The notes under the pieces are model-generated. The model was given only the letters and a program-made list of their open reading frames with translations. It was not told the DNA's origin and did not search any database. A stretch of 64,000 nt of DNA from an uncultured Planctomycetales bacterium (GTDB lineage Bacteria; Omnitrophota; Gorgyraeia; Zapsychrales; Fredricksoniimonadaceae): assembly GCA_964572155.1 (NCBI GenBank), contig CAZNDZ010000001.1:718290-782289 (forward strand), given 5' to 3'. Below, piece after piece: positions 1 to 64,000 of the stretch. Positions within the stretch are counted from its first letter, which is position 1; each line of letters starts with the position of its first letter. A program made the position numbers and the translations under genes.

Positions 1-1
1 C

Positions 2-679
2 ATGGGCATTGATGTCTGCATCATTGTCCCGTTTAATAAGAAGTTTGCTCATGTTTTACCAGAATCATTCATTAAGAAAACATTGGTTGATCAGTTGGAT
101 GTGAAAGCTTTATTTGTCGGCGATGATTTTCGTTTCGGCCGCAATCGCAGTGGTGATGTGGCGTTATTTACTCAATTAGCCAAGAAGTATTGCTATGAAA
201 TGCACGGCGTTAAAGCATTAAAACAAGGAGCGCAACCTATTAGCAGCACTCGCATTCGCCGTTATGTTACCGAGGGTGATTTGTCAGGATGTAGAAAATT
301 ATTGGGCCGCGACTTTGATGTGTTTGGCACGGTTGTCAAAGGCAAAGGACGCGGCAAAGGCTTAGGATTTCCAACCGCCAATGTGCAATACGACAACGGC
401 GTGATGCCCCCCAATGGTGTCTATGCCGTCCGTGTTTTCTACGACAAAAAACAATACCCAGCCGTCGCCAATCTTGGCATTCGCCCTTCATTTAAAGAAA
501 AAGAAAAAAAGCCATTATTAGAAGTCCACATCTTTGATTTCAACAAGGATTTATACGGCAAGAAAATAGATGTGGTATTTATCAAAAAAATCCGTGAAGA
601 AAAATCCTTCAGTAGTCTTGATGCATTAAAGTTGCAAATCGCAGCTGATGTCCAAAAAGCCCACATCATTTTAAAATAA
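2..679 (+). CDS. ribF: Bifunctional riboflavin kinase / FMN adenylyltransferase RibF, C-terminal ~225 aa. The N-terminus (HxGH region) lies upstream of the window.
   Basis: The translation shows the C-terminal part of an FAD-synthetase domain followed by a riboflavin-kinase domain. Supporting stretches are GTVVKGKGRGKGLGFPTANV and LLEVHIFDFNKDLYG. The ORF runs from the window edge. Confidence 0.8.
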   Translation: MGIDVCIIVPFNKKFAHVLPESFIKKTLVDQLDVKALFVGDDFRFGRNRSGDVALFTQLAKKYCYEMHGVKALKQGAQPISSTRIRRYVTEGDLSGCRKLLGRDFDVFGTVVKGKGRGKGLGFPTANVQYDNGVMPPNGVYAVRVFYDKKQYPAVANLGIRPSFKEKEKKPLLEVHIFDFNKDLYGKKIDVVFIKKIREEKSFSSLDALKLQIAADVQKAHIILK

Positions 680-719
680 TCAAATATTCACTAATTTAAA
701 TAAATTGCCATTTTGGGTG

Positions 720-748
720 TTGACAACCCATGGGGGTTTCTTTATACT
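720..748 (+). promoter_or_regulatory. Sigma70-type promoter for the dcw operon (Pmra): TTGACA-N17-TATACT.
   Basis: TTGACA lies at 720-725 and TATACT at 743-748, with exactly a 17-nt spacer. This is about 60 nt upstream of the mraZ ATG. Confidence 0.6.
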
Positions 749-755
749 CGTTTGT

Positions 756-784
756 AAGTGGAGCAAAGTGGTGGATTGTGGTGG
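756..784 (+). promoter_or_regulatory. Putative MraZ operator: three direct (A/T)GTGG repeats with 10-bp periodicity immediately downstream of the -10 box.
   Basis: AAGTGG lies at 756-761, AAGTGG at 766-771 and TTGTGG at 776-781, and a further GTGG sits at 781-784. In E. coli MraZ binds GTGGG direct repeats at 10-bp spacing that overlap Pmra. Confidence 0.5.
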
Positions 785-806
785 AGTTGTTTAATCAGGA
801 GATTTC

Positions 807-1247
807 ATGTTTTACGGTGAGTACGCCCATGGGATTGATACAAAGGGTCGTTTGATTTTGCCTGCTCGTATTCGGGATGTGGCGAAGGAGAATGGCATTG
901 AGAAGTTTTATGTCACCCGCGGGCTTGATAAATGTATTTTTATGTTTGCCGAGGCTGAATGGCATTTGCAGGAAAATAAATTTAAAGGCCTGTCGTTTAC
1001 AAAACAACAAGCGCGTCACTTTAATCGATTGTTCTTCTCGGGTGCTGTTGAGGTTCTTCCAGATCGTCAAGGGCGTTTTATTATCCCGAATTATTTAAAA
1101 GATTTTGCCGGCATTAAAAAAGATGCGGTTGTGATCGGTGTATCGAATCGCATTGAAATTTGGGACACCAAGACGTGGCAAGAATTCTTTAATAAACAGA
1201 GTGCAGATTTTGAAACCACAGCAGAAGGCATGCTGGATTTAAGCTAA
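807..1247 (+). CDS. mraZ: Transcriptional regulator MraZ.
   Basis: The N-terminus MFYGEYAHGIDTKGRLILPARIRD matches the MraZ signature (MF.G....D.KGR..P). The protein is 146 aa and is the first gene of the dcw cluster. Confidence 0.9.
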   Translation: MFYGEYAHGIDTKGRLILPARIRDVAKENGIEKFYVTRGLDKCIFMFAEAEWHLQENKFKGLSFTKQQARHFNRLFFSGAVEVLPDRQGRFIIPNYLKDFAGIKKDAVVIGVSNRIEIWDTKTWQEFFNKQSADFETTAEGMLDLS

Positions 1248-1252
1248 AGCCC

Positions 1253-2134
1253 ATGCATATTTCTGTCATGCCAGAAGAGGTCTTGGAATTACTTAAGGCC
1301 AAAGCCGGTGGCACTGTGGTGGATGGGACGTTGGGGTTGGCGGGTCATTCTTATTTGATTGCGCAGCAATTAGGTCCCAAGGGACATTTGATTGGCATTG
1401 ATCGCGATAGTTTCGCGATTGAATTGGCTAAGAAAAAACTTGAAGACTTACGGTTGCAAAAAGATTTCTGTCAAGGAAATTTTGCTGATTTAAATGTTCA
1501 TTTACAACAACTTAATGTAACGCATGTCGATGGTGTCTTACTTGATTTAGGAATATCAAGCTTTCAGTTAGACAATGCCGCACGCGGGTTTGCCTTTAGT
1601 AGTGACGGTCCACTAGATATGCGTATGGATCAAAGCCAGGGCGCCAGTGCAGCAGATCTAGTCAATACACTTTCAGAAGACAAGTTAGCGAAGATCATTG
1701 AGGAATTTGGTGAAGATCGTTTTGCTGGGCGCATTGCGAAAGCAATTTTATACAATCGCGCGAAGTTAAAGATTACGACCACTAAGCAGTTGGCGGATAT
1801 TGTGCTGCGTGCATTGCCTCACGGGTATACACGCGGTCGTATTCATCCAGCAACACGCACATTTCAAGCATTGCGCATTGAAGTTAATGATGAATTAGGT
1901 AGTTTGCAAAAAGCTTTGTCGACGTGTTTTGAAGCATTAAAACCGGGTGGGCGATTGGTTATCATCGCGTTTCATTCGCTAGAAGACAGATTAGTAAAGC
2001 AAACGTTTAAGCGGTTTGCGCAAGAAGGTTTAGGTACAATTTTAACGAAAAGGCCATTGGTGCCCACAGACGCTGAATGTGCGGTTAATCCGCGTAGCCG
2101 TTCAGCTAAATTACGAGGGATTGAAAAAATTTAA
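1253..2134 (+). CDS. rsmH: 16S rRNA m4C1402 methyltransferase RsmH (MraW).
   Basis: Conserved motifs GGTVVDGTLGLAGHS and LLDLGISSFQLD are present. It occupies the position after mraZ. Confidence 0.9.
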   Translation: MHISVMPEEVLELLKAKAGGTVVDGTLGLAGHSYLIAQQLGPKGHLIGIDRDSFAIELAKKKLEDLRLQKDFCQGNFADLNVHLQQLNVTHVDGVLLDLGISSFQLDNAARGFAFSSDGPLDMRMDQSQGASAADLVNTLSEDKLAKIIEEFGEDRFAGRIAKAILYNRAKLKITTTKQLADIVLRALPHGYTRGRIHPATRTFQALRIEVNDELGSLQKALSTCFEALKPGGRLVIIAFHSLEDRLVKQTFKRFAQEGLGTILTKRPLVPTDAECAVNPRSRSAKLRGIEKI

Positions 2135-2514
2135 TGAATTTAGCAAATGCATTTAAAATCATGGTTTTTACCACCATCACGGCGCTTATTTATACGCATA
2201 TGCAAATGCAAATTGTTGAGTATGCCTATAAATCTAAGGCAAAACAACGCCGTATCCATGAACTTCAAGATAGCAATGGCATTTTGACACATCAGATTCT
2301 AGTGTTAAAATCAGCGAAACATTTAGGCGAGCGCATGTTAAATAAGAATGATGCTTTGCAGTTTATAGGGCGCGATAAGGTGATGACGATCAACACACCT
2401 GCGCTTAGAATGCCAGCTCGTCCAACACCAAAGATTAAAGATACAACACAAAGCCCTTTGTGGAATTGGTTGTCATTTCTGTCAATACCAGAAGCTCGCG
2501 CTTTTGATAATTAA
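2134..2514 (+). CDS. ftsL: Cell division protein FtsL-like: a small bitopic membrane protein with a coiled coil.
   Basis: It is 126 aa with one N-terminal TM helix (VFTTITALIYTHM) followed by a heptad-like region. It sits between rsmH and ftsI, and its start overlaps the rsmH stop (TAATG). Confidence 0.55.
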   Translation: MNLANAFKIMVFTTITALIYTHMQMQIVEYAYKSKAKQRRIHELQDSNGILTHQILVLKSAKHLGERMLNKNDALQFIGRDKVMTINTPALRMPARPTPKIKDTTQSPLWNWLSFLSIPEARAFDN

Positions 2515-2535
2515 TTAAAGGAAATTGAGGCACCT

Positions 2536-4272
2536 TTGTACCTTCGCAAATATCCCTTTCGCTTTGCTGCAGTCTTTATATTTATACTCGCGGGTTTTTG
2601 TTATTCTATTTTTTTCCTTTTTTATATTCAGATCTTTCGCTCGTCGTACCTTTCTCATTTAGCCCAACGCCAGCATGAACATTTAAAGTCGATCGATCCA
2701 AAGCGGGGAACCATTTATGACCGTAATTTAAGGCCGTTGGCGATTAATTTACCTGTTTATTCCGTGTACGCAAATCCACGCATGTTGCGTAAATCACACA
2801 GCATGGATGAAATCATTACAGAGCTCGCCGCCATCTTAAAGATGGATCGTAGGGTTTTGGCTCAAAAAGTCAGCAAGGATAAATACTTTGTTTGGGTAAC
2901 GCGCATGTTGCCCCAGTCAACCTATGAAGCCATTAAGGCCAAACATTTTCCAGGCATTGGTTTTATTAAAGAGAGTAAACGTTTTTATCCTAATAAATAC
3001 TTAGCGTCGCATTTGGTTGGATTTGCAGGGATTGATAATACAGGTTTGGATGGTTTGGAACGTGATTATGATAAATATTTAAAGGGAACGGCCGGTAGCT
3101 CGATCACCTTGCGTGATGCCCGTCAGCGGGAATTAACCGAGCGGGATATTCGACCACCCGTCGATGGTTTTGATTTGGTGTTAACGATTGATGAGACCAT
3201 CCAGTATTTGGCAGAGCAAGCGTTGGATAAAATGTATCGTAAATACAATGCCAAGGGTGGCAGCATCATTGTTATGGACACAAAGACAGGTGAGATTTTA
3301 GCATTTGCAAATCGTCCGACGTATGATTTGGAGAAACCTGGCGCAAGTTCACCAGAAGCAAGGACCAATCGGGCGATTGTTTTTACCTATGAGCCTGGGT
3401 CTGTTTTTAAGATTGTGACGGCAGCAGGTGGTTTGCAGGAAAAGGTTGTTAAAGAAAATGATATTATTAATTGTGAGCATGGTGCATATAGGGTGGGGAA
3501 TCACATCTTACATGATCATGAACCTGCAGGGAACTTAACATTTAGACAAGTCATGGAGCAGTCGAGTAATATTGGGACGGTTAAAGTTGCGCAGCGCTTA
3601 GGACCACAACGTCTATATAATTATGCCCATCGTTTTCGATTTGGCATGAAGACAGGCATTGATTTACCAGGAGAAGCCCGTGGTTATTTAAAGTCCGTTA
3701 AGAATTGGTCTAAGACATCTATAGGTGCTATACCCATTGGCCAGGAAGTGACAGTTACTCCACTACAGATGGTCTCTGTCATGGCCGCCATCGCAAATAA
3801 TGGGGTGTATATGAGGCCTTTTGTGGTTAAGTACATTAAAGACAGCCAAGGACAAATTATTCAAGAACATAAGCCGCTGATTTTGGATAAAATCATGACA
3901 GACGACATTGCTAAACGATTACATTCTATTTTGCGAGGTGTAGTTGATAATGGGACGGCTAAGAAAGCGCAGATTGAAGGTGTTTCCGTTGCTGGTAAGA
4001 CAGGTACGGCTCAGAAAGTTGTTGGTGGGGCATACTCGCATTCGAATTTTTATGCAACCTTTGTTGGCTTTGCTCCTGTCGAAAATCCAAGGCTTGCCTG
4101 CGTGGTTGTTTTTGATGAGCCACATCCTGTTTATTATGGGGGTTTAGTTTCTGCACCTGTATTCAAAGAAGTTATAGAAAATAGTTTGCGGTATTTAAAT
4201 GCGCAAGAGACCAAAGAAATTTCCGACATGGATGATAATGCACCTGAAAATGAGCCGAGGTATAAGGATTAA
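2536..4272 (+). CDS. ftsI: Peptidoglycan D,D-transpeptidase FtsI (PBP3-type class B penicillin-binding protein). A TTG start is likely.
   Basis: It has an N-terminal TM helix and a PBP dimerisation region. The transpeptidase motifs are SVFK (SxxK), SSN (SxN) and KTGT. Confidence 0.9.
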   Translation: MYLRKYPFRFAAVFIFILAGFCYSIFFLFYIQIFRSSYLSHLAQRQHEHLKSIDPKRGTIYDRNLRPLAINLPVYSVYANPRMLRKSHSMDEIITELAAILKMDRRVLAQKVSKDKYFVWVTRMLPQSTYEAIKAKHFPGIGFIKESKRFYPNKYLASHLVGFAGIDNTGLDGLERDYDKYLKGTAGSSITLRDARQRELTERDIRPPVDGFDLVLTIDETIQYLAEQALDKMYRKYNAKGGSIIVMDTKTGEILAFANRPTYDLEKPGASSPEARTNRAIVFTYEPGSVFKIVTAAGGLQEKVVKENDIINCEHGAYRVGNHILHDHEPAGNLTFRQVMEQSSNIGTVKVAQRLGPQRLYNYAHRFRFGMKTGIDLPGEARGYLKSVKNWSKTSIGAIPIGQEVTVTPLQMVSVMAAIANNGVYMRPFVVKYIKDSQGQIIQEHKPLILDKIMTDDIAKRLHSILRGVVDNGTAKKAQIEGVSVAGKTGTAQKVVGGAYSHSNFYATFVGFAPVENPRLACVVVFDEPHPVYYGGLVSAPVFKEVIENSLRYLNAQETKEISDMDDNAPENEPRYKD

Positions 4273-4273
4273 C

Positions 4274-5713
4274 ATGACGCTAACCGCGCTGCTAGAAAAA
4301 TTATCAGGCATTCAGTGCGATGGAAAGATCGATGCTGTTGATGTTAAATCTATTAGCTGTGACTCACGCGAAGATCAGCGTGGCGCATTATTTGTTGCTT
4401 TAGGTGGTTTTAAATTTAAGGGCGCAAATTTTGTGTCAGATGTTATTGCCAAGGGCGCTGTGGCCATTGTTATTGCACACAACGAGATGTTAAGTCAAGT
4501 GCCAGCACACGTTGTGATCATACGCACACAAGATCCTAAAGCCATGCTGCGCACATTGGCACTACGATTTTATGGTAATCCCTCGCAATATGTTAAGACC
4601 GTTGGCATAACTGGTACCAATGGTAAAACAACATTTACGTATTTGTTAGAATCGATCATTCATGCCGCCAATCAAACCTGTGGGGTCATCGGCACCGTCA
4701 ATTATCGCATCGGCCAAGAAATTGTTCCGGCGAAGAATACAACCCCTGGCTTTATCGATATGCAGCGTTTCTTGGGTTTACTTAAAACGCGTCATGCTCA
4801 ATATTGTGTGATGGAGGTTTCATCACATGCGCTACATCAGGGTCGGGTGGATGGCATTGATTTCTCCGCCGCTGTTTTTTCGAACTTAACCCAAGATCAT
4901 CTAGATTACCATCAAACCATGGAAGCATATTTTCAGGCCAAGGCTTTATTATTTAAGCGACAAGTGCCTGCCGTTATCAATGTGGATGACCGATATGGCA
5001 AACGTTTGTGTCAGATGGCACAAGGTAAAGTTATCACGTATGGGATTGATAGTGACGCAGATATTAAAGCAGTTAACATTAAATATGATTTAAGCGGAAC
5101 CACCTTTGACATCAAAGATAAAGTGTCAATAAAGACGGCACTTATTGGTAAACATAATGTTTACAATATTTTGTCTGCGATCACCTGTGCGCATGTACTG
5201 GGGTTTGGTTTCGATGTGATAAAAAAAGGTGTCGAAGCGTTAACCAATGTCCCAGGCCGACTAGAAGCGGTGAGAACAGGGAAAGATTTTTATGTGTTTA
5301 TTGATTATGCACATACCGAAGATGGGTTGGTCAATGTGCTTAAGTCCTTGCGTACTGTAAGTCAAAATAAAATCATCACCGTCTTTGGTTGTGGTGGCGA
5401 TCGTGATAACACCAAGCGACCCAAGATGGGTGCAGCTGTTTGTGTACTATCAGATCATGCCATCATCACCTCAGATAATCCACGTAGTGAAGATCCCAGC
5501 GTTATCATTGATCAGATCGTCAAAGGTTTTACGAAAAAGAATTATGAAGTGTGCGTCGATCGCAAAGAAGCCATTGGTCGGGCGCTTAAACAAGCCAAGG
5601 CTGGAGCAATTGTTTTATTGGCAGGTAAAGGTCATGAAGATTATCAGATCTTAAAAGACCGCACCATTAAGTTTAATGAACACGCAATCGTCAAGGAGTT
5701 GATCGGTGTTTAG
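4274..5713 (+). CDS. murE: UDP-MurNAc-L-Ala-D-Glu:meso-diaminopimelate ligase MurE.
   Basis: It carries the Mur-ligase P-loop GITGTNGKTT and the DNPR motif typical of DAP-adding MurE. I chose the ATG at 4274, directly after the ftsI stop. The upstream in-frame extension to 4199 overlaps ftsI. Confidence 0.88.
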   Translation: MTLTALLEKLSGIQCDGKIDAVDVKSISCDSREDQRGALFVALGGFKFKGANFVSDVIAKGAVAIVIAHNEMLSQVPAHVVIIRTQDPKAMLRTLALRFYGNPSQYVKTVGITGTNGKTTFTYLLESIIHAANQTCGVIGTVNYRIGQEIVPAKNTTPGFIDMQRFLGLLKTRHAQYCVMEVSSHALHQGRVDGIDFSAAVFSNLTQDHLDYHQTMEAYFQAKALLFKRQVPAVINVDDRYGKRLCQMAQGKVITYGIDSDADIKAVNIKYDLSGTTFDIKDKVSIKTALIGKHNVYNILSAITCAHVLGFGFDVIKKGVEALTNVPGRLEAVRTGKDFYVFIDYAHTEDGLVNVLKSLRTVSQNKIITVFGCGGDRDNTKRPKMGAAVCVLSDHAIITSDNPRSEDPSVIIDQIVKGFTKKNYEVCVDRKEAIGRALKQAKAGAIVLLAGKGHEDYQILKDRTIKFNEHAIVKELIGV

Positions 5714-7088
5714 TATAAAAGAAATCATCGCCGCGACAAATGGGAAATTGCTCTCAGGAAAAGCTGAGGGTAAGGTCATGGGCGTTAGCATTGATTCACG
5801 CCAGGTTAAGGCCAATCAATTGTTTATTGCCGTTAAAGGTGAAATCTTTGACGGGCATGATTTTATTAAGGATGTTGTGTTGCGTGGCATCAAGGTGATT
5901 GTGGTGCATAAAGACGTTGCTGTTCCACAAGGCAATGTGAGTGTTATTCTAGTCAAAGATACAACCAAAGCTTTGGGAGATTTAGCTAGATTTTATCGCC
6001 TGCGTTTTAAAATCCCTGTCATTGCCATCACAGGTAGTGCAGGTAAAACAACCACTAAGGAAATGATCGCCGCTGTTCTTTCCCGCAAACACAAGGTATT
6101 AAAGAATGAAGGTACCCAGAATAATCATATCGGCGTGCCATTAACACTTTTTAAGTTAAAACCCTCGCATTCTATTGTGGTTATGGAATGCGGCACCAAT
6201 CAACCTGGTGATATCCCATGGTTATCGGATGTATTGCGTCCAACAGCGGCTGTGTTTACCAATATCGGGGAATCACATTTAGAAAAATTAGGCAGTCCGT
6301 CAGGTGTTCTAAAAGAAAAGTGGACTTTGACCCAATTTTTACCCAAGGGCTCACCGGTCATTATTAATGCCGATGATGTACTATTATCAAAGAAAGCAGC
6401 ACCATCTAAAAGAAAATACAAAGTTATCACGTATGGGATTTATAAGTCAGCCACACTACAAGCCAATACCATCATTGTGCATGGTGCGACGTCCATGACC
6501 TTTGCAGTTTCAGGAAAAAGCATTGAACTTCATTCTTGCGGGATTAATAATGTTTATAATAGTTTAGCAGCTTATGCCTGTGGCATCACCTTCGGTGTAA
6601 AGCCTGTGGATATTGTTGCGGCATTAGGCGCGTTTGAGTTTCCTCAAGGCCGTGGGCAAATATTAAAACTTGGTCGTGGTTGGTTACTGAATGATGCCTA
6701 TAATGCGAATCCTGTCTCGATGCGCAGCGCCTTACAAACATTAGAAGCCATGTCCGTTTCGGGTAAGAAAATTGTGGTTGCGGCAGATATGTTGGAATTA
6801 GGCAAGCAGTCCGCAACATTACATGCGTCGATTGGGGCTTTGATGGCGCGCTTGCACGTGGATGTGTTGATTACGGTGGGTGCGTTGGCGCGGCACATAG
6901 GTGTTGAAGCCCGTCGGAAGAATAAGCGCATGACGGTTGTGGCGTGCAAGGATGTGGAAGGCGCTAAAATGCATTTGGCTAAACTTTTTGAAAATGGGGA
7001 TGCGCTCTTGGTTAAAGGGTCGCGTCGGATGAAAATGGAAAACGTGGTGGAGTTTTTGTTAGAATCACCACAAGCTGTTTTACATTAA
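5706..7088 (+). CDS. murF: UDP-MurNAc-tripeptide:D-Ala-D-Ala ligase MurF.
   Basis: It carries the motif AITGSAGKTTTKEM and a Mur-ligase C-terminal domain. It has a GTG start and is in canonical dcw order. Confidence 0.88.
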   Translation: MFSIKEIIAATNGKLLSGKAEGKVMGVSIDSRQVKANQLFIAVKGEIFDGHDFIKDVVLRGIKVIVVHKDVAVPQGNVSVILVKDTTKALGDLARFYRLRFKIPVIAITGSAGKTTTKEMIAAVLSRKHKVLKNEGTQNNHIGVPLTLFKLKPSHSIVVMECGTNQPGDIPWLSDVLRPTAAVFTNIGESHLEKLGSPSGVLKEKWTLTQFLPKGSPVIINADDVLLSKKAAPSKRKYKVITYGIYKSATLQANTIIVHGATSMTFAVSGKSIELHSCGINNVYNSLAAYACGITFGVKPVDIVAALGAFEFPQGRGQILKLGRGWLLNDAYNANPVSMRSALQTLEAMSVSGKKIVVAADMLELGKQSATLHASIGALMARLHVDVLITVGALARHIGVEARRKNKRMTVVACKDVEGAKMHLAKLFENGDALLVKGSRRMKMENVVEFLLESPQAVLH

Positions 7089-7101
7089 TTAAGGGTTACG
7101 C

Positions 7102-8190
7102 ATGTTTTATTTCTTATCAAATTTCGCCGCAGATTTTTCGTTCTTAAATATTTTTCGCTACATCACGTTTCGCGCCGGCATGGCGGCGTTTACATCATTT
7201 GTCTTGTGTTTGATCTTTGGGCCCATTTTTATTCGTTTATTTAAAGAACACAAAATCAAAGAGATTAACAAACGCAAAGATGCTCCGTCGCTCGATAAGT
7301 TTCAGGAGAAAAAAGAAGGCACGCCAACCATGGGCGGGATTTTTATTATCGGCAGCATTGTCACCTCAGTATTGTTGTGGGCAAACTTATCCAATCATTT
7401 TATTTTAGTAACATTGTTTGTTTGCGTGTCGCTGAGTTTAGTTGGCGGGGCGGATGACTATATAAAGCTTAAAGGCATTGGTAAACATCGTGGCATTAAG
7501 TCGCGCACAAAGCTTGTGTGGCAGTTGCTCATTGCGTCGGTGGCAGCATTGTATGCGTATTTAAATCCTAGTGTCACCAGTGATTTAGATATCCCGTTCT
7601 TAAAATATTTGGTCATTGATCTTGGGGCTTTCTTTGTGTTTTGGGTCGTTGTGGTTGTGGTTGGTTCATCGAATGCTGTTAATCTAACCGATGGGCTTGA
7701 TGGTCTAGCCATTGGCACAACCTTGATGGTGGCTTTTACCTTGGGCATCTTAAGTTATGTGTCGGGTAACTTTGCCATGAGCGATTATTTGTGGGTGCCG
7801 TATGTTCCAGGAACAGGTGAACTGACGGTTTTTTGTGCTGCGATTGTCGGAGCTAGTTTAGGTTTCTTGTGGTTTAATTGTCATCCAGCAACGGTTTTTA
7901 TGGGCGATGTTGGTTCGCTTGCCTTAGGTGGTTGTATTGGGATCATTGCGGTCTTTATTAAGAAGGAAATTTGGTTAATCGTTTTAGGCGGCGTGTTTGT
8001 CATTGAAGCAGGGTCAGTGATTTTACAAGTTTTATCGTTTAAGTTAACAGGAAAACGGATTTTTAAGATGTCGCCTTTTCACCATCATTTGCAATTATCT
8101 GGATGGAATGAAAATAAAATCATCGTACGTTTTTGGATCATCGCTATTATCTTAGCGATGTTGACACTGACCATATTGAAGATTAGATAA
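7102..8190 (+). CDS. mraY: Phospho-MurNAc-pentapeptide translocase MraY.
   Basis: It is a polytopic membrane protein of 362 aa with the conserved MraY C-terminal HHH region (SPFHHHLQLSGW). Confidence 0.9.
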   Translation: MFYFLSNFAADFSFLNIFRYITFRAGMAAFTSFVLCLIFGPIFIRLFKEHKIKEINKRKDAPSLDKFQEKKEGTPTMGGIFIIGSIVTSVLLWANLSNHFILVTLFVCVSLSLVGGADDYIKLKGIGKHRGIKSRTKLVWQLLIASVAALYAYLNPSVTSDLDIPFLKYLVIDLGAFFVFWVVVVVVGSSNAVNLTDGLDGLAIGTTLMVAFTLGILSYVSGNFAMSDYLWVPYVPGTGELTVFCAAIVGASLGFLWFNCHPATVFMGDVGSLALGGCIGIIAVFIKKEIWLIVLGGVFVIEAGSVILQVLSFKLTGKRIFKMSPFHHHLQLSGWNENKIIVRFWIIAIILAMLTLTILKIR

Positions 8191-8192
8191 TC

Positions 8193-9452
8193 ATGTCATT
8201 TGAACTTAAAGGAAAGTTTGGAACAGTCATTGGTGCAGCACGCAGCGGCATTGCTGTTGCCAACACCATTGCTGCCAAGGGGGGTAAGGCGCAGGTTTCT
8301 GAATTTAAACAACGTGATGTTGTTGAAAAAGAATTGCAGGGGCTGTCTAAGGATGTAGCCATAGAATGTGGCGGACACACCAAAGATTTTATTTTAAGAA
8401 GTGATTTTGTGGTTTTGTCCCCAGGCGTGCGCATGGATATCCCGCCGGTCATTTGGGCTAAGGCTGCCGGCATCGAGGTGATGGGTGAGATTGAGTTTGC
8501 CTATCGTTTATGCCCGTGTCCAATTATCGCAGTGACGGGTAGCAATGGTAAGACAACCACGGTCACTTTGATAACGGAGGTCTTAAAGAAAACAGGACAT
8601 AATGCTATATTATGCGGCAATATTGGAAGTCCTTTCTCAAAGCATGTATTAACATTAACAGCGTCGGATATTGTTGTTCTAGAAATCAGCTCTTTTCAGT
8701 TAGAATCAACTCTAACCTTTAAACCTAAGGTTGCGCTCTGGCTTAATTTTTCTCAAAATCATTTAGATCGGCATAAGGATTTGCAGGAATATTTCGATGC
8801 GAAGAAGAAAATCTTAGCAAATCAAGATGGCAGTGACACCGCTGTCTTAAATGCAGCTCAGCCTGAGTTTTTGGAGTTGGCAAAATCACTGAAGTCGAAG
8901 GTGGTTTATTTTAATACAGCAGAACAGCAAAGCCTTCAACTTAACCCAAATCAATTGGCAGTCATGACCGTCGCTAAAGTCATGGGTGTTGCGTCCCAAG
9001 TATGCCAGAAAGTTTTTGCAGAATTTAAAGGAGTTGAGCATCGTCAAGAGTTTGTCAGGACCATCGACGGGGTTGACTATATTAATGATTCAAAATCAAC
9101 AACACCAGAAGCAGGTACATGGGCACTCAATCATTTGACCAAGCCGCTCATTATGATTTGCGGCGGGAGTGATAAGCATTTGGATTTTTCACCGCTCAAG
9201 GGTTTGGTTAAGTCTAAGGTTAAGAGAATGATTGTCATTGGGCAAACCAAGGAACAACTACGACAAACGTTTGCGGATGTTGTTCCTGTCAGTGTTAGCG
9301 ATACTTTGGAAAATGCTGTCTTGTTGGCGCGTAGGGAAGCATCGTCTGGGCAAATGGTTGTATTGTCGCCGATGTGTGCGAGTTTTGATATGTTTAACGA
9401 CTATGAACACCGTGGCCGCGTGTTCAAAGATATTGTGAGTAAAATAAAATGA
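8193..9452 (+). CDS. murD: UDP-MurNAc-L-Ala:D-Glu ligase MurD.
   Basis: It carries the motif AVTGSNGKTTTVTL and has the MurD architecture in the canonical position. Confidence 0.88.
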   Translation: MSFELKGKFGTVIGAARSGIAVANTIAAKGGKAQVSEFKQRDVVEKELQGLSKDVAIECGGHTKDFILRSDFVVLSPGVRMDIPPVIWAKAAGIEVMGEIEFAYRLCPCPIIAVTGSNGKTTTVTLITEVLKKTGHNAILCGNIGSPFSKHVLTLTASDIVVLEISSFQLESTLTFKPKVALWLNFSQNHLDRHKDLQEYFDAKKKILANQDGSDTAVLNAAQPEFLELAKSLKSKVVYFNTAEQQSLQLNPNQLAVMTVAKVMGVASQVCQKVFAEFKGVEHRQEFVRTIDGVDYINDSKSTTPEAGTWALNHLTKPLIMICGGSDKHLDFSPLKGLVKSKVKRMIVIGQTKEQLRQTFADVVPVSVSDTLENAVLLARREASSGQMVVLSPMCASFDMFNDYEHRGRVFKDIVSKIK

Positions 9453-10543
9453 GAGACTCCCGCGTTGCTTTAACGATTGTGACTATGATGCTCATTTGTG
9501 TTGGTATCGTGATGATATATTCCGCTAGCTGTGTCAATGCGATGGAAATATACAAAGACAGCATGTATTACCTTAAACGTCATTTGATATTCTTAGTCAT
9601 GGGATTGATAACAGCGTACGTTGTCATGTCCGTTGATTATCACCGCATCAAACCACATGCACGTACGATTTTGATGGTCAGCATTGTTTTATTAGCGTTG
9701 GTATTGATCCCACATATTGGTAAAGAAAGCTATGGTGCGAGACGCTGGTTTAAATTGGGGGCATTCCATTTTCAACCTTCAGAGTTAGCAAAACTTGCCA
9801 TGATTGTTTTTACGGCAGATTTTCTTGCACGTAAGCAAGAAATGATAAAAAATTTTTGGCGGGGGTTTATGCCAGTCCTTATTGTGATGGGCATTGTTTG
9901 TGCATTGACCGTTAAGCAGCCAGATCTTGGTACAACTGTTGAAACAGCATTTGTCGTTCTAGTAATGTTGTTCATCGCTGGTGCACGCAAACGTCATATG
10001 GCCATCATTGGTTTAGGGGGCATAGTTTTAGTGACATATTTAATCATCAAAGAACCGTATCGCATGGCGCGTATCATTGCGTTTTTAGACCCTTGGCAAG
10101 ATAGTCGAGGCATTGGTTTTCAATTAACCCAATCTCAGATTGCCTTGGGTTCCGGCGGTGTTTTTGGTGTAGGACTTGGACATAGCCAACAGAAGTTGTT
10201 TTATTTGCCCGCAGCGCATACGGATTTTATTTTATCGATCATTGGTGAAGAAATGGGGATGATTGGGGCATTTGCGGTGATTGGATTATTTGTAATGTTC
10301 ATCTGGTACGGCACACGCATTATCCGCCAGACGCATGATGCCTTTGGGTATTTCTTAGCAATTGGTATTGTCACCATGTTGGGGTTACAAGCCATGGTTA
10401 ATATTGGTGTTTCTATAGGCGCATTTCCAACCAAAGGTTTGCCGTTGCCTTTTATTAGCTATGGTGGTTCTGCGTTAATCTTCCATCTCATGGCTATTGG
10501 CATCTTGCTCAATGTTTCTAAGTCCGGAGACTATAAGATATGA
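9449..10543 (+). CDS. ftsW: SEDS-family peptidoglycan glycosyltransferase FtsW.
   Basis: It is a 10-TM SEDS protein (FtsW/RodA family) between murD and murG. Confidence 0.85.
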   Translation: MRDSRVALTIVTMMLICVGIVMIYSASCVNAMEIYKDSMYYLKRHLIFLVMGLITAYVVMSVDYHRIKPHARTILMVSIVLLALVLIPHIGKESYGARRWFKLGAFHFQPSELAKLAMIVFTADFLARKQEMIKNFWRGFMPVLIVMGIVCALTVKQPDLGTTVETAFVVLVMLFIAGARKRHMAIIGLGGIVLVTYLIIKEPYRMARIIAFLDPWQDSRGIGFQLTQSQIALGSGGVFGVGLGHSQQKLFYLPAAHTDFILSIIGEEMGMIGAFAVIGLFVMFIWYGTRIIRQTHDAFGYFLAIGIVTMLGLQAMVNIGVSIGAFPTKGLPLPFISYGGSALIFHLMAIGILLNVSKSGDYKI

Positions 10544-11607
10544 AGGTGTTAATTTCAACTGGGGGCAGCGGAGGGCATATCTTTCCCGCGTTGCAAACAG
10601 GGCTGGAATTAAAACGCCGTGGGCATGATGTTGTTTTTGCGGGTGCATTGGCCATGAGTTTAGATAAGATCCGTTCTCTTGGTTTTGAAGCCAATGTTAT
10701 TGATACACAAGGTTTAACCGATAAATCCCCCATGGGCCTCATGCGTTTTACATCAAAGACATTGTCTGCTTTAGTTCAAGCATCTAAAGGCATTGATCAA
10801 ATTAAACCCGATAAAGTCATTGGCTTTGGTGGTTATGGGTCATTTCCCATCATCATGGCTGCGTGCCTTAAGCGGTATCCGACGATGATACACGAACAAA
10901 ATGTTATCCCTGGAAAAGCCAATAAGATTTTAGCTAAATGCGTGAAGCGTGTTGCTGTTGCGTTTAAACAATCCATGCCTGTGTTTGGAGCGAAGTCCAT
11001 TTGGACAGGTTGTCCTTGCAATAACCAAGCGTTGACGACGTCGACGAAAGATATCAGATCGCGCTTAGGACTAAAGCCAGATTCAAAAGTTGTGGTGCTT
11101 TTAGGTGGGAGTCAGGGCAGTAAGTTTTTAAATGAGGCATTCTTTGAGGCTATGAAGACCTTGCTCAAAGAAGGAAATATAGAAGCTGTCCATGTGACGG
11201 GTAAAAATGAATGCGCTGTGTATCAAGAAAAATACAAGGCAGAACATTTGCCCGCGGTAGTATCAAGTTTTATTAGCCCCATCGAAGACATTTATGCAAT
11301 AGCCGATGTGATTGTCAGTCGATCTGGCGCCGCAACCGTGAGTGAATTGGGTTTCTATGGCGCGCCAAGTATTTTGGTGCCGTATCCTTTTGCACATGGT
11401 CATCAAGAACACAATGCACATGTTTTAGTGCAGGCGGGTAGCGCTGTTTTAATTAAACAAAAAGATTTAACCCATGAAGCTTTGCTTGATGCTATGCGTG
11501 CATATCTCAATGTCCCTGTATCCAAAGAAAACTTTCGTCGACAAAATGCGCCATTTTTTGTGAGTGATTCTGTTGTAAAGCTTGCAGATGCATTGGAGGC
11601 ATTATGA
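10540..11607 (+). CDS. murG: UDP-GlcNAc:lipid I GlcNAc transferase MurG.
   Basis: The N-terminal motif GGSGGHIFPAL and the C-terminal GT28 domain are present. Confidence 0.88.
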   Translation: MKVLISTGGSGGHIFPALQTGLELKRRGHDVVFAGALAMSLDKIRSLGFEANVIDTQGLTDKSPMGLMRFTSKTLSALVQASKGIDQIKPDKVIGFGGYGSFPIIMAACLKRYPTMIHEQNVIPGKANKILAKCVKRVAVAFKQSMPVFGAKSIWTGCPCNNQALTTSTKDIRSRLGLKPDSKVVVLLGGSQGSKFLNEAFFEAMKTLLKEGNIEAVHVTGKNECAVYQEKYKAEHLPAVVSSFISPIEDIYAIADVIVSRSGAATVSELGFYGAPSILVPYPFAHGHQEHNAHVLVQAGSAVLIKQKDLTHEALLDAMRAYLNVPVSKENFRRQNAPFFVSDSVVKLADALEAL

Positions 11608-12383
11608 AATATTTAATCTGTATTCTCTTTTTTTTGATGCTGTGGGTCAGTCCATGTTTTGCTGATAAAGAATGGAAGGAATACAAGACAGATAATTTTA
11701 AGATTTATGCGCGTCATGTGAACGAAGATTTTACAAATACTGTCATGATGGAGGCGCAAGAGACTCTAGAAACTGTTTTAGAGAATTTTGGTATTCGAAA
11801 GTCCCAAGTCTGGTCAAAAAAGAATCCAGTGTCGATTTATATTTATGAAAATGAGGAAGATTATGTGAAGAATGGTCAGCAGGCAGGCTGGTCACATGGC
11901 GCCGCGTTAATACAGTCTCGTTCTATTCGTACTTATCCTTCTGCTAGTGGTTTTTTTGACAGCATTTTGCCTCATGAATTGGGACATATTGTTTTACATG
12001 AGTATCTTGGGATACATGTCCCAGTGCCTTTGTGGTTTGATGAAGGGGTAGCCATGTATCAAGAAAAAGCCCGTCAATTAGGTGGGCATAAGGCGGCCGC
12101 CGAGGCTATTAAAAATGGCAAATTTATTCCTTTAACTGAATTGACGAATATGAGATTATATTCCGACACAGATCAGGAGACAGTTCGTTTGTTTTATGTC
12201 GAGTCTGCCAGTGTTGTAAATTTCATGATCACACAGTTGGGTGATTTTCACTTTCGAAAATTATGCCGTTTATTAAAAGAACATCGTAGTTTTCATAATG
12301 CCTTAACAGAGGCATATCCACGTATAAAGAATTTAGAAGACCTAAACAAACAATGGGTAAGGTATTTAACGGAAAATGACTAA
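11604..12383 (+). CDS. Secreted putative zinc metallopeptidase (HExxH, MA-clan-like) inserted between murG and murC.
   Basis: It has a signal peptide, MKYLICILFFLMLWVSPCFA. The motif HELGHIVLHE is an HExxH, and a candidate third ligand sits in FDEGVAMYQE. No match to any core dcw protein. Confidence 0.5.
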   Translation: MKYLICILFFLMLWVSPCFADKEWKEYKTDNFKIYARHVNEDFTNTVMMEAQETLETVLENFGIRKSQVWSKKNPVSIYIYENEEDYVKNGQQAGWSHGAALIQSRSIRTYPSASGFFDSILPHELGHIVLHEYLGIHVPVPLWFDEGVAMYQEKARQLGGHKAAAEAIKNGKFIPLTELTNMRLYSDTDQETVRLFYVESASVVNFMITQLGDFHFRKLCRLLKEHRSFHNALTEAYPRIKNLEDLNKQWVRYLTEND

Positions 12384-13740
12384 ACATTATCATTTGATTG
12401 GTATCGGCGGGATCGGCATGGGCACCATCGCATCCCTTTTATTATCTCAAGGTCAAAAGGTTAGCGGTTCAGATCTTAAAGATAATGATTTGATTGCACG
12501 TTTGCGTAAAGAAGGCGCTGTGATTTCGATTGGTCATGATGCCAGCAACGTTAAGAAGCCGGACGTGGTTGTCTATTCTTCCGCGGTGCGCATGAATAAT
12601 CCTGAGATGATTGAAGCAGAGAGTAAAAATATTCCTGTATTGCGTCGTGCAAAAGTTTTAGCAGAATTGGTTAATGAGAAAAAAGGCATCACCGTTGCAG
12701 GTGCGCATGGTAAGACCACCACAACATCCATGATTAGCTCCATCCTAATTGCTGCCAATTTAAATCCCACGACGGCTGTCGGGGGTATCTGTGCGCATCA
12801 TGCGAACTTAGGTGGCGGGGAACACTTTGTTGCTGAAGCAGATGAGAGTGATGGCACATTCTTATTTTTTAAACCACATATTTCTGTCATTACCAACATT
12901 GATTTTGAACATGTTGACCACTATAAGAATTGGGAAGGTATTTTAGCAGCCTATACACAATTTATTGGATGCACTGTTAAAGGTGGCGTTGTGATCGCCT
13001 GCGGGGAAGATGGCAGGTTGTCTTCCATCTTAGATAAAGCTGCTGTGCGCAATATACGTTATGGATTAAATCCCAATCTAGATGTGTATGCTACCAATGT
13101 AACCACCCAAGGTTTTCAGACGTCGTTTGATGTTTATTTTAATAGAAAAGCACTTGGTACGTTTAAATTAGGTGTTCCAGGGGCACATAATGTGTTAAAT
13201 GCCTTGGCTGCGATTGCTGTTGGTTTGGAATTAAATATCCCAGTTGACACCATGCAACGTGCACTATTAGCGTTTCATGGTGTGAAGCGTCGTTTTCAAC
13301 TTAAAGGGGAAGTCGACGGGATCATGGTTGTCGATGATTATGGGCATCATCCCGCGGAGATGGTGGCGACGATCAAAGCAGCCAGAAGTTTTGAACCAAA
13401 ACGCTTGGTCGTGGCTTTTCAACCACATCGCTATTCTCGTACAAAATTTCTTTTGAATGAATTTGTCGACGCCCTAAAGTTGGCGGATGAAGTTGTCATA
13501 ACCGATATTTATGCCGCCAGTGAGAAAGTCACAGAGGGTGTATCGACAGAAGTATTGTTTAAGAAAGTTCAAGAGCAATTAGGGCAACGCGTGATTTACT
13601 TAAAAAAAGATCATATCGTCGAGTTTTTGGCACAAAATACAAAGTCTGGTGACTTGGCATTATTTTTAGGTGCAGGCGATATTTATCAATTATCAGATAT
13701 GTTGGTTGCAAGATTACAGACAAAGAAAGTGGGCGTATGA
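12376..13740 (+). CDS. murC: UDP-MurNAc:L-alanine ligase MurC.
   Basis: It carries the motif VAGAHGKTTTTSM and has the MurC domain order. Confidence 0.88.
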   Translation: MTKHYHLIGIGGIGMGTIASLLLSQGQKVSGSDLKDNDLIARLRKEGAVISIGHDASNVKKPDVVVYSSAVRMNNPEMIEAESKNIPVLRRAKVLAELVNEKKGITVAGAHGKTTTTSMISSILIAANLNPTTAVGGICAHHANLGGGEHFVAEADESDGTFLFFKPHISVITNIDFEHVDHYKNWEGILAAYTQFIGCTVKGGVVIACGEDGRLSSILDKAAVRNIRYGLNPNLDVYATNVTTQGFQTSFDVYFNRKALGTFKLGVPGAHNVLNALAAIAVGLELNIPVDTMQRALLAFHGVKRRFQLKGEVDGIMVVDDYGHHPAEMVATIKAARSFEPKRLVVAFQPHRYSRTKFLLNEFVDALKLADEVVITDIYAASEKVTEGVSTEVLFKKVQEQLGQRVIYLKKDHIVEFLAQNTKSGDLALFLGAGDIYQLSDMLVARLQTKKVGV

Positions 13741-14690
13741 GCAGCGTTTCCGATTTTGGTAATATAGGTGTGCTGATGGGTGGATATTCTTCGGAACGCC
13801 AGATTTCATTAAAGTCAGGTCAAGGGGTTATTGATGCCTTAACACAAGCAGGTTACCCTGTAACACCCATTGACATCGTTGTTTCAGATAAGCATAAGAT
13901 CAAAGAACAGATTGCCGCTGCTCAAATTGACATTGCCTTTATTGCGTTGCATGGGCGTCTAGGGGAAGATGGCGAGATTCAAACCATTTTAGAAGAAATG
14001 GATATTCCCTATACAGGTTCTGGTGTTGATGCCAGTCAAAAAGCGTTTAATAAAACAGTTGCCCAGAAAATTTTTAAATCACATAATTTGCCAGTTCCAG
14101 AACATTTTTGTATCACCGACGGTCAACGTAAAGATTTTAAAGAAGCTTTTGCTGTCTTAAAAAAGTTACCCTTCGTGGTTAAAGCAGCATGTGAGGGATC
14201 AAGCATCGGTATTTTTATGGTGCGTCATCCATCACAATGGGACAGCACCATCAAAGATGCCTTAAATTTCGGACCATACTTGATCATTGAAAAATATATC
14301 AAGGGTCGTGAAATCACGGCGGGTATTTTCGAAAACGAAGCTTTGCCTTTGGTTGAAATACGCACCAAAACAGGCATGTTTGATTTTAATTCGAAATATC
14401 AAAAAGGATTAACGCAATACGATGTGCCAGCTGTTTTAAGTGAGACAGTCGCAACGCGCATTAAGAAGATTGCATTAGCAGCGCATGAAGCCATTGGCTG
14501 TGAAGGTTTTTCACGCGTGGATGTCCGTTTAGATGAAAAAGATAATCCATATATTCTAGAAATCAATACGATCCCAGGGTTTACACCAACGAGCTTGTTT
14601 CCAAAAGCTGCGGCGGTGGCGGGGTATAGTTTCCTTGATGTATGTACAAAATTGCTGACAATAGCCCATGGTAAAAAAGCCAAACATTAA
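13737..14690 (+). CDS. ddl: D-alanine--D-alanine ligase.
   Basis: It shows an ATP-grasp architecture. Supporting stretches are FIALHGRLGEDGEIQ and PYILEINTIPGFT. Confidence 0.88.
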   Translation: MSSVSDFGNIGVLMGGYSSERQISLKSGQGVIDALTQAGYPVTPIDIVVSDKHKIKEQIAAAQIDIAFIALHGRLGEDGEIQTILEEMDIPYTGSGVDASQKAFNKTVAQKIFKSHNLPVPEHFCITDGQRKDFKEAFAVLKKLPFVVKAACEGSSIGIFMVRHPSQWDSTIKDALNFGPYLIIEKYIKGREITAGIFENEALPLVEIRTKTGMFDFNSKYQKGLTQYDVPAVLSETVATRIKKIALAAHEAIGCEGFSRVDVRLDEKDNPYILEINTIPGFTPTSLFPKAAAVAGYSFLDVCTKLLTIAHGKKAKH

Positions 14691-15426
14691 TATCCCTGCC
14701 ATTGCAATCATTCGCGTGATTGTATTCTTATTCATCGGTTTAGTTGCTTTTGTCGGCTATACAAAAGCCCAAGACTTAGTGCTACGCAATGATTTATTTG
14801 CCGTACATGATGTCTATGTCGAGCGTTCGATTGAGTTTATCGATAAGAAGCAGTTGATCGATTTAAAGGGTAGAAATATTTTTACCGTTGATCTAGTTAA
14901 GATGCACCGACGTATTAAGAGTCAATACCCTCAGATTTCACAGTTACACATCGTTAAAGAATTACCCGACCACATCAAAATACTTGCCAAGAAACGCGAT
15001 CCCGCTTTTGCCTATGTTTTAAAGGGAAAATATCTCTTGGTTGATCGTGAAGGTGTGGCGATGTATTATGTAGATAAACAAGGTGATTTGCCAAGCGTCT
15101 TTGGTCCAGTAGGATCAAGTATGAAAGTTGTGTTGGGTACAACGATTGCCAATGATGCCATCAACGATGCCTTAAAAATCATCAATGCGTTTAAGGCTCG
15201 TCAGCAAATTTCTCGTTTGAAGATCGTTAGCCTTGATTTAAGCAATGTGTCACGCTATACAATTGTCTGTGTGGGTGGTTTTAAGGTGCTCTTAGATAAA
15301 GAAAAGTATTCTGAAAAATTAAACATGTTAGAAATGATGTTGGCACAACGCAAAATTGATTTTAATACCGCGAAGTATGTTGATTTAAGATTTAATGAAC
15401 CTGTTTTAGGGGAGAATGCTCCATGA
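14668..15426 (+). CDS. ftsQ: Cell division protein FtsQ/DivIB-like (POTRA plus beta domain).
   Basis: It is a bitopic protein with one TM helix (IIRVIVFLFIGLVAFVGY). Its size and its position before ftsA fit FtsQ. Confidence 0.65.
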   Translation: MVKKPNINIPAIAIIRVIVFLFIGLVAFVGYTKAQDLVLRNDLFAVHDVYVERSIEFIDKKQLIDLKGRNIFTVDLVKMHRRIKSQYPQISQLHIVKELPDHIKILAKKRDPAFAYVLKGKYLLVDREGVAMYYVDKQGDLPSVFGPVGSSMKVVLGTTIANDAINDALKIINAFKARQQISRLKIVSLDLSNVSRYTIVCVGGFKVLLDKEKYSEKLNMLEMMLAQRKIDFNTAKYVDLRFNEPVLGENAP

Positions 15427-16652
15427 TGTTTAAGAAAGTAACTAAACTCAAATATTTTTGCGGTGTGGATATTGGTGTCTCGTGCGTCAAGGCGGCCTTG
15501 GTTAAGGTGCAAGATGAGAAAAATTTAGATCTATTGGGTGTGGCTGAGATACCATCGTCGGGTTTCAAGGATGCGTCGGTGAGCGACTTAACTGAATTAG
15601 CCGAATGCATCACCCGTGCCGTTAAAACGGTAGCGTCGAAGAATAATGTTAATATTTCAACCATACATTTAGGGATGAGTGCAGAATATTTAACCGTGCG
15701 CCATTCATCCGCAGTTGTGCCCTTGATCGATACAGGCAGTAAGGTCATCAGCCGTGCTGATATTAAGAAAGTGGATAATCAAGCCCGATTACTTGGCACT
15801 GCCTTAGAAGAAGAAATTGTTCACGATTTCCCTCAAAGTTATAAGGTTGATGATGTCAATGTGGCAACCAATCCTTTAGGTCTATATGGCCGCAAGATTG
15901 AATCAAATTTATTATTGCTCCTGGTTAATGCCAATCGTATGCGCAATTTGATCAAAGCCGTGCATCAGGCAGGGTTCGAAGTCAGTGATGTGTCATTAAG
16001 TTCATACGCTGCATCCTTGGTTTCCGTCGAGGAAACATTGCGTAATCAAGGTTGTGTTTTAGTCGACATTGGATCAAATACCACGACGGCCTTATTCTTT
16101 AAAAATGGCATTCTAGGAGATATTCAATCCATCCCTTGGGGCGGGAATTATTTAACCCAAAGCTTAGCGGAACGTTTAGGGTTGGCTGCTGATTTAGCGG
16201 AAGATATCAAAAAGGTTCATGCTGTTGCCTCTGCCAATGCGGCCAAAGAAGAGGGTGAGATTTTGATCAAACGCGAACGTGGCTTCTTACCCATTCGCAA
16301 AGAAAAAGTTTGTGAAGCAGTTAATTGGGAAGTTGAAAATTTGCTAACACATTTGGAAGCCGTGATCAAAGGTTCGCCGCTATTTTATGAAATTAACAGC
16401 GGGGTGGTGATGATCGGTGGCGGTGCTTTAATGCCAGGCTTAATGGAACGTGTTGAAAATAGATTAAAGATGCCTGTGAGTTTGGGGAATACCAAGGGCT
16501 TAAATCATGCCGCACTTTTTGCTGGCGCCATTGGTCTAGCTCAAATGAGTTATTATAAGAATAAGAAGGAAGCGTTGGATTTGCGCATGCCTGTTGATAT
16601 GAAGAATAAAGTCTTCGAGCGTGTTAAAGAATTGTGTCAGGAATATTTTTAA
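15423..16652 (+). CDS. ftsA: Cell division protein FtsA (actin-like ATPase).
   Basis: The N-terminal actin-fold motif CGVDIGVSCVKAALV and a later GGGA motif, MIGGGALMPGL, are present. It is 409 aa. Confidence 0.85.
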   Translation: MMFKKVTKLKYFCGVDIGVSCVKAALVKVQDEKNLDLLGVAEIPSSGFKDASVSDLTELAECITRAVKTVASKNNVNISTIHLGMSAEYLTVRHSSAVVPLIDTGSKVISRADIKKVDNQARLLGTALEEEIVHDFPQSYKVDDVNVATNPLGLYGRKIESNLLLLLVNANRMRNLIKAVHQAGFEVSDVSLSSYAASLVSVEETLRNQGCVLVDIGSNTTTALFFKNGILGDIQSIPWGGNYLTQSLAERLGLAADLAEDIKKVHAVASANAAKEEGEILIKRERGFLPIRKEKVCEAVNWEVENLLTHLEAVIKGSPLFYEINSGVVMIGGGALMPGLMERVENRLKMPVSLGNTKGLNHAALFAGAIGLAQMSYYKNKKEALDLRMPVDMKNKVFERVKELCQEYF

Positions 16653-17020
16653 GAATCGTTGTTCTTGCGGTCGTTGCGTCGTTTGCCTAAATTAAAGTCG
16701 ATGTTTTTAAGCAAAGAACGTAAACGCAGTAAGCTGCTAAAGATATAGAGCATCCAGAAAGAATTAAATAATAGCAGGATAACGATGAGCAGGGTGTTGA
16801 TTGTTTGGGTGAACATGAGGCGTTCGATGATGGTGCCTTCACCACTCATGTGATGCATGTCCGCATTGACGTCAATAATTTTCAAGGTGTTGACGAAAAC
16901 AGCGACGAAGATGCCGACTAAGATGATCTCAAAGAAGAGCATATAGAAATGACGTATGAACCATTGGGAACTGCGATTGTCCCATTGACGTAAGGTATTG
17001 GTAAAGTCATTTAATCCCAT
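16649..17020 (-). CDS. Small integral membrane protein of unknown function, convergent with ftsA.
   Basis: It has three hydrophobic helices. I chose the start at minus-strand ATG 17018-17020, which is preceded by AGGAGA. The longer form to 17176 would overlap the neighbouring lipoprotein gene. Confidence 0.45.
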   Translation of the reverse strand: MGLNDFTNTLRQWDNRSSQWFIRHFYMLFFEIILVGIFVAVFVNTLKIIDVNADMHHMSGEGTIIERLMFTQTINTLLIVILLLFNSFWMLYIFSSLLRLRSLLKNIDFNLGKRRNDRKNNDS

Positions 17021-17072
17021 AGCATCTCCTAATCGTTGATTGTATATTAGCTTAAGAATGGAGATAAGCGAA

Positions 17073-17573
17073 ATGAATATCAAATTTTTTGTTTGTGCAT
17101 GCATGCTAACTGCCTTGACCGCGTGTGCAACACCCATTGCCCAAAAAGGTTCCTTAGGATATTCTGATAAACGCAATATTGTGGTGGTTGGGGAAAATGT
17201 TGAAGAATCAATCGCGGAATATTATCAAAAAAAATATGATGCGCTGGTCTGGTTTACCCCATATCAGGGCAGCGTAGCAAATTTCACAAATAATATCGTA
17301 GAATCAGGCATTGGTCCAAGCAAACCCATGCGATCATTGATTGTTCAGCTAAAGAGCATGAATCAAACCATGGGCCGTTGGCAAGTTTATATCCCAAAGA
17401 TCGCGGAATCATATTTTATCCGCACATTAAAGCATATGGAAAATGGGTCCTTGTCTAAAGCACGCGGATCGGTGATCCTCATTGATTCGAATCATGCCCC
17501 AGAAGTAGAAAAGGAAGTTAATCGTGTCAGCGACGGAAGTTTCTTCGTTGAGTTTGAATCAGGCAAGGAGTAG
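17073..17573 (+). CDS. Lipoprotein of unknown function.
   Basis: The signal MNIKFFVCACMLTALTAC contains a lipobox, L-T-A-C. GGAGA lies 7 nt upstream of the ATG at 17073. Confidence 0.55.
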   Translation: MNIKFFVCACMLTALTACATPIAQKGSLGYSDKRNIVVVGENVEESIAEYYQKKYDALVWFTPYQGSVANFTNNIVESGIGPSKPMRSLIVQLKSMNQTMGRWQVYIPKIAESYFIRTLKHMENGSLSKARGSVILIDSNHAPEVEKEVNRVSDGSFFVEFESGKE

Positions 17574-17577
17574 AAAA

Positions 17578-17651
17578 CGCGCCTCGAGGGACTCGAACCC
17601 CCAACCCTTTGTTCCGAAGACAAATGCTCTATCCAGTTGAGCTAGAGGCGC
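17578..17651 (-). tRNA. tRNA-Arg, anticodon TCG.
   Basis: The reverse complement folds as a cloverleaf. The acceptor stem is GCGCCTC/GAGGCGC. The D-arm is GCTC-AACTGGATA-GAGC. The anticodon stem TTTGT/ACAAA carries the loop CTTCGGA, with anticodon TCG. The T-arm is GGGGG-TTCGAGT-CCCTC. No CCA is encoded. Confidence 0.75.
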
Positions 17652-17667
17652 AATTCAAGGCTATAAT
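17637..17667 (+). promoter_or_regulatory. Possible promoter giving a leaderless transcript for the 17673 gene: TTGAGC-N19-TATAAT.
   Basis: A perfect TATAAT lies at 17662-17667, only 5 nt before the ATG at 17673. There is no room for a Shine-Dalgarno. The -35-like TTGAGC at 17637-17642 overlaps the tRNA on the other strand. Confidence 0.3.
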
Positions 17668-17672
17668 CTATC

Positions 17673-19676
17673 ATGCTTCTTACTTTCCTTAAAGAAAAAA
17701 CCTTTCTAGTCATATTTATAATATCATTGGCGATCGCAGCAGCGCTCACCGCAGCATGTTGGCACATGAATTTCTGGCCGTCGGATGCGGAAGTATATTA
17801 CATGCCTGCGGCCAAAGATTTATTCCATCATCCTTATCTGTCGTCCATGCATCAAGCCTTGGATGAAGAGCGCATCAAATGGCTGCATGGCAAAGAAATG
17901 CATGTGTTGGCGATCGCTGTCTTGCAACGCCTCATGCAGGATACCGAAACACTTCGTCCTTTACTTTTGCTTGGCGTTTTATCCATTTTCTTTTCCACCA
18001 TTTTTATTTTCTTAATAGCACGAAAACTTTGGGGCAAAACATCTGCGGTTGTGGTGTGGTTTTTATTTGCCTCATCTTTTTGGCCATACCTTTACGTATT
18101 ATTTACCAAGCATCAAACTCAAGGGTTAATGTTTTTCTTACTTAGTGCCTTGATCCTTGTTTTTGCTAACCGTGCGTGGGTTTATCTGATCGCAGGCATG
18201 GCCATGGCCACATCGATTTTCTCGTCGACGGTATCCATGCTGTATGTGCCGCTCGTTATCGCCATCTTTTGTTTGTATCAAAAGCAGGCTTTGCGTAACG
18301 TCATTATATTCGGCGTTGGTTTTATTGGCATAGTGGTCTTTGTTAATTGGCCGGATGTGATGGGGAATCTGAAAAGTTATGCGGCCTATGTGAAGATCAG
18401 CGGGGCCATGAATCATTTCTTCTATAATCAACGTGTTCTGGTGCAATGGCTGCCTACCTATGATTTAAAAGACACGCGCGCAGGATTTCAATGGGTGATC
18501 AAATATTTAATTCTAGTCATTCCCTTTATCCTCGCCATTTTTGCCTGGTGTTTAAATCAAAGTTTTAAACGTTATAAGCAAACGACGTTTTTGATGCTCG
18601 TCTTAAGCGTTTCTGGCATTGTCATGGCAGAGCTCAAAGGCGTTGCGCAATACGGGGCTAATTATTTTCCAGTCTTAATCGGCATGCTCATGTTCATTGG
18701 CTGGTCGCTAAAGCGCGTTACGATGAAGCGCTGGTGGGTTTATATCGCCGCTGTTATCTTTGTATGGAATGCGTATATCTTTGCCAATGAAATCTACCCA
18801 AGCCGCATGGTCACCACACAAATTTCTGATTATTTAAGTAAAAATAGTATCAAAACGATTTATACCTTCCGCCAACATGTCTTGAGGCCAAACATCTTAG
18901 ATCATTTAAATCCATCGACATTAAGTCAATTGAGCATTGTACCCATCGAAAGTGTTGTGCAAGTCAGCGATGGTTACATTTTATTGCCACCCATTAGTTC
19001 AGATTCCATTTATCGGGCATCGAATGGCGACTACAATGATTTTGATAGTGATTTAATGCTTAACAACATCGTGCGTCAAGGCAAGCTCAAAGATTATGCC
19101 GTCAAAGGGTTTAAAACGTTAGGTTCCAGTTTGATTTGGAGTCAAGAGGAAGAGATTTTTGCGTATCGCAACTTGGTGCGTCAGCAATTCAAAGACAGTG
19201 ATTTAAATAAAGCATGGATTTTGGATGCTGCGAAGATTGCAAAAGATAAAATGAAATTTATTCCATCTCAAGACGATTTGATGATGCAGCAACATAATAT
19301 CCGTAATATTGGATCGCTTACACGGCAAAATATGTTTACTAGCTACCAAGGGGGAGTGGCCAAAGATACTGCTCTTAAAGGACTAGCCGCCCGTATATAT
19401 AAGGTAGGCAACCCTACAGATAATTTAAGGGCCTTTGTCTTTAAGGTGGATGACAAGCAGCCCATGTGGATACCCTATGCACCAGCATTTATCTCTAAAC
19501 CATTACCAGCTAATAGGATAGGTTCTGATCTTCAAAGCGAACCTGCTGTTTTTACGTTTGACCCGCCCTTAAACCTTCAAGCAGGCGCATTTTCTGTGGT
19601 TATTTACCGCGATGGCAAGCCCTCTGACCAAGACTTTTACCGCATTTACGCCGATGTTTTAGGCCGCATCGAATAG
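17673..19676 (+). CDS. Polytopic membrane protein, probably a GT-C fold glycosyltransferase (ArnT/PMT-like).
   Basis: The N-terminal ~430 aa contain about 11 TM helices. An acidic motif, SDAE, sits in the first extracytoplasmic loop after TM1. A C-terminal ~230-aa soluble domain follows. This architecture is typical of GT-C (GT39/GT83) enzymes. Confidence 0.4.
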   Translation: MLLTFLKEKTFLVIFIISLAIAAALTAACWHMNFWPSDAEVYYMPAAKDLFHHPYLSSMHQALDEERIKWLHGKEMHVLAIAVLQRLMQDTETLRPLLLLGVLSIFFSTIFIFLIARKLWGKTSAVVVWFLFASSFWPYLYVLFTKHQTQGLMFFLLSALILVFANRAWVYLIAGMAMATSIFSSTVSMLYVPLVIAIFCLYQKQALRNVIIFGVGFIGIVVFVNWPDVMGNLKSYAAYVKISGAMNHFFYNQRVLVQWLPTYDLKDTRAGFQWVIKYLILVIPFILAIFAWCLNQSFKRYKQTTFLMLVLSVSGIVMAELKGVAQYGANYFPVLIGMLMFIGWSLKRVTMKRWWVYIAAVIFVWNAYIFANEIYPSRMVTTQISDYLSKNSIKTIYTFRQHVLRPNILDHLNPSTLSQLSIVPIESVVQVSDGYILLPPISSDSIYRASNGDYNDFDSDLMLNNIVRQGKLKDYAVKGFKTLGSSLIWSQEEEIFAYRNLVRQQFKDSDLNKAWILDAAKIAKDKMKFIPSQDDLMMQQHNIRNIGSLTRQNMFTSYQGGVAKDTALKGLAARIYKVGNPTDNLRAFVFKVDDKQPMWIPYAPAFISKPLPANRIGSDLQSEPAVFTFDPPLNLQAGAFSVVIYRDGKPSDQDFYRIYADVLGRIE

Positions 19677-19683
19677 CATAAAT

Positions 19684-19712
19684 TTGCATAAAGCGTTTCC
19701 CCATGCTACACT
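19684..19712 (+). promoter_or_regulatory. Candidate sigma70 promoter: TTGCAT-N17-TACACT.
   Basis: It lies about 50 nt upstream of the 1,513-aa secreted protein gene. A further CATAAT sits at 19716-19721. Confidence 0.3.
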
Positions 19713-19763
19713 TTCCATAATTTCGTTAGCGCCAAAATACCCTAAATATAAAGAGGTTACGTG

Positions 19764-22700
19764 ATGTTCAAGAAATCCCTTTGTTCTATCATTTCGATTA
19801 TATTTCTCTTCACAACCCTAACCCCAGTCCATAAAGCTCAAGCACAATCCTTACTTGGTCTTCCAGAACCAGGGACAATGGTCAGTTTAAGTGCCGCATA
19901 TCAGCCTGCCATCCTTAAAGGTATAACCGTTCATAAAGACAATCCGTTCATGTTTGATTTCTTAGTTGATGTTGGCCAAGACAATCTCACAGGCGATTCT
20001 TTAAAAAATGAAGGTGACAAGCTTATCAAGTATTTCATGGCAACCTTAGCTGTTCCTGAGAAAGATTTATGGGTTAACTTAAGTCCTTATGAAAAAGATC
20101 GCACCGTCCCTGAAGCCTTAGGTCAGACGGACATGGGCCGTGATCTTTTAGCTCAAGACTATATCTTAAAGCAATTAACCGCGAGTTTGATCTATCCTGA
20201 GAAAGAATTAGGCAAAAAGTTTTGGGACAATGTCTATCAAAAGACACAAGCCAAATACGGCAACGTCAATATTCCTGTAAATACATTCAATAAAGTCTGG
20301 ATCATGGCCGACCGAGCCGAAGTGTTCGAACGCAATCAAACCGCGTTTGTAACAGCGAGCCATTTGAAAGTGCTTTTAGAAACCGATTATTTGGCTTTAC
20401 AAAAGTCTGAGGATTCTAAAAGCATCCTGCGAAGCCCAACGCAAAAGCAATTGGGCGAAGCAGGATCATCACAAAATGAAATAGCAAAAAAAGTCATTCG
20501 TGAAATCATCCTTCCTGAACTTGAGCATGAAATCAACACCGGCAAAAACTTTGCAAATCTCCGTCAGATATTTAACTCCATCATCCTAGCCTCATGGTAC
20601 AAGAATAATTTAAAGCAATCCCTGCTTAACGAAACCTACTCAAATAAGAGCACTGTCAAAGGCATCGACATTGACGATAAAACGATTAAACAGCAAATTT
20701 ACGAACGTTACTTGCAAGCCTATAAGAAGGGCGTCTTTAACTATATTAAAGAAACCCCAGAAGGTGCGCCTAAGAAATATTTTTCGGGTGGGGTGTTGGG
20801 AAGTTTGAAAATTACTAAAGCAAATGAAGCCATGGCGGCGGCTGCATTTAATGAAAATAACAAGCTAGCAAATTTTCATGTAAAATTCGATGCTGCCATG
20901 TTGAATGTAGCAGAAATTAAAGCATTAACAAATGAGCTCCTCAGAGTAACAGTAAACAATAAGAATATAACTCTGTTAAATGGATTCAATTCTTTGGGTG
21001 GGAATGTGATGGTTTCTCCCGACAATGAAGGCGGTTTTTATATCATTTTAAGTGTTGATTGGGAGAAGAATGTTGTCAATCATGACGGCGCTGCAGCAAC
21101 AACGCCAAATCCTGCGTTTCATCCAGTCAACAGAGAAAAAATCGAGGCTGCAATTAATGTGTTCATAAAAAATTTTCTCAAGGATCATCGTGATACATAC
21201 TCTATTGAATCATTACGATTCATAAGTCCAGAGGTAAAACCAGGTCAACTAAGAATGGATATTCATCGCATCCACATCACATCACCTTTTGTGGAACCAT
21301 CGGATGCAGCCATGCAAGCAGATCACATAAAGAATGTTGTTGAGAAGCTTGGGGATCTTGTAGCAGAGCCTGGTGTTAATATTTTTGTGCGTCAAACATC
21401 AGAGGGTATAGAAGTGCATTTTCCAGCAGGTTCATTCGACGCCGCTCAAGTTTCCGAATTACAAGATTTAATAGCTAAAATGCAATCTATAAAGTTTAAG
21501 GTTAGCGAAGAAGGATATCATTTTATCGCGCCCGCCGCAAAATCGTTAGCGTTTATTGCTGTGATTACCGTATTAGTTTATAACATGTATCAGCAAACTA
21601 AAGCAGAAAATAAACGTGCACGTGAAGCATATGCTGCCAAATTAGCGGATCAAAAAAGAATTGCCGCAGAGCGAGAGGCGACTTTAAGAAAATCTGCTCA
21701 TGAGGCATTGATGATGTTAGCTTTGATCATCGAGGGTGCAGATTTTGATCAAGTAATGTTGCATGTTAAAGCGATCGCTAATTCATTTAAATCTAATCCC
21801 TATATTATTGAAGAGTTAGAGCGTCTCGATAAGGAAGTATTCTTAAATGATGGTGCGCATAGAGAGAAATGGAATCTGTTATATCATGCAATGATGGAGA
21901 TAATTTCACCATTGAGTGTAGGCGAAGTGCCATCTGAAGATTTTGTTGGGCTTAGAAATGAAATTGCTGCTTTCTTAAGAACTAGTGGGCACTCCAGTGA
22001 TGTGACAGTACAAAGAGTTCAAAGGCAATATAAGGCGCTCACTTCTTTGATGAAATTTGATGTAGGACCTTTCTGGAATCCTGGAGCGCCGGTGTTTTAT
22101 CGTTATGCTATTTCAATGAGTGAGATGGAGAATAATGGATTGTCTGACAAGAATAAGCCATACTTTTTAGAACTATTCAAAAAATTTGATCTAAAGGTGG
22201 TGACTTTGGGCGGGAAGGAATATTTAGTGCCACAACAATGGTATCGTTCCTTTGGATCTGAAACGCAAAGAATGATTTATTTGGACAAAAAGTTATTATT
22301 AGTTAGATTGTATCTTCGGAAGGTATTTAATAAGTTAAATGATTCTATTGAGAGTGGATCTAACAAAAGAATAAATTTAAAGAATATAGAACTCGACGCA
22401 GCCATGCAAGCATTGGATACCAATGTTTTATCAGGATCATCGGTGTTTAAGCGTTTTGATATCCTTGTTCAAATAAAGACTGCGGTAAACGCGGTGTTAA
22501 AAGGACAAAGGTATTTTTTAGATACGCAATATTCGAAAGATGATGTTGAGCAATTAATCAATGCATATAACGGACAAGCTTTAGATGTGAATAAGGTTGC
22601 GTTGTTATCGGAAGCAAGTGATTCACATAAGACAAATGTGTTGTATTTATCGTCCAGTAATGACGCATTAAGAAAATGGGTTGATCAAGAACTTAAAGAA

Positions 22701-24302
22701 ATCAGGATCAAATACATCGCCAACCGATTGAAGTCAAGAGATTTGCAGAATGTTGAAGATGCGCTGTTTGGTGTTGATGGGGTTGAGCAAGTTACAGAAC
22801 AAGCGGGATCGATTGTCGAAGATGCTAAGGAAAGATTCCTAAATATTGAAACTGGTGAGTTTCTAACAGCAGATCAAGTCTTAACACAATTGAAGAATTA
22901 TCGTTGGTTTGTTGTAGGTCTAGAAGGTGGTGAGATCTTAAATATTGTTGAGCCAAGGTTAGCGGCAATGAAGCCAGGCATTCAATCAATTCAAGATGCG
23001 TTGGGTGTTCAATTAAAAGTGCGCATGGGTGAAGGTTTTGTAAAGCTTACGGATGGATTGAAATCATTGGGAAAGGTTGATGTTATAAGTAAGCCAGAAG
23101 GGGGATTTTTAGTGACAATTGTTATGGATCATCGACCGTATGAAGATCCTTTGAAGTTCTATGCGGAAGCTGTTGCAGCTTTTATTGCACAATTTACATA
23201 TAATTTCAGGCAATATTACACGGCGGAAGTTAAATCATATGAAAGACGGGTATTGGCAAGAGATGGTTCGAAAAGAATGTATCAAATCGTTATCGATCCT
23301 GTAACAAGTAACGCTGATGCGGCGATGAAGAGTGTGATGGTTTCCAAAAGAGATTTTCAATCATTTCATGAATATTTGGACAAACTATTAAAGAAGGAAT
23401 TACAAGTTGAGAGTTATAAAATCGCTGGAGAAACCGTGGTAGTTATTCCTGTTAGTTTTATGCCTGATAATGTTCTTGAATATATGGAAGCTATTGCAGA
23501 TAAATTTAATGTTAGATTGCAGCGGCTTAATAATGCTTCCTATTATTTTGTTCCTAATAGATTGCGATATTTTCTTGGGACAACCAATGGCAATGCAGAA
23601 TACATGGGAAGAAAAATAGCTCCCCTGACAAAATATTTAAACGCATTAAACGCAGAGTTAACTGCAAATATCAACCATAAATTTAACCCTCCAATTGATT
23701 TAAACGGTATACACATTGATGCCGCGATGTCTCATTATGTTGATAGTCGTCAAGAATTATTGTTAAGAGGCGGGATTGCGAAAATTAGTAAAGCAGTTGG
23801 TTATGAAGTGCAGAGTACAACGCTCTCAGATGTAAAAAATGGCTATGTTTTATCAATAGCAACGCCGACCAGAGAAGAAAGCAAGGCGGTGTTAGATAAA
23901 CTTTTGGCTTACGCAACAAATGAAGATGTGAAGAATAATTATGTCATAGAACTTTTAAGAGTGCCTCAAGAGGTGGAGTTCATGGGTTCTAAATATTTTA
24001 ACGTGATGTTTAAGTTAACGTTAAAAACATCAGGCCCTGAGGCTGATAAAGATGACTCCAACGTCATAAGTTTTAATGCTAATAAGACGAAGGCTGACGC
24101 TGCCATGAACGGTGGTATTGATCTTAAGGATGCTGCGGCTAATACGAATGTTCGCAAAGAGGGGCAAGGGGTTGAGTTTGTTGTGGATCAGGCCTTGATT
24201 GAGCGGGTGCGTCGGGAGGGGATTAATAGTTTGACGCCGGTGATCTTGCGCATTGATTCATCCGTCAATATCTGGCCTTTGTTGGGATTGAAAAATCCTT
24301 GA
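19764..24302 (+). CDS. Large secreted protein of unknown family (~1,512 aa) with a recurrent (I/V/F)xDAAM motif.
   Basis: The signal peptide is MFKKSLCSIISIIFLFTTLTPVHKAQA. AAGAGG lies 8 nt upstream. DAAM occurs six times, at about aa 377, 513, 873, 1107, 1235 and 1440. One DAAQ variant occurs at about aa 563. A hydrophobic segment, SLAFIAVITVLVYNMY, sits near aa 595 and is followed by a charged coiled coil. Confidence 0.6.
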   Translation: MFKKSLCSIISIIFLFTTLTPVHKAQAQSLLGLPEPGTMVSLSAAYQPAILKGITVHKDNPFMFDFLVDVGQDNLTGDSLKNEGDKLIKYFMATLAVPEKDLWVNLSPYEKDRTVPEALGQTDMGRDLLAQDYILKQLTASLIYPEKELGKKFWDNVYQKTQAKYGNVNIPVNTFNKVWIMADRAEVFERNQTAFVTASHLKVLLETDYLALQKSEDSKSILRSPTQKQLGEAGSSQNEIAKKVIREIILPELEHEINTGKNFANLRQIFNSIILASWYKNNLKQSLLNETYSNKSTVKGIDIDDKTIKQQIYERYLQAYKKGVFNYIKETPEGAPKKYFSGGVLGSLKITKANEAMAAAAFNENNKLANFHVKFDAAMLNVAEIKALTNELLRVTVNNKNITLLNGFNSLGGNVMVSPDNEGGFYIILSVDWEKNVVNHDGAAATTPNPAFHPVNREKIEAAINVFIKNFLKDHRDTYSIESLRFISPEVKPGQLRMDIHRIHITSPFVEPSDAAMQADHIKNVVEKLGDLVAEPGVNIFVRQTSEGIEVHFPAGSFDAAQVSELQDLIAKMQSIKFKVSEEGYHFIAPAAKSLAFIAVITVLVYNMYQQTKAENKRAREAYAAKLADQKRIAAEREATLRKSAHEALMMLALIIEGADFDQVMLHVKAIANSFKSNPYIIEELERLDKEVFLNDGAHREKWNLLYHAMMEIISPLSVGEVPSEDFVGLRNEIAAFLRTSGHSSDVTVQRVQRQYKALTSLMKFDVGPFWNPGAPVFYRYAISMSEMENNGLSDKNKPYFLELFKKFDLKVVTLGGKEYLVPQQWYRSFGSETQRMIYLDKKLLLVRLYLRKVFNKLNDSIESGSNKRINLKNIELDAAMQALDTNVLSGSSVFKRFDILVQIKTAVNAVLKGQRYFLDTQYSKDDVEQLINAYNGQALDVNKVALLSEASDSHKTNVLYLSSSNDALRKWVDQELKEIRIKYIANRLKSRDLQNVEDALFGVDGVEQVTEQAGSIVEDAKERFLNIETGEFLTADQVLTQLKNYRWFVVGLEGGEILNIVEPRLAAMKPGIQSIQDALGVQLKVRMGEGFVKLTDGLKSLGKVDVISKPEGGFLVTIVMDHRPYEDPLKFYAEAVAAFIAQFTYNFRQYYTAEVKSYERRVLARDGSKRMYQIVIDPVTSNADAAMKSVMVSKRDFQSFHEYLDKLLKKELQVESYKIAGETVVVIPVSFMPDNVLEYMEAIADKFNVRLQRLNNASYYFVPNRLRYFLGTTNGNAEYMGRKIAPLTKYLNALNAELTANINHKFNPPIDLNGIHIDAAMSHYVDSRQELLLRGGIAKISKAVGYEVQSTTLSDVKNGYVLSIATPTREESKAVLDKLLAYATNEDVKNNYVIELLRVPQEVEFMGSKYFNVMFKLTLKTSGPEADKDDSNVISFNANKTKADAAMNGGIDLKDAAANTNVRKEGQGVEFVVDQALIERVRREGINSLTPVILRIDSSVNIWPLLGLKNP

Positions 24303-24335
24303 CTGTAGTCGAACATGTGAATATATTGAAGGTGT

Positions 24336-24551
24336 ATGAAATCCAATCTTAAACAACTTCGAATAAAGTCTGTTAATCAGTTGATTAAGCCGTTTCCAGG
24401 TCGTTGGGTTGCCTTATCATTTGACGATACCCATATTGTCAGTGTGCGTAAAAGTTTTGAGGCTGCATTAAATGAAGCGCACCGAAAAGGTGAATCATGC
24501 CCACATATAGTTAAAGTTCCCGATGGCTCATGGTCGGGGATTGTCTTTTGA
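24336..24551 (+). CDS. Small hypothetical protein (71 aa) immediately upstream of, and overlapping, the aspartic protease gene.
   Basis: The ORF has GAAGGTG upstream. No recognisable motif. Confidence 0.4.
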   Translation: MKSNLKQLRIKSVNQLIKPFPGRWVALSFDDTHIVSVRKSFEAALNEAHRKGESCPHIVKVPDGSWSGIVF

Positions 24552-24994
24552 GTAATATTACCATTTCATACCAGAAGATTCAAATTCCTGCCCAAGGCGA
24601 TGTTCCAGCCAAAACGATTTACGCCCCAGTTTTAAAAACTACTTTGTTTTACAAAAATGTTGAGCGATTGTTTTTAATTGATTGTATTGTTGATTCAGGT
24701 GCTGATTTTTGTGTGTTTCCTGCCAAAATGGGAAAAGCAATTGGGTTGGATATTTATGAAGGTGAGAATGTTATTACCAATGGGATTGGTGGTAAAGAAA
24801 TTTTATATTTTCATAAGTTAAAGGTAGAAGTTCTACTCAATGATGAACCTTGGGCTTTTGAGTGCAGAGCAGGGTTTTCTAGTAAATTGAACACTAAAGG
24901 CATTGGCTTCTTAGGTCGAGACGGATTTTTTGATCTTTTTCAAGAGGTTTCATTTAATCAAAAAGCTAAAATGTTCCGTCTTAAAGAATTTTGA
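24530..24994 (+). CDS. Retropepsin-like (clan AA) aspartic peptidase domain protein.
   Basis: The motif IDCIVDSGADFCVFP is the D-S-G-A active-site signature of retroviral-type aspartyl proteases. The protein is 154 aa. Confidence 0.6.
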   Translation: MVGDCLLSNITISYQKIQIPAQGDVPAKTIYAPVLKTTLFYKNVERLFLIDCIVDSGADFCVFPAKMGKAIGLDIYEGENVITNGIGGKEILYFHKLKVEVLLNDEPWAFECRAGFSSKLNTKGIGFLGRDGFFDLFQEVSFNQKAKMFRLKEF

Positions 24995-25053
24995 CAAACA
25001 GAGTAGAAAAATTCGCTTGATTTAAGTTTCTGATTTGATTAACATCATTTCTT

Positions 25054-26154
25054 ATGTCCACAGAAATATTGCTGCATAATACACCACTTTTAAATGAACA
25101 TGTTGCTCTTGGGGCCAAGATGGTTGGCTTTGGGGGATGGAATATGCCGCTGCAATATGCGGGGATTATCGCCGAGTGGGATGATAATCGTAAGACCTGT
25201 TCCATCTTTGATTGCTCACACATGGGCGAGTTCTTGATCAAGGGTGATGCGGTCAAATCTGGGCTTAATCGCATTGTCACGCAAGCAATTACGGATATGG
25301 CGATCGGTACGTGCCGTTATGGCACGATGCTAAATAACAATGGCGGCGTCATCGATGATTTGATTGTTTATCGCAAAGCCCCGGAAGAGTGGATGATTGT
25401 TGTTAACGCATCGAACATTGAAAAAGATGCGCGTCATTTCAAAGCTAATCTTACATCTGCGGCACAGTTTACCGACATTTCTTTTCAAACAGCAAAATTA
25501 GATCTACAGGGCCCTCTGTCCCGCGATGTCTTATCTGATTTATTAGGCCAAAAAATTTCTTTAGAATATTATACGTTTGCTGAGTTTAATTTGTTGGGCG
25601 AAAAATGCGTGATTAGCCGCACGGGTTATACCGGCGAGTTGGGGTATGAGATTTATTATCCATGGGGGCAAGCTGTTAAATTGTGGCAAGCTATCCTTAA
25701 AGATAAACGTGTTAAGCCAACGGGCCTCGGCGTACGTGATGTGCTGCGCATCGAAATGTGTTATAGCTTATACGGCCATGAATTGTCGGAAGATATTTCT
25801 GTCCTAGAATGCGGTGTTGAGAAATTTTTAGATTTTAATAAAGATTTTATTGGTAAAGACGCATGTGTGGCATATCAAACGCAAGGCGTCAAACGCACCA
25901 TCGCCTACATTCAAAGTGATTCACGTAAATCTCCTCGGGCTGATCATAAAGTTTATAACAGCAACGGCAAAGCAATTGGCACAGTTGTCAGTGGCACTTA
26001 TTCTGTTGGCGTCGGGGTTGGTATTGGGATTGCATTTATAGAAAAAGATGAAAAAAAAGTTGAAAACAAAATTATTTTTGGCGATGATAGGTCTAGGTCA
26101 GATGGTTTGATCGTCAAACGGCCTTTCTACAAAAAGGGATCTCTCAAAAATTAA
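25054..26154 (+). CDS. gcvT: Glycine cleavage system T protein (aminomethyltransferase).
   Basis: It has GcvT family architecture. A supporting stretch is FDCSHMGEF. It is the first gene of a gcv operon. Confidence 0.88.
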   Translation: MSTEILLHNTPLLNEHVALGAKMVGFGGWNMPLQYAGIIAEWDDNRKTCSIFDCSHMGEFLIKGDAVKSGLNRIVTQAITDMAIGTCRYGTMLNNNGGVIDDLIVYRKAPEEWMIVVNASNIEKDARHFKANLTSAAQFTDISFQTAKLDLQGPLSRDVLSDLLGQKISLEYYTFAEFNLLGEKCVISRTGYTGELGYEIYYPWGQAVKLWQAILKDKRVKPTGLGVRDVLRIEMCYSLYGHELSEDISVLECGVEKFLDFNKDFIGKDACVAYQTQGVKRTIAYIQSDSRKSPRADHKVYNSNGKAIGTVVSGTYSVGVGVGIGIAFIEKDEKKVENKIIFGDDRSRSDGLIVKRPFYKKGSLKN

Positions 26155-26182
26155 CGCATCACTGCAGTGTAAGGAAATCATT

Positions 26183-26581
26183 ATGAGTAGCAATTCTGAG
26201 ATCATCGAACATTTTTGGTACACCAAAGAACATGAATGGATTAATGTCGAGGACAATGTTGGCACCATGGGCATCACCGACCATGCGCAACATGCCTTAG
26301 GCGATGTCACCTACGTCGAGCTTCCTGATGAAGAATCAGAAGTCGATCAATTCGAACAGTTCGTTTCCGTCGAGTCTGTGAAAGCAGCGAGCGATATCTA
26401 CGCGCCGTTAGGTGGCCGTGTGATTGAAATCAACCGTGATTTAGAAGATAACCCAGCATTGATTAATAAAGATTGTTACGGCAAAGGATGGATTGCCAAG
26501 ATAGATATTCGTGATGTGGATGAGACCTCCAATTTGATGTCTGCCGACGAATACCGCAGTTATTTAGAATCTTTAGAGTAA
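26183..26581 (+). CDS. gcvH: Glycine cleavage system H protein (lipoyl carrier).
   Basis: It is 132 aa and has a lipoyl-lysine context, ESVKAASD. Confidence 0.88.
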   Translation: MSSNSEIIEHFWYTKEHEWINVEDNVGTMGITDHAQHALGDVTYVELPDEESEVDQFEQFVSVESVKAASDIYAPLGGRVIEINRDLEDNPALINKDCYGKGWIAKIDIRDVDETSNLMSADEYRSYLESLE

Positions 26582-26584
26582 TAG

Positions 26585-27922
26585 ATGAACCCATATATTA
26601 TCAATACAAAAGACGATGTGGCAGCTATGCTGTCGACGATCGGTGTTAAAAACATCGATGGTTTATTCTTGGACATTAAACCAGAACATCGCCCGAAGTC
26701 ATTTAATCTGCCCGCAGGTTTAAGCGAGTACGAGGTCATGCGTAAAGTCACGGCCATGTCGCTTAAGAACAATGTGGCGTTAGTGCCATTTATCGGCGGT
26801 GGATACTACGATCATTACATCCCAACGGCGGTGTCGTCGATCACGTCTCGAGGAGAATTCTACACCGCCTATACGCCCTATCAGCCCGAATGTGCCCAAG
26901 GAACCTTGCAGGCTTTGTTTGAATATCAAAGTTCCATGTGCGCGTTGACGGGTATGGAAGTATCAAATGCGTCGTTGTACGACGGTGGGACCGCGTTATA
27001 CGAAGCCATGATGATGGCCATTCGCATCACCGGCCGTGAGAAAATTGTCATGGATGGCGGGGTAAGCCCCATTTATCGCAAGATTTTAAAGACCTATACG
27101 CATCATTTGCATTATCAATTCTTGGAAACACCCGTCGTGCATGGCCAAAGTAGCCGTGAAGAAATTTTTAAGCTCTTAGACGATGGTGTTGCTGCGGTGA
27201 TTTTACAAACGCCAAATTTCTTTGGTGCCATTGACGATTTTACCGACATCATTAACAAAGCCCATGAAAAAGGTGCGCTTGCGATCGTGAGTGTTTATCC
27301 CATTTCTTTAGGTTTAGTTAAAACCCCAGGCAGCATGGGTGCGGATATTGTCGTCGGTGAAGGTCAATCCTTAGGGTTGCCACTCAATTTCGGCGGGCCT
27401 TATTTAGGGTTCATGACCGCACGTAAGAAATATGTGCGCAAGATGCCTGGGCGTTTGGTGGGTGAGACGGTTGATAAGCAAGGCCGACGCTGTTTTGTAA
27501 ATACCTTACAAGCCCGCGAACAGCATATCCGTCGAGAAAAAGCCACATCAAATATTTGTACCAATGTTTCCTTATGCGCCCTTCAAGCCGCTGTGTTTAT
27601 GTCCATGATCGGCAAGGGTGGCTTTAAAGAACTTGCGCAATTGAATTTAGATAAGGCTGAATATGCGAAAAGTGTTTTAAGTAAGATCAAAGGGGTTGAA
27701 GTCAAACGCAGCGCCCCAACATTTAATGAATTTACCGTGCTGTTGCCTAAGGATGCGTCGGTGGTTGCCGGTGATATGATTAAAAAAGGTTTTGCCGCAG
27801 GATTTCCATTGGGCCGATATTACCCAGGCATGGAGAAATATTTATTAGTCGCTGTCACCGAGAAACGCACCAAGACTGAGATTGATCAATTTGCCAATGC
27901 ATTAGCTGAGGTATTGAAATAA
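26585..27922 (+). CDS. gcvPA: Glycine dehydrogenase (decarboxylating) subunit 1.
   Basis: It is the N-terminal half of a split P protein, 445 aa. Confidence 0.85.
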   Translation: MNPYIINTKDDVAAMLSTIGVKNIDGLFLDIKPEHRPKSFNLPAGLSEYEVMRKVTAMSLKNNVALVPFIGGGYYDHYIPTAVSSITSRGEFYTAYTPYQPECAQGTLQALFEYQSSMCALTGMEVSNASLYDGGTALYEAMMMAIRITGREKIVMDGGVSPIYRKILKTYTHHLHYQFLETPVVHGQSSREEIFKLLDDGVAAVILQTPNFFGAIDDFTDIINKAHEKGALAIVSVYPISLGLVKTPGSMGADIVVGEGQSLGLPLNFGGPYLGFMTARKKYVRKMPGRLVGETVDKQGRRCFVNTLQAREQHIRREKATSNICTNVSLCALQAAVFMSMIGKGGFKELAQLNLDKAEYAKSVLSKIKGVEVKRSAPTFNEFTVLLPKDASVVAGDMIKKGFAAGFPLGRYYPGMEKYLLVAVTEKRTKTEIDQFANALAEVLK

Positions 27923-29388
27923 TGGAACTTATTTTTGAAAAAAGCATAAAAAATCGCCGGGGTTTTCGTTATCCTGACTCTGACGTTGGGGTCAAGGCAA
28001 GCATTCCTGCCAAATATGCCCGCAGCGAAGATGCGCCCTTAGCTGAAGTTTCTGAACTCGATGCTGTGCGTCACTATACCCATTTGTCACAAAAGAATTT
28101 TTCAATCGATACCCATTTTTATCCCTTGGGTTCTTGCACCATGAAATATAACCCTAAGTTCACCGAGGCTCTGGCGCGGTTGGCTGGGTTTAGTGATTTG
28201 CATCCATTATTACCGCAACTCGCCGGTGGTGAAACGTTAACACAAGGCGCATTAGAAGTTTTATATGAAATTGAACAATGGATGTGTGAGATGACAGGGT
28301 TTTCTAATTTCACATTGCAACCATTGGCTGGCGCGCATGGAGAATTAACCGGTATCATGCTCATGGCCGCATATCATAAAGCCAAAGGTAACACGAACAA
28401 GAAATATGTGATCATCCCTGATTCCGCGCATGGCACCAATCCCGCAAGTGCTGCGATTGCAGGTTATGAAACCATTGCTATCCCGTCGAATAAAGACGGT
28501 GGCATGGACATTGAAGCATTAAAGAAAGCCATCACACCTGATGTTGCGGGTTTGATGATGACGGTGCCTAGCACCTATGGTTTATTTGAATCAAATATCA
28601 CGGAAATTTCTAAGCTCATTCATTCCGTTGATGGCATCATGTATTATGACGGTGCCAATTTAAATGCCGTCTTAGGCAAATGTCGCCCAGGCGACGTAGG
28701 CTTTGATGTCATGCACATCAATACCCATAAAACATTCACAACCCCGCACGGCGGTGGCGGCCCAGGTTCTGGTCCAGTAGGTGTGAATGAAAAATTAGCC
28801 AAATTTTTACCTATCTCACGCGTCATTAAAAGAGCGGATGGAACATTTGCACTAAATTATGATTACCCAGATTCTATCGGCTACATTGCGAGCTTTTATG
28901 GCAACTTTGCCATTTTATTGCGTGCTTATGCCTATATGTTGATGTTGGGCCGTCAAGGTTTGATCGATACAACCGAACATGCAGTTTTAAATGCCAACTA
29001 TATTGCTGCCCGATTAAAGAATACCTACAAATTATGCTTTGATAGCGTGTGCATGCATGAAAGTGTGTTTTCCGCAGCCAATCAAGCCGCACGTGGCGTG
29101 CATGCCATTGATATTGCCAAATTCTTAATTGATCAGCAAATTCATCCACCAACGGTATATTTCCCGATTAGCGTGCCAGAAGCCATCATGATTGAGCCAA
29201 CAGAAACAGAATCCAAGCAAGTCATGGATGATTTCATTGATAAAATGCTCAAAGCCGATGAATTATCCAAAACAAACCCCGAAATCTTCAAAGATTTTCC
29301 AAAAACCATGCCGATCAGCCGTCCTGATGAAACCAAGGCTGCGCGGGATGTTAAAACCAGCTACTTTTTATCCACGGATGCAGCTTAA
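27922..29388 (+). CDS. gcvPB: Glycine dehydrogenase (decarboxylating) subunit 2.
   Basis: It is the PLP-binding half of the P protein. The motif HINTHKTFTTPHGGGGPG is present. Confidence 0.85.
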   Translation: MELIFEKSIKNRRGFRYPDSDVGVKASIPAKYARSEDAPLAEVSELDAVRHYTHLSQKNFSIDTHFYPLGSCTMKYNPKFTEALARLAGFSDLHPLLPQLAGGETLTQGALEVLYEIEQWMCEMTGFSNFTLQPLAGAHGELTGIMLMAAYHKAKGNTNKKYVIIPDSAHGTNPASAAIAGYETIAIPSNKDGGMDIEALKKAITPDVAGLMMTVPSTYGLFESNITEISKLIHSVDGIMYYDGANLNAVLGKCRPGDVGFDVMHINTHKTFTTPHGGGGPGSGPVGVNEKLAKFLPISRVIKRADGTFALNYDYPDSIGYIASFYGNFAILLRAYAYMLMLGRQGLIDTTEHAVLNANYIAARLKNTYKLCFDSVCMHESVFSAANQAARGVHAIDIAKFLIDQQIHPPTVYFPISVPEAIMIEPTETESKQVMDDFIDKMLKADELSKTNPEIFKDFPKTMPISRPDETKAARDVKTSYFLSTDAA

Positions 29389-30073
29389 AATCCATTCGTT
29401 CTCGACTTTAGCGCAAAATGTGCATTTTGATGATGTTTTGTTCCAGTTAGCTGTTAAACATGGTGCTGGAGAATATTTGCGCTTTTGGGAATCGCCAACC
29501 TATGGCGTTGTGCTTGGCCGCATTGGTAAAGTTGAAGATGATGTTGATTTAAGCGCAACCACTAAAGATAGCATTCCTGTTATACACCGCGCCTCAGGCG
29601 GCGGCACCGTCGTGCAAGGCCCAGGGTGTTTGAATTATTGCCTTATCCTTTCTAAACAAAAATACCCTGTTTTAAACGACTTACGTCAATCTTACCAGTG
29701 GATTAGTGAAAAAGTTTTGGGTGCGCTTAAACAACAAGGCATAGAAGCCGTGTTTTGCCCAATTTCTGATCTAGCGCTAGTATCCAATCAAAAGAAGTTT
29801 TCTGGCAATGCCCAACGCCGCACCAAAGATTATGTCTTACACCACGGCACAATTCTGTATCAATTTGATCTTAATATGATTTTTAAATACCTAAAAATGC
29901 CCAAAGATATGCCAGAATATCGTAACGCACGTGATCATAAGGACTTTGTCACCAATATATATATAATTGTACCCGCCTTCCAACAAGCATTAGCTGAAGC
30001 TTTTGGTGCCCCCCAAGTTGCGCAACCACTTACATCGCAAGAGATTTCATCTTTAGAAAAATATAATATTTGA
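29378..30073 (+). CDS. Lipoate-protein ligase / octanoyltransferase-like (BPL/LPL catalytic domain).
   Basis: LplA/LipM-like motifs are present: RASGGGTVVQGPG and KFSGNAQRR. I chose the ATG at 29378, which overlaps the gcvPB stop by 11 nt. The longer in-frame ORF from 29192 lies inside gcvPB. Confidence 0.65.
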   Translation: MQLKIHSFSTLAQNVHFDDVLFQLAVKHGAGEYLRFWESPTYGVVLGRIGKVEDDVDLSATTKDSIPVIHRASGGGTVVQGPGCLNYCLILSKQKYPVLNDLRQSYQWISEKVLGALKQQGIEAVFCPISDLALVSNQKKFSGNAQRRTKDYVLHHGTILYQFDLNMIFKYLKMPKDMPEYRNARDHKDFVTNIYIIVPAFQQALAEAFGAPQVAQPLTSQEISSLEKYNI

Positions 30074-30083
30074 TTTTATTATT

Positions 30084-31328
30084 TTGATTTTTTCTGGTAA
30101 CATGATTTTTATGTTGGTCAGATTAATCTTACTTTTATTGTTTTTTTCTATGACGCCCCAAGTATTTGCAAAAAATACCCCCAAAGATTATCAAGAATAC
30201 GTTAAATATTTCGAAAAAGTCTATCAAATCTTTGAAGATAATTATTATCAGGAACCAAACCCTAAGGCGTATAACGATTTTTTAGAAAAGTTCCGCACCA
30301 AGATATATGCGCAGCTCAAAGGGGAAGGTAAGAGCAATGATTATGTCAAATGGCGTTCTGCGTGGTTCTTAGTTGAAGATTTAAAAACCAATGAAGATCG
30401 TTTTTCCCAATTTTATCCTCCAAAGCCCGCAGAAAAGTTTCAGAAAGAGGCCTTGGGCCAGCGTGTGGACTTAGGGATTGAAGGTAAGAAGGTGGATGCA
30501 GGTTTCTTGGTGACCCAAATAGAACCACGGTCTGATGCATATGAAAAGGGTATGCGTGAAGATGATATTTTAGTTCAATTAGACCAAAAGAATTTAAAAG
30601 ATTTGCCTCAAGAAGAAATAGAAAAAGAATTATCTCCTTTGATCAATTCCAAAGTTAAGATTACGTATTTAACTGCAGCAGATAAACAAGCCAAGGACAT
30701 AGAGGTTGTTAGCAAAGAATATTTTAAACAAACTATTTTTCTAAGACCCGTTGAAGTACCAGGTGTTTTTTGTTTAGAAATTCCTAAATTCAATCGTACG
30801 TCTGGTGAAGATTTATATCGCTTCTTAAAACTCATTTCACAATATCAACCACGGGGTTTAGTGATAGATCTACGAGGTAATCCTGGAGGGCCACCATTAG
30901 CTGCGCGTGAAATGGCAGGGTTCTTCTTAAAAGGTGGCGAAGAATTTACACATTTTCAAAAACGTGGCATTCCGCCGGATGCGTTAGATGTTCCCGTTTA
31001 TGATGATGCGGTTAAATTTAATGCACCCATTGCTATTTTAGTCAATAAGGATAGTGGCAGTGCATCAGAATTATTTTCAGGTGTGATGCAATTTCGCAAA
31101 CGTGCGATTGTGATCGGAGAAAATACTGCCGGTCAAATGTTATTAAAGAGCATGTTCCCTATGGATGATGGTTCGATGATTGGTCTTGTCACGGCACCAG
31201 GGTATTTACCCGACGGAACACGCTTTAGTTTTAACGGTGTCACCCCAGATCAAGTGATCACAGATGCACCCAAAGAAGGTTTGATCAATTTAGCGGCAAC
31301 CATTTTAGTATTAAAAGGGAATAAGTAA
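30084..31328 (+). CDS. S41-family C-terminal processing peptidase (Ctp-like) with a signal peptide.
   Basis: The S41 motif VIDLRGNPGGP is present, with a PDZ-like region upstream. It has an N-terminal hydrophobic signal. Confidence 0.7.
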   Translation: MIFSGNMIFMLVRLILLLLFFSMTPQVFAKNTPKDYQEYVKYFEKVYQIFEDNYYQEPNPKAYNDFLEKFRTKIYAQLKGEGKSNDYVKWRSAWFLVEDLKTNEDRFSQFYPPKPAEKFQKEALGQRVDLGIEGKKVDAGFLVTQIEPRSDAYEKGMREDDILVQLDQKNLKDLPQEEIEKELSPLINSKVKITYLTAADKQAKDIEVVSKEYFKQTIFLRPVEVPGVFCLEIPKFNRTSGEDLYRFLKLISQYQPRGLVIDLRGNPGGPPLAAREMAGFFLKGGEEFTHFQKRGIPPDALDVPVYDDAVKFNAPIAILVNKDSGSASELFSGVMQFRKRAIVIGENTAGQMLLKSMFPMDDGSMIGLVTAPGYLPDGTRFSFNGVTPDQVITDAPKEGLINLAATILVLKGNK

Positions 31329-31331
31329 TCT

Positions 31332-31673
31332 ATGGGATTTGTCATCATCTTCATTGTGGTGCAGGTCATTGTTGCGGGCATCGTTGTTGTAGTTTTAAAC
31401 AATAAGCTTAAGAAAGAATTAATCGAAGCTGCATTAGAAAATCTGCATAGCAATATCACGTCGCAAACACAGGGAGAAATTCGGATCATCAGCGCGCATG
31501 AACTTGATCCACAATTGCAAGCACGCATTATTGGTATTGTAAAACGCAAAACATCTGCAGCGACGGTTGTTTTTTCTTTAGATCAGGGTATCAAAAGTGG
31601 CTTGATCATTCATGCAGATACGTTGGTGTTAGATTTTAGTTTGGCAAATCGTTTGAAAGCGTTAACGACATGA
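31332..31673 (+). CDS. Small membrane-anchored protein of unknown function.
   Basis: It has one N-terminal TM helix (VIIFIVVQVIVAGIVVVVL). It is 113 aa and is translationally coupled to the downstream GT2 gene. Confidence 0.4.
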   Translation: MGFVIIFIVVQVIVAGIVVVVLNNKLKKELIEAALENLHSNITSQTQGEIRIISAHELDPQLQARIIGIVKRKTSAATVVFSLDQGIKSGLIIHADTLVLDFSLANRLKALTT

Positions 31674-32386
31674 CAAAAATTTTGATCATTGTGCCTGCAT
31701 ATAATGAAGCAGGCAATGTGGGCAATGCGATTGACCAGATCCGCAAATCTTCTATTGCATGTGATGTTTTAGTCGTCGATGATGGCTCGATAGATACAAC
31801 AGCGCAAGAAGCTAAAGATCATGGGGCGATTGTATTAAGCCTTCCATTTAACTTAGGTATCGGTGGTGCGGTTCAAACTGGTTTTAAATATGCCCGCGCC
31901 CATGGCTATGATATTGCTGTTCAGATCGACGGAGATGGTCAACATGACCCTGCATATTTAGCAGCTTTGATCTTACCGATTGAAGAACATAAGGCAGACC
32001 TAGTCATAGGTAGTCGATTTTTAGTGCCTTCAGATGGATTTAAATCGACTTTTACGCGCCGCGTCGGGATTTCATTCTTTGTGTATTTGATCAATGTATT
32101 AACGGGTACGCGCATCACTGATCCCACGTCGGGATTCAGAGCACAAAACAAGAAAATGATCGATGCCTTCGCAACATATTATCCACATGATTTTCCAGAA
32201 CCTGAAGCAGTGGTCGTTGCACAACGTGCGCATGCGGTGATTCAAGAGATCCCAGTTGTGATGCGTGCGCGCCAAGGAGGCAGTAGTTCCATTGGAAGTT
32301 TGAAAAGTGTTTACTATATGTTAAAAGTCACGGTGGCAATTTTATTACACATGATTCGTCGACGTGATAATGCGGGGCAAATATGA
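31670..32386 (+). CDS. GT2 glycosyltransferase, polyprenyl-phosphate sugar synthase-like (Dpm1/GtrB/ArnC-like).
   Basis: The N-terminal GT-A motifs are ILIIVPAYNEAGNV and VLVVDDGSIDTT. It is 238 aa and soluble. Confidence 0.7.
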   Translation: MTKILIIVPAYNEAGNVGNAIDQIRKSSIACDVLVVDDGSIDTTAQEAKDHGAIVLSLPFNLGIGGAVQTGFKYARAHGYDIAVQIDGDGQHDPAYLAALILPIEEHKADLVIGSRFLVPSDGFKSTFTRRVGISFFVYLINVLTGTRITDPTSGFRAQNKKMIDAFATYYPHDFPEPEAVVVAQRAHAVIQEIPVVMRARQGGSSSIGSLKSVYYMLKVTVAILLHMIRRRDNAGQI

Positions 32387-32736
32387 GCATAAAACTCTTA
32401 GCGATTGCTATCTCATCTATTTTATTTTTATATGTATTGGATCTAGTCCGTCGACATAAGTTAACTTTTAAATATGCATTAGCATGGTTATTTGTTTCTG
32501 CAGCAGCAGTGGTGTTGGCCATCTTTCATAAATTTCTTTTTGCCGTCGCAGCATATTTAGGTTTTGAATTGCCCAGTAATTTTATTTTCTTCACGCTGAT
32601 GTGTGTGTTTGTTATTTTAAGTTTATTGCTGACTGTTTTTTTGTGTCAGCAGAATGAACGTAATAATTGCATGGCCCAAAAGATCGCCATCTTAGAATCT
32701 GAAATAGCGGATATTAAAAAGAAAAAATCACCGTGA
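32383..32736 (+). CDS. Small four-helix membrane protein, a partner commonly found next to Dpm1-like GT2s (DUF2304/GtrA-like).
   Basis: It is 117 aa with three or four TM helices. It sits between two GT2 genes with overlapping stop and start codons. Confidence 0.4.
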   Translation: MSIKLLAIAISSILFLYVLDLVRRHKLTFKYALAWLFVSAAAVVLAIFHKFLFAVAAYLGFELPSNFIFFTLMCVFVILSLLLTVFLCQQNERNNCMAQKIAILESEIADIKKKKSP

Positions 32737-33719
32737 TCGCAAGTGTTATCATCCCTGCATACAATGCCTCAGCCACCATTGATCAAACTTTACGTGCGCT
32801 AGGTGCCCAAGATTTTAAACAGCCTTTTGAAGTTATTGTTGTCAATGATGGTTCAACAGATCAAACAGCCCGCATTATCGCAAAACATCCTCACGTTACA
32901 TTGATCAACCAGAAAAACGCCGGGCCCGCATGTGCGCGTAATACAGGGGCAAGTCACGCTAAAGGCGAGTTTCTATGCTTTACGGACTCAGATTGTATCC
33001 CACATCCGGATTGGATATCGTTGCTCATCAATGGTTTTCGTGATGAATCTGTTGCTGCTGTCTGTGGCAGCTATGGTATTGCCAATAACAATAGCCTTTT
33101 AGCCCGTGGTATTCACGCAGAAATCATCTACCGACATAGCCATTTAGTGCCAGATTTTCCTAAAGTCTTTGGCAGTTATAACTTTTGTATCAGAAAGTCG
33201 GTTTTCGATCATTTGGGTGGTTTTGATACAAAGTACCGGAATGCCAGTGGGGAAGATAACGATTTAAGCTATCGCGTGAACCGCTTGGATAAGAAAATCT
33301 ACTTTGAACGCAAAGCCTTGGTAGATCACTATCATACAACGCAGGTTGTTAAATACCTTAAAGAGCAGTTTCGTCATGGCTTTTGGCGCACCGCCATGTA
33401 TGCCGATCATCCGCAAATGGTTAAGGGAGATAGTTATACGTTTTGGAAAGACATGGTGGAGGTGCCCATTAGCGCATTAGTTGTGTTGTGTTTAATGTTA
33501 GTCATTGTTGGCTTCATGACAATAAATTCTTTTATATATTTTTTAATCTTTCCGTTTTTGATTTTCGAAATAATATTTTCATTGATCATGATGAAAAATA
33601 AATTCGAAAGTTTTTATTACGGTTTTATTATTTTTTTTCGCGCCTTCGCGCGCACTTTTGGTTTGTCGACGGGGATTTTATATTTTTTCTGTACAAAAAT
33701 AAAAAAAAATTTTAAATAA
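32733..33719 (+). CDS. GT2 glycosyltransferase with a C-terminal membrane anchor.
   Basis: The motifs VIIPAYNASATIDQTL and VIVVNDGSTDQT are present. Two or three C-terminal TM helices follow. Confidence 0.7.
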   Translation: MIASVIIPAYNASATIDQTLRALGAQDFKQPFEVIVVNDGSTDQTARIIAKHPHVTLINQKNAGPACARNTGASHAKGEFLCFTDSDCIPHPDWISLLINGFRDESVAAVCGSYGIANNNSLLARGIHAEIIYRHSHLVPDFPKVFGSYNFCIRKSVFDHLGGFDTKYRNASGEDNDLSYRVNRLDKKIYFERKALVDHYHTTQVVKYLKEQFRHGFWRTAMYADHPQMVKGDSYTFWKDMVEVPISALVVLCLMLVIVGFMTINSFIYFLIFPFLIFEIIFSLIMMKNKFESFYYGFIIFFRAFARTFGLSTGILYFFCTKIKKNFK

Positions 33720-33722
33720 AGG

Positions 33723-33750
33723 TTGAAACACCTTTCATAAATGATATTAT
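33723..33750 (+). promoter_or_regulatory. Candidate promoter of the secretin operon: TTGAAA-N16-TATTAT.
   Basis: It lies in the 83-nt intergenic region before the 33803 gene. Confidence 0.3.
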
Positions 33751-33802
33751 GAGAATGTTATTTTAATTAAATTGTAACGAATTGTGTTTAATGAGGTTAA
33801 CT

Positions 33803-34399
33803 ATGGCCAAAGAATCCGCAGAAGAAAAGTTGCTAAAGATGATGCAGAAGTCAGGTGCTCCTGTTGCCGCTTCAACTGCGTCACCTGTTGCGGCAGCAAA
33901 AAAATCTGGGCCAAAGTTTGATTTCAATTTTACAATCGGACACTTAAATCAAATTTTATTTATTGGTATTGTTGCATGCATCATTGGTTTAGTTTATGAA
34001 ATGCGTAGTGGCATGCAATTGATTGGTACCAATGTTGATTTAGAGGGTGATGTTAAATTGTCTCGTTCTGTTATGGATATCGCAATGCCCACCAATAACG
34101 ATGTTAAGTTTTATACCGATAAAATTAATACCAGAAATATCTTTCGTCCTTACGAAGCGCCGACGGCTAAAGCGGCGGTTAAGTATAACTTAGCCAAGCG
34201 TTTGTCAAAATTCAAATTGGTTGGTGTAGCATGGCTTGATCTTCCAGAAACAGCGTCGATCATGATCGAAGATACAGCAAATAAAACAACGTTTTTCTTG
34301 AAACAAGGTGAACAATTAGAAGGCGTGACCGTCAAGACCATCTATACGGATAGAGTGGTTTTCGGTGACGAAAATGAGGAGACGACAATTAAGCTATGA
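33803..34399 (+). CDS. Bitopic inner-membrane protein upstream of the secretin, a candidate secretin-interacting component (GspC/PilP-like).
   Basis: The ATG at 33803 has GAGG 6 nt upstream. It has a cytoplasmic N-terminus, one TM helix (ILFIGIVACIIGLVY) and a ~130-aa periplasmic beta-rich domain. The functional call is positional only. Confidence 0.35.
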   Translation: MAKESAEEKLLKMMQKSGAPVAASTASPVAAAKKSGPKFDFNFTIGHLNQILFIGIVACIIGLVYEMRSGMQLIGTNVDLEGDVKLSRSVMDIAMPTNNDVKFYTDKINTRNIFRPYEAPTAKAAVKYNLAKRLSKFKLVGVAWLDLPETASIMIEDTANKTTFFLKQGEQLEGVTVKTIYTDRVVFGDENEETTIKL

Positions 34400-36036
34400 T
34401 TACCCACATCCTAAAACCCAAAGTCTTCTTTTTCATTCTGGCAGGGATGGTTTTGTCCGCGGTTGCCTTGGGCACCGTACGCGCTCAGAATGAACAAGAA
34501 TCAGTCGCCATCGCTGCCGATGATAATGCCGGCGCCGAGCTTCCAAAGCCAATCATTTTAACGGAACCCAAAGAACCGTTAGCCGAGCGTTTATTGCGCA
34601 AAATCACGCTTGATGTGCGCGACATGAATGTCGTCGATGTTATCAAGTTCTTGGCGCAAAAAGGGGAATTCAATGTGATTGTTTCCCCAACCGTTGATGG
34701 CCGCACCACGGTTTTATTACATGGCGTAGGCATCAAAGATGCGCTTGATATCGTTGTTATTTCCAATCGTTTGGCATATCACATTGAAAATGACATCATC
34801 CAAATTATGTCTGGTGCAGAATATGAAGCGATGTATGGTAAAGGGTTTGGCGATAAAACCGAAGTTGCGATCATTCACTTACAATATTCCAAACCAAGCT
34901 ATGTTTTAGCTGCGTTAGATAACATGAAAAGTAATATCGGTAAAATCATCATTGATGAAGATACCGGTTCTGTTGTTTTAGTAGATACGCCTTCTTCTAT
35001 AGCATTAATGAAGAAAGCTATTAGCCAAATCGAACAACCACTTGATACATTAGTTTACGATTTAAAATATGCTAAGGCAGATGTTGTTGCTGAAAAATTA
35101 CGTTCCCGTATTGATGCTAAAGCAGTTGGTTCAGTTACATCCGACGAGAGAACCAATCAAGTCTTAGTGCGCGTTTTTCCTGGACGTACAGATGAAGTTA
35201 AAAAATTAATCGATCAGCTAGATGAGCCTACCAAGGAAGTCTTGATTGAAGCGCGTGTTTTGCAAGTCATCTTGAAACCAAATTTTGATACTGGGATTGA
35301 TTGGACTGCGATCTTTAGCAAGAATGGAAAAGAAAAATTCAACATCAAGAGTATTTTAGAAAATTCAAATACTGATTCATCATTTGGTCAAATTGGTGTT
35401 GGCACAATTAATGCTGGAGATTTTGCAACTCAAATTAAGGCGTTGCAACAAGTCAGTGATACAAAAATCTTATCAACGCCTCAAATTTTAGTTACTAATA
35501 ATGATGAAGCCAATATCCATATTGGTGATACTGTTCCCTATATAGTATCAACAACCAATGGTACAGGTGACAATGCTATTAAAAGTGAAGACGTTCGTTT
35601 CATTGATGTAGGTTTGAAATTAAAAGTTATTCCTACCATCAATGACGATGGCATGGTGACCATGCGTCTAAAACCAGAAATCTCGTCGGTAGTTGCACGT
35701 GTTAGTTCGCAATCTGGCGGTATCCCACAAGTAAATAAAACAGAAGTTGAAACATCCGTTATGGTGCAAGATGGCATGACCATTGTCATGGCTGGTTTAC
35801 GCAAAGAAGATAAAACCCATACCAAAAAAGGTGTACCAGGCCTCATGAATGTTCCTTATTTAGGGAATTTATTTGGCAGCACGTCAGATTCAATCACCTC
35901 AACTGAAATTGTTATCTTAATTACGCCTCATATTGTCAAGGGAACGGATGATTTCAATAAGGTTAATGGCACTATTAAACCATCAAAGAAATACGATCCA
36001 AGTGTTCAAATGAAAGAACCGGCCGCGAAAAAATAA
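34396..36036 (+). CDS. Secretin (GspD/PilQ/RcpA superfamily outer-membrane channel).
   Basis: It has a signal peptide. An N0-like domain is present (ITLDVRDMNVVDVIKFLAQKGEFNVIV). The C-terminal secretin domain ends with the canonical VPGLMNVPYLGNLFGS...IVILITPHIV. Confidence 0.85.
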   Translation: MITHILKPKVFFFILAGMVLSAVALGTVRAQNEQESVAIAADDNAGAELPKPIILTEPKEPLAERLLRKITLDVRDMNVVDVIKFLAQKGEFNVIVSPTVDGRTTVLLHGVGIKDALDIVVISNRLAYHIENDIIQIMSGAEYEAMYGKGFGDKTEVAIIHLQYSKPSYVLAALDNMKSNIGKIIIDEDTGSVVLVDTPSSIALMKKAISQIEQPLDTLVYDLKYAKADVVAEKLRSRIDAKAVGSVTSDERTNQVLVRVFPGRTDEVKKLIDQLDEPTKEVLIEARVLQVILKPNFDTGIDWTAIFSKNGKEKFNIKSILENSNTDSSFGQIGVGTINAGDFATQIKALQQVSDTKILSTPQILVTNNDEANIHIGDTVPYIVSTTNGTGDNAIKSEDVRFIDVGLKLKVIPTINDDGMVTMRLKPEISSVVARVSSQSGGIPQVNKTEVETSVMVQDGMTIVMAGLRKEDKTHTKKGVPGLMNVPYLGNLFGSTSDSITSTEIVILITPHIVKGTDDFNKVNGTIKPSKKYDPSVQMKEPAAKK

Positions 36037-36048
36037 CGGCCTCAACGT

Positions 36049-36837
36049 ATGGAGAAAAGTATGGGCAAAAAAATAATGATTAATTTAACAAGTATGCTTC
36101 GCATGACCGTGCTCATGTTTGCGGTTTTTGCCTTATCGGCAAACGCTTCCGTGAATGCGGAAGACTTGCCAGATACCATGCCTCCATCGGAAGCGGAAGC
36201 GGCTGATCCTGCGGTTCAAGCAGCTCAAGAACGTGAACAATTTATTAAAGAAATCCGTCGTGTTGAGAATTTAAATCGTAAGTACACCGATCAAATCGAT
36301 GAGATCAAGGGCTTGCTCGCAGAAAAAGATGCAGATTTTCAAAAGCGCATGAAAGAATTGGAAGACAAAATGGCTTCCCAACAAAATGATGAAGGTAAAA
36401 AGAGTGTTGCTAAAGAACAAGAAACACAAATGTCTAAAGAATTAGAAAACAAAACTAATGAAATGTTGTCTAAGGGTGGTGATTTAGATCCAGAAGATCA
36501 ACAATTCAAAGAAGAATTAGCCAAAGCACATTACAACATGGGTAATATTTACTTTGAACGCGGTGAATATCAACGTGCTGTCGTCGAATATTACCAAGCA
36601 GTTGATTTAGTTCCTAATGATGCAGATACACATTACAATTTAGCTTTTATCAGTGGTGAATATTTAGGAGATCAAGAAACAGCGTTGAAGCATTATCAAT
36701 GGTACTTATATCTCAAACCAAACGCTGATGATAAAGATGCTATCAACGAAAAAGTTTTACAAGCAAAGATTCACTTAAGAGCAAAGATTGATTCACCGTT
36801 AGATAAAGATAATGGCAATTATAATTTGACCCGTTAA
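36049..36837 (+). CDS. Secreted TPR / coiled-coil protein, a possible secretin-associated (pilotin/PilF-like) factor.
   Basis: It has a signal peptide and a long charged coiled coil. TPR repeats are present (AHYNMGNIYFERGEYQRAVVEYYQAVDLVPNDADTHYNLAF). Its stop overlaps the next start. Confidence 0.5.
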   Translation: MEKSMGKKIMINLTSMLRMTVLMFAVFALSANASVNAEDLPDTMPPSEAEAADPAVQAAQEREQFIKEIRRVENLNRKYTDQIDEIKGLLAEKDADFQKRMKELEDKMASQQNDEGKKSVAKEQETQMSKELENKTNEMLSKGGDLDPEDQQFKEELAKAHYNMGNIYFERGEYQRAVVEYYQAVDLVPNDADTHYNLAFISGEYLGDQETALKHYQWYLYLKPNADDKDAINEKVLQAKIHLRAKIDSPLDKDNGNYNLTR

Positions 36838-38429
36838 TGAGAATTTTGATGCAAAAAATGTCTTATTCTATGCAAAAATTAATATTAACTGGTTTGTTGG
36901 TTTGCGGATTTATTCCGACGGCAATGGCCAATAATTTGACTGTCTCCAATGTGGCCTTAGGTTCACGTGACCCAGGCACCAAAACATTGGTGATTAATTT
37001 CAATGTGGCATGGGAAAATTCATGGCGCAATAAAATTAACCACGATGCTATTTGGTTGACTCTGCGCCTCAACAGCTCGACAACTTCTCCAGTATATAAG
37101 AAGCTTTGCCAAGTTTCAGCTAGTGGCATCAATCCAGAAGGTTCTTCTATTAGCAATAACAACAGCCTGGAATTATACGTCCCCGAAGATAGAAAAGGTT
37201 TATTCTTACGTCGAAATGCCTATAGCAACATTGGCAATATTGCTACCACCAATGTTTCTGTCACGGTTAAATATGATTCTTGCGGTTTTACTGATAGCGA
37301 TAAAGTTAACGCAAGTGTTTTAGGTTTAGAAATGGTCTTAGTTCCACAAGGATCATTCTTTGCAGGTGATAATGATACAAGCACTGCTTCATTAGATCGT
37401 GGAACTGGTGATGCGCGTCCTTGGTCTATTAATAGTGAAAATCAAATTAGCGTTAGCAATGCAGGTGCCAATGGATACCGTTATGTTTCAAATAATAATG
37501 CTGGTGAATATGCAACGGGAACAACATTCAATGTTCCTGCCACATATCCAAAAGGTTACAAAGCGTTTTACGCGATGAAATATGAAATCACCGAAGGTCA
37601 ATGGGTTGAATTTGTTAATTCGTTAGCGACAGATGCAATGCGCATTAATCATGATATCACTGACAATAATCATAAAAATACAGACAGTGTTGTCAATCGT
37701 AATACGATCGCATGTTCTGGTTCACCGTTAACATGTTCAACAACACGTGCAGAACGTGCTGTAACATTTTTATCTTGGTCAGATGTAGCGGCCTTCTTGG
37801 ATTGGGCTGCGTTGCGTCCAATAACAGAATTAGAATTTGAAAAAGTCGCACGTGGTCCAGTGCTTCCATTAAATGGTGAATATGCATGGGGTTCAGCCAA
37901 TATTAGTGCAGCAACAACAATCAGCGGCAATGAAGATGGTACAGAGACCATCACCAATGGTGGTAATGCCAATGTTGGATTATCAACATTATCAGGCGGC
38001 GATGCCAATGATGGCGTAGATTATCAAACAGGCGCGTTACGCACTGGTATATTTGCGACGGAGAATTCAACACGTGAAAGCTCAGGTGCAAGCTACTACG
38101 GTGCGATGGAAATTTCAGGTAACGTAAAAGAATATGTTGTCACCGTCGGAAATGCTGCGGGTTTAAGTTTCACTGGCGTACATGGCGATGGGTATTTAAC
38201 ATCAACATCAGGTTATGAAGGCAATGCCGATGTAAATGCTTGGCCAGGGTTAGATGCTGTTGCAGCGCGAGGTGTCACAGGTGCAAATGGTTCTGGTTTA
38301 CGTGGTGGATCATGGGCAGATAATGTACAAGCATTGCGTGTTTCAGATCGTTCTCAAGCAGCGTTAACGGTTCATACAGCAAGTAATGATGCCGGTGGCC
38401 GCGGGGCAAGGACATATGATGGTAACTAA
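36837..38429 (+). CDS. Secreted protein with a C-terminal FGE-sulfatase (SUMF1/GldJ/GldK-like) domain, paralog A.
   Basis: It has a signal peptide. The SUMF1-family motifs are WAALRPITELEFEKVARGP and LRGGSWADN. The N-terminal ~250 aa are an unknown beta-rich domain. Confidence 0.6.
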   Translation: MRILMQKMSYSMQKLILTGLLVCGFIPTAMANNLTVSNVALGSRDPGTKTLVINFNVAWENSWRNKINHDAIWLTLRLNSSTTSPVYKKLCQVSASGINPEGSSISNNNSLELYVPEDRKGLFLRRNAYSNIGNIATTNVSVTVKYDSCGFTDSDKVNASVLGLEMVLVPQGSFFAGDNDTSTASLDRGTGDARPWSINSENQISVSNAGANGYRYVSNNNAGEYATGTTFNVPATYPKGYKAFYAMKYEITEGQWVEFVNSLATDAMRINHDITDNNHKNTDSVVNRNTIACSGSPLTCSTTRAERAVTFLSWSDVAAFLDWAALRPITELEFEKVARGPVLPLNGEYAWGSANISAATTISGNEDGTETITNGGNANVGLSTLSGGDANDGVDYQTGALRTGIFATENSTRESSGASYYGAMEISGNVKEYVVTVGNAAGLSFTGVHGDGYLTSTSGYEGNADVNAWPGLDAVAARGVTGANGSGLRGGSWADNVQALRVSDRSQAALTVHTASNDAGGRGARTYDGN

Positions 38430-38430
38430 T

Positions 38431-40050
38431 ATGTTAAAGAAAATTATGATTTTTAGCATCCTCTTATGCGCTGCACCTTTGGTGTATGCAAATAACTTAA
38501 ATATTTCTAATTTAAACGTCTCAACTGTAGATACAGCGTCGGGAACAATTAGCTTTACGTGTGATGTTACCCAAGATAATAGCTGGCGCAATAATAATAA
38601 TTTTGATGCCGTTTGGATGTTTATGAAATATTCAACCGATGCTGGACAAACATGGAGCCATGCCAGTATGTTTGGTTATGGTACGAATCCTGCAGGTTTT
38701 TCTGCCGGCAACAATTTTGCATTAGTTGTACCTAATGATGGCAAAGGATTCTTTTTACAACGTACAGATTTTGGAGCAGGTTCTATTACAGTAAAAAATG
38801 TAAAGTTTGTTTGGAATTATGCTCAAGATGGCGTGCCTGCCAATATCGCAACCGCTGCAAACACCATTCACAAAGCATTTGGTATTGAAATGGTTTATGT
38901 TCCACAAGGTGCATTTTATGCTGGTGATGGCAACAGCTCGTCAGATTTTCGTTTCAAGTCAGGAAGCAGTGACAATAATCCTTGGTACATTCAAGGAGAA
39001 AATGCGATTAGCACAACAAATAGTGCATCTAATGGATATTTCTATCAAAGCACGGGAGCAACAGGTGAAAATAATAGTGGCGATGCATTTTTGGTACCAG
39101 CTTCATATCCAAAAGGCTATGCACCATTTTATTTAATGAAATATGAATTAACTGAAGGACAATGGGTGAGCTTCTTTAATACATTATCAACAGCAGCAAA
39201 ATTAAATCGTGATATTACGTCTGCTAATTTAGGTGGAAAAAATTCTGATGGCGTTGTAAAACGTAATACCATTGCATGGGATTCAACTAATCCAACATTA
39301 CCAGCGACAACATTGCGTCCATCACGTCCAGTAAGTTTTGTATCATGGCCAGATGTTGCAGCCTATGCTGCATGGGCAGGTCTTCGTCCTATCACAGAAT
39401 TAGAATTTGAAAAAGCAGCGCGTGGCAAAGACATTGGTGCTAACGCTGATGAATTTGCTTGGGGTTCATCAAGTTATACAGCGATAGGCACAACAGATAT
39501 CACACCAAATCAAGATGAAGTAGGAACGGAAACATTAAATAGTGCTGCAAATTTAAATCGCAATTCATTGGGATTTAGTACGGGTGATGGGCGTAGTGGT
39601 GGGATTGCATCTACACAAGCAGGTCCAGTGCGTGTCGGCATCTTCGCCGCTGGCGCATCTAATCGTATTAGTTCTGGTGCAGGATTTTATGGCAACATGG
39701 AATTATCGGGCAATTTGGCAGAACCAGTTGTAACCATTGGTCGTACTCAAGGTCGTCAGTTCTTAGCATCACATGGTACGGGTGCATTAACGAGCTTATC
39801 AGGCTATGAAGGAAATGCTGCTAACACGGATTGGCCAGGCTTGGATAATGTGAATGCAAGCCGTGGTATTACAGGTACCGTTGGCATTGGTTACCGTGGG
39901 GGAGATTTTAATTCATCAAATATTCGCACCTATCAATTGTCGTCAAGAACATATGCAGCGAAAGATCCTGATTCTTTAGGATTTTATCAACGTTCCGATG
40001 CAGGGTTTGGTGTTAATCAGGGCGGCCGTTTAGGTCGCAGTGCGCCGTAA
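38431..40050 (+). CDS. Secreted protein with a C-terminal FGE-sulfatase (SUMF1/GldJ/GldK-like) domain, paralog B.
   Basis: It is collinear with paralog A; compare ANNLNISNLNVS with ANNLTVSNVALGS, and ITELEFEKAARGK and YRGGDFN. The ATG at 38431 starts the signal peptide MLKKIMIFSILLCAAPLVYA. The 38386 extension overlaps gene A. Confidence 0.6.
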   Translation: MLKKIMIFSILLCAAPLVYANNLNISNLNVSTVDTASGTISFTCDVTQDNSWRNNNNFDAVWMFMKYSTDAGQTWSHASMFGYGTNPAGFSAGNNFALVVPNDGKGFFLQRTDFGAGSITVKNVKFVWNYAQDGVPANIATAANTIHKAFGIEMVYVPQGAFYAGDGNSSSDFRFKSGSSDNNPWYIQGENAISTTNSASNGYFYQSTGATGENNSGDAFLVPASYPKGYAPFYLMKYELTEGQWVSFFNTLSTAAKLNRDITSANLGGKNSDGVVKRNTIAWDSTNPTLPATTLRPSRPVSFVSWPDVAAYAAWAGLRPITELEFEKAARGKDIGANADEFAWGSSSYTAIGTTDITPNQDEVGTETLNSAANLNRNSLGFSTGDGRSGGIASTQAGPVRVGIFAAGASNRISSGAGFYGNMELSGNLAEPVVTIGRTQGRQFLASHGTGALTSLSGYEGNAANTDWPGLDNVNASRGITGTVGIGYRGGDFNSSNIRTYQLSSRTYAAKDPDSLGFYQRSDAGFGVNQGGRLGRSAP

Positions 40051-40104
40051 TTTTATAAAAATTGAGATTTTGATTTCGTGATCGAACAGAATAAAAAAGG
40101 GTTA

Positions 40105-43100
40105 ATGTTAAAAATTAAATTACAGTTAAAGAAACTGTGCGTCACAACGGTCATATTGATCGTCATGTCGATGGTTTCTTCCTCTGCATTTGCCCAATAC
40201 TCTGGCGGTTCACAAACTGGCAGCGGCGAAGCCACGATCGGTCAAGACATCTTCAAGGGTGGTCGCCAAGGTTCTTCCACCGTCGGAACTTCTAATGGTG
40301 GTTCTGCTTTATCTCATGGCGTAGCAACAAAGCTATATTTCGCTGTACAACCATCAGCGTCAAAACACAGTCACACCTTTGATCGTCAACCTGTAGTTGT
40401 TGTTCAAGATGCGAACGGAAATACAGTAACTGACGATAATACCACCCAAATCAAACTTGAAATCGGCAACAATCCAGGCAATGGGTATATCGAAGGTGTA
40501 ACCACGATTACAGTTGTTAATGGTGTTGCAACATTTTCAAATTTAAACATCAGCAAAGCTGGCCCACTATACACGTTAAAAGCTTCAGCAACAGGTCTTA
40601 CAACAGCATATTCAGAATCATTCGAGATTTATGCAGGTACTGGTCCAAAGGTTGCCGCAGTTTGGGATAATGCTGCAGGAAAATATCGCATTTATACTTG
40701 GGTTGAACAAGATAATCAAAGGCAAGATGTTGATAATACAGGTGATGATACCTGTGATACCCATACTATTTATGCATACGATGGTTCAACAGAAGCAACA
40801 TTAACAATGACAAAAGATGATGCAAATGATTATTGTTACACCGCTTCAGGAGATGCATGGACACCATCTAGTACAGCCAATTCCTATTTTCTTGATTTTC
40901 AGATTACGCTCGATGCTTCTTCTTATAGAACCTATGCTCCATTAGATTTAATTAAACCTGCTTTACAAGGCATTAGAGCGAAGACTGATTTAATTAATTG
41001 GACAAACGTTACAGATATTAAATCTAAAACAGACACGATTAACTGGACAGATGTCACGACCATTAATGCTCATACCAATAGCATCAATTGGCAAGATATT
41101 GGGGTCTTAAAATCAAACGTCAGCAGCATCAAATCAATAACAGACACCATTGATACATCAGTTAATTGGCAAGACATTGTTGTTCAAACGAAATCAGGTG
41201 TAAATTGGAAAGACATAGCTAGCACAACATTAAAGGGTATCAACTGGGATGATTTAAGCGTCTTAACAAATGTTGCGGTGAACTGGCGCGAACTTAATGT
41301 ATTAGGTAGAGCCGGTGTCAACTGGAACGACTTAAATACATTAACGCGCATTGGCGTCAATTGGCGTGATTTTGAAGTATTAGGTCGTGCACGTGTTAAT
41401 TGGTCTTCGATGGCTGAAATGGGTAAGGTTGGTATCAACTGGTATGACATGGCAGTCATGTCTGGTGCCCGTGTTACTTGGTCACAACAAATCAATTGGT
41501 ATAGCTTAGCTGATTTAACCACCGCTGGTGTTAATTGGTCGGATTTAAACGTTATGTCTGCAAAAAATATCAATTGGACCGACATCAATTCATTGAGTCG
41601 TGCAGGCGTTAATTGGAATAATTTCGGTTTATTAACCACAGTAGGTGTTAATTGGAATGATTTAACAGTCTTCTCAAGAACAATTATCAACTGGGATGAT
41701 TACGCCGTTCTTAGTCGTTCTGGAATCAATTGGGCGAACTTTGGTAATTTAACAACATCCAGCATTAACTGGAATGACATCAATGTTTTGTCGAGAAATG
41801 GCGTCAATTGGAACGACTTTGGTGTTCTCTCAAAAGCTGGCGTTAATTGGAACGATCTGCGTATCTTCACCAGAGCTGGTGTTAACTGGCAAGGCTTAAA
41901 TGTTTTTAGCAACACTTACGTTAATTGGGATGGGTTAAACCTTATGTCCACCAACGGCGTCAATTGGACAAATATTGGTTTACTCTCAACTGTAGGAGTT
42001 AATTGGGCAGATCTTAACGTAATGAGCCGCACTGGTGTAAACTGGGGCGATTTAAACCGCATGAGTGGTTTGGGTGTTAATTGGGCGGACTTAAATCGCT
42101 TAAGTGCCGTCGGTGTTAATTGGGCAGATTTAAATGTCTTAACAAAGTCTGGTATTAATTGGTATGACATGAACAGTTTCACAAAGGCGGGAATCAATTG
42201 GACAGACTTTGGTGTATTTAGTAAGACTGGCATCAATTGGAACAATATTAATATTTATGCAAGTGCCAATGTTAACTGGCAAGGGTTATATGTCTTAACA
42301 ACCAGTGGCATCAATTGGTCAAACATTGGAACCATGACAAGTACAGGTATTAATTGGAATGATTTTGCTGTCATGACTGTTAAGAGTTTGAATTGGGAAG
42401 ATTTTGGTATCCTGTCAAAGGTTGGCGTGAATTGGACAGATCTTGGAACATTTAGTAAAGCAGGTGTCAATTGGTATGATATTCAATCCATGGGTACTAA
42501 AGGAATTAACTGGAATGATTTTAATATATTAAGCAAAGCTTCAATTAATTGGACAGATTTTGGTTCTCTTGGCAAAGCAGGTATCAATTGGAACGATATT
42601 GGTGTTCTTTCTAAAAATGGCGTCAATTGGCAAGATTTAAATGTCATGTCTAAAGTAGGTATAAATTGGACTGATTTTAATCGTTTATCTGGTGTAGCGG
42701 TCAATTGGTCTGACATTGGTGTTTTATCAAAGATTGGAGTTAATTGGCAAGATTTCAACGTCATCAGCAAAGTTGGCGTTAATTGGAATGATTTTGGAGT
42801 TTTATCCAAAGCTGGTGTGAATTGGAGAGATTTAAATATCTTAAGCAGCACAGGTGTCAATTGGTATGACATGAATATTTTAAGCAATACTGGAACCAAT
42901 TGGTCTAATTTTGCTGTATTAAGTAAAGTTGGCGTTAATTGGAATGATTTTGGAGTTCTCTCAAAGGCAGGGATCAACTGGAATGATTTGACAGTGATGA
43001 GCCGCACCAATGTCAACTGGGGTGATTTAAATCGCATGAGCAGCCTCGGTGTAAATTGGGCAGATTTAAATCGCATGAGTGGACTTGGTGTCAATTGGCA

Positions 43101-46100
43101 AGATTTCACGGTTTTAACCAAGGCAGGCATCAACTGGACAGATTTTGGTGTGATTGGTAGAACGGGTATTAATTGGTATGACTTAAATGTATTTACAAAG
43201 TCAGGTATTAACTGGACAGATTTTGGGGTTTATACAAAGGTTAGTATCAATTGGGTTTCTTTAGCTTTGCAATCTACTAATGCTGTTAATTGGAACGACG
43301 TTGCCAAACTTTCTGCATCAAATGTTAACTGGAATTTCTTTTCTGCATTGTCTACGACCAATGTTAACTGGAATGACATTACCGTCTTAAGTAAGGCAGG
43401 CATCAATTGGAATGATATCGGTGTCTTAGCTGCCAATGGCGTCAATTGGAATGATCTTAATGTCTTAACTAAGGTTGGTGTTAACTGGAATGATTTTGCG
43501 GTCCTTGGCAAATCCGGTATCAATTGGAGAGATTTAGGCATATTAAGCACCGTTGCGATTAACTGGCAAGATTTTAATGTCATGTCAAAGACAGGTGTGA
43601 ATTGGGGCGATTTAAATCGCATGAGCAGCCTCGGCGTTAATTGGGCAGATTTAAATCGCATGAGTGCGTTAGGCGTTAATTGGGCAGATTTTAACGTATT
43701 AACGCGTTCTGGAATTAACTGGAATGATTTTGGTGTATTAAGCAAAACTGGTGTTAACTGGAATGACTTAGGCGTGTTAGCCAAGGCAGGCGTTAATTGG
43801 AATGATTTTGGAGTCTTAAGCAAGATAGGCATCAATTGGAACGATTTGAATGTTTTAAGTAAAGTTGGCACAAACTGGAGAGATTTTGCAGTATTAAGCA
43901 CTGTCGCTGTTAACTGGCAAGATATGAATGTGATTTCAAAGTCAGGAGTTAATTGGAATGACTTTGGTGTGTTATCAAAATCTGGTGTTAATTGGCAAGA
44001 TCTCAATGTCTTATCTAAAAATGGTATTAATTGGAATGAATTTGTCGTCTTAGGGCGCGCAGGTATTAATTGGCAAGATATCAATGTAATCAGCAAAGTA
44101 GGCGTTAACTGGTCAGATTTTAATGTATTATCCAGAAACGGTGTTAACTGGCAAGATTTGAATGTTTTATCAAAAGCAGGATTAAATTGGCAAGATTTCA
44201 ATGTTTTATCAAAATCAAGAGTCAACTGGCAAGACTTTACAGTTTTAAGTTCTGCAGCTATTAACTGGCAAGATATTAATGTTTTATCTAAGGCTGGTGC
44301 TAATTGGCAAGATCTAAATGTTTTAACTAAAGGTGGTGTCAATTGGCAAGATATTAATACCTTAACTAAAGCGGGTATCAACTGGCAAGATATGAACCAA
44401 TTGACCAGAACAGGTATTAATTGGCAAGATGTGAATGTATTAACAAAGACCGGCGTTAACTGGCAAAACTTTAATGTCTTAACTAGCTCAGGTATTAATT
44501 GGCAAGATTTAAATGTATTAAGCAAGACAGCAATTAATTGGAACGATTTTGGAGTTCTTGCGAAAGCTGGCGTTAATTGGAACGACTTAAATGTTCTTTC
44601 AAAATCTGGTGTTAATTGGAATGATTTTGGTGTCTTAAGTAAAAATGGTGTGAATTGGAACGACTTAAATGTTCTTACCCGCAGCGGCATTAACTGGAAT
44701 GATATGAATGCTCTTTCTAGAGCTGCAGTGAATTGGAATGATTTTAATGTTTTAACCCGCACATCTATCAACTGGCAAGATTTCACATCTTTGAGCAAAG
44801 CTGGCGTTAACTGGAATGATCTTAATGTTTTAAGTAAGACAGGTATTAATTGGCAAGATTTCAACGTGATAACAAGAACCAATGTTAACTGGCAAGATTT
44901 AAATGTTCTCTCAAAAGCTGGTGTTAATTGGAATGATTTCGGTGTATTAACAAACTCTAGCGTTAATTGGACAGGTCTCAATCTTTTAACAACAGCTGGA
45001 GTAAATTGGGCAAATCTAAACGTATTAAGTACAACAGGTGTTAATTGGGCTGATTTTGGTGTCTTAACAAAAATTGGTGTCAACTGGAGTGATTTGAATG
45101 TATTAACAAAATCTGGTGTGAACTGGCAAGATTTTGGCGTATTAAGTAAAGTGGGTGTTAATTGGCAAAATTTCAATGTATTAAGTAATGCAGGTATTAA
45201 TTGGAACGATATTGGTGTCTTAGCCAAAACAGGTATCAACTGGAATGACTTAAATGTCATGTCACGTACCGGCGTAAACTGGGGTGATTTAAATCGCATG
45301 AGCTCATTGGGTGTTAACTGGGCAGATTTAAATCGCATGAGCGGCTTAGGTGTGAATTGGGCAGATTTCACTGTCTTAACCAAGGCTGGCGTTAACTGGA
45401 ATGATTTTGGTGTCATGAGCCGCGTTGCAGCAAACTGGTATGATTTGAATGTCTTTACACGTGCAAGCATCAATTGGAATGATTTTGGTGTATTAGCGAA
45501 GGCAGGTATTAATTGGAATGACTTAAATGTTGTTACCAAAGCCAATGTTAATTGGAATGACTTTGCTGTCTTATCTAAGATTGGTGTTAACTGGCAAGAT
45601 ATGAATGTCTTGACCCGTAATGCTGTTAATTGGTCAGATTTTAGTGTCATGAGCCGTTCAAGTATTAATTGGCAAGGCTTAAATACATTAACAACCGCAG
45701 GCGTTAACTGGACAAACTTAAATGTTTTAAGTTCAACGGGTGTTAATTGGACAGATTTAGGCATTTTGACGACGACAGGTATTAATTGGCAAGATTTTAA
45801 TACTCTGAGTAAAGCTGGCGTCAATTGGAATGATTTAGGTGTTCTTTCTAAAACAAGCATAAATTGGCAAGATTTTACTGTACTTGGAAAAGCAGGAATT
45901 AATTGGAATAGCTTAGGCGTAATGTCTAAGGTTGGTGTCAATTGGAATGATTTCACTGTCATGAGCAGATCCAATGTCAATTGGGCCGATTTAAACAGCA
46001 TGAGCTCATTGGGTGTTAATTGGGCTGACTTAAATCGCATGAGCGGCCTAGGTGTGAACTGGCAAGATTTTACTGTATTAACTAAGGCTGGCGTTAACTG

Positions 46101-49100
46101 GAATGATTTTGGAGTAATGAGCCGTGTTGCAGTTAACTGGTCTGATTTTAACGTCTTAAGCAAGTCTGGTATCAACTGGTCAGACTTAGGTGTTTTAGGA
46201 AAAACAGGCATTAACTGGAATGACTTTAATGTATTGAGCAAGTCTTCTATTAATTGGAATGACTTAGGTGTTTTAGCAAAAGCCGGTGTCAATTGGAATG
46301 ACTTTAATGTATTAAGCAAGTCGGGTGTTAATTGGAACGACCTAAATGTTTTGAGCAAAGCAGGGGTAAATTGGAATGATATTAATGTCATCACAAGAGT
46401 TGGCGTAAATTGGAACGATTTTGTTGTCTTAGGTCGTGCTGGTGTTAACTGGAATGATTTTGGTGTGGTCAGTAAGACAGGTATCAATTGGAACGACTTT
46501 GGTGTTTTAGCCAAGGCTGGCATCAATTGGAACGACTTAAATGTCTTATCTAAAGTTGGCGTCAACTGGAATGATTTTGGAGTTCTTGGTAAAGCAGGGA
46601 TCAACTGGAATGATTTAAATGTCCTTTCACGTGCTGCAGTGAATTGGAGTGATATTAATGTCCTTTCCAAAATAGGTGTTAACTGGCAAGATTTGAATGT
46701 CTTAACTAAGACTGGTGTTAATTGGAGTGACATGGGCGCCTTAAGCAAGGCTGGCGTTAATTGGCAAAACATCGGCATCCTAAGCACTGTCGGTGTAAAT
46801 TGGCAAGATTTTAATACCTTAAGTAAGGCTGGTGTTAACTGGAATGACTTTGGCGTCTTATCAAAGGTTGGCGTCAATTGGAGTGATTTAAATGTCTTAA
46901 GTAAAACTGGTATCAATTGGAATGATTTTGGTGCTTTGTCAAAGATTGGTGTTAACTGGCAAGATTTAAATGTTTTAAGCAAGGCAGGTTTAAATTGGAA
47001 TGACATCGGTGTCTTAAGTAAAACTGGCATCAACTGGAATGACTTTGCTGTCTATTCTAAAGTTGGCATCAATTGGCAAGATTTTGGTGTGTTGTCAAAA
47101 GCTGGCCTAAACTGGACTGACTTTGGTGTCTTAAGTAAGACCGGTGTTAATTGGCAAGATTTAAATGTTCTTACCCGCAACGGCGTAAATTGGAACGATT
47201 TTGGTGTCTTAAGCAAAGCAGGAGTAAATTGGAATGATTTAAATGTATTATCAAAAATTGGTATTAATTGGTCAGATTTCAATGTCTTAACAAAATCCAG
47301 CATAAATTGGAATGACTTGAATGTCCTTTCAAAATCTGGCGTTAATTGGAATGATTTTGGAGTGCTTGCAAAAACAGGTGTTAATTGGCAAGATTTCAAT
47401 GTCTTAACAAGAACCGGAGTTAATTGGAACGATTTCGGAGTTATTTCTAAGGTAGGTGTTAATTGGCAAGACTTAAACACGTTAAGTAAGGTAGGCATTA
47501 ACTGGCAAGATTTTGCAGTCCTCGCAAAAACATCTATCAACTGGCAAGACTTTGCAGTCTTAGGCAAAGCCGGTGTTAACTGGAATGATTTTGGTGTCTT
47601 AAGTAAATCAGGTGTCAACTGGCAAGATTTGAATGTGATGAGCCGCAGCGCTGTAAATTGGGGCGACTTAAATCACATGAGCTCCGTTGGTGTTAATTGG
47701 GCAGATTTAAATCGCATGAGTGGTTTGGGTGTTAACTGGCAAGATTTCACCATCTTGACTAAGGCGGGCGTTAATTGGAATGACTTTGGTGTCATGAGCA
47801 AGGTTGGCGTCAACTGGAGCGATCTTAATGTGGTCAGCAAGATCGGTGTCAATTGGAGTGACTTTACTGTTCTTTCAAAGATTGGCGTGAATTGGCAAGA
47901 TTTGAACGTAATGTCTAAGGTTGCCGTTAACTGGGGTGACTTTGCCGTCTTAAGTAAGACCAGCATTAATTGGAACGACATGAATGTTCTTTCCCGTAAT
48001 AATATCAACTGGAATGATTTTGGTGTGATGAGCAAAGTTGGTGTTAATTGGAATGACATGAATGTTTTAAGCAAAGCCAACATCAATTGGTATGACATGA
48101 ATGTCTTAAGTAAAATTGGTGTTAATTGGCAAGATTTGAATGTTGTTAGCAAGACAGGTGTTAACTGGAATGATTTTGGTGTCATGTCTAAGGTTGGGGT
48201 TAATTGGAATGACTTAAATGTCTTAAGCAAGTCTGGTATCAATTGGCATGATTTCGGTGTGTTAACAAAGTCTGCTGTTAACTGGTCAGGGCTTAATTCC
48301 TTATCAACAGCAGGTGTCAACTGGTCTAACTTGAATTTATTAAGTTCTGCTAATGTCAACTGGACCGACTTAGGTATTTTAAGTAGCGCAGGTGTTAACT
48401 GGAATGACATGGCTCGTTTAACCACAACTGCGATCAATTGGAATGATATTAATGTCTTAACCCGCACTGGTATTAATTGGAATGATTTGAATGTCCTCTC
48501 TAGAATTGGCATGAACTGGGCAGATTATTCTGTTCAAACCCGCGCTGGTATCAATTGGTATGACTTAAATGTGATGAGCCGCACCGGTGTAAACTGGGGT
48601 GATTTAAATCTTATGAGCTCATTGGGTGTTAACTGGGCAGATTTAAATCGCATGAGTGGATTGGGTGTCAATTGGCAAGATTTCAATGTATTGACCAAGG
48701 CAGGCATTAATTGGAATGACTTTGGTGTGATGAGTAAAGTTGGCGCTAATTGGAACGACTTAAATGTTCTAACAAAAGTCGGCATCAACTGGATGGATGT
48801 AAGCGTTCTTGGAAAAACAGGTATTAACTGGCAAGATTTAAATACTTTAAGTAAGTCTGGAATTAATTGGAATGACTTTGGTGTGTTAAGCAAGATTGGT
48901 GTTAACTGGAACGACTTGAATGTCTTAAGCCGTACTGGTGTAAACTGGAATGATGTTGGCGTTCTGTCTAAGACCGGTGTCAATTGGCAAAACATGAATG
49001 TCTTAAGTAATGTAGGTATCAATTGGAACGATATCGGAGTGCTTTCCAAAAATGGTGTTAATTGGAACGACTTAAATGTGCTTACAAAATCTGGCATCAA

Positions 49101-52100
49101 TTGGAACGACATCGGCGTATTCTCTCGCGTAAATATTAACTGGCAAGATTTGAATGTCTTTAGCCGCACCGGCATTAATTGGAACGACTTTGGGGTTTTG
49201 TCAAAGATTGGTGTTAATTGGAGCGATTTGGGCGTCATGTCTAAGGTTGCTGTTAATTGGAGCGATTTTAGCGTGTTAAGCAAGACAGGTTTGAATTGGA
49301 ACGATTTGAATGTCTTGTCTCGCAATAATATCAATTGGAATGATTTTGGTGTGATTAGCAAAGTCGGAATCAATTGGAACGACATGAATGTCTTAAGCAA
49401 AGCAAATGTTAACTGGATTGATGTCGGTGTATTAAGCAAGACAGGTGTTAATTGGCAAGATTTGAATGTCTTAAGTAAGACAGCCATCAACTGGAATGAT
49501 TTCGGTGTGTTATCAAAGGTTGGGGTAAATTGGAATGATTTCAATGTGATTTCCAAGGTTGGTGTTAACTGGAATGACTTTGGTGTATTGAGTAAGATTG
49601 GCGTTAATTGGACAGATTTTGGCTCTTTAACCAAAGCTAATATTAATTGGAATGATCTTAATGTCATCGGACGCACCGGCATCAACTGGAATGATTTCGG
49701 AGTTCTATCTAAGGTTGGGGTGAACTGGAATGACATGAATGTTTTAACAAAGTCCGGGATCAATTGGTATGACTTCAACGTTTTAAGTAAAGCAGGTGTC
49801 AACTGGTATGACATGACGGTCATGACGAGAAACAGCGTCAACTGGGCTGGATTAAGTTCATTAAGTAACGCCGGTGTCAACTGGACAAACTTAGGTATCT
49901 TAACCAGCGCTAATGTTAACTGGTCTGATCTTGGAACCTTGAGTAAAGCGAGCATCAATTGGGTTGACATTGGTTTATTAGGTACCTCTGGTATTAATTG
50001 GTCTGATGTAAGTGTCTTAAGCCGTACAAGTGTTAATTGGAATGACTTAAATGTCTTAACTAAGTCAGGTGTCAATTGGAACGACTTTGGTGTGATGAGC
50101 AAGATCGGTGTTAACTGGTCTGATCTTAATGTCATCAGCCGCACCGGCGTTAACTGGAATGATTTTGGTGTATTAACAAAGACCGCTGTTAACTGGCAAG
50201 ATTTATCCGTCGCCAGCAGAATTGGCGTTAACTGGAATGACTTTGGTGTCTTAAGCAAGATTGGTGTTAATTGGCAAGACATGAATGTCTTAAGCAAGAA
50301 TGGCATCAACTGGTTAGACATGAATGTCTTAACCAAGGCTGGTGTCAACTGGTCTGATGCAGCTACCTTAAGTAAAGCCAGCATCAACTGGAATGATTTT
50401 GCCGTCCTCGGTAAAACAGGTATTAATTGGTACAACTTCAATGTATTAAGTCGCGTTGGTGTTAACTGGAATGATTTGGCTGTCATGAGCCGTAGCAGTG
50501 TGAATTGGTCTGACTTAAATAGCATGAGCTCCTTAGGTGTTAATTGGGCAGATCTAAACCGCATGAGCGGCCTTGGCGTTAACTGGTCAGATATTACCGT
50601 CCTTTCTAAATCAGGCATTAATTGGAACAATTTCGGGGTCCTAAGCACGGTTGGTATTAATTGGAACAGTTTAAGCGTGATGGGCAACGTTGGTGTTAAC
50701 TGGAATGATATTCAAGTCATCAGCAAGACAGGCATTAATTGGAACGACTTAAATGTATTAACCAAGACCGGCGTTAACTGGAATGATTTTGGTGTCATGA
50801 GCAAGGTTGGTGTTAACTGGAGTGATCTTAATGTCTTAAGCCGCACCAGCATCAACTGGAATGACATGAATGTCTTAACCAGAATTGGTGTCAACTGGCA
50901 AGATTTGAATGTGTTAAGCAAGACTGGCGTTAATTGGAATGATTTTGGTGTCATGAGCAAGATCGGTGTCAATTGGCAAGATTTCAATGTGTTAAGCAAG
51001 ACTGGCGTTAACTGGAATGATTTTGGCGTGATCAGTAAAACAGGCATTAATTGGTATGACTTAAATGTCTTAACAAAATCAGGTGTTAACTGGAATGATT
51101 TTGGTGTCTTAAGTAAGGTTGGCGTTAACTGGTATGACATGAATGTCATCACCCGCAATGGCATCAACTGGAATGATTTTGGAGTTCTATCGAAGGCGGG
51201 CGTTAATTGGAGCGACATGAATGTTATCACTCGCATTGGCATGAACTGGAGTGACATGAGTGTCTTGAGCAAGACAGGTTTAAATTGGAGCGATATTGGC
51301 GTCTTAAGCAAGACAGGTGTTAACTGGAATGACTTAAATGTCGTTAGCCGCACGGGCATTAACTGGAATGACTTTGGTGTCTTGTCAAAGATTGGCGTTA
51401 ATTGGAGCGACATGAACGTTTTATCTAAGACAGGTATCAATTGGTATGATTTTAATGTCTTAAGCCGTGCGGGCATCAATTGGCGCGATTTAAATATTTT
51501 GACGAAAACCAGCGTCAATTGGGTTGGTTTGAGTTCATTGAGTAATGCTGGTGTTAACTGGACAAACTTAGGCACATTAACCAGTTCAAGCGTGAATTGG
51601 TCAGATCTTGGTGCGCTAAGTAATGCGGGTGTTAATTGGAATGACTTTGGTGTCTTAAGCAAGACAGGAATTAACTGGCAAGATTTGAATGTCTTTACCC
51701 GTGCCAGCATTAATTGGAGCGATTTCGGTGTCCTATCTAAAACAGGCATTAATTGGTATGACTTAAATGTTGTAACAAAAGCTGGATTAAATTGGAATGA
51801 CATCGGTGTGCTTTCTAAGAATGGTATCAATTGGAATGATATCGGCGTCTTATCTAAGGTTGGTATTAATTGGAATGATATCAGCGTTGTTAGCAAAACA
51901 TCTGTCAACTGGTCTGACTTAAATGTGTTGACCAAGGCTGGTATTAATTGGAATGACTTCGGGGTTTATAGCAAGGCTGGTATCAACTGGTATGACATGA
52001 GCGTCTATAGCAAGGTTGGTATCAATTGGTATGACATGAATATTTTGACAAAGTCTGGTGTTAACTGGAATGACTTAAGCATCTTGAGTAAGACGGCTAT

Positions 52101-55100
52101 CAACTGGAGTGATTTCGGGGTCATGTCAAAGACAGGCGTTAACTGGTATGACTTAAATGTCTTATCAAGGGTTGGCGTTAATTGGTATGACATGAATGTA
52201 CTGACTCGTAATAGCATCAACTGGAACAGCATTGCATCCTTAAGCTTAAATGGCATCAATTGGTCTAACTTCACAGTGATGTCACGCGCAGGTGTTAACT
52301 GGGTAGATTTAGGTGTCTTGTCTACATCATCTGTCAATTGGACAGGGATGAATGTCCTGTCTAATGCCAGCGTCAACTGGATCGGTATCGCTGATTTATC
52401 TCATACCAATGTTAACTGGGCTGCGTTACAAGATATTTCTTCCGCAAATGTTAACTGGGAAGGTATCGGTGTCTTAAGTAATTCTGGCGTTAATTGGAGC
52501 GACATCACGGTCTTAAGTAAGAACGGCATTAACTGGAGCGACCTATCTGTATTAGGTAGAACGGGCATCAATTGGAATGATATTGGTGTTGTTTCTAAGA
52601 CAGGCATCAATTGGAACGATTTGAATATCTTAAGCAAGACAGGCATCAATTGGTATGACATGAATCGTCTTTCTAACACAGGCATTAACTGGAATGATAT
52701 CGGCGTGTTAAGTAAGAACGGCGTTAACTGGAATGATTTCAATGTCATTAGTAAAGTTGGTATCAATTGGAGCGATTTAGGTGTGTTAGGCAAGACAGGC
52801 ATCAATTGGTATGACATGAATGTCTTGTCTAAGACAAATATCAATTGGAGCGATTTAAATGTCTTAACCAAGACAGGTATCAATTGGTATGACATGAACA
52901 TCTTGAGCAAGACCGGCATCAATTGGTATGACATGAATGTCTTAAGCAAGACAGGCATCAATTGGAATGACTTTGGTGTGTTATCGAAGAATGGCATTAA
53001 TTGGAATGACATGGGCGTCTTAACTAAAGTTGGCATCAATTGGAGCGACTTCAATGTTCTCTCTAATTCAGGGGTCAATTGGTATGACATGAATGTCTTA
53101 ACCAAGTCAGGTGTTAATTGGTATGACTTAAATGTCTTATCTAAGAATGGCATTAACTGGAATGATTTTGGTGTCTTGTCAAAGGTTGGCATCAACTGGA
53201 ATGACTTTAACGTCTTAAGCAAGAGCAATATCAATTGGTATGATTTCAACGTCTTAAGCAAGGTCGGCGTTAATTGGAGAGACTTAGGGATCTTAACCAA
53301 GTCCTCAATCAATTGGCAAGGATTGAACGACTTATCAAATTCAGGTGTCAACTGGACAAACTTAAGCATCTTAAGTGCTGCGTCCGTTAACTGGAGCGAT
53401 TTTGGAACATTAAGTAAAGCTGGCGTTAACTGGAATGATTTAGGTGTCTTAAGTAGAACAGGTGTTAATTGGAGCGATTGGGGCGTTTTAACTAAGACTG
53501 GTATAAATTGGAGTGACTTAAATGTCTTAAGCCGTACAGGATTAAATTGGAATGACATCGGTGTCTTAAGTAAAGTTGGCGTGAATTGGAGTGATTTGAA
53601 TGTTGTCAGCCGCACAGGTGTCAACTGGAATGATTTTGGTGTGCTCTCAAAGACAGGCATTAACTGGGGCGATTTAGGTGTGTTATCTAAGACAGGTGTT
53701 AACTGGTATGACATTAATGTCTTAAGCAAAAATAATATCAACTGGAATGACATTGGCGTATTAGCCAAGGCTGGCATTAACTGGTATGACTTCAACATTT
53801 TAAGCAAAGCTGGCGTCAACTGGTATGACTTAAATGTCTTAGGCAAATCTGGCATCAATTGGTATGACATGAATGTTTTAACCAAGACAGGTATCAATTG
53901 GAACGATTTAGGTGTATTGGCAAAAGCTGGCATCAATTGGAGCGACATGAATGTCATGAGCCGCACCGGCGTAAACTGGGGCGATTTAAACCGCATGAGC
54001 AGCTTGGGCGTTAATTGGGCAGACTTAAATCGCATGAGCGGCATTGGTGTCAACTGGCAAGATATCTCGGTATTAAGTAAGAATGGCATCAACTGGAATG
54101 ACTTCGGTGTCTTAAGCAAGACAGGTATTAATTGGAATGACATTGGCGTGTTATCGAACACAAGCATCAATTGGTATGACTTTAACGTCTTAAGCAAGAC
54201 CGGCATCAACTGGAATGATTTAGGTGTGATTTCCAAGACCGGCATCAACTGGAGTGATATCGGTGTCTTAGCAAAGACGGGCATCAACTGGAATGATATT
54301 AATGTGGTCAGCCGCACCAATATCAACTGGAGTGATTTTACAGTCTTAAGCAAAACAGGTATTAATTGGAATGATATCAGCCGCTTATCTACCGTCGGTG
54401 TAAATTGGAACGATATTGGTGTGTTATCAAAGAATGGTATCAACTGGAACGACTTAAATGTCTTAAGTAAAACAGGCATCAACTGGAATGACTTTGGTGT
54501 GATGTCAAAGGTTGGCGTCAACTGGTACGACATGAATGTCTTAAGTCGCACCGGCATTAACTGGAATGACGTAAATACATTAACCCGCAACGGCATCAAC
54601 TGGAAAGATTTGAGTGTCTTTAGCAATGCCGCGATCAACTGGCAAGGTTTGAATGACTTGTCGAACTCTGGTGTTAACTGGACCAACTTAAGTATCTTGA
54701 GCTCAGCGTCGGTTAACTGGAGTGATTTAGGCGCATTAAGTAAAGCCGGCGTTAACTGGAATGACTTTGGTGTCTTAAGCAAAACAGGCGTCAACTGGAG
54801 CGATTTAGGTATCTTAAGCAAGACAGGCATCAATTGGTATGACATGAATGTCTTATCAAAGACTGGTATCAACTGGTATGACTTCAACGTCTTAAGCCGT
54901 GCCGGCGTCAATTGGGGTGACTTGAATGTTGTTAGCCGCACTGGCGTTAACTGGAATGACTTCGGAGTTCTCTCTAAGACGGGTATTAACTGGAATGATT
55001 TAGGTGTCTTGTCAAAGACAGGTGTCAATTGGTATGACTTCAATGTCTTAAGCCGTGCTGGTGTTAATTGGGGCGATATGAATGTGATCAGTCGCACCGG

Positions 55101-58100
55101 CATCAACTGGAATGACTTTGGCGTCTTATCAAAGGCTGGCGTTAACTGGCAAGATTTCAATGTGGTCAGCCGCGCAAACATTAATTGGTATGATTACAAT
55201 GTCTTAAGCAAAGCTGGTATCAACTGGAATGATTTCAATGTCCTTTCTAAGGCTGGCGTCAACTGGTATGACTTAAATGTGTTGGGCAAGTCTGGCATCA
55301 ATTGGTATGACATGAATGTTTTAACCAAGACAGGTATCAATTGGAACGATTTAGGTGTATTGGCAAAAGCTGGCATCAATTGGAGCGACATGAATGTCAT
55401 GAGCCGCACCGGCGTAAACTGGGGCGATTTAAACCGCATGAGCAGCTTGGGCGTTAATTGGGCAGACTTAAATCGCATGAGCGGCATTGGTGTCAACTGG
55501 CAAGATATCTCGGTATTAAGTAAGAATGGCATCAACTGGAATGACTTCGGTGTCTTAAGCAAGACCGGTATTAACTGGAATGACATTGGTGTCTTAGCCA
55601 AGACAGGTATTAATTGGTATGACTTCAACGTCTTAAGCAAGACCGGCATCAACTGGAATGATTTAGGTGTGGTCTCCAAGACGGGCATCAATTGGAGCGA
55701 TATCGGTGTCTTAGCAAAGACAGGCATCAACTGGAATGACATTAATGTGGTAAGCCGTGCAAATATCAACTGGTATGACTTTAACGTCTTAAGCAAGACA
55801 GGCATCAATTGGAATGACATGAGCCGCTTGTCAACAGTTGGTATCAACTGGAATGACATTGGTGTGTTGTCGAAGAATGGCATCAACTGGAACGACTTAA
55901 ATGTCTTAAGCAAAACAGGCATCAACTGGTATGACTTCAATCGTCTCTCTAATACAGGCATCAATTGGAGCGACATGAATGTCTTGAGCCGCACAGGTAT
56001 CAATTGGAATGATTTCAATGTCTTAAGCAAGACAGGTGTTAACTGGAGAGATTTGAGCGTCTTTAGTAATGCCGCGATCAACTGGCAAGGTTTGAATGAC
56101 TTATCAAATTCTGGTGTTAACTGGACTAATTTAAGTATCTTGAGTGCAGCGTCTGTCAACTGGAGTGACTTAGGTGCATTAAGTAAAGCAGGCGTTAACT
56201 GGAATGACTTTGGTGTCTTAAGCAAAACAGGCATCAACTGGAGCGATTTAGGTATCTTAAGCAAGACAGGCATCAATTGGTATGACATGAATGTCTTATC
56301 AAAGACTGGTATCAACTGGTATGACTTCAACGTCTTAAGCCGTGCCGGCGTCAATTGGGGTGACTTGAATGTTGTTAGCCGCACTGGCGTTAACTGGAAT
56401 GACTTCGGAGTTCTCTCTAAGACGGGTATTAACTGGAATGATTTAGGTGTCTTGTCAAAGACAGGTGTCAATTGGTATGACTTCAATGTCTTAAGCCGTG
56501 CTGGTGTTAATTGGGGCGATATGAATGTGATCAGTCGCACCGGCATCAACTGGAATGACTTTGGCGTCTTATCAAAGGCTGGCGTTAACTGGCAAGATTT
56601 CAATGTGGTCAGCCGCGCAAACATTAATTGGTATGATTACAATGTCTTAAGCAAAGCTGGTATCAACTGGAATGATTTCAATGTCCTTTCTAAGGCTGGC
56701 GTCAACTGGTATGACTTAAATGTGTTGGGCAAGTCTGGCATCAATTGGTATGACATGAATGTTTTAACCAAGACAGGTATCAATTGGAACGATTTAGGTG
56801 TATTGGCAAAAGCTGGCATCAATTGGAGCGACATGAATGTCATGAGCCGCACCGGCGTAAACTGGGGCGATTTAAACCGCATGAGCAGCTTGGGCGTTAA
56901 TTGGGCAGACTTAAATCGCATGAGCGGCATTGGTGTCAACTGGCAAGATATCTCGGTATTAAGTAAGAATGGCATCAACTGGAATGACTTCGGTGTCTTA
57001 AGCAAGACCGGTATTAACTGGAATGACATTGGTGTCTTAGCCAAGACAGGTATTAATTGGTATGACTTCAACGTCTTAAGCAAGACCGGCATCAACTGGA
57101 ATGATTTAGGTGTGGTCTCCAAGACGGGCATCAATTGGAGCGATATCGGTGTCTTAGCAAAGACAGGCATCAACTGGAATGACATTAATGTGGTAAGCCG
57201 TGCAAATATCAACTGGTATGACTTTAACGTCTTAAGCAAGACAGGCATCAACTGGAATGACATGAGCCGCTTGTCAACGGTTGGCATCAACTGGAATGAT
57301 ATCGGTGTCTTAGCCAAGACTGGTATTAATTGGAACGACTTAAATGTCTTAACCAAGACAGGCATCAATTGGAATGACTTTGGTGTGTTGTCAAAGGTTG
57401 GCGTTAATTGGAATGACTTAAATGTCTTAAGCCGCACTGGCATCAATTGGAATGACGTTAATACGTTAACACGCAATGGTATTAACTGGAGAGATTTGAG
57501 CGTCTTTAGTAATGCCGCGATCAACTGGCAAGGTTTGAATGACTTATCAAATTCTGGTGTTAACTGGACTAATTTAAGTATCTTGAGTGCAGCGTCTGTC
57601 AACTGGAGTGACTTAGGTGCATTAAGTAAAGCAGGCGTTAACTGGAATGACTTTGGTGTCTTAAGCAAAACAGGCATCAACTGGAGCGATTTAGGTATCT
57701 TAAGCAAGACAGGCATCAATTGGTATGACATGAATGTCTTATCAAAGACTGGTATCAACTGGTATGACTTCAACGTCTTAAGCCGTGCCGGCGTCAATTG
57801 GGGTGACTTGAATGTTGTTAGCCGCACTGGCGTTAACTGGAATGACTTCGGAGTTCTCTCTAAGACGGGCATTAACTGGAATGACTTAGGTGTGTTAAGT
57901 AAGAATGGTGTCAATTGGTATGATTTCAATGTCTTAAGCAAGTCTGGCATCAATTGGAACGATATGAATGTCTTAACCAAGACTGGTATCAACTGGTATG
58001 ACATGAATGTCTTGAGCAAATCTGGCGTTAACTGGTCTGACCTAAATGTATTAACCAAGACAGGCATCAATTGGTATGATTTCAATGTCCTAAGCAAGGC

Positions 58101-61100
58101 TGGCATCAATTGGAATGATTTTGGTACATTGACCAAGACGGGTATCAATTGGTATGACTTTAACATCTTAAGTAAGACAGGCATTAACTGGAATAACTTT
58201 GGTGTCTTAAGTAAGGTTGGTATTAATTGGAATGACATGTCGGTGATGAGCCGTGCTAGCGTCAACTGGGCTGATTTAAATAGCATGAGCAGCTTGGGCG
58301 TCAATTGGGCTGATCTTAATCGCATGAGCTCAATCGGTGTTAATTGGAATGACATCGGTGTCTTAAGCAAGACAGGTATCAACTGGAATGATTTTGGAGT
58401 CATCTCTAAGACAGGTATTAACTGGAATGACTTTGGTGTGTTGACCAAGGTTGGTGTTAACTGGAACGATTTAGGCGTGCTTGCCAAGACAGGTATCAAT
58501 TGGAGCGATTTCAATGTCTTAACCAAGACAGGTATTAATTGGAGTGATTTAGGTGTCTTAGCCAAAACAGGTGTCAATTGGAACGATATTGGCGTCTTAG
58601 CCAAGACAGGTATTAATTGGAATGACTTAAATGTCTTAAGCCGTACTAATATTAACTGGAGTGATTTCGGGGTCTTAAGCAAGAATGGCATTAACTGGTA
58701 TGACATGAATGTCTTATCTCGTGCAGGTATCAACTGGAATGACATTGGTGTGTTGGCCAAGACAGGTGTCAATTGGAATGACTTTGGTGTCTTAAGCAAG
58801 ACAGGCATCAACTGGAATGATTTAGGTGTCTTAGCTAAGGCAAGCATTAATTGGAGCGACATCGGCGTCTTAAGTAAGACAGGTGTTAACTGGAATGACT
58901 TAAATGTCATTAGCCGCACAGGTGTCAATTGGAATGACTTTGGTGTCTTGTCAAAGGTCGGCGTCAATTGGAATGACTTAAATGTCTTAAGCCAATCCAG
59001 TATTAACTGGCAAGATTTCAATGTCTTAAGCAAGACAGGCGTTAATTGGAGAGATTTAGGCGTACTAACCAAGTCTTCTATTAACTGGCAAGGTTTAAAT
59101 GACTTAACCAACTCTGGTGTAAACTGGACTAACTTAAGTATCTTAAGTGCAGCGTCGGTAAACTGGAGCGACCTAGGTGCATTAAGTAAGGCTGGCGTAA
59201 ACTGGAATGACTTTGGTGTTCTTTCAAAGAATGGCATCAATTGGAACGACATGAATGTCATGAGCCGCACCGGTGTAAACTGGTCAGATTTAAATCGCAT
59301 GAGCAGCTTGGGTGTCAATTGGGCAGATTTGAACAAGATGAGTTCCATCGGTGTCAATTGGCAAGACATTGGCGTCTTGAGCACAACGGGCATTAATTGG
59401 CATGACTTTGGTGTCTTAAGTAAGACTGGTATTAATTGGAATGATTTTGGAGTCATCGGTAAGATGGGTATCAATTGGTCAGATTTTACGGTGCTCTCCA
59501 AGGTTGGTATTAATTGGAACGACATGAGCGTATTAAGCAAGAACGGCATTAACTGGAATGATATTGGTGTCTTAGCAAAAACAGGCATCAACTGGAATGA
59601 CCTCAATGTGATTAGCCGCACCAATGTTAATTGGAGCGATATCGGCGTCTTAAGTAAGACTGGTTTAAATTGGAATGACTTAAATGTCTTAACCCGTACA
59701 GGTATCAATTGGAGTGACTTTGGGGTGTTAGCTAAGACAGGCGTCAACTGGAATGACTTAGGTGTCTTGAGCAAAACGGGTGTTAATTGGAACGACATCG
59801 GTGTCTTAGCAAAGACAGGCATCAACTGGAATGACTTTGGTGTCTTAAGCAAGACAGGTATTAATTGGAATGATTTCGGTGTGTTGGCCAAGTCAGGCAT
59901 CAACTGGAATGATTTTGGTGTGATGACAAAAACAGGTTTAAATTGGAATGACTTAAATGTCCTAACTAGAACTGGCATTAATTGGTATGACATGAATCGT
60001 CTCTCTAATACAGGCATCAACTGGAATGATATGGCACGCTTGTCAACGGTTGGCATCAACTGGAATGATATCGGTGTCTTGGCAAAGACAGGTATCAACT
60101 GGAATGACTTAAATGTCTTAAGCAAGACAGCGATCAACTGGAATGATATCGGTGTCTTAAGCAAGAATGGTATCAATTGGAGCGACATGAATGTCTTAAG
60201 TCGCACAGGTATTAATTGGAATGATTTCAATGTCTTAAGTCGCGTTGCTGTCAACTGGAGAGATATGAGTGTATTAAGCAATGCATCCATTAACTGGAGA
60301 GGCTTAAATGACTTATCAAATTCAGGTGTTAATTGGACTAACTTAAGCATCTTAAGTGCTGCCGCTGTTAACTGGAGTGATTTTGGTGCCTTAAGTAAAG
60401 CTGGTGTCAACTGGAATAACTTAGGTGTAATGAGCACCGTTGGTATTAATTGGAATGATTTTAGCAAGTTGTCTCAGACGGGTATTAATTGGAATGACTT
60501 AAATGTTTTGTCTAAGTCTGGTATCAACTGGTCTGGTATTGATGTGTTATCTAGTGCTGGTGTTAACTGGCAAAACTTTGGGGTATTAACCAATGCTGGC
60601 GTCAATTGGACCAATATGAGTTTATTGTCAGCCTCGGCGATCAATTGGACGGATTTAGGTGTCATGACCACCATTGGCGTCAATTGGAATGATATTCAAG
60701 CGTTGACGACAAAGGGCGTGAATTGGAATGATTTCGGTGTCTTAAGTAAGGTTGGTATTAATTGGAACGACATGAGCGTCTTGGCTCGCACAGGTATCAA
60801 CTGGAACGATTTCAATGTCTTAAGCCGTAACGGCATCAATTGGTACGACATGAATCGTCTTTCTAATACAGGTATCAACTGGAATGATATTAGCGTGTTG
60901 GCTCGCACGGGCATCAACTGGAATGACCTAGGTGTGGTTTCCAAGACGGGCATTAATTGGAATGACTTTGGTGTCTTAAGCAAGAACGGCATCAACTGGA
61001 ATGATTTAGGGGTCTTGTCAAAGACAGGTCTTAACTGGAGTGATTTCGCGGTGATGGGTAAGACAGGTATTAATTGGAATGATTTGGGCGTATTATCTAA

Positions 61101-64000
61101 AACGGGTGTTAATTGGAACGACATCAATTTGATCACCAGACTTGGCATCAACTGGAATGACTTAAATGCACTTAGCCGCACAGGTATTAATTGGAGTGAT
61201 TTTGCAGTATTGGCTAAGACGGGCATTAATTGGAATGATCTTGGTCGCTTGAGCACTGTTGGCATCAATTGGAATGATTTCAATGTCTTAAGCAAGACAG
61301 GTATCAACTGGAATGATTTAGGTGTCTTAAGCAAGACGGGTATCAATTGGAATGATATGAACCAAATGACACGCATCGGAGTCAATTGGAACGATATTGG
61401 CGTATTAAGCAAGACAGGTATTAATTGGAATGACTTTGGTGTATTAGCTAAGACGGGTATTAATTGGAATGATCTTGGTGTATTATCAAAGGCTTCAATT
61501 AATTGGGCTGGTATGAATACATTGAGTAATGCTGGTGTAAACTGGGCAAATTTAGGCATCTTAAGTAACGCGCAAGTTAATTGGTCTGATTTTGGAACTT
61601 TATCTAAGGCTGGCATTAACTGGAATGATTTAGGCATTATGAGCGAAATTGGCATCAACTGGCAAGACTTCAATCGTTTAAGCAGCACGGGCATTAATTG
61701 GAATAACATGAGCGTTATGAGCCGTGTCGCAATCAATTGGAATGACTTTGCAACGTTAAGTAATACAGGTATCAATTGGAACGATTTAGGTGTGGTCAGT
61801 AAGACGGGTGTCAATTGGAATGACTTTGGTGTCTTAAGCAAGACAGGTATCAATTGGTCAGACATTGGAGTTTTAGCGCGTACAGGTATTAATTGGAGTG
61901 ATTTCAATGTCTTAAGCAAGACAGGTATCAACTGGAATGACTTTGGTGTGTTGTCTAAAGTTGGGGTAAATTGGAATGACTTTGGTGTCTTAAGTAAGAC
62001 AGGTATTAACTGGAATGATTTAGGTGTATTAGGCAAGGTTGGCATTAACTGGAATGACTTTGGTGTATTAACTAAAACAGGCATCAATTGGAGCACCTTT
62101 GATGTGATTAGCAAAACAAATATTAATTGGAACGACTTTGGAGTTATGAGTAAGACTGGCATCAATTGGGGTGATTTAGGCGTCTTATCACGATCATCGA
62201 TTAATTGGGCTGGCATTACGTCACTCGCAAGTTCAGGCGTTAATTGGGAAAACTTCGGGGTCTTAACGAGCGCCGGTGTTAACTGGACCAACTTAAGTCA
62301 ATTAGCTGGCTCATCAATCAACTGGTCAGATTTAGGTGTGATGAGTACCACGGGTGTGAATTGGAGCGATCTTAATACCTTAAGCCGTACGGGTGTCAAT
62401 TGGAATGACTTTGGCGTCTTAGCTAAGGCTGGTATTAACTGGAATGACATGGGCGTATTAAGCCGCACCAGCATTAACTGGAGTGATTTCAGAGCGCTTA
62501 GCACCACAGGTATTAATTGGAATGATTTCAATATTCTGTCTAAGACGGGCATCAATTGGAGTAGCTTAGGTGTATTAAGCTCCTCTGGTATCAATTGGAC
62601 TGACTTCCAACGCTTAAGTACGACAGCAATCAATTGGGAAGATTTTGGAAGATTATCCACAGTCGGTATTAATTGGAATAACTTTGGTGTGATGAGCACG
62701 GTTGGTGTTAATTGGAATGATATCAACACATTGTCTAAGGCTGGTATTAACTGGAATGACTTAGGTGTTTGGAGCAAGGCAGGTATCAACTGGTCCAACT
62801 TTGACCTATTGACTAGAACAGATATCAACTGGAGTGATTTCTCATCCTTAACAAGAAATGGCATCAACTGGTCCAGCTTAGGTCAAATGAGTCAAGCAGG
62901 TGTTAATTGGAATGACTTTGCTGAGCTTGGTAGAATTGGCGTCAATTGGGAAGATTTCAATATCTTAACCCGCACAGGCATCAATTGGTCCAACTTTGGT
63001 GATATGACAACCAAGGGCGTCAACTGGATGGATATGAATCGTTTAACCATGGCTGGTGTGAATTGGAATGACATGAATGTGTTGACCAAGGCGGGCGTTA
63101 ATTGGGCTGGTATGTCTAACTTAACCAACAGCGGTGTAAATTGGGAAAGCATTGGTGGTTTATCTCGTACAACAATTAACTGGTTAGCGTTGGAAACAAT
63201 TTCTAGCGCAGGCGTCAACTGGGAAGGTATTGGTGTCATGAGCGACGCTGGTGTTAACTGGGCTGATTTTGCGAACCTCAGTACCCGTGGCGTCAATTGG
63301 GATGAAATTAGAAAAGTCACTGAAACAGGTATCAATTGGCAAGACTTAAACAGCCTTACAAACTCTGGTATTAACTGGAATAGCATCGGTTCCTTAACAA
63401 CATCGAACATTAATTGGACAGGCATTGATGTGATCTCTAGAACAACAATTAACTGGAATGATATTGGCAGATTATCAACTGTCGGTATCAACTGGACTGA
63501 TGTGTCTAAACAACATTCTGTTGGCATCAACTGGTACGACTTTGCCTTACAAACTGGTGCAGGTATTAATTGGGAAAATGTTTCGAGCGGTCAGTCTGGC
63601 GTCAACTGGGCAGGTATCAACTTCTTGATCAGCGGTGCTAGCGCGTTAAATAGAATTGGTGCAGCAACCGACTCAGCTAGCGCATCATCTACCACCTTGT
63701 TTGGAAAGCTTGGCTATGTGTCAGATCAGGTTACAAATTTAGGAACTACAACCGGATCTGCTGTTGATACTGTACTAACAACCGTGAATACAATTTCAGA
63801 TACATTGGGTTCTTCAACAGACACATCAGCATCAAACACGATCTTTGGTGATATCAAGAATGTTGAAGCCTACATTGGTACCAACACAACTGGTCAAAGC
63901 ATCTTTACAAACTTAGCGAATATTTCAACAGCCGCCACCAAGGGCAAGAGCAGTGCGGATGCTGCCTTAGGTTATACTCAAGAAATCATTGCGGCTATCG
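40105..64000 (+). CDS. Giant secreted tridecapeptide-repeat protein, 3' end truncated by the window. At least 7,965 aa lie inside the window.
   Basis: The ATG is at 40105, after AAAAAGGG. The signal peptide is MLKIKLQLKKLCVTTVILIVMSMVSSSAFA|QY. Frame 1 is open wherever checked: 40105 to about 43600, then 47041, 50461, 52381, 56641, 60481 and 63541-63999. The array begins at about 40981. The ORF track has no + entry only because no stop occurs before the window end. Confidence 0.85.
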   Translation, partial: MLKIKLQLKKLCVTTVILIVMSMVSSSAFAQYSGGSQTGSGEATIGQDIFKGGRQGSSTVGTSNGGSALSHGVATKLYFAVQPSASKHSHTFDRQPVVVVQDANGNTVTDDNTTQIKLEIGNNPGNGYIEGVTTITVVNGVATFSNLNISKAGPLYTLKASATGLTTAYSESFEIYAGTGPKVAAVWDNAAGKYRIYTWVEQDNQRQDVDNTGDDTCDTHTIYAYDGSTEATLTMTKDDANDYCYTASGDAWTPSSTANSYFLDFQITLDASSYRTYAPLDLIKPALQGIRAKTDLINWTNVTDIKSKTDTINWTDVTTINAHTNSINWQDIGVLKSNVSSIKSITDTIDTSVNWQDIVVQTKSGVNWKDIASTTLKGINWDDLSVLTNVAVNWRELNVLGRAGVNWNDLNTLTRIGVNWRDFEVLGRARVNWSSMAEMGKVGINWYDMAVMSGARVTWSQQINWYSLADLTTAGVNWSDLNVMSAKNINWTDINSLSRAGVNWNNFGLLTTVGVNWNDLTVFSRTIINWDDYAVLSRSGINWANFGNLTTSSINWNDINVLSRNGVNWNDFGVLSKAGVNWNDLRIFTRAGVNWQGLNVFSNTYVNWDGLNLMSTNGVNWTNIGLLSTVGVNWADLNVMSRTGVNWGDLNRMSGLGVNWADLNRLSAVGVNWADLNVLTKSGINWYDMNSFTKAGINWTDFGVFSKTGINWNNINIYASANVNWQGLYVLTTSGINWSNIGTMTSTGINWNDFAVMTVKSLNWEDFGILSKVGVNWTDLGTFSKAGVNWYDIQSMGTKGINWNDFNILSKASINWTDFGSLGKAGINWNDIGVLSKNGVNWQDLNVMSKVGINWTDFNRLSGVAVNWSDIGVLSKIGVNWQDFNVISKVGVNWNDFGVLSKAGVNWRDLNILSSTGVNWYDMNILSNTGTNWSNFAVLSKVGVNWNDFGVLSKAGINWNDLTVMSRTNVNWGDLNRMSSLGVNWADLNRMSGLGVNWQDFTVLTKAGINWTDFGVIGRTGINWYDLNVFTKSGINWTDFGVYTKVSINWVSLALQSTNAVNWNDVAKLSASNVNWNFFSALSTTNVNWNDITVLSKAGINWNDIGVLAANGVNWNDLNVLTKVGVNWNDFAVLGKSGINWRDLGILSTVAINWQDFNVMSKTGVNWGDLNRMSSLGVNWADLNRMSALGVNWADFNVLTRSGINWNDFGVLSKTGVNWNDLGVLAKAGVNWNDFGVLSKIGINWNDLNVLSKVGTNWRDFAVLSTVAVNWQDMNVISKSGVNWNDFGVLSKSGVNWQDLNVLSKNGINWNEFVVLGRAGINWQDINVISKVGVNWSDFNVLSRNGVNWQDLNVLSKAGLNWQDFNVLSKSRVNWQDFTVLSSAAINWQDINVLSKAGANWQDLNVLTKGGVNWQDINTLTKAGINWQDMNQLTRTGINWQDVNVLTKTGVNWQNFNVLTSSGINWQDLNVLSKTAINWNDFGVLAKAGVNWNDLNVLSKSGVNWNDFGVLSKNGVNWNDLNVLTRSGINWNDMNALSRAAVNWNDFNVLTRTSINWQDFTSLSKAGVNWNDLNVLSKTGINWQDFNVITRTNVNWQDLNVLSKAGVNWNDFGVLTNSSVNWTGLNLLTTAGVNWANLNVLSTTGVNWADFGVLTKIGVNWSDLNVLTKSGVNWQDFGVLSKVGVNWQNFNVLSNAGINWNDIGVLAKTGINWNDLNVMSRTGVNWGDLNRMSSLGVNWADLNRMSGLGVNWADFTVLTKAGVNWNDFGVMSRVAANWYDLNVFTRASINWNDFGVLAKAGINWNDLNVVTKANVNWNDFAVLSKIGVNWQDMNVLTRNAVNWSDFSVMSRSSINWQGLNTLTTAGVNWTNLNVLSSTGVNWTDLGILTTTGINWQDFNTLSKAGVNWNDLGVLSKTSINWQDFTVLGKAGINWNSLGVMSKVGVNWNDFTVMSRSNVNWADLNSMSSLGVNWADLNRMSGLGVNWQDFTVLTKAGVNWNDFGVMSRVAVNWSDFNVLSKSGINWSDLGVLGKTGINWNDFNVLSKSSINWNDLGVLAKAGVNWNDFNVLSKSGVNWNDLNVLSKAGVNWNDINVITRVGVNWNDFVVLGRAGVNWNDFGVVSKTGINWNDFGVLAKAGINWNDLNVLSKVGVNWNDFGVLGKAGINWNDLNVLSRAAVNWSDINVLSKIGVNWQDLNVLTKTGVNWSDMGALSKAGVNWQNIGILSTVGVNWQDFNTLSKAGVNWNDFGVLSKVGVNWSDLNVLSKTGINWNDFGALSKIGVNWQDLNVLSKAGLNWNDIGVLSKTGINWNDFAVYSKVGINWQDFGVLSKAGLNWTDFGVLSKTGVNWQDLNVLTRNGVNWNDFGVLSKAGVNWNDLNVLSKIGINWSDFNVLTKSSINWNDLNVLSKSGVNWNDFGVLAKTGVNWQDFNVLTRTGVNWNDFGVISKVGVNWQDLNTLSKVGINWQDFAVLAKTSINWQDFAVLGKAGVNWNDFGVLSKSGVNWQDLNVMSRSAVNWGDLNHMSSVGVNWADLNRMSGLGVNWQDFTILTKAGVNWNDFGVMSKVGVNWSDLNVVSKIGVNWSDFTVLSKIGVNWQDLNVMSKVAVNWGDFAVLSKTSINWNDMNVLSRNNINWNDFGVMSKVGVNWNDMNVLSKANINWYDMNVLSKIGVNWQDLNVVSKTGVNWNDFGVMSKVGVNWNDLNVLSKSGINWHDFGVLTKSAVNWSGLNSLSTAGVNWSNLNLLSSANVNWTDLGILSSAGVNWNDMARLTTTAINWNDINVLTRTGINWNDLNVLSRIGMNWADYSVQTRAGINWYDLNVMSRTGVNWGDLNLMSSLGVNWADLNRMSGLGVNWQDFNVLTKAGINWNDFGVMSKVGANWNDLNVLTKVGINWMDVSVLGKTGINWQDLNTLSKSGINWNDFGVLSKIGVNWNDLNVLSRTGVNWNDVGVLSKTGVNWQNMNVLSNVGINWNDIGVLSKNGVNWNDLNVLTKSGINWNDIGVFSRVNINWQDLNVFSRTGINWNDFGVLSKIGVNWSDLGVMSKVAVNWSDFSVLSKTGLNWNDLNVLSRNNINWNDFGVISKVGINWNDMNVLSKANVNWIDVGVLSKTGVNWQDLNVLSKTAINWNDFGVLSKVGVNWNDFNVISKVGVNWNDFGVLSKIGVNWTDFGSLTKANINWNDLNVIGRTGINWNDFGVLSKVGVNWNDMNVLTKSGINWYDFNVLSKAGVNWYDMTVMTRNSVNWAGLSSLSNAGVNWTNLGILTSANVNWSDLGTLSKASINWVDIGLLGTSGINWSDVSVLSRTSVNWNDLNVLTKSGVNWNDFGVMSKIGVNWSDLNVISRTGVNWNDFGVLTKTAVNWQDLSVASRIGVNWNDFGVLSKIGVNWQDMNVLSKNGINWLDMNVLTKAGVNWSDAATLSKASINWNDFAVLGKTGINWYNFNVLSRVGVNWNDLAVMSRSSVNWSDLNSMSSLGVNWADLNRMSGLGVNWSDITVLSKSGINWNNFGVLSTVGINWNSLSVMGNVGVNWNDIQVISKTGINWNDLNVLTKTGVNWNDFGVMSKVGVNWSDLNVLSRTSINWNDMNVLTRIGVNWQDLNVLSKTGVNWNDFGVMSKIGVNWQDFNVLSKTGVNWNDFGVISKTGINWYDLNVLTKSGVNWNDFGVLSKVGVNWYDMNVITRNGINWNDFGVLSKAGVNWSDMNVITRIGMNWSDMSVLSKTGLNWSDIGVLSKTGVNWNDLNVVSRTGINWNDFGVLSKIGVNWSDMNVLSKTGINWYDFNVLSRAGINWRDLNILTKTSVNWVGLSSLSNAGVNWTNLGTLTSSSVNWSDLGALSNAGVNWNDFGVLSKTGINWQDLNVFTRASINWSDFGVLSKTGINWYDLNVVTKAGLNWNDIGVLSKNGINWNDIGVLSKVGINWNDISVVSKTSVNWSDLNVLTKAGINWNDFGVYSKAGINWYDMSVYSKVGINWYDMNILTKSGVNWNDLSILSKTAINWSDFGVMSKTGVNWYDLNVLSRVGVNWYDMNVLTRNSINWNSIASLSLNGINWSNFTVMSRAGVNWVDLGVLSTSSVNWTGMNVLSNASVNWIGIADLSHTNVNWAALQDISSANVNWEGIGVLSNSGVNWSDITVLSKNGINWSDLSVLGRTGINWNDIGVVSKTGINWNDLNILSKTGINWYDMNRLSNTGINWNDIGVLSKNGVNWNDFNVISKVGINWSDLGVLGKTGINWYDMNVLSKTNINWSDLNVLTKTGINWYDMNILSKTGINWYDMNVLSKTGINWNDFGVLSKNGINWNDMGVLTKVGINWSDFNVLSNSGVNWYDMNVLTKSGVNWYDLNVLSKNGINWNDFGVLSKVGINWNDFNVLSKSNINWYDFNVLSKVGVNWRDLGILTKSSINWQGLNDLSNSGVNWTNLSILSAASVNWSDFGTLSKAGVNWNDLGVLSRTGVNWSDWGVLTKTGINWSDLNVLSRTGLNWNDIGVLSKVGVNWSDLNVVSRTGVNWNDFGVLSKTGINWGDLGVLSKTGVNWYDINVLSKNNINWNDIGVLAKAGINWYDFNILSKAGVNWYDLNVLGKSGINWYDMNVLTKTGINWNDLGVLAKAGINWSDMNVMSRTGVNWGDLNRMSSLGVNWADLNRMSGIGVNWQDISVLSKNGINWNDFGVLSKTGINWNDIGVLSNTSINWYDFNVLSKTGINWNDLGVISKTGINWSDIGVLAKTGINWNDINVVSRTNINWSDFTVLSKTGINWNDISRLSTVGVNWNDIGVLSKNGINWNDLNVLSKTGINWNDFGVMSKVGVNWYDMNVLSRTGINWNDVNTLTRNGINWKDLSVFSNAAINWQGLNDLSNSGVNWTNLSILSSASVNWSDLGALSKAGVNWNDFGVLSKTGVNWSDLGILSKTGINWYDMNVLSKTGINWYDFNVLSRAGVNWGDLNVVSRTGVNWNDFGVLSKTGINWNDLGVLSKTGVNWYDFNVLSRAGVNWGDMNVISRTGINWNDFGVLSKAGVNWQDFNVVSRANINWYDYNVLSKAGINWNDFNVLSKAGVNWYDLNVLGKSGINWYDMNVLTKTGINWNDLGVLAKAGINWSDMNVMSRTGVNWGDLNRMSSLGVNWADLNRMSGIGVNWQDISVLSKNGINWNDFGVLSKTGINWNDIGVLAKTGINWYDFNVLSKTGINWNDLGVVSKTGINWSDIGVLAKTGINWNDINVVSRANINWYDFNVLSKTGINWNDMSRLSTVGINWNDIGVLSKNGINWNDLNVLSKTGINWYDFNRLSNTGINWSDMNVLSRTGINWNDFNVLSKTGVNWRDLSVFSNAAINWQGLNDLSNSGVNWTNLSILSAASVNWSDLGALSKAGVNWNDFGVLSKTGINWSDLGILSKTGINWYDMNVLSKTGINWYDFNVLSRAGVNWGDLNVVSRTGVNWNDFGVLSKTGINWNDLGVLSKTGVNWYDFNVLSRAGVNWGDMNVISRTGINWNDFGVLSKAGVNWQDFNVVSRANINWYDYNVLSKAGINWNDFNVLSKAGVNWYDLNVLGKSGINWYDMNVLTKTGINWNDLGVLAKAGINWSDMNVMSRTGVNWGDLNRMSSLGVNWADLNRMSGIGVNWQDISVLSKNGINWNDFGVLSKTGINWNDIGVLAKTGINWYDFNVLSKTGINWNDLGVVSKTGINWSDIGVLAKTGINWNDINVVSRANINWYDFNVLSKTGINWNDMSRLSTVGINWNDIGVLAKTGINWNDLNVLTKTGINWNDFGVLSKVGVNWNDLNVLSRTGINWNDVNTLTRNGINWRDLSVFSNAAINWQGLNDLSNSGVNWTNLSILSAASVNWSDLGALSKAGVNWNDFGVLSKTGINWSDLGILSKTGINWYDMNVLSKTGINWYDFNVLSRAGVNWGDLNVVSRTGVNWNDFGVLSKTGINWNDLGVLSKNGVNWYDFNVLSKSGINWNDMNVLTKTGINWYDMNVLSKSGVNWSDLNVLTKTGINWYDFNVLSKAGINWNDFGTLTKTGINWYDFNILSKTGINWNNFGVLSKVGINWNDMSVMSRASVNWADLNSMSSLGVNWADLNRMSSIGVNWNDIGVLSKTGINWNDFGVISKTGINWNDFGVLTKVGVNWNDLGVLAKTGINWSDFNVLTKTGINWSDLGVLAKTGVNWNDIGVLAKTGINWNDLNVLSRTNINWSDFGVLSKNGINWYDMNVLSRAGINWNDIGVLAKTGVNWNDFGVLSKTGINWNDLGVLAKASINWSDIGVLSKTGVNWNDLNVISRTGVNWNDFGVLSKVGVNWNDLNVLSQSSINWQDFNVLSKTGVNWRDLGVLTKSSINWQGLNDLTNSGVNWTNLSILSAASVNWSDLGALSKAGVNWNDFGVLSKNGINWNDMNVMSRTGVNWSDLNRMSSLGVNWADLNKMSSIGVNWQDIGVLSTTGINWHDFGVLSKTGINWNDFGVIGKMGINWSDFTVLSKVGINWNDMSVLSKNGINWNDIGVLAKTGINWNDLNVISRTNVNWSDIGVLSKTGLNWNDLNVLTRTGINWSDFGVLAKTGVNWNDLGVLSKTGVNWNDIGVLAKTGINWNDFGVLSKTGINWNDFGVLAKSGINWNDFGVMTKTGLNWNDLNVLTRTGINWYDMNRLSNTGINWNDMARLSTVGINWNDIGVLAKTGINWNDLNVLSKTAINWNDIGVLSKNGINWSDMNVLSRTGINWNDFNVLSRVAVNWRDMSVLSNASINWRGLNDLSNSGVNWTNLSILSAAAVNWSDFGALSKAGVNWNNLGVMSTVGINWNDFSKLSQTGINWNDLNVLSKSGINWSGIDVLSSAGVNWQNFGVLTNAGVNWTNMSLLSASAINWTDLGVMTTIGVNWNDIQALTTKGVNWNDFGVLSKVGINWNDMSVLARTGINWNDFNVLSRNGINWYDMNRLSNTGINWNDISVLARTGINWNDLGVVSKTGINWNDFGVLSKNGINWNDLGVLSKTGLNWSDFAVMGKTGINWNDLGVLSKTGVNWNDINLITRLGINWNDLNALSRTGINWSDFAVLAKTGINWNDLGRLSTVGINWNDFNVLSKTGINWNDLGVLSKTGINWNDMNQMTRIGVNWNDIGVLSKTGINWNDFGVLAKTGINWNDLGVLSKASINWAGMNTLSNAGVNWANLGILSNAQVNWSDFGTLSKAGINWNDLGIMSEIGINWQDFNRLSSTGINWNNMSVMSRVAINWNDFATLSNTGINWNDLGVVSKTGVNWNDFGVLSKTGINWSDIGVLARTGINWSDFNVLSKTGINWNDFGVLSKVGVNWNDFGVLSKTGINWNDLGVLGKVGINWNDFGVLTKTGINWSTFDVISKTNINWNDFGVMSKTGINWGDLGVLSRSSINWAGITSLASSGVNWENFGVLTSAGVNWTNLSQLAGSSINWSDLGVMSTTGVNWSDLNTLSRTGVNWNDFGVLAKAGINWNDMGVLSRTSINWSDFRALSTTGINWNDFNILSKTGINWSSLGVLSSSGINWTDFQRLSTTAINWEDFGRLSTVGINWNNFGVMSTVGVNWNDINTLSKAGINWNDLGVWSKAGINWSNFDLLTRTDINWSDFSSLTRNGINWSSLGQMSQAGVNWNDFAELGRIGVNWEDFNILTRTGINWSNFGDMTTKGVNWMDMNRLTMAGVNWNDMNVLTKAGVNWAGMSNLTNSGVNWESIGGLSRTTINWLALETISSAGVNWEGIGVMSDAGVNWADFANLSTRGVNWDEIRKVTETGINWQDLNSLTNSGINWNSIGSLTTSNINWTGIDVISRTTINWNDIGRLSTVGINWTDVSKQHSVGINWYDFALQTGAGINWENVSSGQSGVNWAGINFLISGASALNRIGAATDSASASSTTLFGKLGYVSDQVTNLGTTTGSAVDTVLTTVNTISDTLGSSTDTSASNTIFGDIKNVEAYIGTNTTGQSIFTNLANISTAATKGKSSADAALGYTQEIIAAI
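40981..63610 (+). repeat. Coding tandem array of about 580 copies of a 39-bp (13-aa) unit, consensus (V/I)LSK(T/A)G(V/I)NW(N/x)D(F/L)(G/N), inside the giant gene.
   Basis: An invariant TGG (Trp) codon recurs every 39 nt. The first few units are 15 aa (TDLINWTNVTDIKSK), and the array settles to 13 aa by about 41160. Units differ mostly at synonymous sites, such as ggt/ggc/gga and aat/aac. Confidence 0.9.
53881..57890 (+). repeat. Three near-identical tandem copies of a 1,443-bp higher-order unit (37 x 39 bp) inside the array.
   Basis: The sequence from 53881 is repeated from 55324 and again from 56767, an offset of 1,443 bp each time. Long stretches are nucleotide-identical, for example 54841.. 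with 56284.., and 56030.. with 57470... Copy 3 diverges between about 57300 and 57470. Confidence 0.85.

Follow-up and report, generated by a model that had tools for sequence, protein, structure and literature searches.

Giant open reading frames are common in the Omnitrophota and have been reported close to genes of type II secretion or type IV pili, according to the available parts of the published reports (West-Roberts et al., 2023; Seymour et al., 2023, PMC10066038; Nielsen and Lui, 2026). The Archaeovorin/dockerin-type giants of this phylum, for which a role in breaking down the cell walls of prey has been proposed, have as defining features many transmembrane regions together with SecA DEAD-like, dockerin/TSP3 and enzyme domains; upstream of them lies a secretion system with over ten subunits, gspD, gspE, gspF, rcpC and a rotamase among them (West-Roberts et al., 2023, bioRxiv 10.1101/2023.11.21.568195). 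In the catalogue of Nielsen and Lui (2026, bioRxiv 10.64898/2026.06.07.730766), giants with a signal peptide only (8.6%) and Pfam-dark giants (137 of 916) are minority classes. The available part of Seymour et al. (2023, PMC10066038) describes 'symbiotic' type-2/3 F-type ATPase/type IVa pilus loci, invokes an analogy between the Omnitrophota ATPase and Mycoplasma gliding, and proposes a 'coat' role for another giant protein of the phylum. Omnitrophota are widespread, uncultured bacteria of around 0.2 micrometres that are thought to be predators or parasites.

Gliding in Mycoplasma mobile uses the giant surface 'leg' proteins Gli349 and Gli521, which are driven by an F1-like ATPase. The adhesins LapA, SiiE and Marinomonas MpIBP are exported by type I secretion with ABC/MFP/TolC partners; they have Ig-like extenders of about 100 aa and, at the C-terminus, RTX repeats and a secretion signal, but lack a Sec signal at the N-terminus. 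SprB, a surface filament adhesin of around 6,500 aa in Bacteroidota gliding and type IX secretion, works with GldJ and GldK. Solenoids with very short periods include the Tenebrio antifreeze protein (12-residue coils), the bacterial ice-nucleation protein (16-residue coils) and the RTX beta-roll.

Here we describe a giant gene of an Omnitrophota bacterium whose product is 93% one 13-residue repeat. The relevant features of the window, by which we mean the whole 64,000-nt stretch of DNA that was analysed, are as follows:

30084 to 33719, + strand: upstream genes of the locus (S41 peptidase, OSCP-like, GT2, DUF2304, GT2); the order S41, GT2a, GT2b is kept in related genomes
31332 to 31673, + strand: OSCP-like protein, 113 aa; gene called in L001, L082 and L083
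31670 to 32386, + strand: first GT2
32383 to 32736, + strand: DUF2304; gene called in L001, L082 and L083
32733 to 33719, + strand: second GT2
33782 to 34399, + strand: small membrane protein whose C-terminal region weakly resembles GspC (T2SSC, PF11356, E=3e-4, under the cut-off; GspC_delta, E=8e-5)
34396 to 36036, + strand: secretin, 546 aa (PF00263, E=3e-49; Secretin_N, PF03958, E=9e-22)
36049 to 36837, + strand: TPR protein that has a signal peptide and is similar to PilW, Tgl or MshN (secretin pilotin/accessory), all below the family cut-offs
36837 to 38429, + strand: FGE-fold protein 1, 530 aa, signal peptide (PF03781, E=1.4e-12)
38386 to 40050, + strand: FGE-fold protein 2, 554 aa, signal peptide (PF03781, E=2e-16); paralogue of the gene upstream, conserved beside the giant gene
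40105 to 63999, + strand: giant gene as far as the window shows it, 7,965 codons (~880 kDa), continuing past the window edge
40105 to 40194, + strand: Sec-type signal peptide, aa 1-30, cleavage after AFA (direct reading)
40195 to 40989, + strand: N-terminal head, aa 31-295, 43-58% identical in orthologues
40990 to 41487, + strand: transition zone, aa 296-461, with the first ~12 Asn-Trp units at irregular spacings (15, 15, 26, 19)
41488 to 63600, + strand: regular array, aa 462-7832, 567 consecutive 13-residue (39-nt) units with no indels
53800 to 57900, + strand: higher-order repeat, three copies of 1,443 nt (37 units), exact identity up to 1,018 nt
63601 to 63999, + strand: first part of the conserved C-terminal tail, outside the repeats, rich in Thr and Ser and with T-x-F-G motifs; the window edge interrupts it

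Translation of the + strand from the ATG at 40105 (preceding in-frame stop at 40063) meets no stop as far as 63999, while the region's base composition gives an expectation of 0.070 stops per codon and a log10 probability of a stop-free frame of about -251. The first-pass annotation had read this uninterrupted frame, and a signal peptide at its start, correctly; its figure of over 24 kb within the window is too high, as the in-window part measures 23,896 nt. An independent assembly has an identical sequence for the first 2.7 kb. We conclude that this frame is a true gene and codes for a protein. Its in-window product has a pI of 5.2, three cysteines, of which none is in the repeats, and 0.1% proline. 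The window tail aligns with the complete tails of three relatives (P0072, P0075 and P0078), which are 75-115 aa longer and end in VVKT[WY]FE; the gene, judged by this alignment, probably ends ~75-115 codons past the window edge, for a total of ~8,050-8,080 aa. A size described beforehand as extremely rare in bacteria is so for bacteria in general, but not for Omnitrophota, and ~8,070 aa is still below the 10,000-aa cut-off of the Nielsen and Lui (2026) catalogue.

The signal peptide and its cleavage junction read MLKIKLQLKKLCVTTVILIVMSMVSSSAFA followed by QYSGG, and a junction of A-x-A followed by Q-Y/F-x-G-G is kept in the orthologues. In a hydrophobicity scan with 19-aa segments, the Kyte-Doolittle mean rises above 1.6 in the signal peptide alone, the maximum elsewhere being 1.04. 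Because it has a signal peptide and no other hydrophobic segment, the protein is predicted to be Sec-exported and not membrane-embedded, with no membrane helices past the signal peptide. The head consists of a Gly/Ser-rich linker, an Ig-like beta-sandwich (~aa 70-180) and a second conserved domain (aa 180-295). The Ig-like N-terminal domain proposed at first reading is supported by homologues, aa 70-180 matching proteins annotated as Big_1, invasin_D3 or CarboxypepD_reg, but not by the direct scan of the N-terminus, which gave no Pfam or NCBIfam match. Across the family the type of head varies (Ig-like, LamG or GLUG-type), and the tail and the partner encoded downstream are conserved. The conserved tail comprises ~290 aa; a protein database search with it returned a single homologue (41%), and the giant protein itself had no entry there. 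Scans of genome and metagenome collections for exact copies of the window's last 37 bases gave no match.

Between head and tail the protein carries 579 Asn-Trp motifs, and 573 of the 578 spacings are exactly 13 residues. The lead-in to the array, KTDTINW, is common to the orthologues, and the consensus of the units in the window is G-[IV]-N-W-x-D-[LF]-[NG]-V-L-S-K-x. The conserved Asn, Gly, Asp, Val and Leu of the unit are encoded by mixed synonymous codons, and the Ser at position 11 by AGY (265 times), by TCT/TCA (115 times) and by further TCN codons; this use of mixed synonymous codons and of two serine codon families is consistent with selection at the protein level in the + frame. An offset-identity scan of the window revealed the 37-unit super-repeat, whose three near-identical blocks mark a recent expansion.

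The repeat family is found almost only in metagenome-derived Omnitrophota genomes, where it is nearly always cut off by contig ends. There were 310 family matches among 1.84 billion representative proteins, and all named members are hypothetical or partial proteins of Candidatus Omnitrophota. Orthologues of the giant gene were found in 18 genomes and 29 metagenome loci, and in 16 of the 18 genome loci the orthologous head runs into the same repeat. Over 6,794 units from 51 loci, Asn-Trp is 100% invariant, and the family-wide pattern is G-[IV]-N-W-x-D-h-x-x-[LM]-[ST]-x-x at exact 13-residue spacing. Family members differ mainly in unit number and head type. The number of units extends from ~30 to at least 632, and probably to ~1,250: complete short members have 900 aa (P0078) and 1,292 aa (P0075), a long member on ORBV01000005.1 has at least 8,495 aa and 632 motifs, and the member on Ga0163146_10000109 probably reaches ~16,800 aa. 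We define the family by the Sec signal, the variable head, the array, the conserved tail ending in VVKT[WY]FE, and the slot between the secretin module and the partner and F-ATPase genes. Those of these features that are visible in the window are present in the protein described here; the end of its tail and its downstream genes are extrapolated from relatives. Thousands of units with an invariant Asn-Trp, an exact 13-residue register and no indels make this a notable protein architecture.

The repeat has no genuine match among Pfam, NCBIfam or PDB families. Matches of the repeats to Pfam and NCBIfam models (Pox_A31, Ntox33, ACT_9, MlrC_C, CbiE and an iron oxidase) contain no individually significant stretch and were set aside as artefacts of periodicity or composition. 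The Lysostaphin_N model (PF25533) reached whole-protein scores of 202 and 157 bits, above its cut-off, yet again had no individually significant stretch; we read this score as an artefact in which many weak period-13 matches are summed, and to our knowledge the 13-residue propeptide repeat of lysostaphin has no Asn-Trp. A profile search of the PDB by sequence with 56 ten-unit segments gave a flagellin as its best match (E=0.005), with all others weaker, and was treated as chance, and interpretations of the consensus as LRR-like or RTX-like were rejected by eye, as the conserved positions do not fit. A literature search on 13-residue tryptophan repeats found nothing relevant. Within the literature and libraries searched, the Asn-Trp 13-residue repeat family and its fixed position in the locus appear to be undescribed, and the family's lack of membrane helices and enzyme domains is apparently also new.

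Modelling of repeat units with AlphaFold, as suggested in the first-pass annotation, produced structures, but two runs disagree. The first gave an all-beta model (pLDDT 68.9, pTM 0.64; one of five models), and the second a model with one 9-residue helix per unit (pLDDT 67.5, pTM 0.24). Neither matches a solved fold; in a Foldseek search of the PDB, the best matches of the all-beta model were beta-helices, with E values of at least 0.07 and TM scores of at most 0.35. The hydrophobic moment of the window's own units shows no clear lean in periodicity, but across the family conservation and hydrophobicity peak at 100-120 degrees, that is, helical. Because the repeat has no solved or catalogued relative, and the predictions conflict, it may be a new repeat fold. 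Like the short-period solenoids, the array is made of very short, regular tandem units with invariant residues that could form ladders, and one of the two models is an all-beta stack; unlike them, it has no TxT or GGxGxD and no significant structural match, and short helices fit the second model and the family-wide periodicity better.

The giant gene starts 54 nt downstream of a co-oriented string of genes that contains the secretin, in agreement with the earlier reading that it follows a secretin operon in the same orientation. As far as contigs reach, the order S41 peptidase, GT2, GT2, GspC-like, secretin, TPR, FGE-fold 1, FGE-fold 2, giant gene is found in all 18 related species-level genomes, with proteins that are 38-87% identical (secretin 62-87%). 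On gene order, we regard the adjacency of secretin and giant gene as not accidental, because the same order recurs in 18 of 18 genomes. The secretin, with its Secretin and Secretin_N domains, points to a type IVa/MSHA-like pilus or type II outer-membrane module; against the PilQ, GspD and MshL models it scores 173-238 bits, each below the curated cut-off. The counterpart of the GspC-like gene in the related locus L083 has a precomputed T2SSC match. In both FGE-fold proteins only a core of ~55 aa aligns with solved FGEs; neither has a lipobox, nor a cysteine following the RGGSW or RGGDF motif, the place that we take to hold the active-site cysteine pair of FGE. Because the cysteines and the substrate motif (C-x-P-x-R) are absent, a catalytic FGE role for the two proteins was rejected.

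The window holds only the outer-membrane part of the locus (GspC-like, secretin and TPR); downstream of the giant gene, relatives have the genes for the ATPase and the platform protein, as well as an F-type ATPase operon of a non-canonical kind. In all 29 tail-bearing metagenome loci, as far as the contigs extend, the giant gene is followed by the partner, F-ATPase alpha/beta, epsilon, gamma, beta/alpha and T2SSE, with the T2SSE homologue present wherever the locus extends far enough. The partner is ~455 aa long and has a C-terminal membrane anchor. The full locus is seen in L083, where an F-type ATPase operon, an MshE/PilB-like ATPase and PilC/GspF come after the giant gene. Judged by these relatives, from which the downstream gene set at the window locus is extrapolated, the giant gene is fixed between a secretin module and an unusual F-type ATPase operon in Omnitrophota nanobacteria.

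The system had been taken at first reading to be one that has not been described. This goes too far, because giant genes that neighbour secretion or pilus loci have been published for the Omnitrophota, and the novelty narrows to the repeat family and its fixed position. Outside the phylum, LapA, SiiE and MpIBP offer a likeness in their head, long repetitive extender and anchor, in a length set by repeat number, and in surface attachment; the protein described here differs in its 13-residue units and N-terminal Sec signal, and neither a Pfam RTX match in the giant protein nor ABC/MFP genes in its neighbourhood were found. SprB with GldJ and GldK likewise presents, at the level of Pfam comparison, a giant surface filament with non-catalytic FGE-fold and TPR proteins, but there are no type IX secretion genes here and the FGE-fold proteins lack a lipobox and share the FGE core only.

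We consider it reasonably likely that this real gene of an undescribed repeat family encodes a very long surface attachment fibre for contact with host or prey. The giant protein is probably a very long cell-surface fibre, to which we would assign attachment as its role. In the mechanism that we propose, the chain would be exported unfolded via Sec, with almost no cysteine or proline to slow folding, and its units would fold successively into a regular rod. The Asn-Trp pairs would form a continuous ladder, so that rod length would be proportional to unit number. The rod would measure ~0.14-0.55 micrometres, depending on whether the units are beta coils or short helices, and would be similar in length to, or longer than, the cells of ~0.2 micrometres that have been reported for Omnitrophota. 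The variable head would emerge first and form the distal, binding end; the conserved tail would stay at the envelope, bound to the membrane-anchored partner. This polarity is supported by the variability of the heads and the conservation of tail and partner. The rod would pass through, or be held at, the neighbouring secretin, a passage suggested by synteny. The outcome would be a very long attachment fibre in contact with host or prey cells, whose length may evolve via unequal recombination among units. Rod length would then differ at least 20-fold between species, in a predicted Sec-exported, enzyme-free protein.

Several other readings of the locus have to be weighed against this one. We see next to no chance that the antisense ORFs on the minus strand are real genes, even though 13 long ones, of up to 1,278 aa, appear in the ORF listing between 41184 and 63530. 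One minus frame has just 44 stops, where the other two antisense frames have 851 and 613 and the remaining + frames 728 and 867; the frame of the giant gene has none, and the 44-stop frame is the wobble-sharing antisense of a biased, low-complexity repeat and no rival gene. The signal peptide and the non-repeat head and tail with their orthologues also belong to the + frame, the two serine codon families are consistent with selection on its residues, and its order and orientation are kept with the neighbouring genes. Improbable as well is an assembly artefact, in which a real ORF would have an array length exaggerated or collapsed by near-identical repeats. Short-read assemblies of the same organism do break in the array: contig Logan SRR10036063 (L082) equals window positions 28386-42798 with no mismatches and ends 2.7 kb into the repeats, and the short-read contigs with exact protein matches stop either before the giant gene or at that depth. 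The exact repeats at 53.8-57.9 kb make this stretch an assembly-risk zone, and its unit copy number could be mis-assembled. Elsewhere the array is assemblable, because its units are only ~64% identical in DNA, and against an artefact stand the unbroken frame of 567 units and the independent assemblies of relatives, which have arrays equally long or longer.

That the protein belongs with the Archaeovorin/dockerin-type giants has, in our estimate, a very slim chance. It shares with them the phylum, a giant ORF of more than 20 kb, a position near genes for type II secretion or type IV pili and a suggested part in cell contact. It differs in having no membrane helix past the signal peptide and no genuine Pfam domain: a Pfam search over the 7,965 aa found no SecA DEAD-like, dockerin, TSP3 or carbohydrate-active domains, and none were found in the homologous tails. 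The gene sets differ as well, with only a secretin, a weak GspC-like protein, a TPR protein and the two FGE-fold proteins upstream, compared with the system of over ten subunits, and in relatives the partner and F-type ATPase downstream, the GspE/F-type genes following after the ATPase operon. Rather unlikely, on our weighing, is a Sec-exported scaffold of the envelope or periplasm, or a coat or matrix around the cell, with the secretin serving a type IV pilus only. Secretin, TPR and PilB/PilC-type genes do by themselves make up a normal type IVa/MSHA-like pilus set, the contig of one short member has an FGE-fold gene adjacent and no adjacent secretin, and the coat proposal of Seymour et al. 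(2023), in the part of that report available, is a precedent from the same phylum. However, a rod as long as or longer than the cell would be hard to house in the periplasm, the variable lectin-like and Ig-like heads fit an outward-facing binding end, and the giant gene is strictly kept at one insertion point, after the secretin module and before the partner gene.

The attachment fibre that we favour could also be part of something larger. In relatives, the order secretin, TPR, F-type ATPase operon, MshE/PilB-like, PilC/GspF fits the 'symbiotic' loci as presented in the available part of Seymour et al. (2023), which makes no mention of repeat-fibre and partner genes that separate the outer-membrane genes of the pilus from the ATPase operon; the window covers the upstream half of this arrangement. 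We regard it as quite unlikely, though worth stating, that the Asn-Trp protein is the mechanical output of an unrecognised envelope machine in diderm nanobacteria: a sub-micrometre fibre of a new repeat fold, delivered through a dedicated secretin, held by its partner, and extended, retracted or moved by the non-respiratory F-type ATPase and the pilus-type ATPases, by analogy with the gliding legs of Mycoplasma mobile, to capture or crawl on hosts. The likeness would lie in the pairing of two elements, an F-type ATPase that does not serve respiration and very large surface proteins that act on the surfaces of hosts. There is, however, no sequence relationship, Mycoplasma mobile is a monoderm without a secretin, and a mechanical link between ATPase and fibre in Omnitrophota is conjectural. 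The giant genes and the odd F-type ATPase by type IV pilus genes were published separately, neither with a structural candidate; the repeat family is such a candidate for both and brings experiments on the idea of a symbiosis locus within reach. The family also explains a recurrent break point of Omnitrophota metagenome assemblies.

Translation of the plus strand from the ATG at 40105 to 63999 gives 7,965 codons without a stop, as the first-pass annotation had claimed; its figure of over 24 kb is too large, however, as the in-window length of the giant gene is 23,896 nt. The nearest in-frame stop 5' of the ATG lies at 40063. Because the regional base composition predicts 0.070 stops per codon, the chance of an open run of this length is approximately 10^-251, and four of the five alternative frames of 40105-63999 contain 613-867 stops. 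The remaining frame is antisense, retains 44 stops in 23.9 kb, and carries the following ORFs.

41184-63530, minus strand: 13 long antisense ORFs tiling the giant gene, 168 to about 1,278 aa

These ORFs are the product of an antisense frame whose wobble positions coincide with those of the sense frame in a biased repeat. The probability that they are true genes is negligible, given the stops that remain and the lack of the signal peptide, orthologous head, tail, family and synteny that the sense frame has. They are a potential trap for gene callers.

The N-terminal region of the protein is organized as follows.

Residues 1-30, plus strand: Sec signal peptide, junction AFA|QYSGG
Residues 31-295, plus strand: head, 43-58% identity among orthologues

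The signal peptide had been noted on first reading, and its cleavage junction is kept in orthologues; beyond it, a hydrophobicity scan of the giant protein found no segment reaching membrane-helix level. The Ig-like N-terminal domain proposed at the same time is supported indirectly: homologues of residues ~70-180 of the head are annotated as Big_1, invasin_D3 or CarboxypepD_reg, but the N-terminus of the window protein itself has no match in Pfam or NCBIfam.

Between residues 298 and 7834 lie 579 Asn-Trp motifs, with an exact 13-residue spacing in 573 of 578 intervals, and from residue 462 on there are 567 consecutive units with no indels. The units follow the consensus G-[IV]-N-W-x-D-[LF]-[NG]-V-L-S-K-x, in which Asn3 and Trp4 do not vary; the array also shows a weak periodicity of two units, and punctuation motifs at intervals of ~31-46 units. 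The protein has an extreme composition (Asn 15.7%, Trp 7.3%, Pro 0.1%, Glu 0.3%), and Cys is absent from the repeats. The 39-nt units share only ~64% DNA identity, and synonymous codons are mixed at conserved residues, including both Ser codon families (Ser11 is AGY 265 times and TCT or TCA 115 times, with other TCN codons besides), which we read as a sign that selection acts on the protein in the plus-strand frame. Comparison of the repeat with Pfam, NCBIfam and the PDB gave no genuine family match. PF25533 (Lysostaphin_N), itself a 13-residue repeat region, scored 202 bits for one half of the protein and 157 for the other, with no individually significant stretch; this candidate was rejected, as its whole-sequence score exceeds the curated cut-off through shared periodicity alone.

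An independent short-read contig (Logan SRR10036063) shows identity to the window over 28386-42798, ending 2.7 kb into the giant gene. Further into the array, which is otherwise diverged, one region stands apart.

~53.8-57.9 kb (53800-57900), plus strand: three near-identical tandem 37-unit (1,443-nt) blocks, exact stretches of up to 1,018 nt

Their near-identity indicates a recent expansion by unequal recombination, and makes the copy number uncertain in this region, which is probably a weak point of the assembly. We consider it improbable that the number of units is locally mis-assembled.

A 390-aa repeat query found only 310 matches (E<=1e-3) among 1.84 billion representative proteins, the longest of the best 150 being 2,809 aa. 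The named members all belong to Candidatus Omnitrophota, are annotated as 'hypothetical', 'carboxypeptidase-like regulatory domain' or 'LamG domain', and are mostly flagged partial. Among genomes taken one per species, a scan identified 18 loci with an orthologous head, mostly labeled Omnitrophota or Omnitrophica, though some automated labels differ; the repeat frame leaves the locus or contig in 16 of these, and in 14 it already carries up to 260 units. In all 29 tail-bearing loci from a metagenome scan the repeat frame is open at its 5' side. The array on ORBV01000005.1, where two overlapping loci were merged, is at least 8,495 aa long with 632 motifs, and is still truncated. On contig Ga0163146_10000109 (L113), which has the head at ~25.6 kb and the stop at 76,088, the frame is open and its phase constant in all parts read, on either side of the middle 25 kb, so the gene is probably ~50 kb long, encoding ~16,800 aa. 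An apparent frameshift at ~27.45 kb (about 27,426-27,477) parts head from array on this contig, while the frame runs on unbroken in the sister contig L114, which comes from another sample; the frameshift is either a sequencing error or the mark of a phase-variable or pseudogenised copy.

Across 6,794 units from 51 loci Asn-Trp is 100% invariant, and the variable positions are 5, 8, 9, 12 and 13. At surface positions 8 and 12 the units of some species are rich in Asp (126/145 and 133/145 units in the related locus L088), those of others, the window among them, in Lys/Arg, so that the charge of the shaft flips between lineages. Runs of ~14 units also occur in otherwise unrelated extracellular proteins of 1,100-1,400 aa (database entries P0089 and P0096), a type with GLUG-like heads and multiple Ig-like domains, which suggests that the repeat behaves as a mobile spacer module.

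Past residue ~7,850 a Thr/Ser-rich non-repeat tail begins, which is cut by the window edge. Its one database homologue, P0072 (41% identity), lies on a contig in which an Asn-Trp array ends, followed by a stop and then by a downstream gene. The tail is common to two complete short members, P0078 (900 aa) and P0075 (1,292 aa), and ends in VVKT[WY]FE or VVTAWME in such members. The aligned window tail wants 75-115 residues, and by homology the complete protein is predicted to have ~8,040-8,080 aa.

The giant gene follows a secretin gene string in the same orientation, as first described. The upstream order is S41 peptidase, OSCP-like protein, GT2, DUF2304, GT2, weak GspC-like protein, secretin, TPR protein and two FGE-fold paralogues, and is unchanged in 18 of 18 related genomes as far as contigs reach.

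31332-31673, plus strand: OSCP-like (ATP synthase delta-like) 113-aa protein, upstream of the glycosyltransferases
36837-40050, plus strand: two paralogous FGE-sulfatase-fold signal-peptide proteins with a common ~170-aa unannotated N-terminal domain
13888-15255 in L083 and 872-1450 in L003 (related loci): partner gene, no Pfam match, following the repeat gene in all tail-bearing loci

The match of the FGE-fold proteins to solved FGEs is limited to a ~55-aa core, neither sequence has a Cys after the RGG motif, and the giant protein has no C-x-P-x-R substrate motif; we therefore regard them as non-catalytic partners. One FGE-fold gene also lies 5' of P0078, and L083-type subfamilies have three ~190-aa paralogous secreted proteins in this position.

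The downstream side is seen in relatives only, where the repeat gene is followed by the ~455-aa partner, which has a signal peptide, a pair of repeated beta-rich modules with coiled-coil-like segments and a C-terminal membrane helix, and shares 35% identity between distant loci (E=1e-41). An F-type ATPase operon, an MshE/PilB-like ATPase with PilZ and a GspF/PilC-type gene come next, in an order kept in 29 of 29 tail-bearing loci as far as contigs extend. As in relatives the remaining non-canonical F-type ATPase genes lie 3' of the giant gene, the OSCP-like gene is cut off from them by the whole fibre locus. This gene set matches the 'symbiotic' F-type ATPase / type IVa pilus loci described for all Omnitrophota classes in PMC10066038; the text consulted makes no mention of a fibre gene between the pilus half and the ATPase half.

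When AlphaFold2 was run on 20 units (28 in-register paralogous rows), only one of five models came out as an all-beta stack, each unit contributing two short strands (pLDDT 68.9, pTM 0.64); its top PDB matches are beta-helices, below significance. A composition high in Asn, Gly, Val, Ser and Trp and low in Ala and Glu, and the ladder-like absolute invariance of Asn-Trp, also favor a beta or solenoid fold. Variability and hydrophobicity across the family, in contrast, peak at a periodicity of 100-120 degrees, which favors helices. We take [IV]-N-W-x-D-[LF] to fit a hydrophobic staple and capping box, and L-S-K-x-G-[IV] a Schellman C-cap. We lean slightly towards a helical repeat; a beta fold is a lesser but real possibility, and any other fold is improbable. 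A regular rod is expected whichever fold applies. By generic geometry, 579 units would extend ~0.14 or ~0.28 micrometres as beta coils (0.48 nm per 26 or 13 residues) or ~0.55 micrometres at ~0.95 nm per helix; Omnitrophota cells are reported to measure ~0.2 micrometres.

A surface fibre exported through Sec is the reading that the evidence favors: its head varies and is of a binding type, its inert shaft differs in length among members, its tail is conserved, as is a membrane-anchored partner, and its gene keeps a fixed place beside the secretin. We propose that the head would form the distal end, possibly as an adhesin, and that the partner and/or the secretin would hold the tail at the envelope; the fibre may pass through the secretin, and coupling to the ATPase is conceivable. 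The same protein could instead serve as an envelope or coat scaffold without threading through the secretin, which we consider rather unlikely. That the protein belongs to the published Archaeovorin or dockerin classes is very unlikely, as the hallmarks looked for in the giant protein (transmembrane regions, SecA-like and dockerin domains) are absent. The fibre system was initially held to be undescribed, and this stands in part: giant ORFs of Omnitrophota close to secretion or pilus genes are already published (West-Roberts 2023; Seymour 2023; Nielsen & Lui 2026), and the 2026 catalogue includes signal-peptide-only and Pfam-dark giants without description, but our literature search turned up no account of the 13-residue Asn-Trp repeat, of the partner gene, or of the fixed place that the repeat gene has between the secretin module and the F-type ATPase.

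The wider surroundings of the fibre locus in the window include two further features.

19761-24302, plus strand: ORF of 1,513 aa with a signal peptide, no Pfam or meaningful NCBIfam match
25054-30073, plus strand: glycine-cleavage operon gcvT, gcvH, gcvP1, gcvP2 and lipoate-protein ligase

The glycine-cleavage operon is flanked by a cell-division (dcw/FtsA) cluster and the fibre locus, and these housekeeping neighbors place the latter on the chromosome. The 1,513-aa ORF, large, exported and uncharacterised, has a PMT_2-like membrane protein (17673-19676) on one side and the glycine-cleavage genes on the other.

Follow-up and report, generated by a model that had tools for sequence, protein, structure and literature searches.

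What kind of protein is encoded by a single reading frame of almost 24 kilobases that consists almost entirely of one 13-residue unit? The frame lies in a 64,000-nucleotide stretch of DNA (hereafter the window) from contig CAZNDZ010000001.1, which is assigned to the phylum Omnitrophota. Members of this phylum are widespread, uncultured and very small, and they are thought to live on other cells. Most of their giant genes have few or no annotated domains, and the "giant ORFs" of the phylum have been described as such (Seymour et al., 2023; PMC10066038). We call the product of the gene presented here the NW13 protein.

A giant gene built from a 13-residue repeat

The reading frame begins with an ATG at nucleotide 40105 and continues on the plus strand to the end of the window at 64000, through 7,965 codons that include no stop codon and no N. 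It is complete at its 5′ end, whereas the window end cuts its 3′ part. The protein therefore has at least 7,965 residues, and ~8,080 are expected, given that the last residues in the window ("...KSSADAALGYTQEIIAAI") align 114 residues ahead of the C-terminus of the ortholog P0003. A Sec-type signal peptide occupies residues 1-30 (40105..40194, plus strand), with a cleavage site read by eye between ...SSSAFA and QYSGG. This peptide is the sole hydrophobic segment of the protein, containing the only 19-residue window with a Kyte-Doolittle value above 1.6. Orthologs whose N-termini are complete likewise begin with a hydrophobic leader in the alignment, and most of these keep the A-x-A motif followed by QYSGG.

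Modeling of an ortholog combined with Foldseek places two tandem Ig-like beta-sandwich domains after the leader, at approximately residues 74-286 (40324..40962, plus strand). The equivalent region of P0003 (residues ~75-290) is predicted to be all beta with a pLDDT of 82-97, and Foldseek matches it to tandem Ig-like domains of the S-layer proteins SlaB and Sap, of titin and of SiiE. This head is conserved across nine aligned N-termini, and a Pfam search with it gave no match. The repeats are introduced by a transition of four irregular NW units of the "IK(A/S)KTDTINWxD" type (40990..41170, plus strand), whose spacings are 15, 15 and 26 residues; the 15-residue spacings are seen again in orthologs. 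The NW13 array with its 579 NW units spans 40996..63609 (plus strand), of which 567 are consecutive at exactly 13 amino acids (39 nucleotides) from ~41488 to ~63600. A non-repeat C-terminal module then begins at 63610..64000 (plus strand) with Ser/Thr-rich "T(L/I)FG" segments, and it aligns with the C-terminal fragments of orthologs. Beyond the window it continues as a helical tail, which in P0003 is predicted to form long helices with a pLDDT of up to 88.

The original prediction of about 580 tandem Trp-containing 13-residue units at 40981-63610 is borne out closely. The frame holds 579 NW dipeptides, with the first at nucleotide 40996 and the last ending at 63609, and Tandem Repeats Finder reports a period of 39 together with its multiples 78, 117 and 156. 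The distance from one NW to the next is exactly 13 residues in 573 of 578 cases, and the 567 units in unbroken succession include no indel across ~7,360 amino acids. Amino acid self-identity is 0.02-0.07 at lags 1-12 and 0.54-0.57 at all tested multiples of 13, up to lag 3003. Neither Pro nor Cys is present in residues 297-7965. The array is composed of 16% Asn, 11% Val, 10% Gly, 9% Ser and 8% Trp, with 3.8% Ala and 0.2% Glu.

The consensus unit is G-[IV]-N-W-x-D-[LF]-[NG]-V-L-S-K-[TA]. When residues are counted over 585 thirteen-residue windows, one centered on each Trp of the frame, Trp is present in all 585 by construction, Asn in 579, Asp in 501, and Gly at position -3 from Trp in 466. The remaining conserved positions carry Ile or Val in 562, Val in 415, Leu in 422, Ser in 400, and Lys or Arg in 433. 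The unit had been described as an invariant Asn-Trp flanked by Gly, which is true for the N-terminal side alone because position +4 from Trp is Gly in only 37% of units and Asn in 44%. The long minus-strand frames listed over 41184-63530 are shadows of the repeat.

An old array with a recent block duplication

Might such extreme regularity simply be an artefact, either a misassembly or a satellite without coding function that is open by chance in one frame? A near-identical block of 37 units within the array is the type of region that assemblers can miscount, and most relatives in the databases are broken at contig ends. However, one frame stays open for 23.9 kb, the G+C content of the array equals that of the flanking genes (0.403 versus 0.41), and orthologous arrays in more than 40 genomes have the same register, head and tail. 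Moreover, nonsynonymous differences across unit pairs are far fewer (pN 0.30) than the saturated synonymous ones (pS ~0.75). An artefactual origin is thus effectively refuted, and the NW13 protein is the product of a real gene, with ~8,000 residues that are nearly all NW repeat. Only the number of copies counted for the 37-unit block may still reflect an assembly error.

The comparison between units also reveals the history of the array. Synonymous sites are saturated whether adjacent, lag-2 or random pairs of units are compared (pS 0.74-0.76 versus pN 0.30), and where residues are identical, their codons agree at a rate of 0.45-0.50 whatever the lag. The sequence GVNW is written as ggtgttaattgg 35 times, as ggcgtcaactgg 11 times and as ggagtaaattgg twice, and G[VI]NW has 36 codings in total. 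All three of the GVNW codings that had been cited as evidence for constraint on the protein exist, and the conservation of the protein amid scrambled codons is real. Because pS is saturated while pN is 0.30, we conclude that the array arose long ago and that purifying selection maintains it.

It had further been argued that the array is not a recent DNA expansion. This holds for most of its length only, because ~70 units derive from a recent higher-order tandem duplication of the 37-unit block (1,443 nucleotides), which is present in ~2.8 near-identical copies at 53812..57867 (plus strand). In a unit-by-unit identity matrix, nucleotides 54631-55839 and 56074-57282 are 98.8% identical over 31 units, and nucleotides 56035-56424 and 57478-57867 are 99.7% identical; exact 50-mers from the block recur at an offset of 1,443 nucleotides. 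Arrays of this type can grow, as this one shows, when blocks of 37 units are duplicated within a sequence that is otherwise old and diverged. Block scans indicate that the order of units is partly colinear with that in the closest relative, L001.

The repeat belongs to a new family

The repeat had been regarded as unassignable, and it indeed has no match above threshold in Pfam, NCBIfam, PHROGs or the sequences of the PDB. The Pfam scan covered the first ~800 residues, one 500-residue segment from the middle of the array, and the last 233 residues. Head, array and tail returned only sub-threshold low-complexity scores summed over repeats from Pfam-A and NCBIfam. Pox_A31, Ntox33, Lysostaphin_N, RimP and others are sums of this type over a repetitive query, and we set them aside as artefacts of periodicity and composition. 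PHROGs contain no match to the repeat, and nothing meaningful was found among PDB sequences with either the array profile or the C-terminal fragment P0015.

Several well-known short repeats were proposed to be distinct from this one, and the proposal stands for RTX, pentapeptide, hexapeptide, Ig/cadherin and choline-binding repeats. The period of 13 differs from that of the RTX nonapeptide (HemolysinCabind, GGxGxDxUx), which has no match in Pfam or NCBIfam. The score of Pentapeptide_4 is 21.1 bits, its cut-off is 38 and no single stretch reaches it by itself; the identity at lag 5 is 0.057. Similarly, the identity at lag 6 is 0.073, and the Hexapep family of left-handed beta-helices has no match in either collection. 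The choline-binding and cell-wall-binding repeats have units of ~20 residues, and no CW_binding match was found in Pfam or NCBIfam. Nor does the unit qualify as a leucine-rich repeat, whose core is LxxLxLxxNxL with 20-29 residues per coil. A PilY1/PilC beta-propeller finds no counterpart, in that no Pfam family matches the tail in the window or the complete C-terminus of the ortholog L008, and the tail is modeled as helical.

The N-terminal repeats of lysostaphin (PF25533) also have a period of 13 residues and are the sole repeat family that Pfam reports repeatedly for NW13 proteins. However, the scores are 17-32 bits (17.3 and 28 in the window, 26.8-31.9 in relatives) against a gathering score of 60, and the likeness is one of periodicity only. 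The Lysostaphin_N motif is acidic, contains Pro and lacks Trp. A search of the literature on 13-residue or tridecapeptide repeats and on Omnitrophota giant genes found no description of the NW13 repeat. NW13 is a new repeat family, although long extracellular rods and adhesins are already known as a kind.

Predicted fold of the array

The original prediction favored a beta-solenoid or stacked beta-hairpins, and structure prediction agrees with it in part. The array was aligned as 35 non-overlapping, in-register rows, and its AlphaFold2 models cover monomers only. The best model of 16 units is all beta, with a pLDDT of 68.3 and a pTM of 0.66, and in its best part strands start every 26 residues (97/123/149 and 110/136/162). 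However, the remaining four of five models are poor (pLDDT 33-51), and a run with the full-length ortholog P0003 draws the array as one short helix per unit at a pLDDT of 35-50.

The sequence of the unit carries additional hints. Composition and Chou-Fasman analysis show that strand-favoring and turn-favoring positions alternate. Position 6, which is Leu or Phe, alternates with a period of two units, giving identities in the window of 0.21, 0.38, 0.20 and 0.36 at lags 1-4, and the same alternation is present in the distant arrays L001, L034 and L038. In the window it weakens beyond ~4 units. This alternation could partly reflect duplication history because Tandem Repeats Finder detects 78-nucleotide periods. 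Mutual information declines steadily as units lie farther apart, and it displays no two-unit peak.

On balance, the array most likely folds as a parallel beta-solenoid, a reading that is moderately supported by these models. Each unit would contribute one short strand at I-N-W-x and another at V-L-S, with turns of Asn, Asp and Gly between them, and one coil of the solenoid would take up 26 residues, or two units. The resulting rod might be ~140 nm long, or ~280 nm if each unit were to form a coil of its own. Alternatively, the array might be a homo-oligomeric fiber, such as a trimeric beta-spiral-like shaft as in viral fibers, or a helical repeat, or a flexible, elastomeric chain. The AlphaFold2 runs do contradict each other, a count of five hydrophobic residues in a 13-residue unit is high for the core of a monomeric solenoid, and the helical tail could be an oligomerization module. 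In addition, weak relatives (P0033) carry irregular G[IV]NW motifs ahead of tailspike-like domains. Against this, the helical drawing lacks confidence, a helix would need to accommodate Asn, Asn, Asp and Gly or Asn in most units, and the absolute conservation of spacing and of Asn-Trp speaks against disorder. We therefore consider a fold other than the solenoid unlikely. Trimeric beta-spiral and triple beta-helix shafts of viral fibers (repeats of ~8 or ~15 residues) have no sequence relation to NW13 in PHROGs or the PDB.

If the solenoid is correct, the closest structural analogs would be the right-handed parallel beta-helix fibers, in which coils of ~22-27 residues stack into parallel sheets and which include the TPS passengers EtpA and HxuA, autotransporter passengers, phage tailspikes and the pectate-lyase fold. 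The identity is 5-13% with no sequence relation, and the NW13 model is of medium confidence. In NW13 the repeat is much shorter and much more regular, with 567 units of 13 residues and no indel, and the protein is devoid of a TPS domain, an autotransporter barrel and a catalytic face, with a secretin system as the adjoining export machinery. Ice-nucleation proteins of the InaZ type and insect antifreeze beta-helices also carry short tandem repeats (16 and 12-13 residues, respectively) in long uninterrupted arrays that are thought or shown to be beta-solenoids. Nevertheless, the NW13 motif differs from theirs, with no Thr-x-Thr ice-binding faces and no disulfides (the array has no Cys). Its copy number is ~10-fold greater, its genomic context is another, and there is no sequence match. 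With 567 units of invariant NW and no indel, Pro or Cys, NW13 is an extreme among natural repeat proteins. Because it belongs to no curated family and structure prediction does not settle its fold, the array is well worth pursuing by cryo-EM and in the design of repeat proteins.

Relatives and a conserved secretin locus

We found 33 sequence relatives, and all those with an organism name are from Candidatus Omnitrophota/Omnitrophica. Among species-representative genomes, 50 loci were retrieved, and orthologs are present in more than 40 species genomes that are mostly titled Omnitrophota. In nearly all retrieved loci the orthologous frame continues, with up to 259 exactly spaced units, to the flank or the contig end. 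UniProt orthologs come from RIFCSP Omnitrophica genomes (contigs MHHG01000041 and MHFR01000026). The giant protein family comes so far mainly from genomes titled Omnitrophota and has a fixed architecture of Ig-like head, up to ~580 units and helical tail. Several weak matches of the representative search lack any Trp and were set aside as other repeats, and P0029, a TonB-dependent receptor joined to three NW units, was left out as an apparently chimeric contig.

Upstream of the giant gene and on the same strand, Pfam and NCBIfam identify an S41 C-terminal processing peptidase (30084-31328) followed by two GT2 glycosyltransferases (31670-32386 and 32733-33719), an order that is the same in ~30 loci. 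These three genes may be functionally linked to the giant gene. A tightly packed run on the plus strand then opens with a GspC/PilP-like protein (33782..34399) that matches Pfam T2SSC (3.3e-4) and, below cut-off, NCBIfam GspC_delta (8.4e-5), and that is syntenic in ~40 loci. It is followed by a secretin of the PilQ/GspD type (34396..36036; Pfam Secretin, 3.3e-49; Secretin_N, 8.6e-22), for which the PilQ and GspD models score ~237 bits, both under their own cut-offs. The secretin is syntenic in ~40 loci at 40-87% identity. The next gene (36049..36837), also syntenic, encodes a TPR protein that matches TPR families and, weakly, PilW and Tgl, and it is a candidate secretin pilotin.

Two paralogous FGE-sulfatase-type secreted proteins complete the upstream set (36837-38429 and 38386-40050, plus strand; Pfam FGE-sulfatase, 1.4e-12 and 2e-16), with N-terminal signal peptides read by eye. 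In most loci, one or two such copies lie immediately upstream of the giant gene. The genes from 33782 to 40105 overlap or sit at close spacing, and no terminator-like site was found between the FGE-like genes and the giant gene. Overall, the order S41, GT2, GT2, GspC-like, secretin, TPR, FGE-like, NW13 is preserved in ~40 loci, which could partly represent general genome synteny rather than a functional operon. The original prediction mentioned neither the Omnitrophota origin nor the conserved secretin/pilus gene cluster, and it also passed over the Ig-like domains of the head and the helices of the tail.

The window ends before the 3′ end of the giant gene, and the downstream context is taken from other genomes. 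In four independent contigs the gene is followed by a membrane protein of 387-456 residues (two frames in L051), an operon for an F-type ATPase and then a PilB-like ATPase; PilC is reached in three of the four and a pilin-like gene in one (L052). Beyond the window the same order is expected, ending in PilB, PilC and pilins. A "symbiotic F-type ATPase/T4aP locus" of Omnitrophota has been defined by the presence of type IV pilus genes no more than 10 kb from an operon for a non-respiratory F-type ATPase (PMC10066038), and giant genes with adjoining secretion-system loci have been reported in the phylum (bioRxiv 10.1101/2023.11.21.568195). Judged from the orthologous contigs, the NW13 locus appears to be of this published type. 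The arrangement, with an F-type ATPase that is presumably of the non-respiratory subtype, is seen in four such contigs, and the window represents its secretin side only. By its fixed place in a pilus/secretin/F-type ATPase locus, the NW13 protein becomes a candidate for the cargo or filament of this locus, whose proposed role in symbiosis can thereby be tested.

Proposed role of the NW13 protein

With somewhat better than even confidence, we hypothesize that the NW13 protein is a Sec-exported, non-membrane, long extracellular rod or adhesin with a parallel beta-solenoid array, deployed by a secretin/pilus machine for holding other cells. An extracellular character is suggested by the signal peptide with no further hydrophobic segment, by the confidently modeled Ig-like head, and by NW13 arrays in other proteins that adjoin Laminin_G_3, Ig_Rha78A_N, GLUG/M26_N and InlB-B-repeat domains. 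The giant gene is the final member of a tight run that encodes the GspC/PilP-like protein, the secretin, the PilW/Tgl-like TPR protein and the two FGE-fold proteins. After export by Sec, a type IV pilus/type II secretion-like machine would pass the protein across the outer membrane or hold it there. The rod could then bridge the distance to other cells as a long tether or spacer, by which very small cells that depend on a host would reach them and stay attached.

Binding to glycan or cell wall was also raised in the original prediction, and length might instead serve avidity rather than reach if the array were chiefly a multivalent surface for binding carbohydrate or cell wall, such as peptidoglycan, chitin, cellulose or the S-layer glycan of a host. 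Sugar-binding faces typically show ladders of aromatic and amide side chains, and Trp, Asn and Asp hardly vary, if at all, from unit to unit. Among the domains that adjoin NW13 arrays in other proteins, Laminin_G_3 and Ig_Rha78A_N are lectin-type and glycosidase-associated, and two GT2 genes are syntenic with the giant gene. However, Pfam and NCBIfam report no match to a carbohydrate-binding family, and invariant Trp and Asn would suit a structural ladder in the core of a solenoid equally well, such that we find a primarily glycan-binding role quite improbable.

We assign a similarly low probability to a structural role in the envelope, in which the protein would be a coat, a sheath, an S-layer-like lattice or a periplasm-spanning element of the pilus/ATPase system rather than a projecting adhesin. 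The best Foldseek matches of the head are the S-layer proteins SlaB and Sap, an anchor to the envelope could be provided by the helical C-terminal tail together with the bitopic membrane protein that is conserved downstream, and coat formation has been proposed for Omnitrophota giant proteins (PMC10066038). Yet the Ig-like matches are generic, with titin and SiiE scoring equally. Pfam revealed neither an anchoring motif nor an S-layer motif of any known type in the scanned segments of the window or the C-terminus of L008, and one unbranched, indel-free array of 7,360 residues resembles a rod more than a lattice subunit.

A projecting rod has precedents in SprB of Flavobacterium, LapA/MpIBP and SiiE, which likewise comprise thousands of residues, are mostly repeated extender, and have export genes adjoining. 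Binding domains are located at one end of these proteins, and the Ig-like domains of SiiE match the NW13 head. Their extenders are Ig-like domains of 90-100 residues exported by type I or type IX systems, whereas NW13 has a 13-residue unit and a secretin neighbor. The FGE-fold proteins GldJ and GldK are part of the SprB export machine; NCBIfam models give no support for identifying the FGE-like proteins of the window as GldJ/GldK.

A more far-reaching idea, which we hold to be very doubtful, is that Omnitrophota possess an attachment or motility apparatus not yet described, with the rod as its working filament. A fiber of more than 100 nm, folded in a way that is new for a short repeat (either a solenoid with two units, or 26 residues, per coil or a shaft of several chains), would be pushed out or gripped by a secretin of the type IV pilus type. 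The helical tail and the conserved membrane protein downstream would couple it mechanically to the F-type ATPase encoded nearby, which would resemble that of Mycoplasma gliding.

Other giant proteins of Omnitrophota share with NW13 the phylum, genes of more than 20 kb, few or no annotated domains, neighbors like those of type II or type IV secretion, and a proposed part in contact with host or prey (bioRxiv 10.1101/2023.11.21.568195; PMC10066038). Archaeovorins are marked by numerous transmembrane regions, along with a SecA DEAD-like domain, HEAT repeats and many enzyme domains (West-Roberts et al., bioRxiv 10.1101/2023.11.21.568195), whereas the NW13 protein has no hydrophobic segment past its signal peptide and no such Pfam domains in the scanned segments. 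Dockerin-type giant proteins combine dockerin with TSP3 repeats (bioRxiv 10.1101/2023.11.21.568195), and neither has a match in the NW13 protein in Pfam or NCBIfam. In contrast to both groups, the NW13 protein is formed from one new 13-residue repeat. Tryptic peptides such as TGINWNDFGVLSK are diagnostic for the NW13 protein.

A giant gene encodes a strictly regular Asn-Trp repeat

Beginning with an ATG at nucleotide 40105, a + strand reading frame runs without a stop codon or N through the final base of the window, a total of 7,965 codons. It contains 579 Asn-Trp dipeptides, the first at nucleotide 40996 and the last ending at nucleotide 63609, and the spacing between them is exactly 13 residues in 573 cases. 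The array of this repeat, which we call NW13, starts with four irregular units (spacings of 15, 15 and 26 residues) and a short run of eight, after which 567 units follow in a row with zero indels across ~7,360 residues. Specifically, the consensus is G-[IV]-N-W-x-D-[LF]-[NG]-V-L-S-K-[TA], in which Asn and Trp are nearly invariant, the Asp is conserved at 86%, the leading Gly is present in 80% of units, and the hydrophobic residues hold fixed positions. Residue identity is 2-7% at lags of 1-12 and 54-57% at all tested multiples of 13, up to 3003, and Tandem Repeats Finder reports a period of 39 and multiples thereof. The array is rich in Asn (16%), Gly (10%), Ser (9%) and Trp (8%), and carries neither Pro nor Cys. 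Translation of the frame, the Asn-Trp count and a codon tally agree with the original prediction of about 580 units at 40981-63610, including its motif and codon examples.

The same prediction held that the repeat family could not be assigned. Indeed, the Ig-like head, the array and the helical tail of the protein all lack above-threshold matches in Pfam-A, NCBIfam and PHROGs, and no PDB sequence is matched. Searching 1.84 billion representative proteins with an array profile recovers just 440 at E<=0.001 and 33 at E<=1e-30. These are mainly fragments, and Trp is missing from several of the weak hits. Surface proteins that are giant and repetitive are already known, as are giant genes in Omnitrophota. 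What is new relative to the libraries and papers searched is the Asn-Trp unit of 13 residues, together with its extreme regularity and fixed position at a pilus/ATPase locus (see below); the repeat is undescribed in Seymour et al. (PMC10066038), in West-Roberts et al. (bioRxiv 10.1101/2023.11.21.568195) and in a preprint from 2026 that deals with long proteins of Omnitrophota.

The array is old and still growing

Nei-Gojobori comparisons of unit pairs give a saturated pS of 0.74-0.76 and a pN of 0.30, as expected from the earlier suggestion of purifying selection at the protein level. Both values are equal for adjacent, lag-2 and random pairs. Where two units share a residue, codon identity is 0.45-0.50 whatever the distance, approximately what codon usage alone would give, and the G+C content of the array equals that of flanking genes. 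Furthermore, ten-unit blocks find their best matches in roughly colinear order, with small shifts, in the closest relative found (locus L001), so much of the array is older than that species split.

The view that the array is not a recent DNA expansion thus holds for most of its length, but fails at nucleotides 53,812-57,867, where a 37-unit block (1,443 nt) occurs in ~2.8 tandem copies with 98.8-99.7% nucleotide identity. Units outside this duplication are ~60% identical to each other. The near-identical block reflects either a recent unequal crossover or a copy miscount by the assembly; that the array as a whole is an artefact is scarcely conceivable. Given the saturated pS, the low pN, the colinearity with L001 and the recent 37-unit copies, the array is old and under purifying selection, yet is growing through block duplication.

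Predicted fold and architecture of the NW13 protein

The original prediction envisaged a beta-solenoid or beta-hairpin fibre. AlphaFold2, given 35 aligned, non-overlapping, in-register 16-unit segments as monomers, offers partial support: one of five models is all beta (pLDDT 68.3, pTM 0.66), with two short strands per unit formed by I-N-W-x and V-L-S, whereas the remaining four score 33-51, and a run on the related protein P0003 gives every unit of the array a single short helix, with pLDDT of 35-50. Along the unit, strand-favouring and turn-favouring residues alternate, and helix formers are few. Independently of any model, the Leu/Phe position (position 6) alternates with a two-unit period in the window and in the distant arrays of L001, L034 and L038; against this, mutual information between units has no two-unit peak. 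Our best guess is that the array would form a solenoid in which each coil takes up two units. A fibre that is oligomeric, or not a solenoid at all, is somewhat unlikely. Solenoids generally rise 0.48 nm per coil, and by this geometry two-unit coils would produce a rod of ~140 nm.

Fragments that cover the N-terminus of related proteins have in common a signal peptide, the short segment 'QYSGG' and ~210 conserved residues. In P0003, the latter are modelled by AlphaFold2 as two beta-sandwich domains (pLDDT 82-97), for which Foldseek retrieves Ig-like domains that lie in tandem in S-layer proteins, titin and the SiiE adhesin. 'TLFG' segments rich in Ser and Thr recur among the C-terminal fragments, as does a tail that finishes with VVVK(A/S)W(Y/F)E and is predicted in P0003 to form long helices (pLDDT up to 88). 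The signal peptide is the only transmembrane segment found in the NW13 protein. Because the final residues of the window align 114 residues short of the P0003 C-terminus, the complete protein is expected to comprise ~8,080 aa.

The giant gene adjoins secretin, pilus and ATPase genes

Upstream, a dcw cluster that looks complete (1253-17000; mraW, an ftsI-type PBP, murE, murF and mraY, with further same-strand ORFs up to ~16650) shows that the window is chromosomal DNA of a peptidoglycan-making organism. It is followed by two large genes (17673-24302) encoding an apparently membrane-bound protein of 667 aa and a signal peptide-bearing protein of 1,513 aa, neither matching a Pfam or NCBIfam family, and then by glycine-cleavage genes, an S41 peptidase and two GT2 glycosyltransferases. 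The final run comprises a GspC/PilP-like protein, a PilQ/GspD-type secretin, a PilW/Tgl-like TPR protein, two FGE-fold proteins and the giant gene. From 33782 on, neighbouring genes overlap or almost touch, and no terminator-like site was found ahead of the giant gene. This upstream order is conserved in ~40 loci, though secretin identity drops to 40%.

The FGE-fold proteins (36837-40050) are secreted paralogues of ~530-555 aa that combine a C-terminal FGE-sulfatase-fold domain with a shared N-terminal part of no assigned type, and one or two copies directly precede the giant gene in most loci. Since the array lacks Cys, it is unlikely to be their formylglycine target. Assignment as GldJ/GldK is not supported, as neither protein matches those models.

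The window stops before the 3' end of the giant gene, and the downstream order was therefore read from four independent contigs that hold it. All four continue with one or two proteins without a family, an F-type ATPase operon and a PilB-like ATPase; PilC is reached further downstream in three, and a pilin-like gene in L052 only. Directly after the giant gene, L008 (12538-13845), L052 (1545-2708) and L053 (5301-6671) have a single conserved protein of 387-456 aa without a family match, and L051 has two ORFs (300 and 231 aa). In L008 the protein is bitopic: a hydrophobic segment at the N-terminus and a transmembrane helix at the C-terminus flank a long, charged stretch that is probably helical. 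It is a candidate for partnering or anchoring the helical tail. Seymour et al. (PMC10066038) describe co-location of this kind, between genes for type IV pili and for a non-respiratory F-type ATPase, as a 'symbiotic' locus found in all Omnitrophota classes, and West-Roberts et al. (bioRxiv 10.1101/2023.11.21.568195) report secretion-system genes upstream of Omnitrophota giant genes.

With the existence of the gene established, along with the selection acting on it, its architecture and its synteny, we lean modestly toward the NW13 protein being a long secreted surface rod for reaching or holding other cells. It would be exported by Sec and then pass, or be retained by, the adjoining secretin machine. 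Such a rod could hold the Ig-like domains away from the envelope or tie the helical tail to it, and might help these very small cells to get to a host or prey cell and keep hold of it. An array acting as a lectin-like avidity surface is rather improbable, and a role as an envelope or coat component is about equally so; both are compatible with a surface rod. The main value of the protein is that it offers a target for structural work and a way into the 'symbiotic' locus.

Variation among relatives

All relatives with an organism name are Candidatus Omnitrophota hypothetical proteins. Scanning species-representative genomes with the conserved N-terminus yields 50 loci, most titled Omnitrophota, many bearing automatic titles (for example 'uncultured Planctomycetales') and a few naming other groups. 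Orthologous ORFs carry up to 259 exactly spaced units before the 10-kb flank or contig ends, and database proteins are short because the giant gene breaks assemblies. The sole closed orthologue among the 50 loci, L008 (9929-12535; P0003, 868 aa), has only ~33 units, with none of the 'TLFG' segments seen in other C-terminal fragments; it is either genuinely short or the product of a collapsed assembly of short reads.

Thirteen minus-strand ORFs over the window's array (168-1,276 aa; 41184-63530) are shadows of the stop-poor repeat rather than genes, and a gene caller could list them wrongly.

The strict 13-residue rule has loosened in some lineages: L020 and L021 include 10-11 units at 17-residue spacing amid 13-residue units, and in L036 and L042 the loss of every second Trp leaves many spacings of 26 residues. 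Other secreted proteins of multidomain type also contain arrays, of 7 to ~70 units, along with Laminin_G_3, Ig_Rha78A_N, GLUG/M26_N and InlB-B-repeat domains, so the unit acts as a module of extracellular proteins. Finally, four weak relatives (P0031, P0032, P0033 and P0069) place irregular G[IV]NW motifs before tailspike- or tail-fibre-like C-terminal parts, and P0033 matches tail spike and virion structural PHROGs. These hints from sequence suggest that the motif may serve in phage-like fibres as well.

Follow-up and report, generated by a model that had tools for sequence, protein, structure and literature searches.

We analyzed a window of 64,000 nucleotides from an uncultured Candidatus Omnitrophota bacterium, in which one gene encodes a giant secreted repeat protein (Table 1). 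Its plus-strand frame is open from 40066 for 7978 codons, up to the window end; the 3' end of the gene lies beyond it, with about 110 codons missing as judged by the tail length of a homologue (L004). A probable signal peptide and an N-terminal region of Ig-like domains precede about 580 units of 13 residues, and the protein closes with a conserved C-terminal domain, which ends in ..VVVKTWFESEE in complete homologues. The part of a short homologue (P0033) that corresponds to the N-terminal region was modeled by AlphaFold at pLDDT 80-96, and Foldseek matches this model to filamin, invasin, FdeC and S-layer Ig-like domains. The array contains 579 NW anchors, 573 of which are spaced by exactly 13 residues; a 19-residue spacing early in the array is also found in P0001, P0003, P0004, P0006, P0009 and P0033. 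The array shows a weak two-unit alternation, which ranges from weak to strong across the repeat family. No family in Pfam, NCBIfam or PDB covers the 13-residue repeat.

Upstream of the repeat gene, related loci also carry secretin, TPR and FGE-like genes. Downstream, every related locus that reaches the 3' end of the repeat gene has a gene for a protein of about 440 aa of unknown function next to it, and 16 of these loci, which extend further downstream, contain in addition homologues of F-type ATPase alpha, b/delta, gamma and beta subunits. Judging by these relatives for the ATPase side, the repeat gene appears to lie in a conserved locus between the secretin and an F1-like ATPase cluster.

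Table 1. Genes, protein regions, motif copies and higher-order repeats of the locus (positions within the window)
Feature	Coordinates	Strand	Remarks
GspC-like protein	33782..34399	+	conserved locus
Secretin, PilQ/GspD type	34396..36036	+	conserved locus, synteny
TPR protein	36049..36837	+	weak PilW/Tgl-like matches; context
FGE-sulfatase-domain protein 1	36837..38429	+	context
FGE-sulfatase-domain protein 2	38386..40050	+	directly upstream of repeat gene; context
Giant NW-repeat protein gene	40105..63999	+	ATG at 40105, upstream AAGGG; single open frame
Probable Sec signal peptide	40105..40194	+	MLKIKLQLKKLCVTTVILIVMSMVSSSAFA/Q; sequence reading; layout shared by homologues
N-terminal tandem beta-sandwich (Ig-like) region	40300..40965	+	predicted, via homologous region of P0033
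Array of ~580 13-residue units	40990..63636	+	consensus G-[IV]-N-W-x-D-[LFIM]-x-V-L-[ST]-K-x
Irregular NW spacing early in array	41437..41494	+	19 residues, not 13; anchor spacing; conserved
567 consecutive units in unbroken 13-residue register	41488..63600	+	contains every motif copy
Motif 2 signature copy	41917..42033	+	Gly6 then Asn6; newly found
Motif 1 copy 1	42019..42153	+	37/45
Motif 2 signature copy	42268..42384	+	newly found
Motif 1 copy 2	42994..43128	+	44/45
Motif 1 copy 3	43579..43713	+	39/45
Motif 2, degenerate	44959..45075	+	25/41
Motif 1 copy 4	45256..45390	+	44/45
Motif 2, degenerate	45661..45777	+	26/41
Motif 1 copy 5	45958..46092	+	41/45
Motif 1 copy 6	47635..47769	+	40/45
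Motif 2	48274..48390	+	29/41
Motif 1 copy 7	48571..48705	+	43/45
Motif 2	49834..49950	+	30/41
Motif 1 copy 8	50482..50616	+	37/45
Motif 2	51511..51627	+	31/41
Third variant block, copy 1	52330..52485	+	four units, position 6 = Gly, Gly, Ala, Gly
Motif 2	53305..53421	+	39/41
37-unit (1443 nt) higher-order repeat	53578..58179	+	~3.2 copies, 85-95% DNA identity
Motif 1 copy 9	53953..54087	+	40/45; within 37-unit repeat
Motif 2	54631..54747	+	40/41; within 37-unit repeat
Motif 1 copy 10	55396..55530	+	recent duplicate of copy 9
Motif 2	56074..56190	+	41/41; within 37-unit repeat
Motif 1 copy 11	56839..56973	+	recent duplicate of copy 9
Motif 2	57517..57633	+	41/41; within 37-unit repeat
Motif 1 copy 12	58243..58377	+	34/45
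Motif 2	59077..59193	+	40/41
Motif 1 copy 13	59257..59391	+	36/45
Motif 2	60286..60402	+	38/41
Motif 2 signature copy	60520..60636	+	Gly6, Asn6, Asn6; newly found
Motif 2	61495..61611	+	30/41
Motif 2 signature copy	62197..62313	+	Gly6, Asn6, Asn6; the 62.2 kb copy of the first-pass annotation
Third variant block, copy 2	63094..63249	+	near array end; unit sequence
Conserved non-repeat C-terminal domain	63637..63999	+	start only, cut by window end; comparison with homologues

Using 6,373 units from 34 arrays, we computed mutual information and mean-field DCA couplings between unit positions. The top couplings, (6,9), (8,12), (9,12), (6,13), (5,8), (9,13) and (5,12), have separations of 3, 4 and 7 only, and none was found at i+2. 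E-K, D-K, K-E and R-E are over-represented at positions 8 and 12, units that lose Asp6 gain Asp or Glu at position 9, and basic residues at positions 9 and 12 exclude each other (0 of 41 units, p = 8e-28). Couplings at i+3, i+4 and i+7 with salt-bridge pairs argue for a short helix per unit, most likely amphipathic and spanning positions 4/5 to 12/13, with Asn3 as its probable N-cap and the following unit's Gly1 as its C-cap; the array would thus form a very long stack of short helices, i.e. a fiber. AlphaFold applied to the complete short homologue P0033 with its orthologues predicts 27-28 of the 28 units to be helical at positions 5-12 (array pLDDT 40-48, at which the packing is not readable from the model).

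The first-pass annotation had instead assumed a beta-type solenoid, which the covariation contradicts. If each unit were one coil of a beta-solenoid or beta-roll, the motifs described below would be coils that alter outward-facing ladders, as Arg-rich coils do in ice-nucleation proteins; the invariant Asn and Trp could form such ladders, and the motif changes hit the same position in consecutive units. A second AlphaFold run (22-row in-register tile alignment of the window) did return an all-beta solenoid with a 13-residue period (pLDDT 66, pTM 0.63), but it was one of five models, the others having pLDDT of at most 31, and it has no structural match in PDB (best E = 0.056). The hydrophobic moment has maxima at both ~120 and ~180 degrees. 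Given the helical coupling pattern with opposite charges at i+4, the helices obtained with true orthologues, and the difficulty, on structural reasoning, of fitting a buried Trp in a 13-residue coil, we consider a beta fold quite unlikely.

Two variant motifs recur along the array. Motif 1 was found in 13 copies, at the places listed by the first-pass annotation, and they are identical to its consensus at 34-44 of 45 positions; all other in-register positions score at most 29/45, making the scores cleanly bimodal. Shuffling the unit order 1000 times gave a mean of 4.5 and a maximum of 10 motif-1 core windows, as compared to the 13 observed. For motif 2, recognized by a unit with Gly at position 6 directly before a unit with Asn there, we identified 16 copies: all 13 reported earlier and three more (41917, 42268 and 60520). 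The motif-2 copies run on to 62313, past the end of 59350 given before. The Gly6-then-Asn6 order is observed 16 times against 1.44 expected (at most 6 in any of 1000 shuffles, Poisson P = 4e-12), and motif-2 identity declines from 38-41/41 in six copies at 53.3-60.3 kb to 25-31/41. An unbiased scan for atypical units within the array recovered essentially only these two families.

Motif 1 alters two consecutive units (Lys12 to Ser/Gly, Val9 to Arg, Thr/Ala13 to Leu and Asn5 to Gly/Ala), with Leu10 replaced by Met in three units. Of the 36 Arg residues at unit position 9 in the array, only 20 are in motif 1. The motif does not hold nearly all Arg residues of the array, as had been claimed: its share is 33 of 168 in the whole array, and 33 of 118 within the interval annotated before. 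Motif 2 alters two to three units (Asp6 to Gly then Asn, Val9 to Asp/Ile, Lys12 to Asn/Ala), and its inter-helix Gly1 becomes Ser or Ala; unit position 1 deviates only in this motif. Motif units diverge by 2-7 bits at positions 5, 6, 9, 10, 12 and 13, and stay at control level at positions 3, 4 and 11, as well as at position 2 in the first two motif-2 units; in motif 1, position 2 is mildly Val-biased (1.3 bits) and position 7 reaches 1.6 bits. Both motifs keep the core (I/V2, N3, W4, hydrophobic 7, S/T11) and the exact 13-residue spacing. On a helix, the six changed positions fall within a 160-degree arc, a compactness equaled by 1.9% of six-position subsets, which suggests one contiguous helical face, probably the outer one. 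Confined to this face, the changes would shift the unit charges by one helical turn or remove them.

Since motif 2 loses both unit charges and its first unit (less consistently its third) replaces a Gly1 that is conserved elsewhere at 77-83% by Ser or Ala, the motifs could be hinges, kinks or superhelix-correcting irregularities that give the long solenoid flexibility or relieve its strain; Gly6/Asn6 pairs in distant species also lie 8-35 units from the array end, like edge-type units. Kinks that break the stacking register, as proposed by the first-pass annotation, are not supported by the data: none of the 29 motif copies has an indel, 567 units are in perfect register, core positions are unchanged, and flips of the two-unit phase are found at 7 of 13 motif-1 and 9 of 16 motif-2 copies against 55% at random positions. 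Neither AlphaFold model (both weak) shows a break or confidence dip at motif units. Structural discontinuity as the role of the motifs seems rather unlikely; a softer hinge effect at motif 2 is possible because of the replaced inter-helix Gly.

The motif-bearing patches have propagated through duplication of multi-unit blocks. The only recent higher-order repeat at the DNA level is the 37-unit one, each copy of which contains both motifs once. This recent duplication gave rise to three of the 13 motif-1 copies and to three of the motif-2 copies, and older duplicated blocks (70-75% identical) are centered on motif copies. Elsewhere the spacing is irregular (15-89 units for motif 1, 6-69 for motif 2), so the earlier view that the motifs divide the array into higher-order blocks holds for 53.6-58.2 kb only. 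The irregular spacing also argues against a match to a strictly periodic partner. Other lineages have short higher-order periods of 2, 3, 6 and 7 units.

Since its spread, motif 1 has been under purifying selection: independent copies show pS of 0.64, near saturation, with pN of only 0.11 (flanks: pS 0.75, pN 0.29; estimated dN/dS of the core ~0.09), so that the copies are old yet conserved; the conservation of motif 2 exceeds that of its flanks only modestly (pN 0.21 vs 0.25-0.30). The window and five loci (L001-L005) from two or three other MAGs together contain 35 motif-1 copies, 22 of them beyond the window's 13, which are 74-97% identical to the 39-residue core consensus (other positions score at most 0.64), and the N-terminal region of these relatives is only 54-60% identical to that of the window. 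No copy of motif 1 occurs in 28 other genome loci, 24 metagenome loci or 73 database proteins. The motif is limited to the clade of the window, so the fold cannot depend on it, and its role may be a marginal one or one specific to this lineage.

The block duplications, the irregular spacing, the clade restriction of motif 1 and the different periods in other lineages would all fit a reading in which the motifs were neutral fossils, i.e. odd units copied along with their neighbors and having no function of their own. We regard this as unlikely, since the off-consensus residues of motif 1 were kept despite nearly saturated synonymous divergence and across MAGs whose N-terminal regions have diverged much further, and since Gly6 precedes Asn6 far more often than it follows it (49 against 10 cases, all arrays). 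With their recurrence real, non-random and under selection, punctuation, the term used by the first-pass annotation, is a fair one.

Among the roles proposed there, interaction modules along a fiber fit best, with one face changed and core and spacing intact, and we give about an even chance to the reading that both motifs are selected surface patches on a long stacked-helix fiber, spread by block duplication. The charge changes would create distinct patches at intervals along the fiber, at which a partner may dock or the fibers may pack and self-associate laterally; motif 2 might also soften the local turn, and neither motif would break the stack. Processing of the giant precursor into shorter fibers at the motifs, a fate proposed for giant Omnitrophota proteins (10.1101/2023.11.21.568195), could draw on the exposed Arg-Met-Ser of motif 1 and on an S41 peptidase gene 9 kb upstream. 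It is very improbable: nothing links that peptidase to the repeat gene, the motif spans two to five units with conservation along its whole length, far beyond what a cleavage site needs, and the family members lacking the motif (the majority) would go unprocessed.

As probable helix-turn units in tandem, with a conserved hydrophobic core and with exposed positions that vary and could form binding surfaces, the NW units resemble HEAT, TPR and leucine-rich variant repeats, and a structural repeat of two helices would produce the two-unit alternation seen in the family. The repeats of known alpha-solenoids have two or three helices and, at 24-47 residues, are far longer than the NW unit with its 13 residues and one predicted helix of about 9.

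Giant genes of Omnitrophota are known to adjoin type II/IV-like secretion loci, an adhesion role has been proposed for their products, and assemblies break inside their repeats (10.1101/2023.11.21.568195; 10.64898/2026.06.07.730766; PMC10066038). The gene studied here belongs to the same phylum and is likewise very long, poorly annotated, probably extracellular in its product and located directly downstream of secretin-type secretion genes. The described classes are defined by Pfam domains ('Archaeovorins' with HEAT, TPR, enzyme domains and transmembrane segments; a dockerin/TSP3 type; tandem Pfam-repeat scaffolds), whereas the NW-repeat protein has no real Pfam match and is a near-pure array of a 13-residue unit. 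We found no mention of this unit in those three papers; it is an undescribed repeat. The 'symbiotic' type-2/3 F-type ATPase clusters of Omnitrophota adjoin type-4a pilus genes and have been compared with the Mycoplasma gliding motor (PMC10066038). The arrangement in loci related to that of the window is similar, with F-type ATPase genes downstream and secretin, TPR and FGE-like genes upstream, and no description of a repeat protein inside such loci was found in the accessible part of that paper.

Nebulin is also a giant protein of hundreds of short helical repeats, grouped into seven-module super-repeats, in which each higher-order block has a single WLKGIGW motif that marks where a partner binds, and the number of blocks differs among species through segmental duplication (PMC7754682). 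The likeness lies in a special conserved motif recurring in blocks of a giant short-repeat protein; there is no sequence relationship, nebulin has a known partner, and its modules of ~30-35 residues follow a strict seven-module period matching actin/tropomyosin, as compared to 13-residue units and irregular intervals of 15-89 units here. In ice-nucleation proteins, a subset of units keeps the fold and changes outward-facing residues, including a charge switch to Arg, so as to mediate assembly and not the main function (PMC10727499). While those units are 16-residue beta-solenoid coils and the variants described here are dispersed in pairs of probably helical units, both systems (WO-coils and R-coils in the former) combine a long tandem array of variable unit number with variant units that preserve the fold.

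We scored all in-register positions of the NW array against the consensus that the first-pass annotation had proposed for motif 1, the variant-unit block ending in VLTKAG. The scores are cleanly bimodal: 13 positions reach 34–44 out of 45 and all others at most 29, and these are the same 13 copies that had been listed. Identity to the motif 2 consensus is graded, with six copies at 38–41 out of 41, four at 29–31 and two at 25–26 (these two overlap the tail of the background). All motif 2 copies share a hallmark, Gly at position 6 of one unit and Asn at the same position of the following unit (positions are numbered 1–13 within a unit), and this signature is found at all 13 places proposed for motif 2, and additionally at 41917, 42268 and 60520. 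The window array contains 16 ordered Gly6-then-Asn6 pairs vs 1.44 expected (maximum of 6 in 1000 shuffles of unit order; Poisson P = 4e-12), and one pair in the reverse order (Asn6-then-Gly6). Two systematic scans, one of three-unit off-consensus windows with many partners and one of per-unit typicality, each recovered both motif families. Motifs 1 and 2 are the only interior families in these scans, apart from a cluster with two members, Arg9-Leu10-Ser units close to the array's 3' end; the other atypical units belong to the divergent ends of the array or to a small third block, whose four units follow the pattern ..NW.G.. / ..NW.[GS]I.. / ..NW.AL..ISSA / ..NWEGIGV...

The giant repeat gene occupies a plus-strand frame that has 7978 open codons from 40066 and continues past the 3' end of the window; its translation consists of a signal peptide, a non-repeat region, the tandem array and a non-repeat tail (see the table). 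The array carries 579 NW anchors, with the exact 13-residue spacing in 573 and five exceptions, all at the two array ends. Units follow the consensus G-[IV]-N-W-x-D-[LFIM]-x-V-L-[ST]-K-x, in which Asn3 and Trp4 are invariant. Since units are only about 60% identical to each other in DNA and about 54% in protein, the array is old and diverged, and not the product of recent slippage. Antisense ORFs on the minus strand (42483–63530, 168–1276 aa) were rejected as genes, being shadows of the stop-poor repeat. A single 19-residue NW-to-NW spacing (..VTWSQQINW..) is seen early in the array at 41437–41494, and is kept in orthologues of other species, among them the database proteins P0001, P0003, P0004, P0006, P0009 and P0033. 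The C-terminal domain (about 170–250 residues) has repeated T(L/I)FGK segments, as seen at 63637–63999 of the window and in the tails of related loci L004, L011, L012, L014, L016, L022, L023, L027 and L030; it ends in ..VVVKTWFESEE in most homologues (variants include IIVKTWFETD and VVQAWMEQEK) and may be a sorting or anchoring signal. N-x-S/T sequons occur at Asn3-Trp4-Ser/Thr5 in units whose position 5 is Thr or Ser, and at Asn6-Leu7-Ser8 in the second unit of motif 2 (..NWTNLS..), and two GT2 glycosyltransferase genes are found upstream of the repeat gene (31670–33719).

Parts of the giant repeat gene and the third variant block
Feature	Position	Strand	Details
Start and signal peptide	ATG 40105	+	Typical signal peptide MLKIK...SSSAFA-Q; from translation
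N-terminal non-repeat region	about 270 residues after signal peptide	+	From translation
Tandem array	from residue 309	+	From translation
Non-repeat tail, first ~120 residues	from 63637	+	From translation; window end cuts the rest
Third variant block, four units	52330–52485 and 63094–63249	+	Position 6 is Gly, Gly, Ala, Gly; second copy near array end

The motifs had been described as dividing the array into higher-order blocks. This holds for a 37-unit block (1443 nt) that is repeated about 3.2 times at 53578–58179 with 85–95% DNA identity (vs a background of 60%), the only regular higher-order repeat in the window array; elsewhere the spacing is irregular. Three motif 1 and three motif 2 copies are thus recent duplicates. 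Older duplicated blocks, many of them motif-centred, are 8–23 units long and 70–75% identical, and multi-unit blocks resemble each other more than adjacent units do. A constant number of units per block, as in nebulin, was not found: successive motif 1 copies are 25, 15, 43, 18, 43, 24, 49, 89, 37, 37, 36 and 26 units apart, and motif 2 spacings range from 6 to 69 units. Unit-level collinearity of the window with L001 and L004, two loci of relatives, is only loose, and the best shared blocks are motif-centred and each match several copies, so orthologous motif positions cannot be assigned. Arrays of other lineages have strict short higher-order periods (6 units in L007 with an autocorrelation of 0.97, 2 in L014, 3/6 in L018 and about 7 in L006), and the window array has long irregular blocks.

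One rival explanation takes the motifs as neutral duplication fossils. For the two core units of motif 1, comparison of independent copies gives pS of 0.64 (dS about 1.4) and pN of 0.11, vs 0.75 and 0.29 for the flanking units, which indicates that the copies are old and that their off-consensus residues have been retained. By this measure motif 1 is clearly under purifying selection. Motif 2 is less sharply conserved (pN of 0.21 vs 0.25–0.30). Block duplication and selection are both at work on the motifs.

The two motifs differ in phylogenetic reach. Motif 1 has 22 further core copies in L001–L005 (loci from 2–3 other MAGs), which are 74–97% identical, with an empty gap below, down to at most 0.64; the N-terminal regions of these proteins are only 54–60% identical to that of the window protein. 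In all other arrays of the scanned genome and metagenome loci, the best match to the core reaches 0.69 vs a cutoff of 0.72, and loose double-Arg9 units outside the clade number two (in L007 and L027). None of 73 database proteins contains motif 1, because these are truncated N-terminal fragments. Across the arrays compared, motif 1 is a clade-specific feature. The Gly6-then-Asn6 signature of motif 2 is found in distant lineages (L012, L014, L016, L030, L032, L034, L040 and the database protein P0033), usually 8–35 units before the array end. It is enriched only locus by locus: pooled over distant loci, the adjacency shows no enrichment (odds ratio 0.67, p = 0.09), as Gly6 marks a regular type of unit in some lineages.

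For the fold of the unit, AlphaFold gave conflicting answers, both of low confidence for the array. A first run (a 24-unit window segment that includes both motifs, with an alignment of 22 in-register tiles) produced an all-beta solenoid in one model of five (pLDDT 66; others below 31), for which a Foldseek search of the PDB returned nothing below E = 0.05, and this model was treated as unreliable. The second run (P0033 with true orthologues) gave each unit a helix over positions 4/5–12 (positions 5–12 helical in 27–28 of the 28 units) at an array pLDDT of 40–48, next to an Ig-like region (pLDDT 80–96) matching filamin, invasin, FdeC and S-layer domains. We therefore used the array units as their own alignment and computed mutual information and mean-field DCA; with thousands of units, covariation inside an array can settle the secondary structure when low-confidence predictions disagree. 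The only strong couplings are (6,9), (8,12), (9,12), (6,13), (5,8), (9,13), (5,12), (5,9) and (8,11), i.e., separations of 3, 4 and 7 within positions 5–13. At (8,12), the over-represented combinations are E-K, D-K, K-E and R-E; where Asp6 is lost, Asp or Glu at position 9 makes up for it, and a basic residue at 9 excludes a basic residue at 12 in the window (0 of 41 units, p = 8e-28). Together these patterns are the signature of an alpha-helix and not of strands, and each unit probably contains one. The rival reading, a beta-solenoid in which the motifs are variant coils, has the single beta model on its side; no i+2 couplings of the kind expected for beta-strands are seen in the unit covariation, and that model has no fold match.

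Other features were considered under the helical reading. Asn can N-cap a helix and Gly followed by Ile/Val suits a Schellman-type C-cap, so the invariant Asn3 would fit an N-cap and Gly1-Ile/Val2 a Schellman-type C-cap. Couplings between units, (13,5') at lag 1 and (12,12'') at lag 2, are weak, and the hydrophobic moment of the unit profile has maxima near both 120 and 180 degrees. A two-unit alternation, strong in some lineages (L007 and L014) and weak in the window, is in either case compatible with a two-helix structural repeat.

The motifs keep the core of the unit and change one side of it. Relative to generic units, motif 1 diverges by 2–7 bits at positions 5, 9, 10, 12 and 13 of both core units and at position 10 of the preceding unit, and motif 2 at positions 1, 5, 6, 9 and 12; positions 3, 4, 6 and 11 in motif 1 and 3, 4, 10 and 11 in motif 2 stay at control level. 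In motif 1, a mild preference for Val gives position 2 a value of 1.3 bits, and position 7 rises to 1.6 bits. Positions 12, 5, 9, 13, 6 and 10 fall in one arc of 160 degrees on a helical wheel, and only 1.9% of six-position subsets are as compact; the substitutions thus lie on one face of the helix predicted from covariation. Generic units carry their charges at Asp6 and Lys12. Motif 1 keeps Asp6 and shifts the positive charge back by one turn, to Arg9, on two consecutive predicted helices, where it is ringed by small residues at 5 and 12 and Leu at 13. In the first unit of motif 2 the negative charge is shifted from position 6 to 9, in the second unit both charges are gone, and the turn Gly is swapped for Ser or Ala. 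The statement that nearly all Arg residues of the array sit in motif 1 is wrong, as motif 1 holds 33 of the 168 Arg. Other rivals take the motifs as processing sites or as hinges. Motif 2 could add local flexibility; neither motif breaks the 13-residue register. We also rejected the motifs as phase flips (stutter) of the two-unit L-N/F-G alternation, since flips are found at 7 of 13 and 9 of 16 copies vs 55% at random positions. On our preferred reading, the array would be a long fibre of stacked short helices, with the motifs as recurrent surface patches that may serve as docking or packing sites. Motif 1, with its purifying selection, and motif 2, with its conserved ordered signature, are where mutagenesis or binding experiments would most obviously start.

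Protein and DNA searches put the repeat family in Candidatus Omnitrophota, whose members are ultra-small, uncultured and probably host-dependent; some MAG titles read 'Planctomycetales' or 'uncultured bacterium'. When 1.84 billion representative proteins were searched with a 24-unit profile, only about 450 clusters matched at E <= 1e-3. Scanning genomes with the motif 1 alignment gave 33 loci, all with 13-residue NW arrays (6,373 units together with the window), and a metagenome scan added 24 more NW-array loci. Four of the matches (L045, L048, L050 and L051) span at least 45 kb of contig Ga0163146_10000109 (26760–72143), implying a member of at least 15,000 residues if this is a single gene; the array in the window has at least 8,000 residues. 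Nearly all database members are N-terminal fragments that stop where a contig stops. The complete short members P0033 (868 aa) and P0056 (900 aa) consist of a signal peptide, an Ig-like region, an array of a few dozen NW units and, at the C-terminus, a helical domain of about 170–250 residues; P0033 has 28 NW units in strict register and ends in VVVKAWYESE, and longer homologues from genome loci end in ...VVVKTWFESEE.

No Pfam, NCBIfam or PDB family covers the unit, and a sequence search of the PDB with the unit profile gave no match. Ntox33 (Pfam) scored 51.5 bits in total, above its cut-off of 28.4 bits, but without any significant single stretch, and Lysostaphin_N (Pfam) had two stretches under the E-value limit of the scan with a total of 46.1 bits, below its 60-bit cut-off. 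Both scores are sums of weak matches to periodic sequence and were therefore rejected as family names; the Pfam/NCBIfam names RimP and iron oxidase were likewise set aside as periodicity artefacts. Pfam scans of the N-terminal region, array, C-terminal part and complete homologues found no HEAT, TPR, enzyme domains with transmembrane segments, or dockerin/TSP3. A literature search on 13-residue helical repeats gave nothing relevant, and the available text of three papers on Omnitrophota giant genes (10.1101/2023.11.21.568195, 10.64898/2026.06.07.730766 and PMC10066038) mentions no such repeat.

Upstream of the repeat gene (33782–40050) are genes for GspC-like, secretin and TPR proteins and two paralogous FGE-sulfatase-domain proteins. 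The GspC-like and secretin genes (33782–36036), which encode outer components and are the only secretion genes nearby, place the giant gene downstream of a type II/IV-like secretion locus. To judge from its signal peptide and the conserved gene order, the giant protein may be exported through the adjacent secretin. The order secretin-TPR-FGE-FGE-repeat gene is kept in 14 related loci (L001, L005, L007–L009, L017, L018, L020, L021, L024, L025, L028, L029 and L031), with 37–78% identity for the FGE-like protein just upstream of the repeat gene. The array has neither Cys nor Pro and hence no classical CxPxR site for the FGE-like proteins to act on. Some FGE-like lipoproteins, GldK/PorK and GldJ, have a structural role in the type IX secretion and gliding apparatus. 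Wherever a related locus includes the 3' end of the repeat gene, the next gene encodes a protein of about 440 aa without a family, and in the 16 loci that extend further, homologues of F-type ATPase alpha, b/delta, gamma and beta subunits then follow. Loci that reach downstream of the repeat gene are L016 (4868–11587), L004, L010–L012, L014, L022, L023, L027, L030, L032–L034, L038, L039, L049, L053, L054 and L056. L004, a locus from the closest relative, reaches only the first downstream gene, and the window itself ends before these genes. The repeat gene appears to sit inside loci that probably correspond to the 'symbiotic' F-type ATPase loci of PMC10066038. Farther upstream (17673–24302), between the cell-division (dcw) cluster and glycine-cleavage genes, two genes encode large proteins of 667 and 1513 aa that match nothing in Pfam or NCBIfam, and the 1513-aa protein has a recurring 'DAAM' motif.

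The most far-reaching interpretation, which we consider unlikely, is that the NW unit represents a previously unrecognised solenoid class with one helix of about nine residues per unit, and that it builds the extracellular fibre of an apparatus conserved in Omnitrophota (with secretin, TPR and two FGE-like proteins, the fibre gene, an uncharacterised protein and an F1-like ATPase), with motifs 1 and 2 as selection-maintained docking points for bundling, anchoring or engagement by the machine or a host surface. Omnitrophota giant genes are largely unannotated, and their roles are left open in the available parts of 10.1101/2023.11.21.568195, 10.64898/2026.06.07.730766 and PMC10066038. The NW family is made tractable by its simple sequence grammar, the testable covariation-derived structural model, a conserved neighbourhood linking it to a secretin and an F1-like ATPase cluster, and its two defined variant blocks.

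In nebulin, which has short helical simple repeats, each super-repeat contains a single special motif, and this motif marks a partner site (PMC7754682); the NW array is likewise an array of short repeats with a special recurring motif, but its blocks are irregular whereas those of nebulin are constant. In ice-nucleation proteins, some coils keep the fold, switch outward residues to Arg and mediate assembly (PMC10727499), and motif 1 resembles them as a fold-keeping variant unit with a probable outward switch to Arg. The repeat protein is outside both families, from which it differs in the length of its unit, in its probable fold, in how its variant units are dispersed and in sequence. It shares with other Omnitrophota the theme of a giant, poorly annotated protein adjoining secretion genes (10.1101/2023.11.21.568195), and belongs neither to Archaeovorin (HEAT, TPR, enzyme domains and transmembrane segments) nor to the dockerin/TSP3 classes. 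The punctuation motifs are a variant of a known organisation, and the repeat family with its conserved locus is the more novel part.
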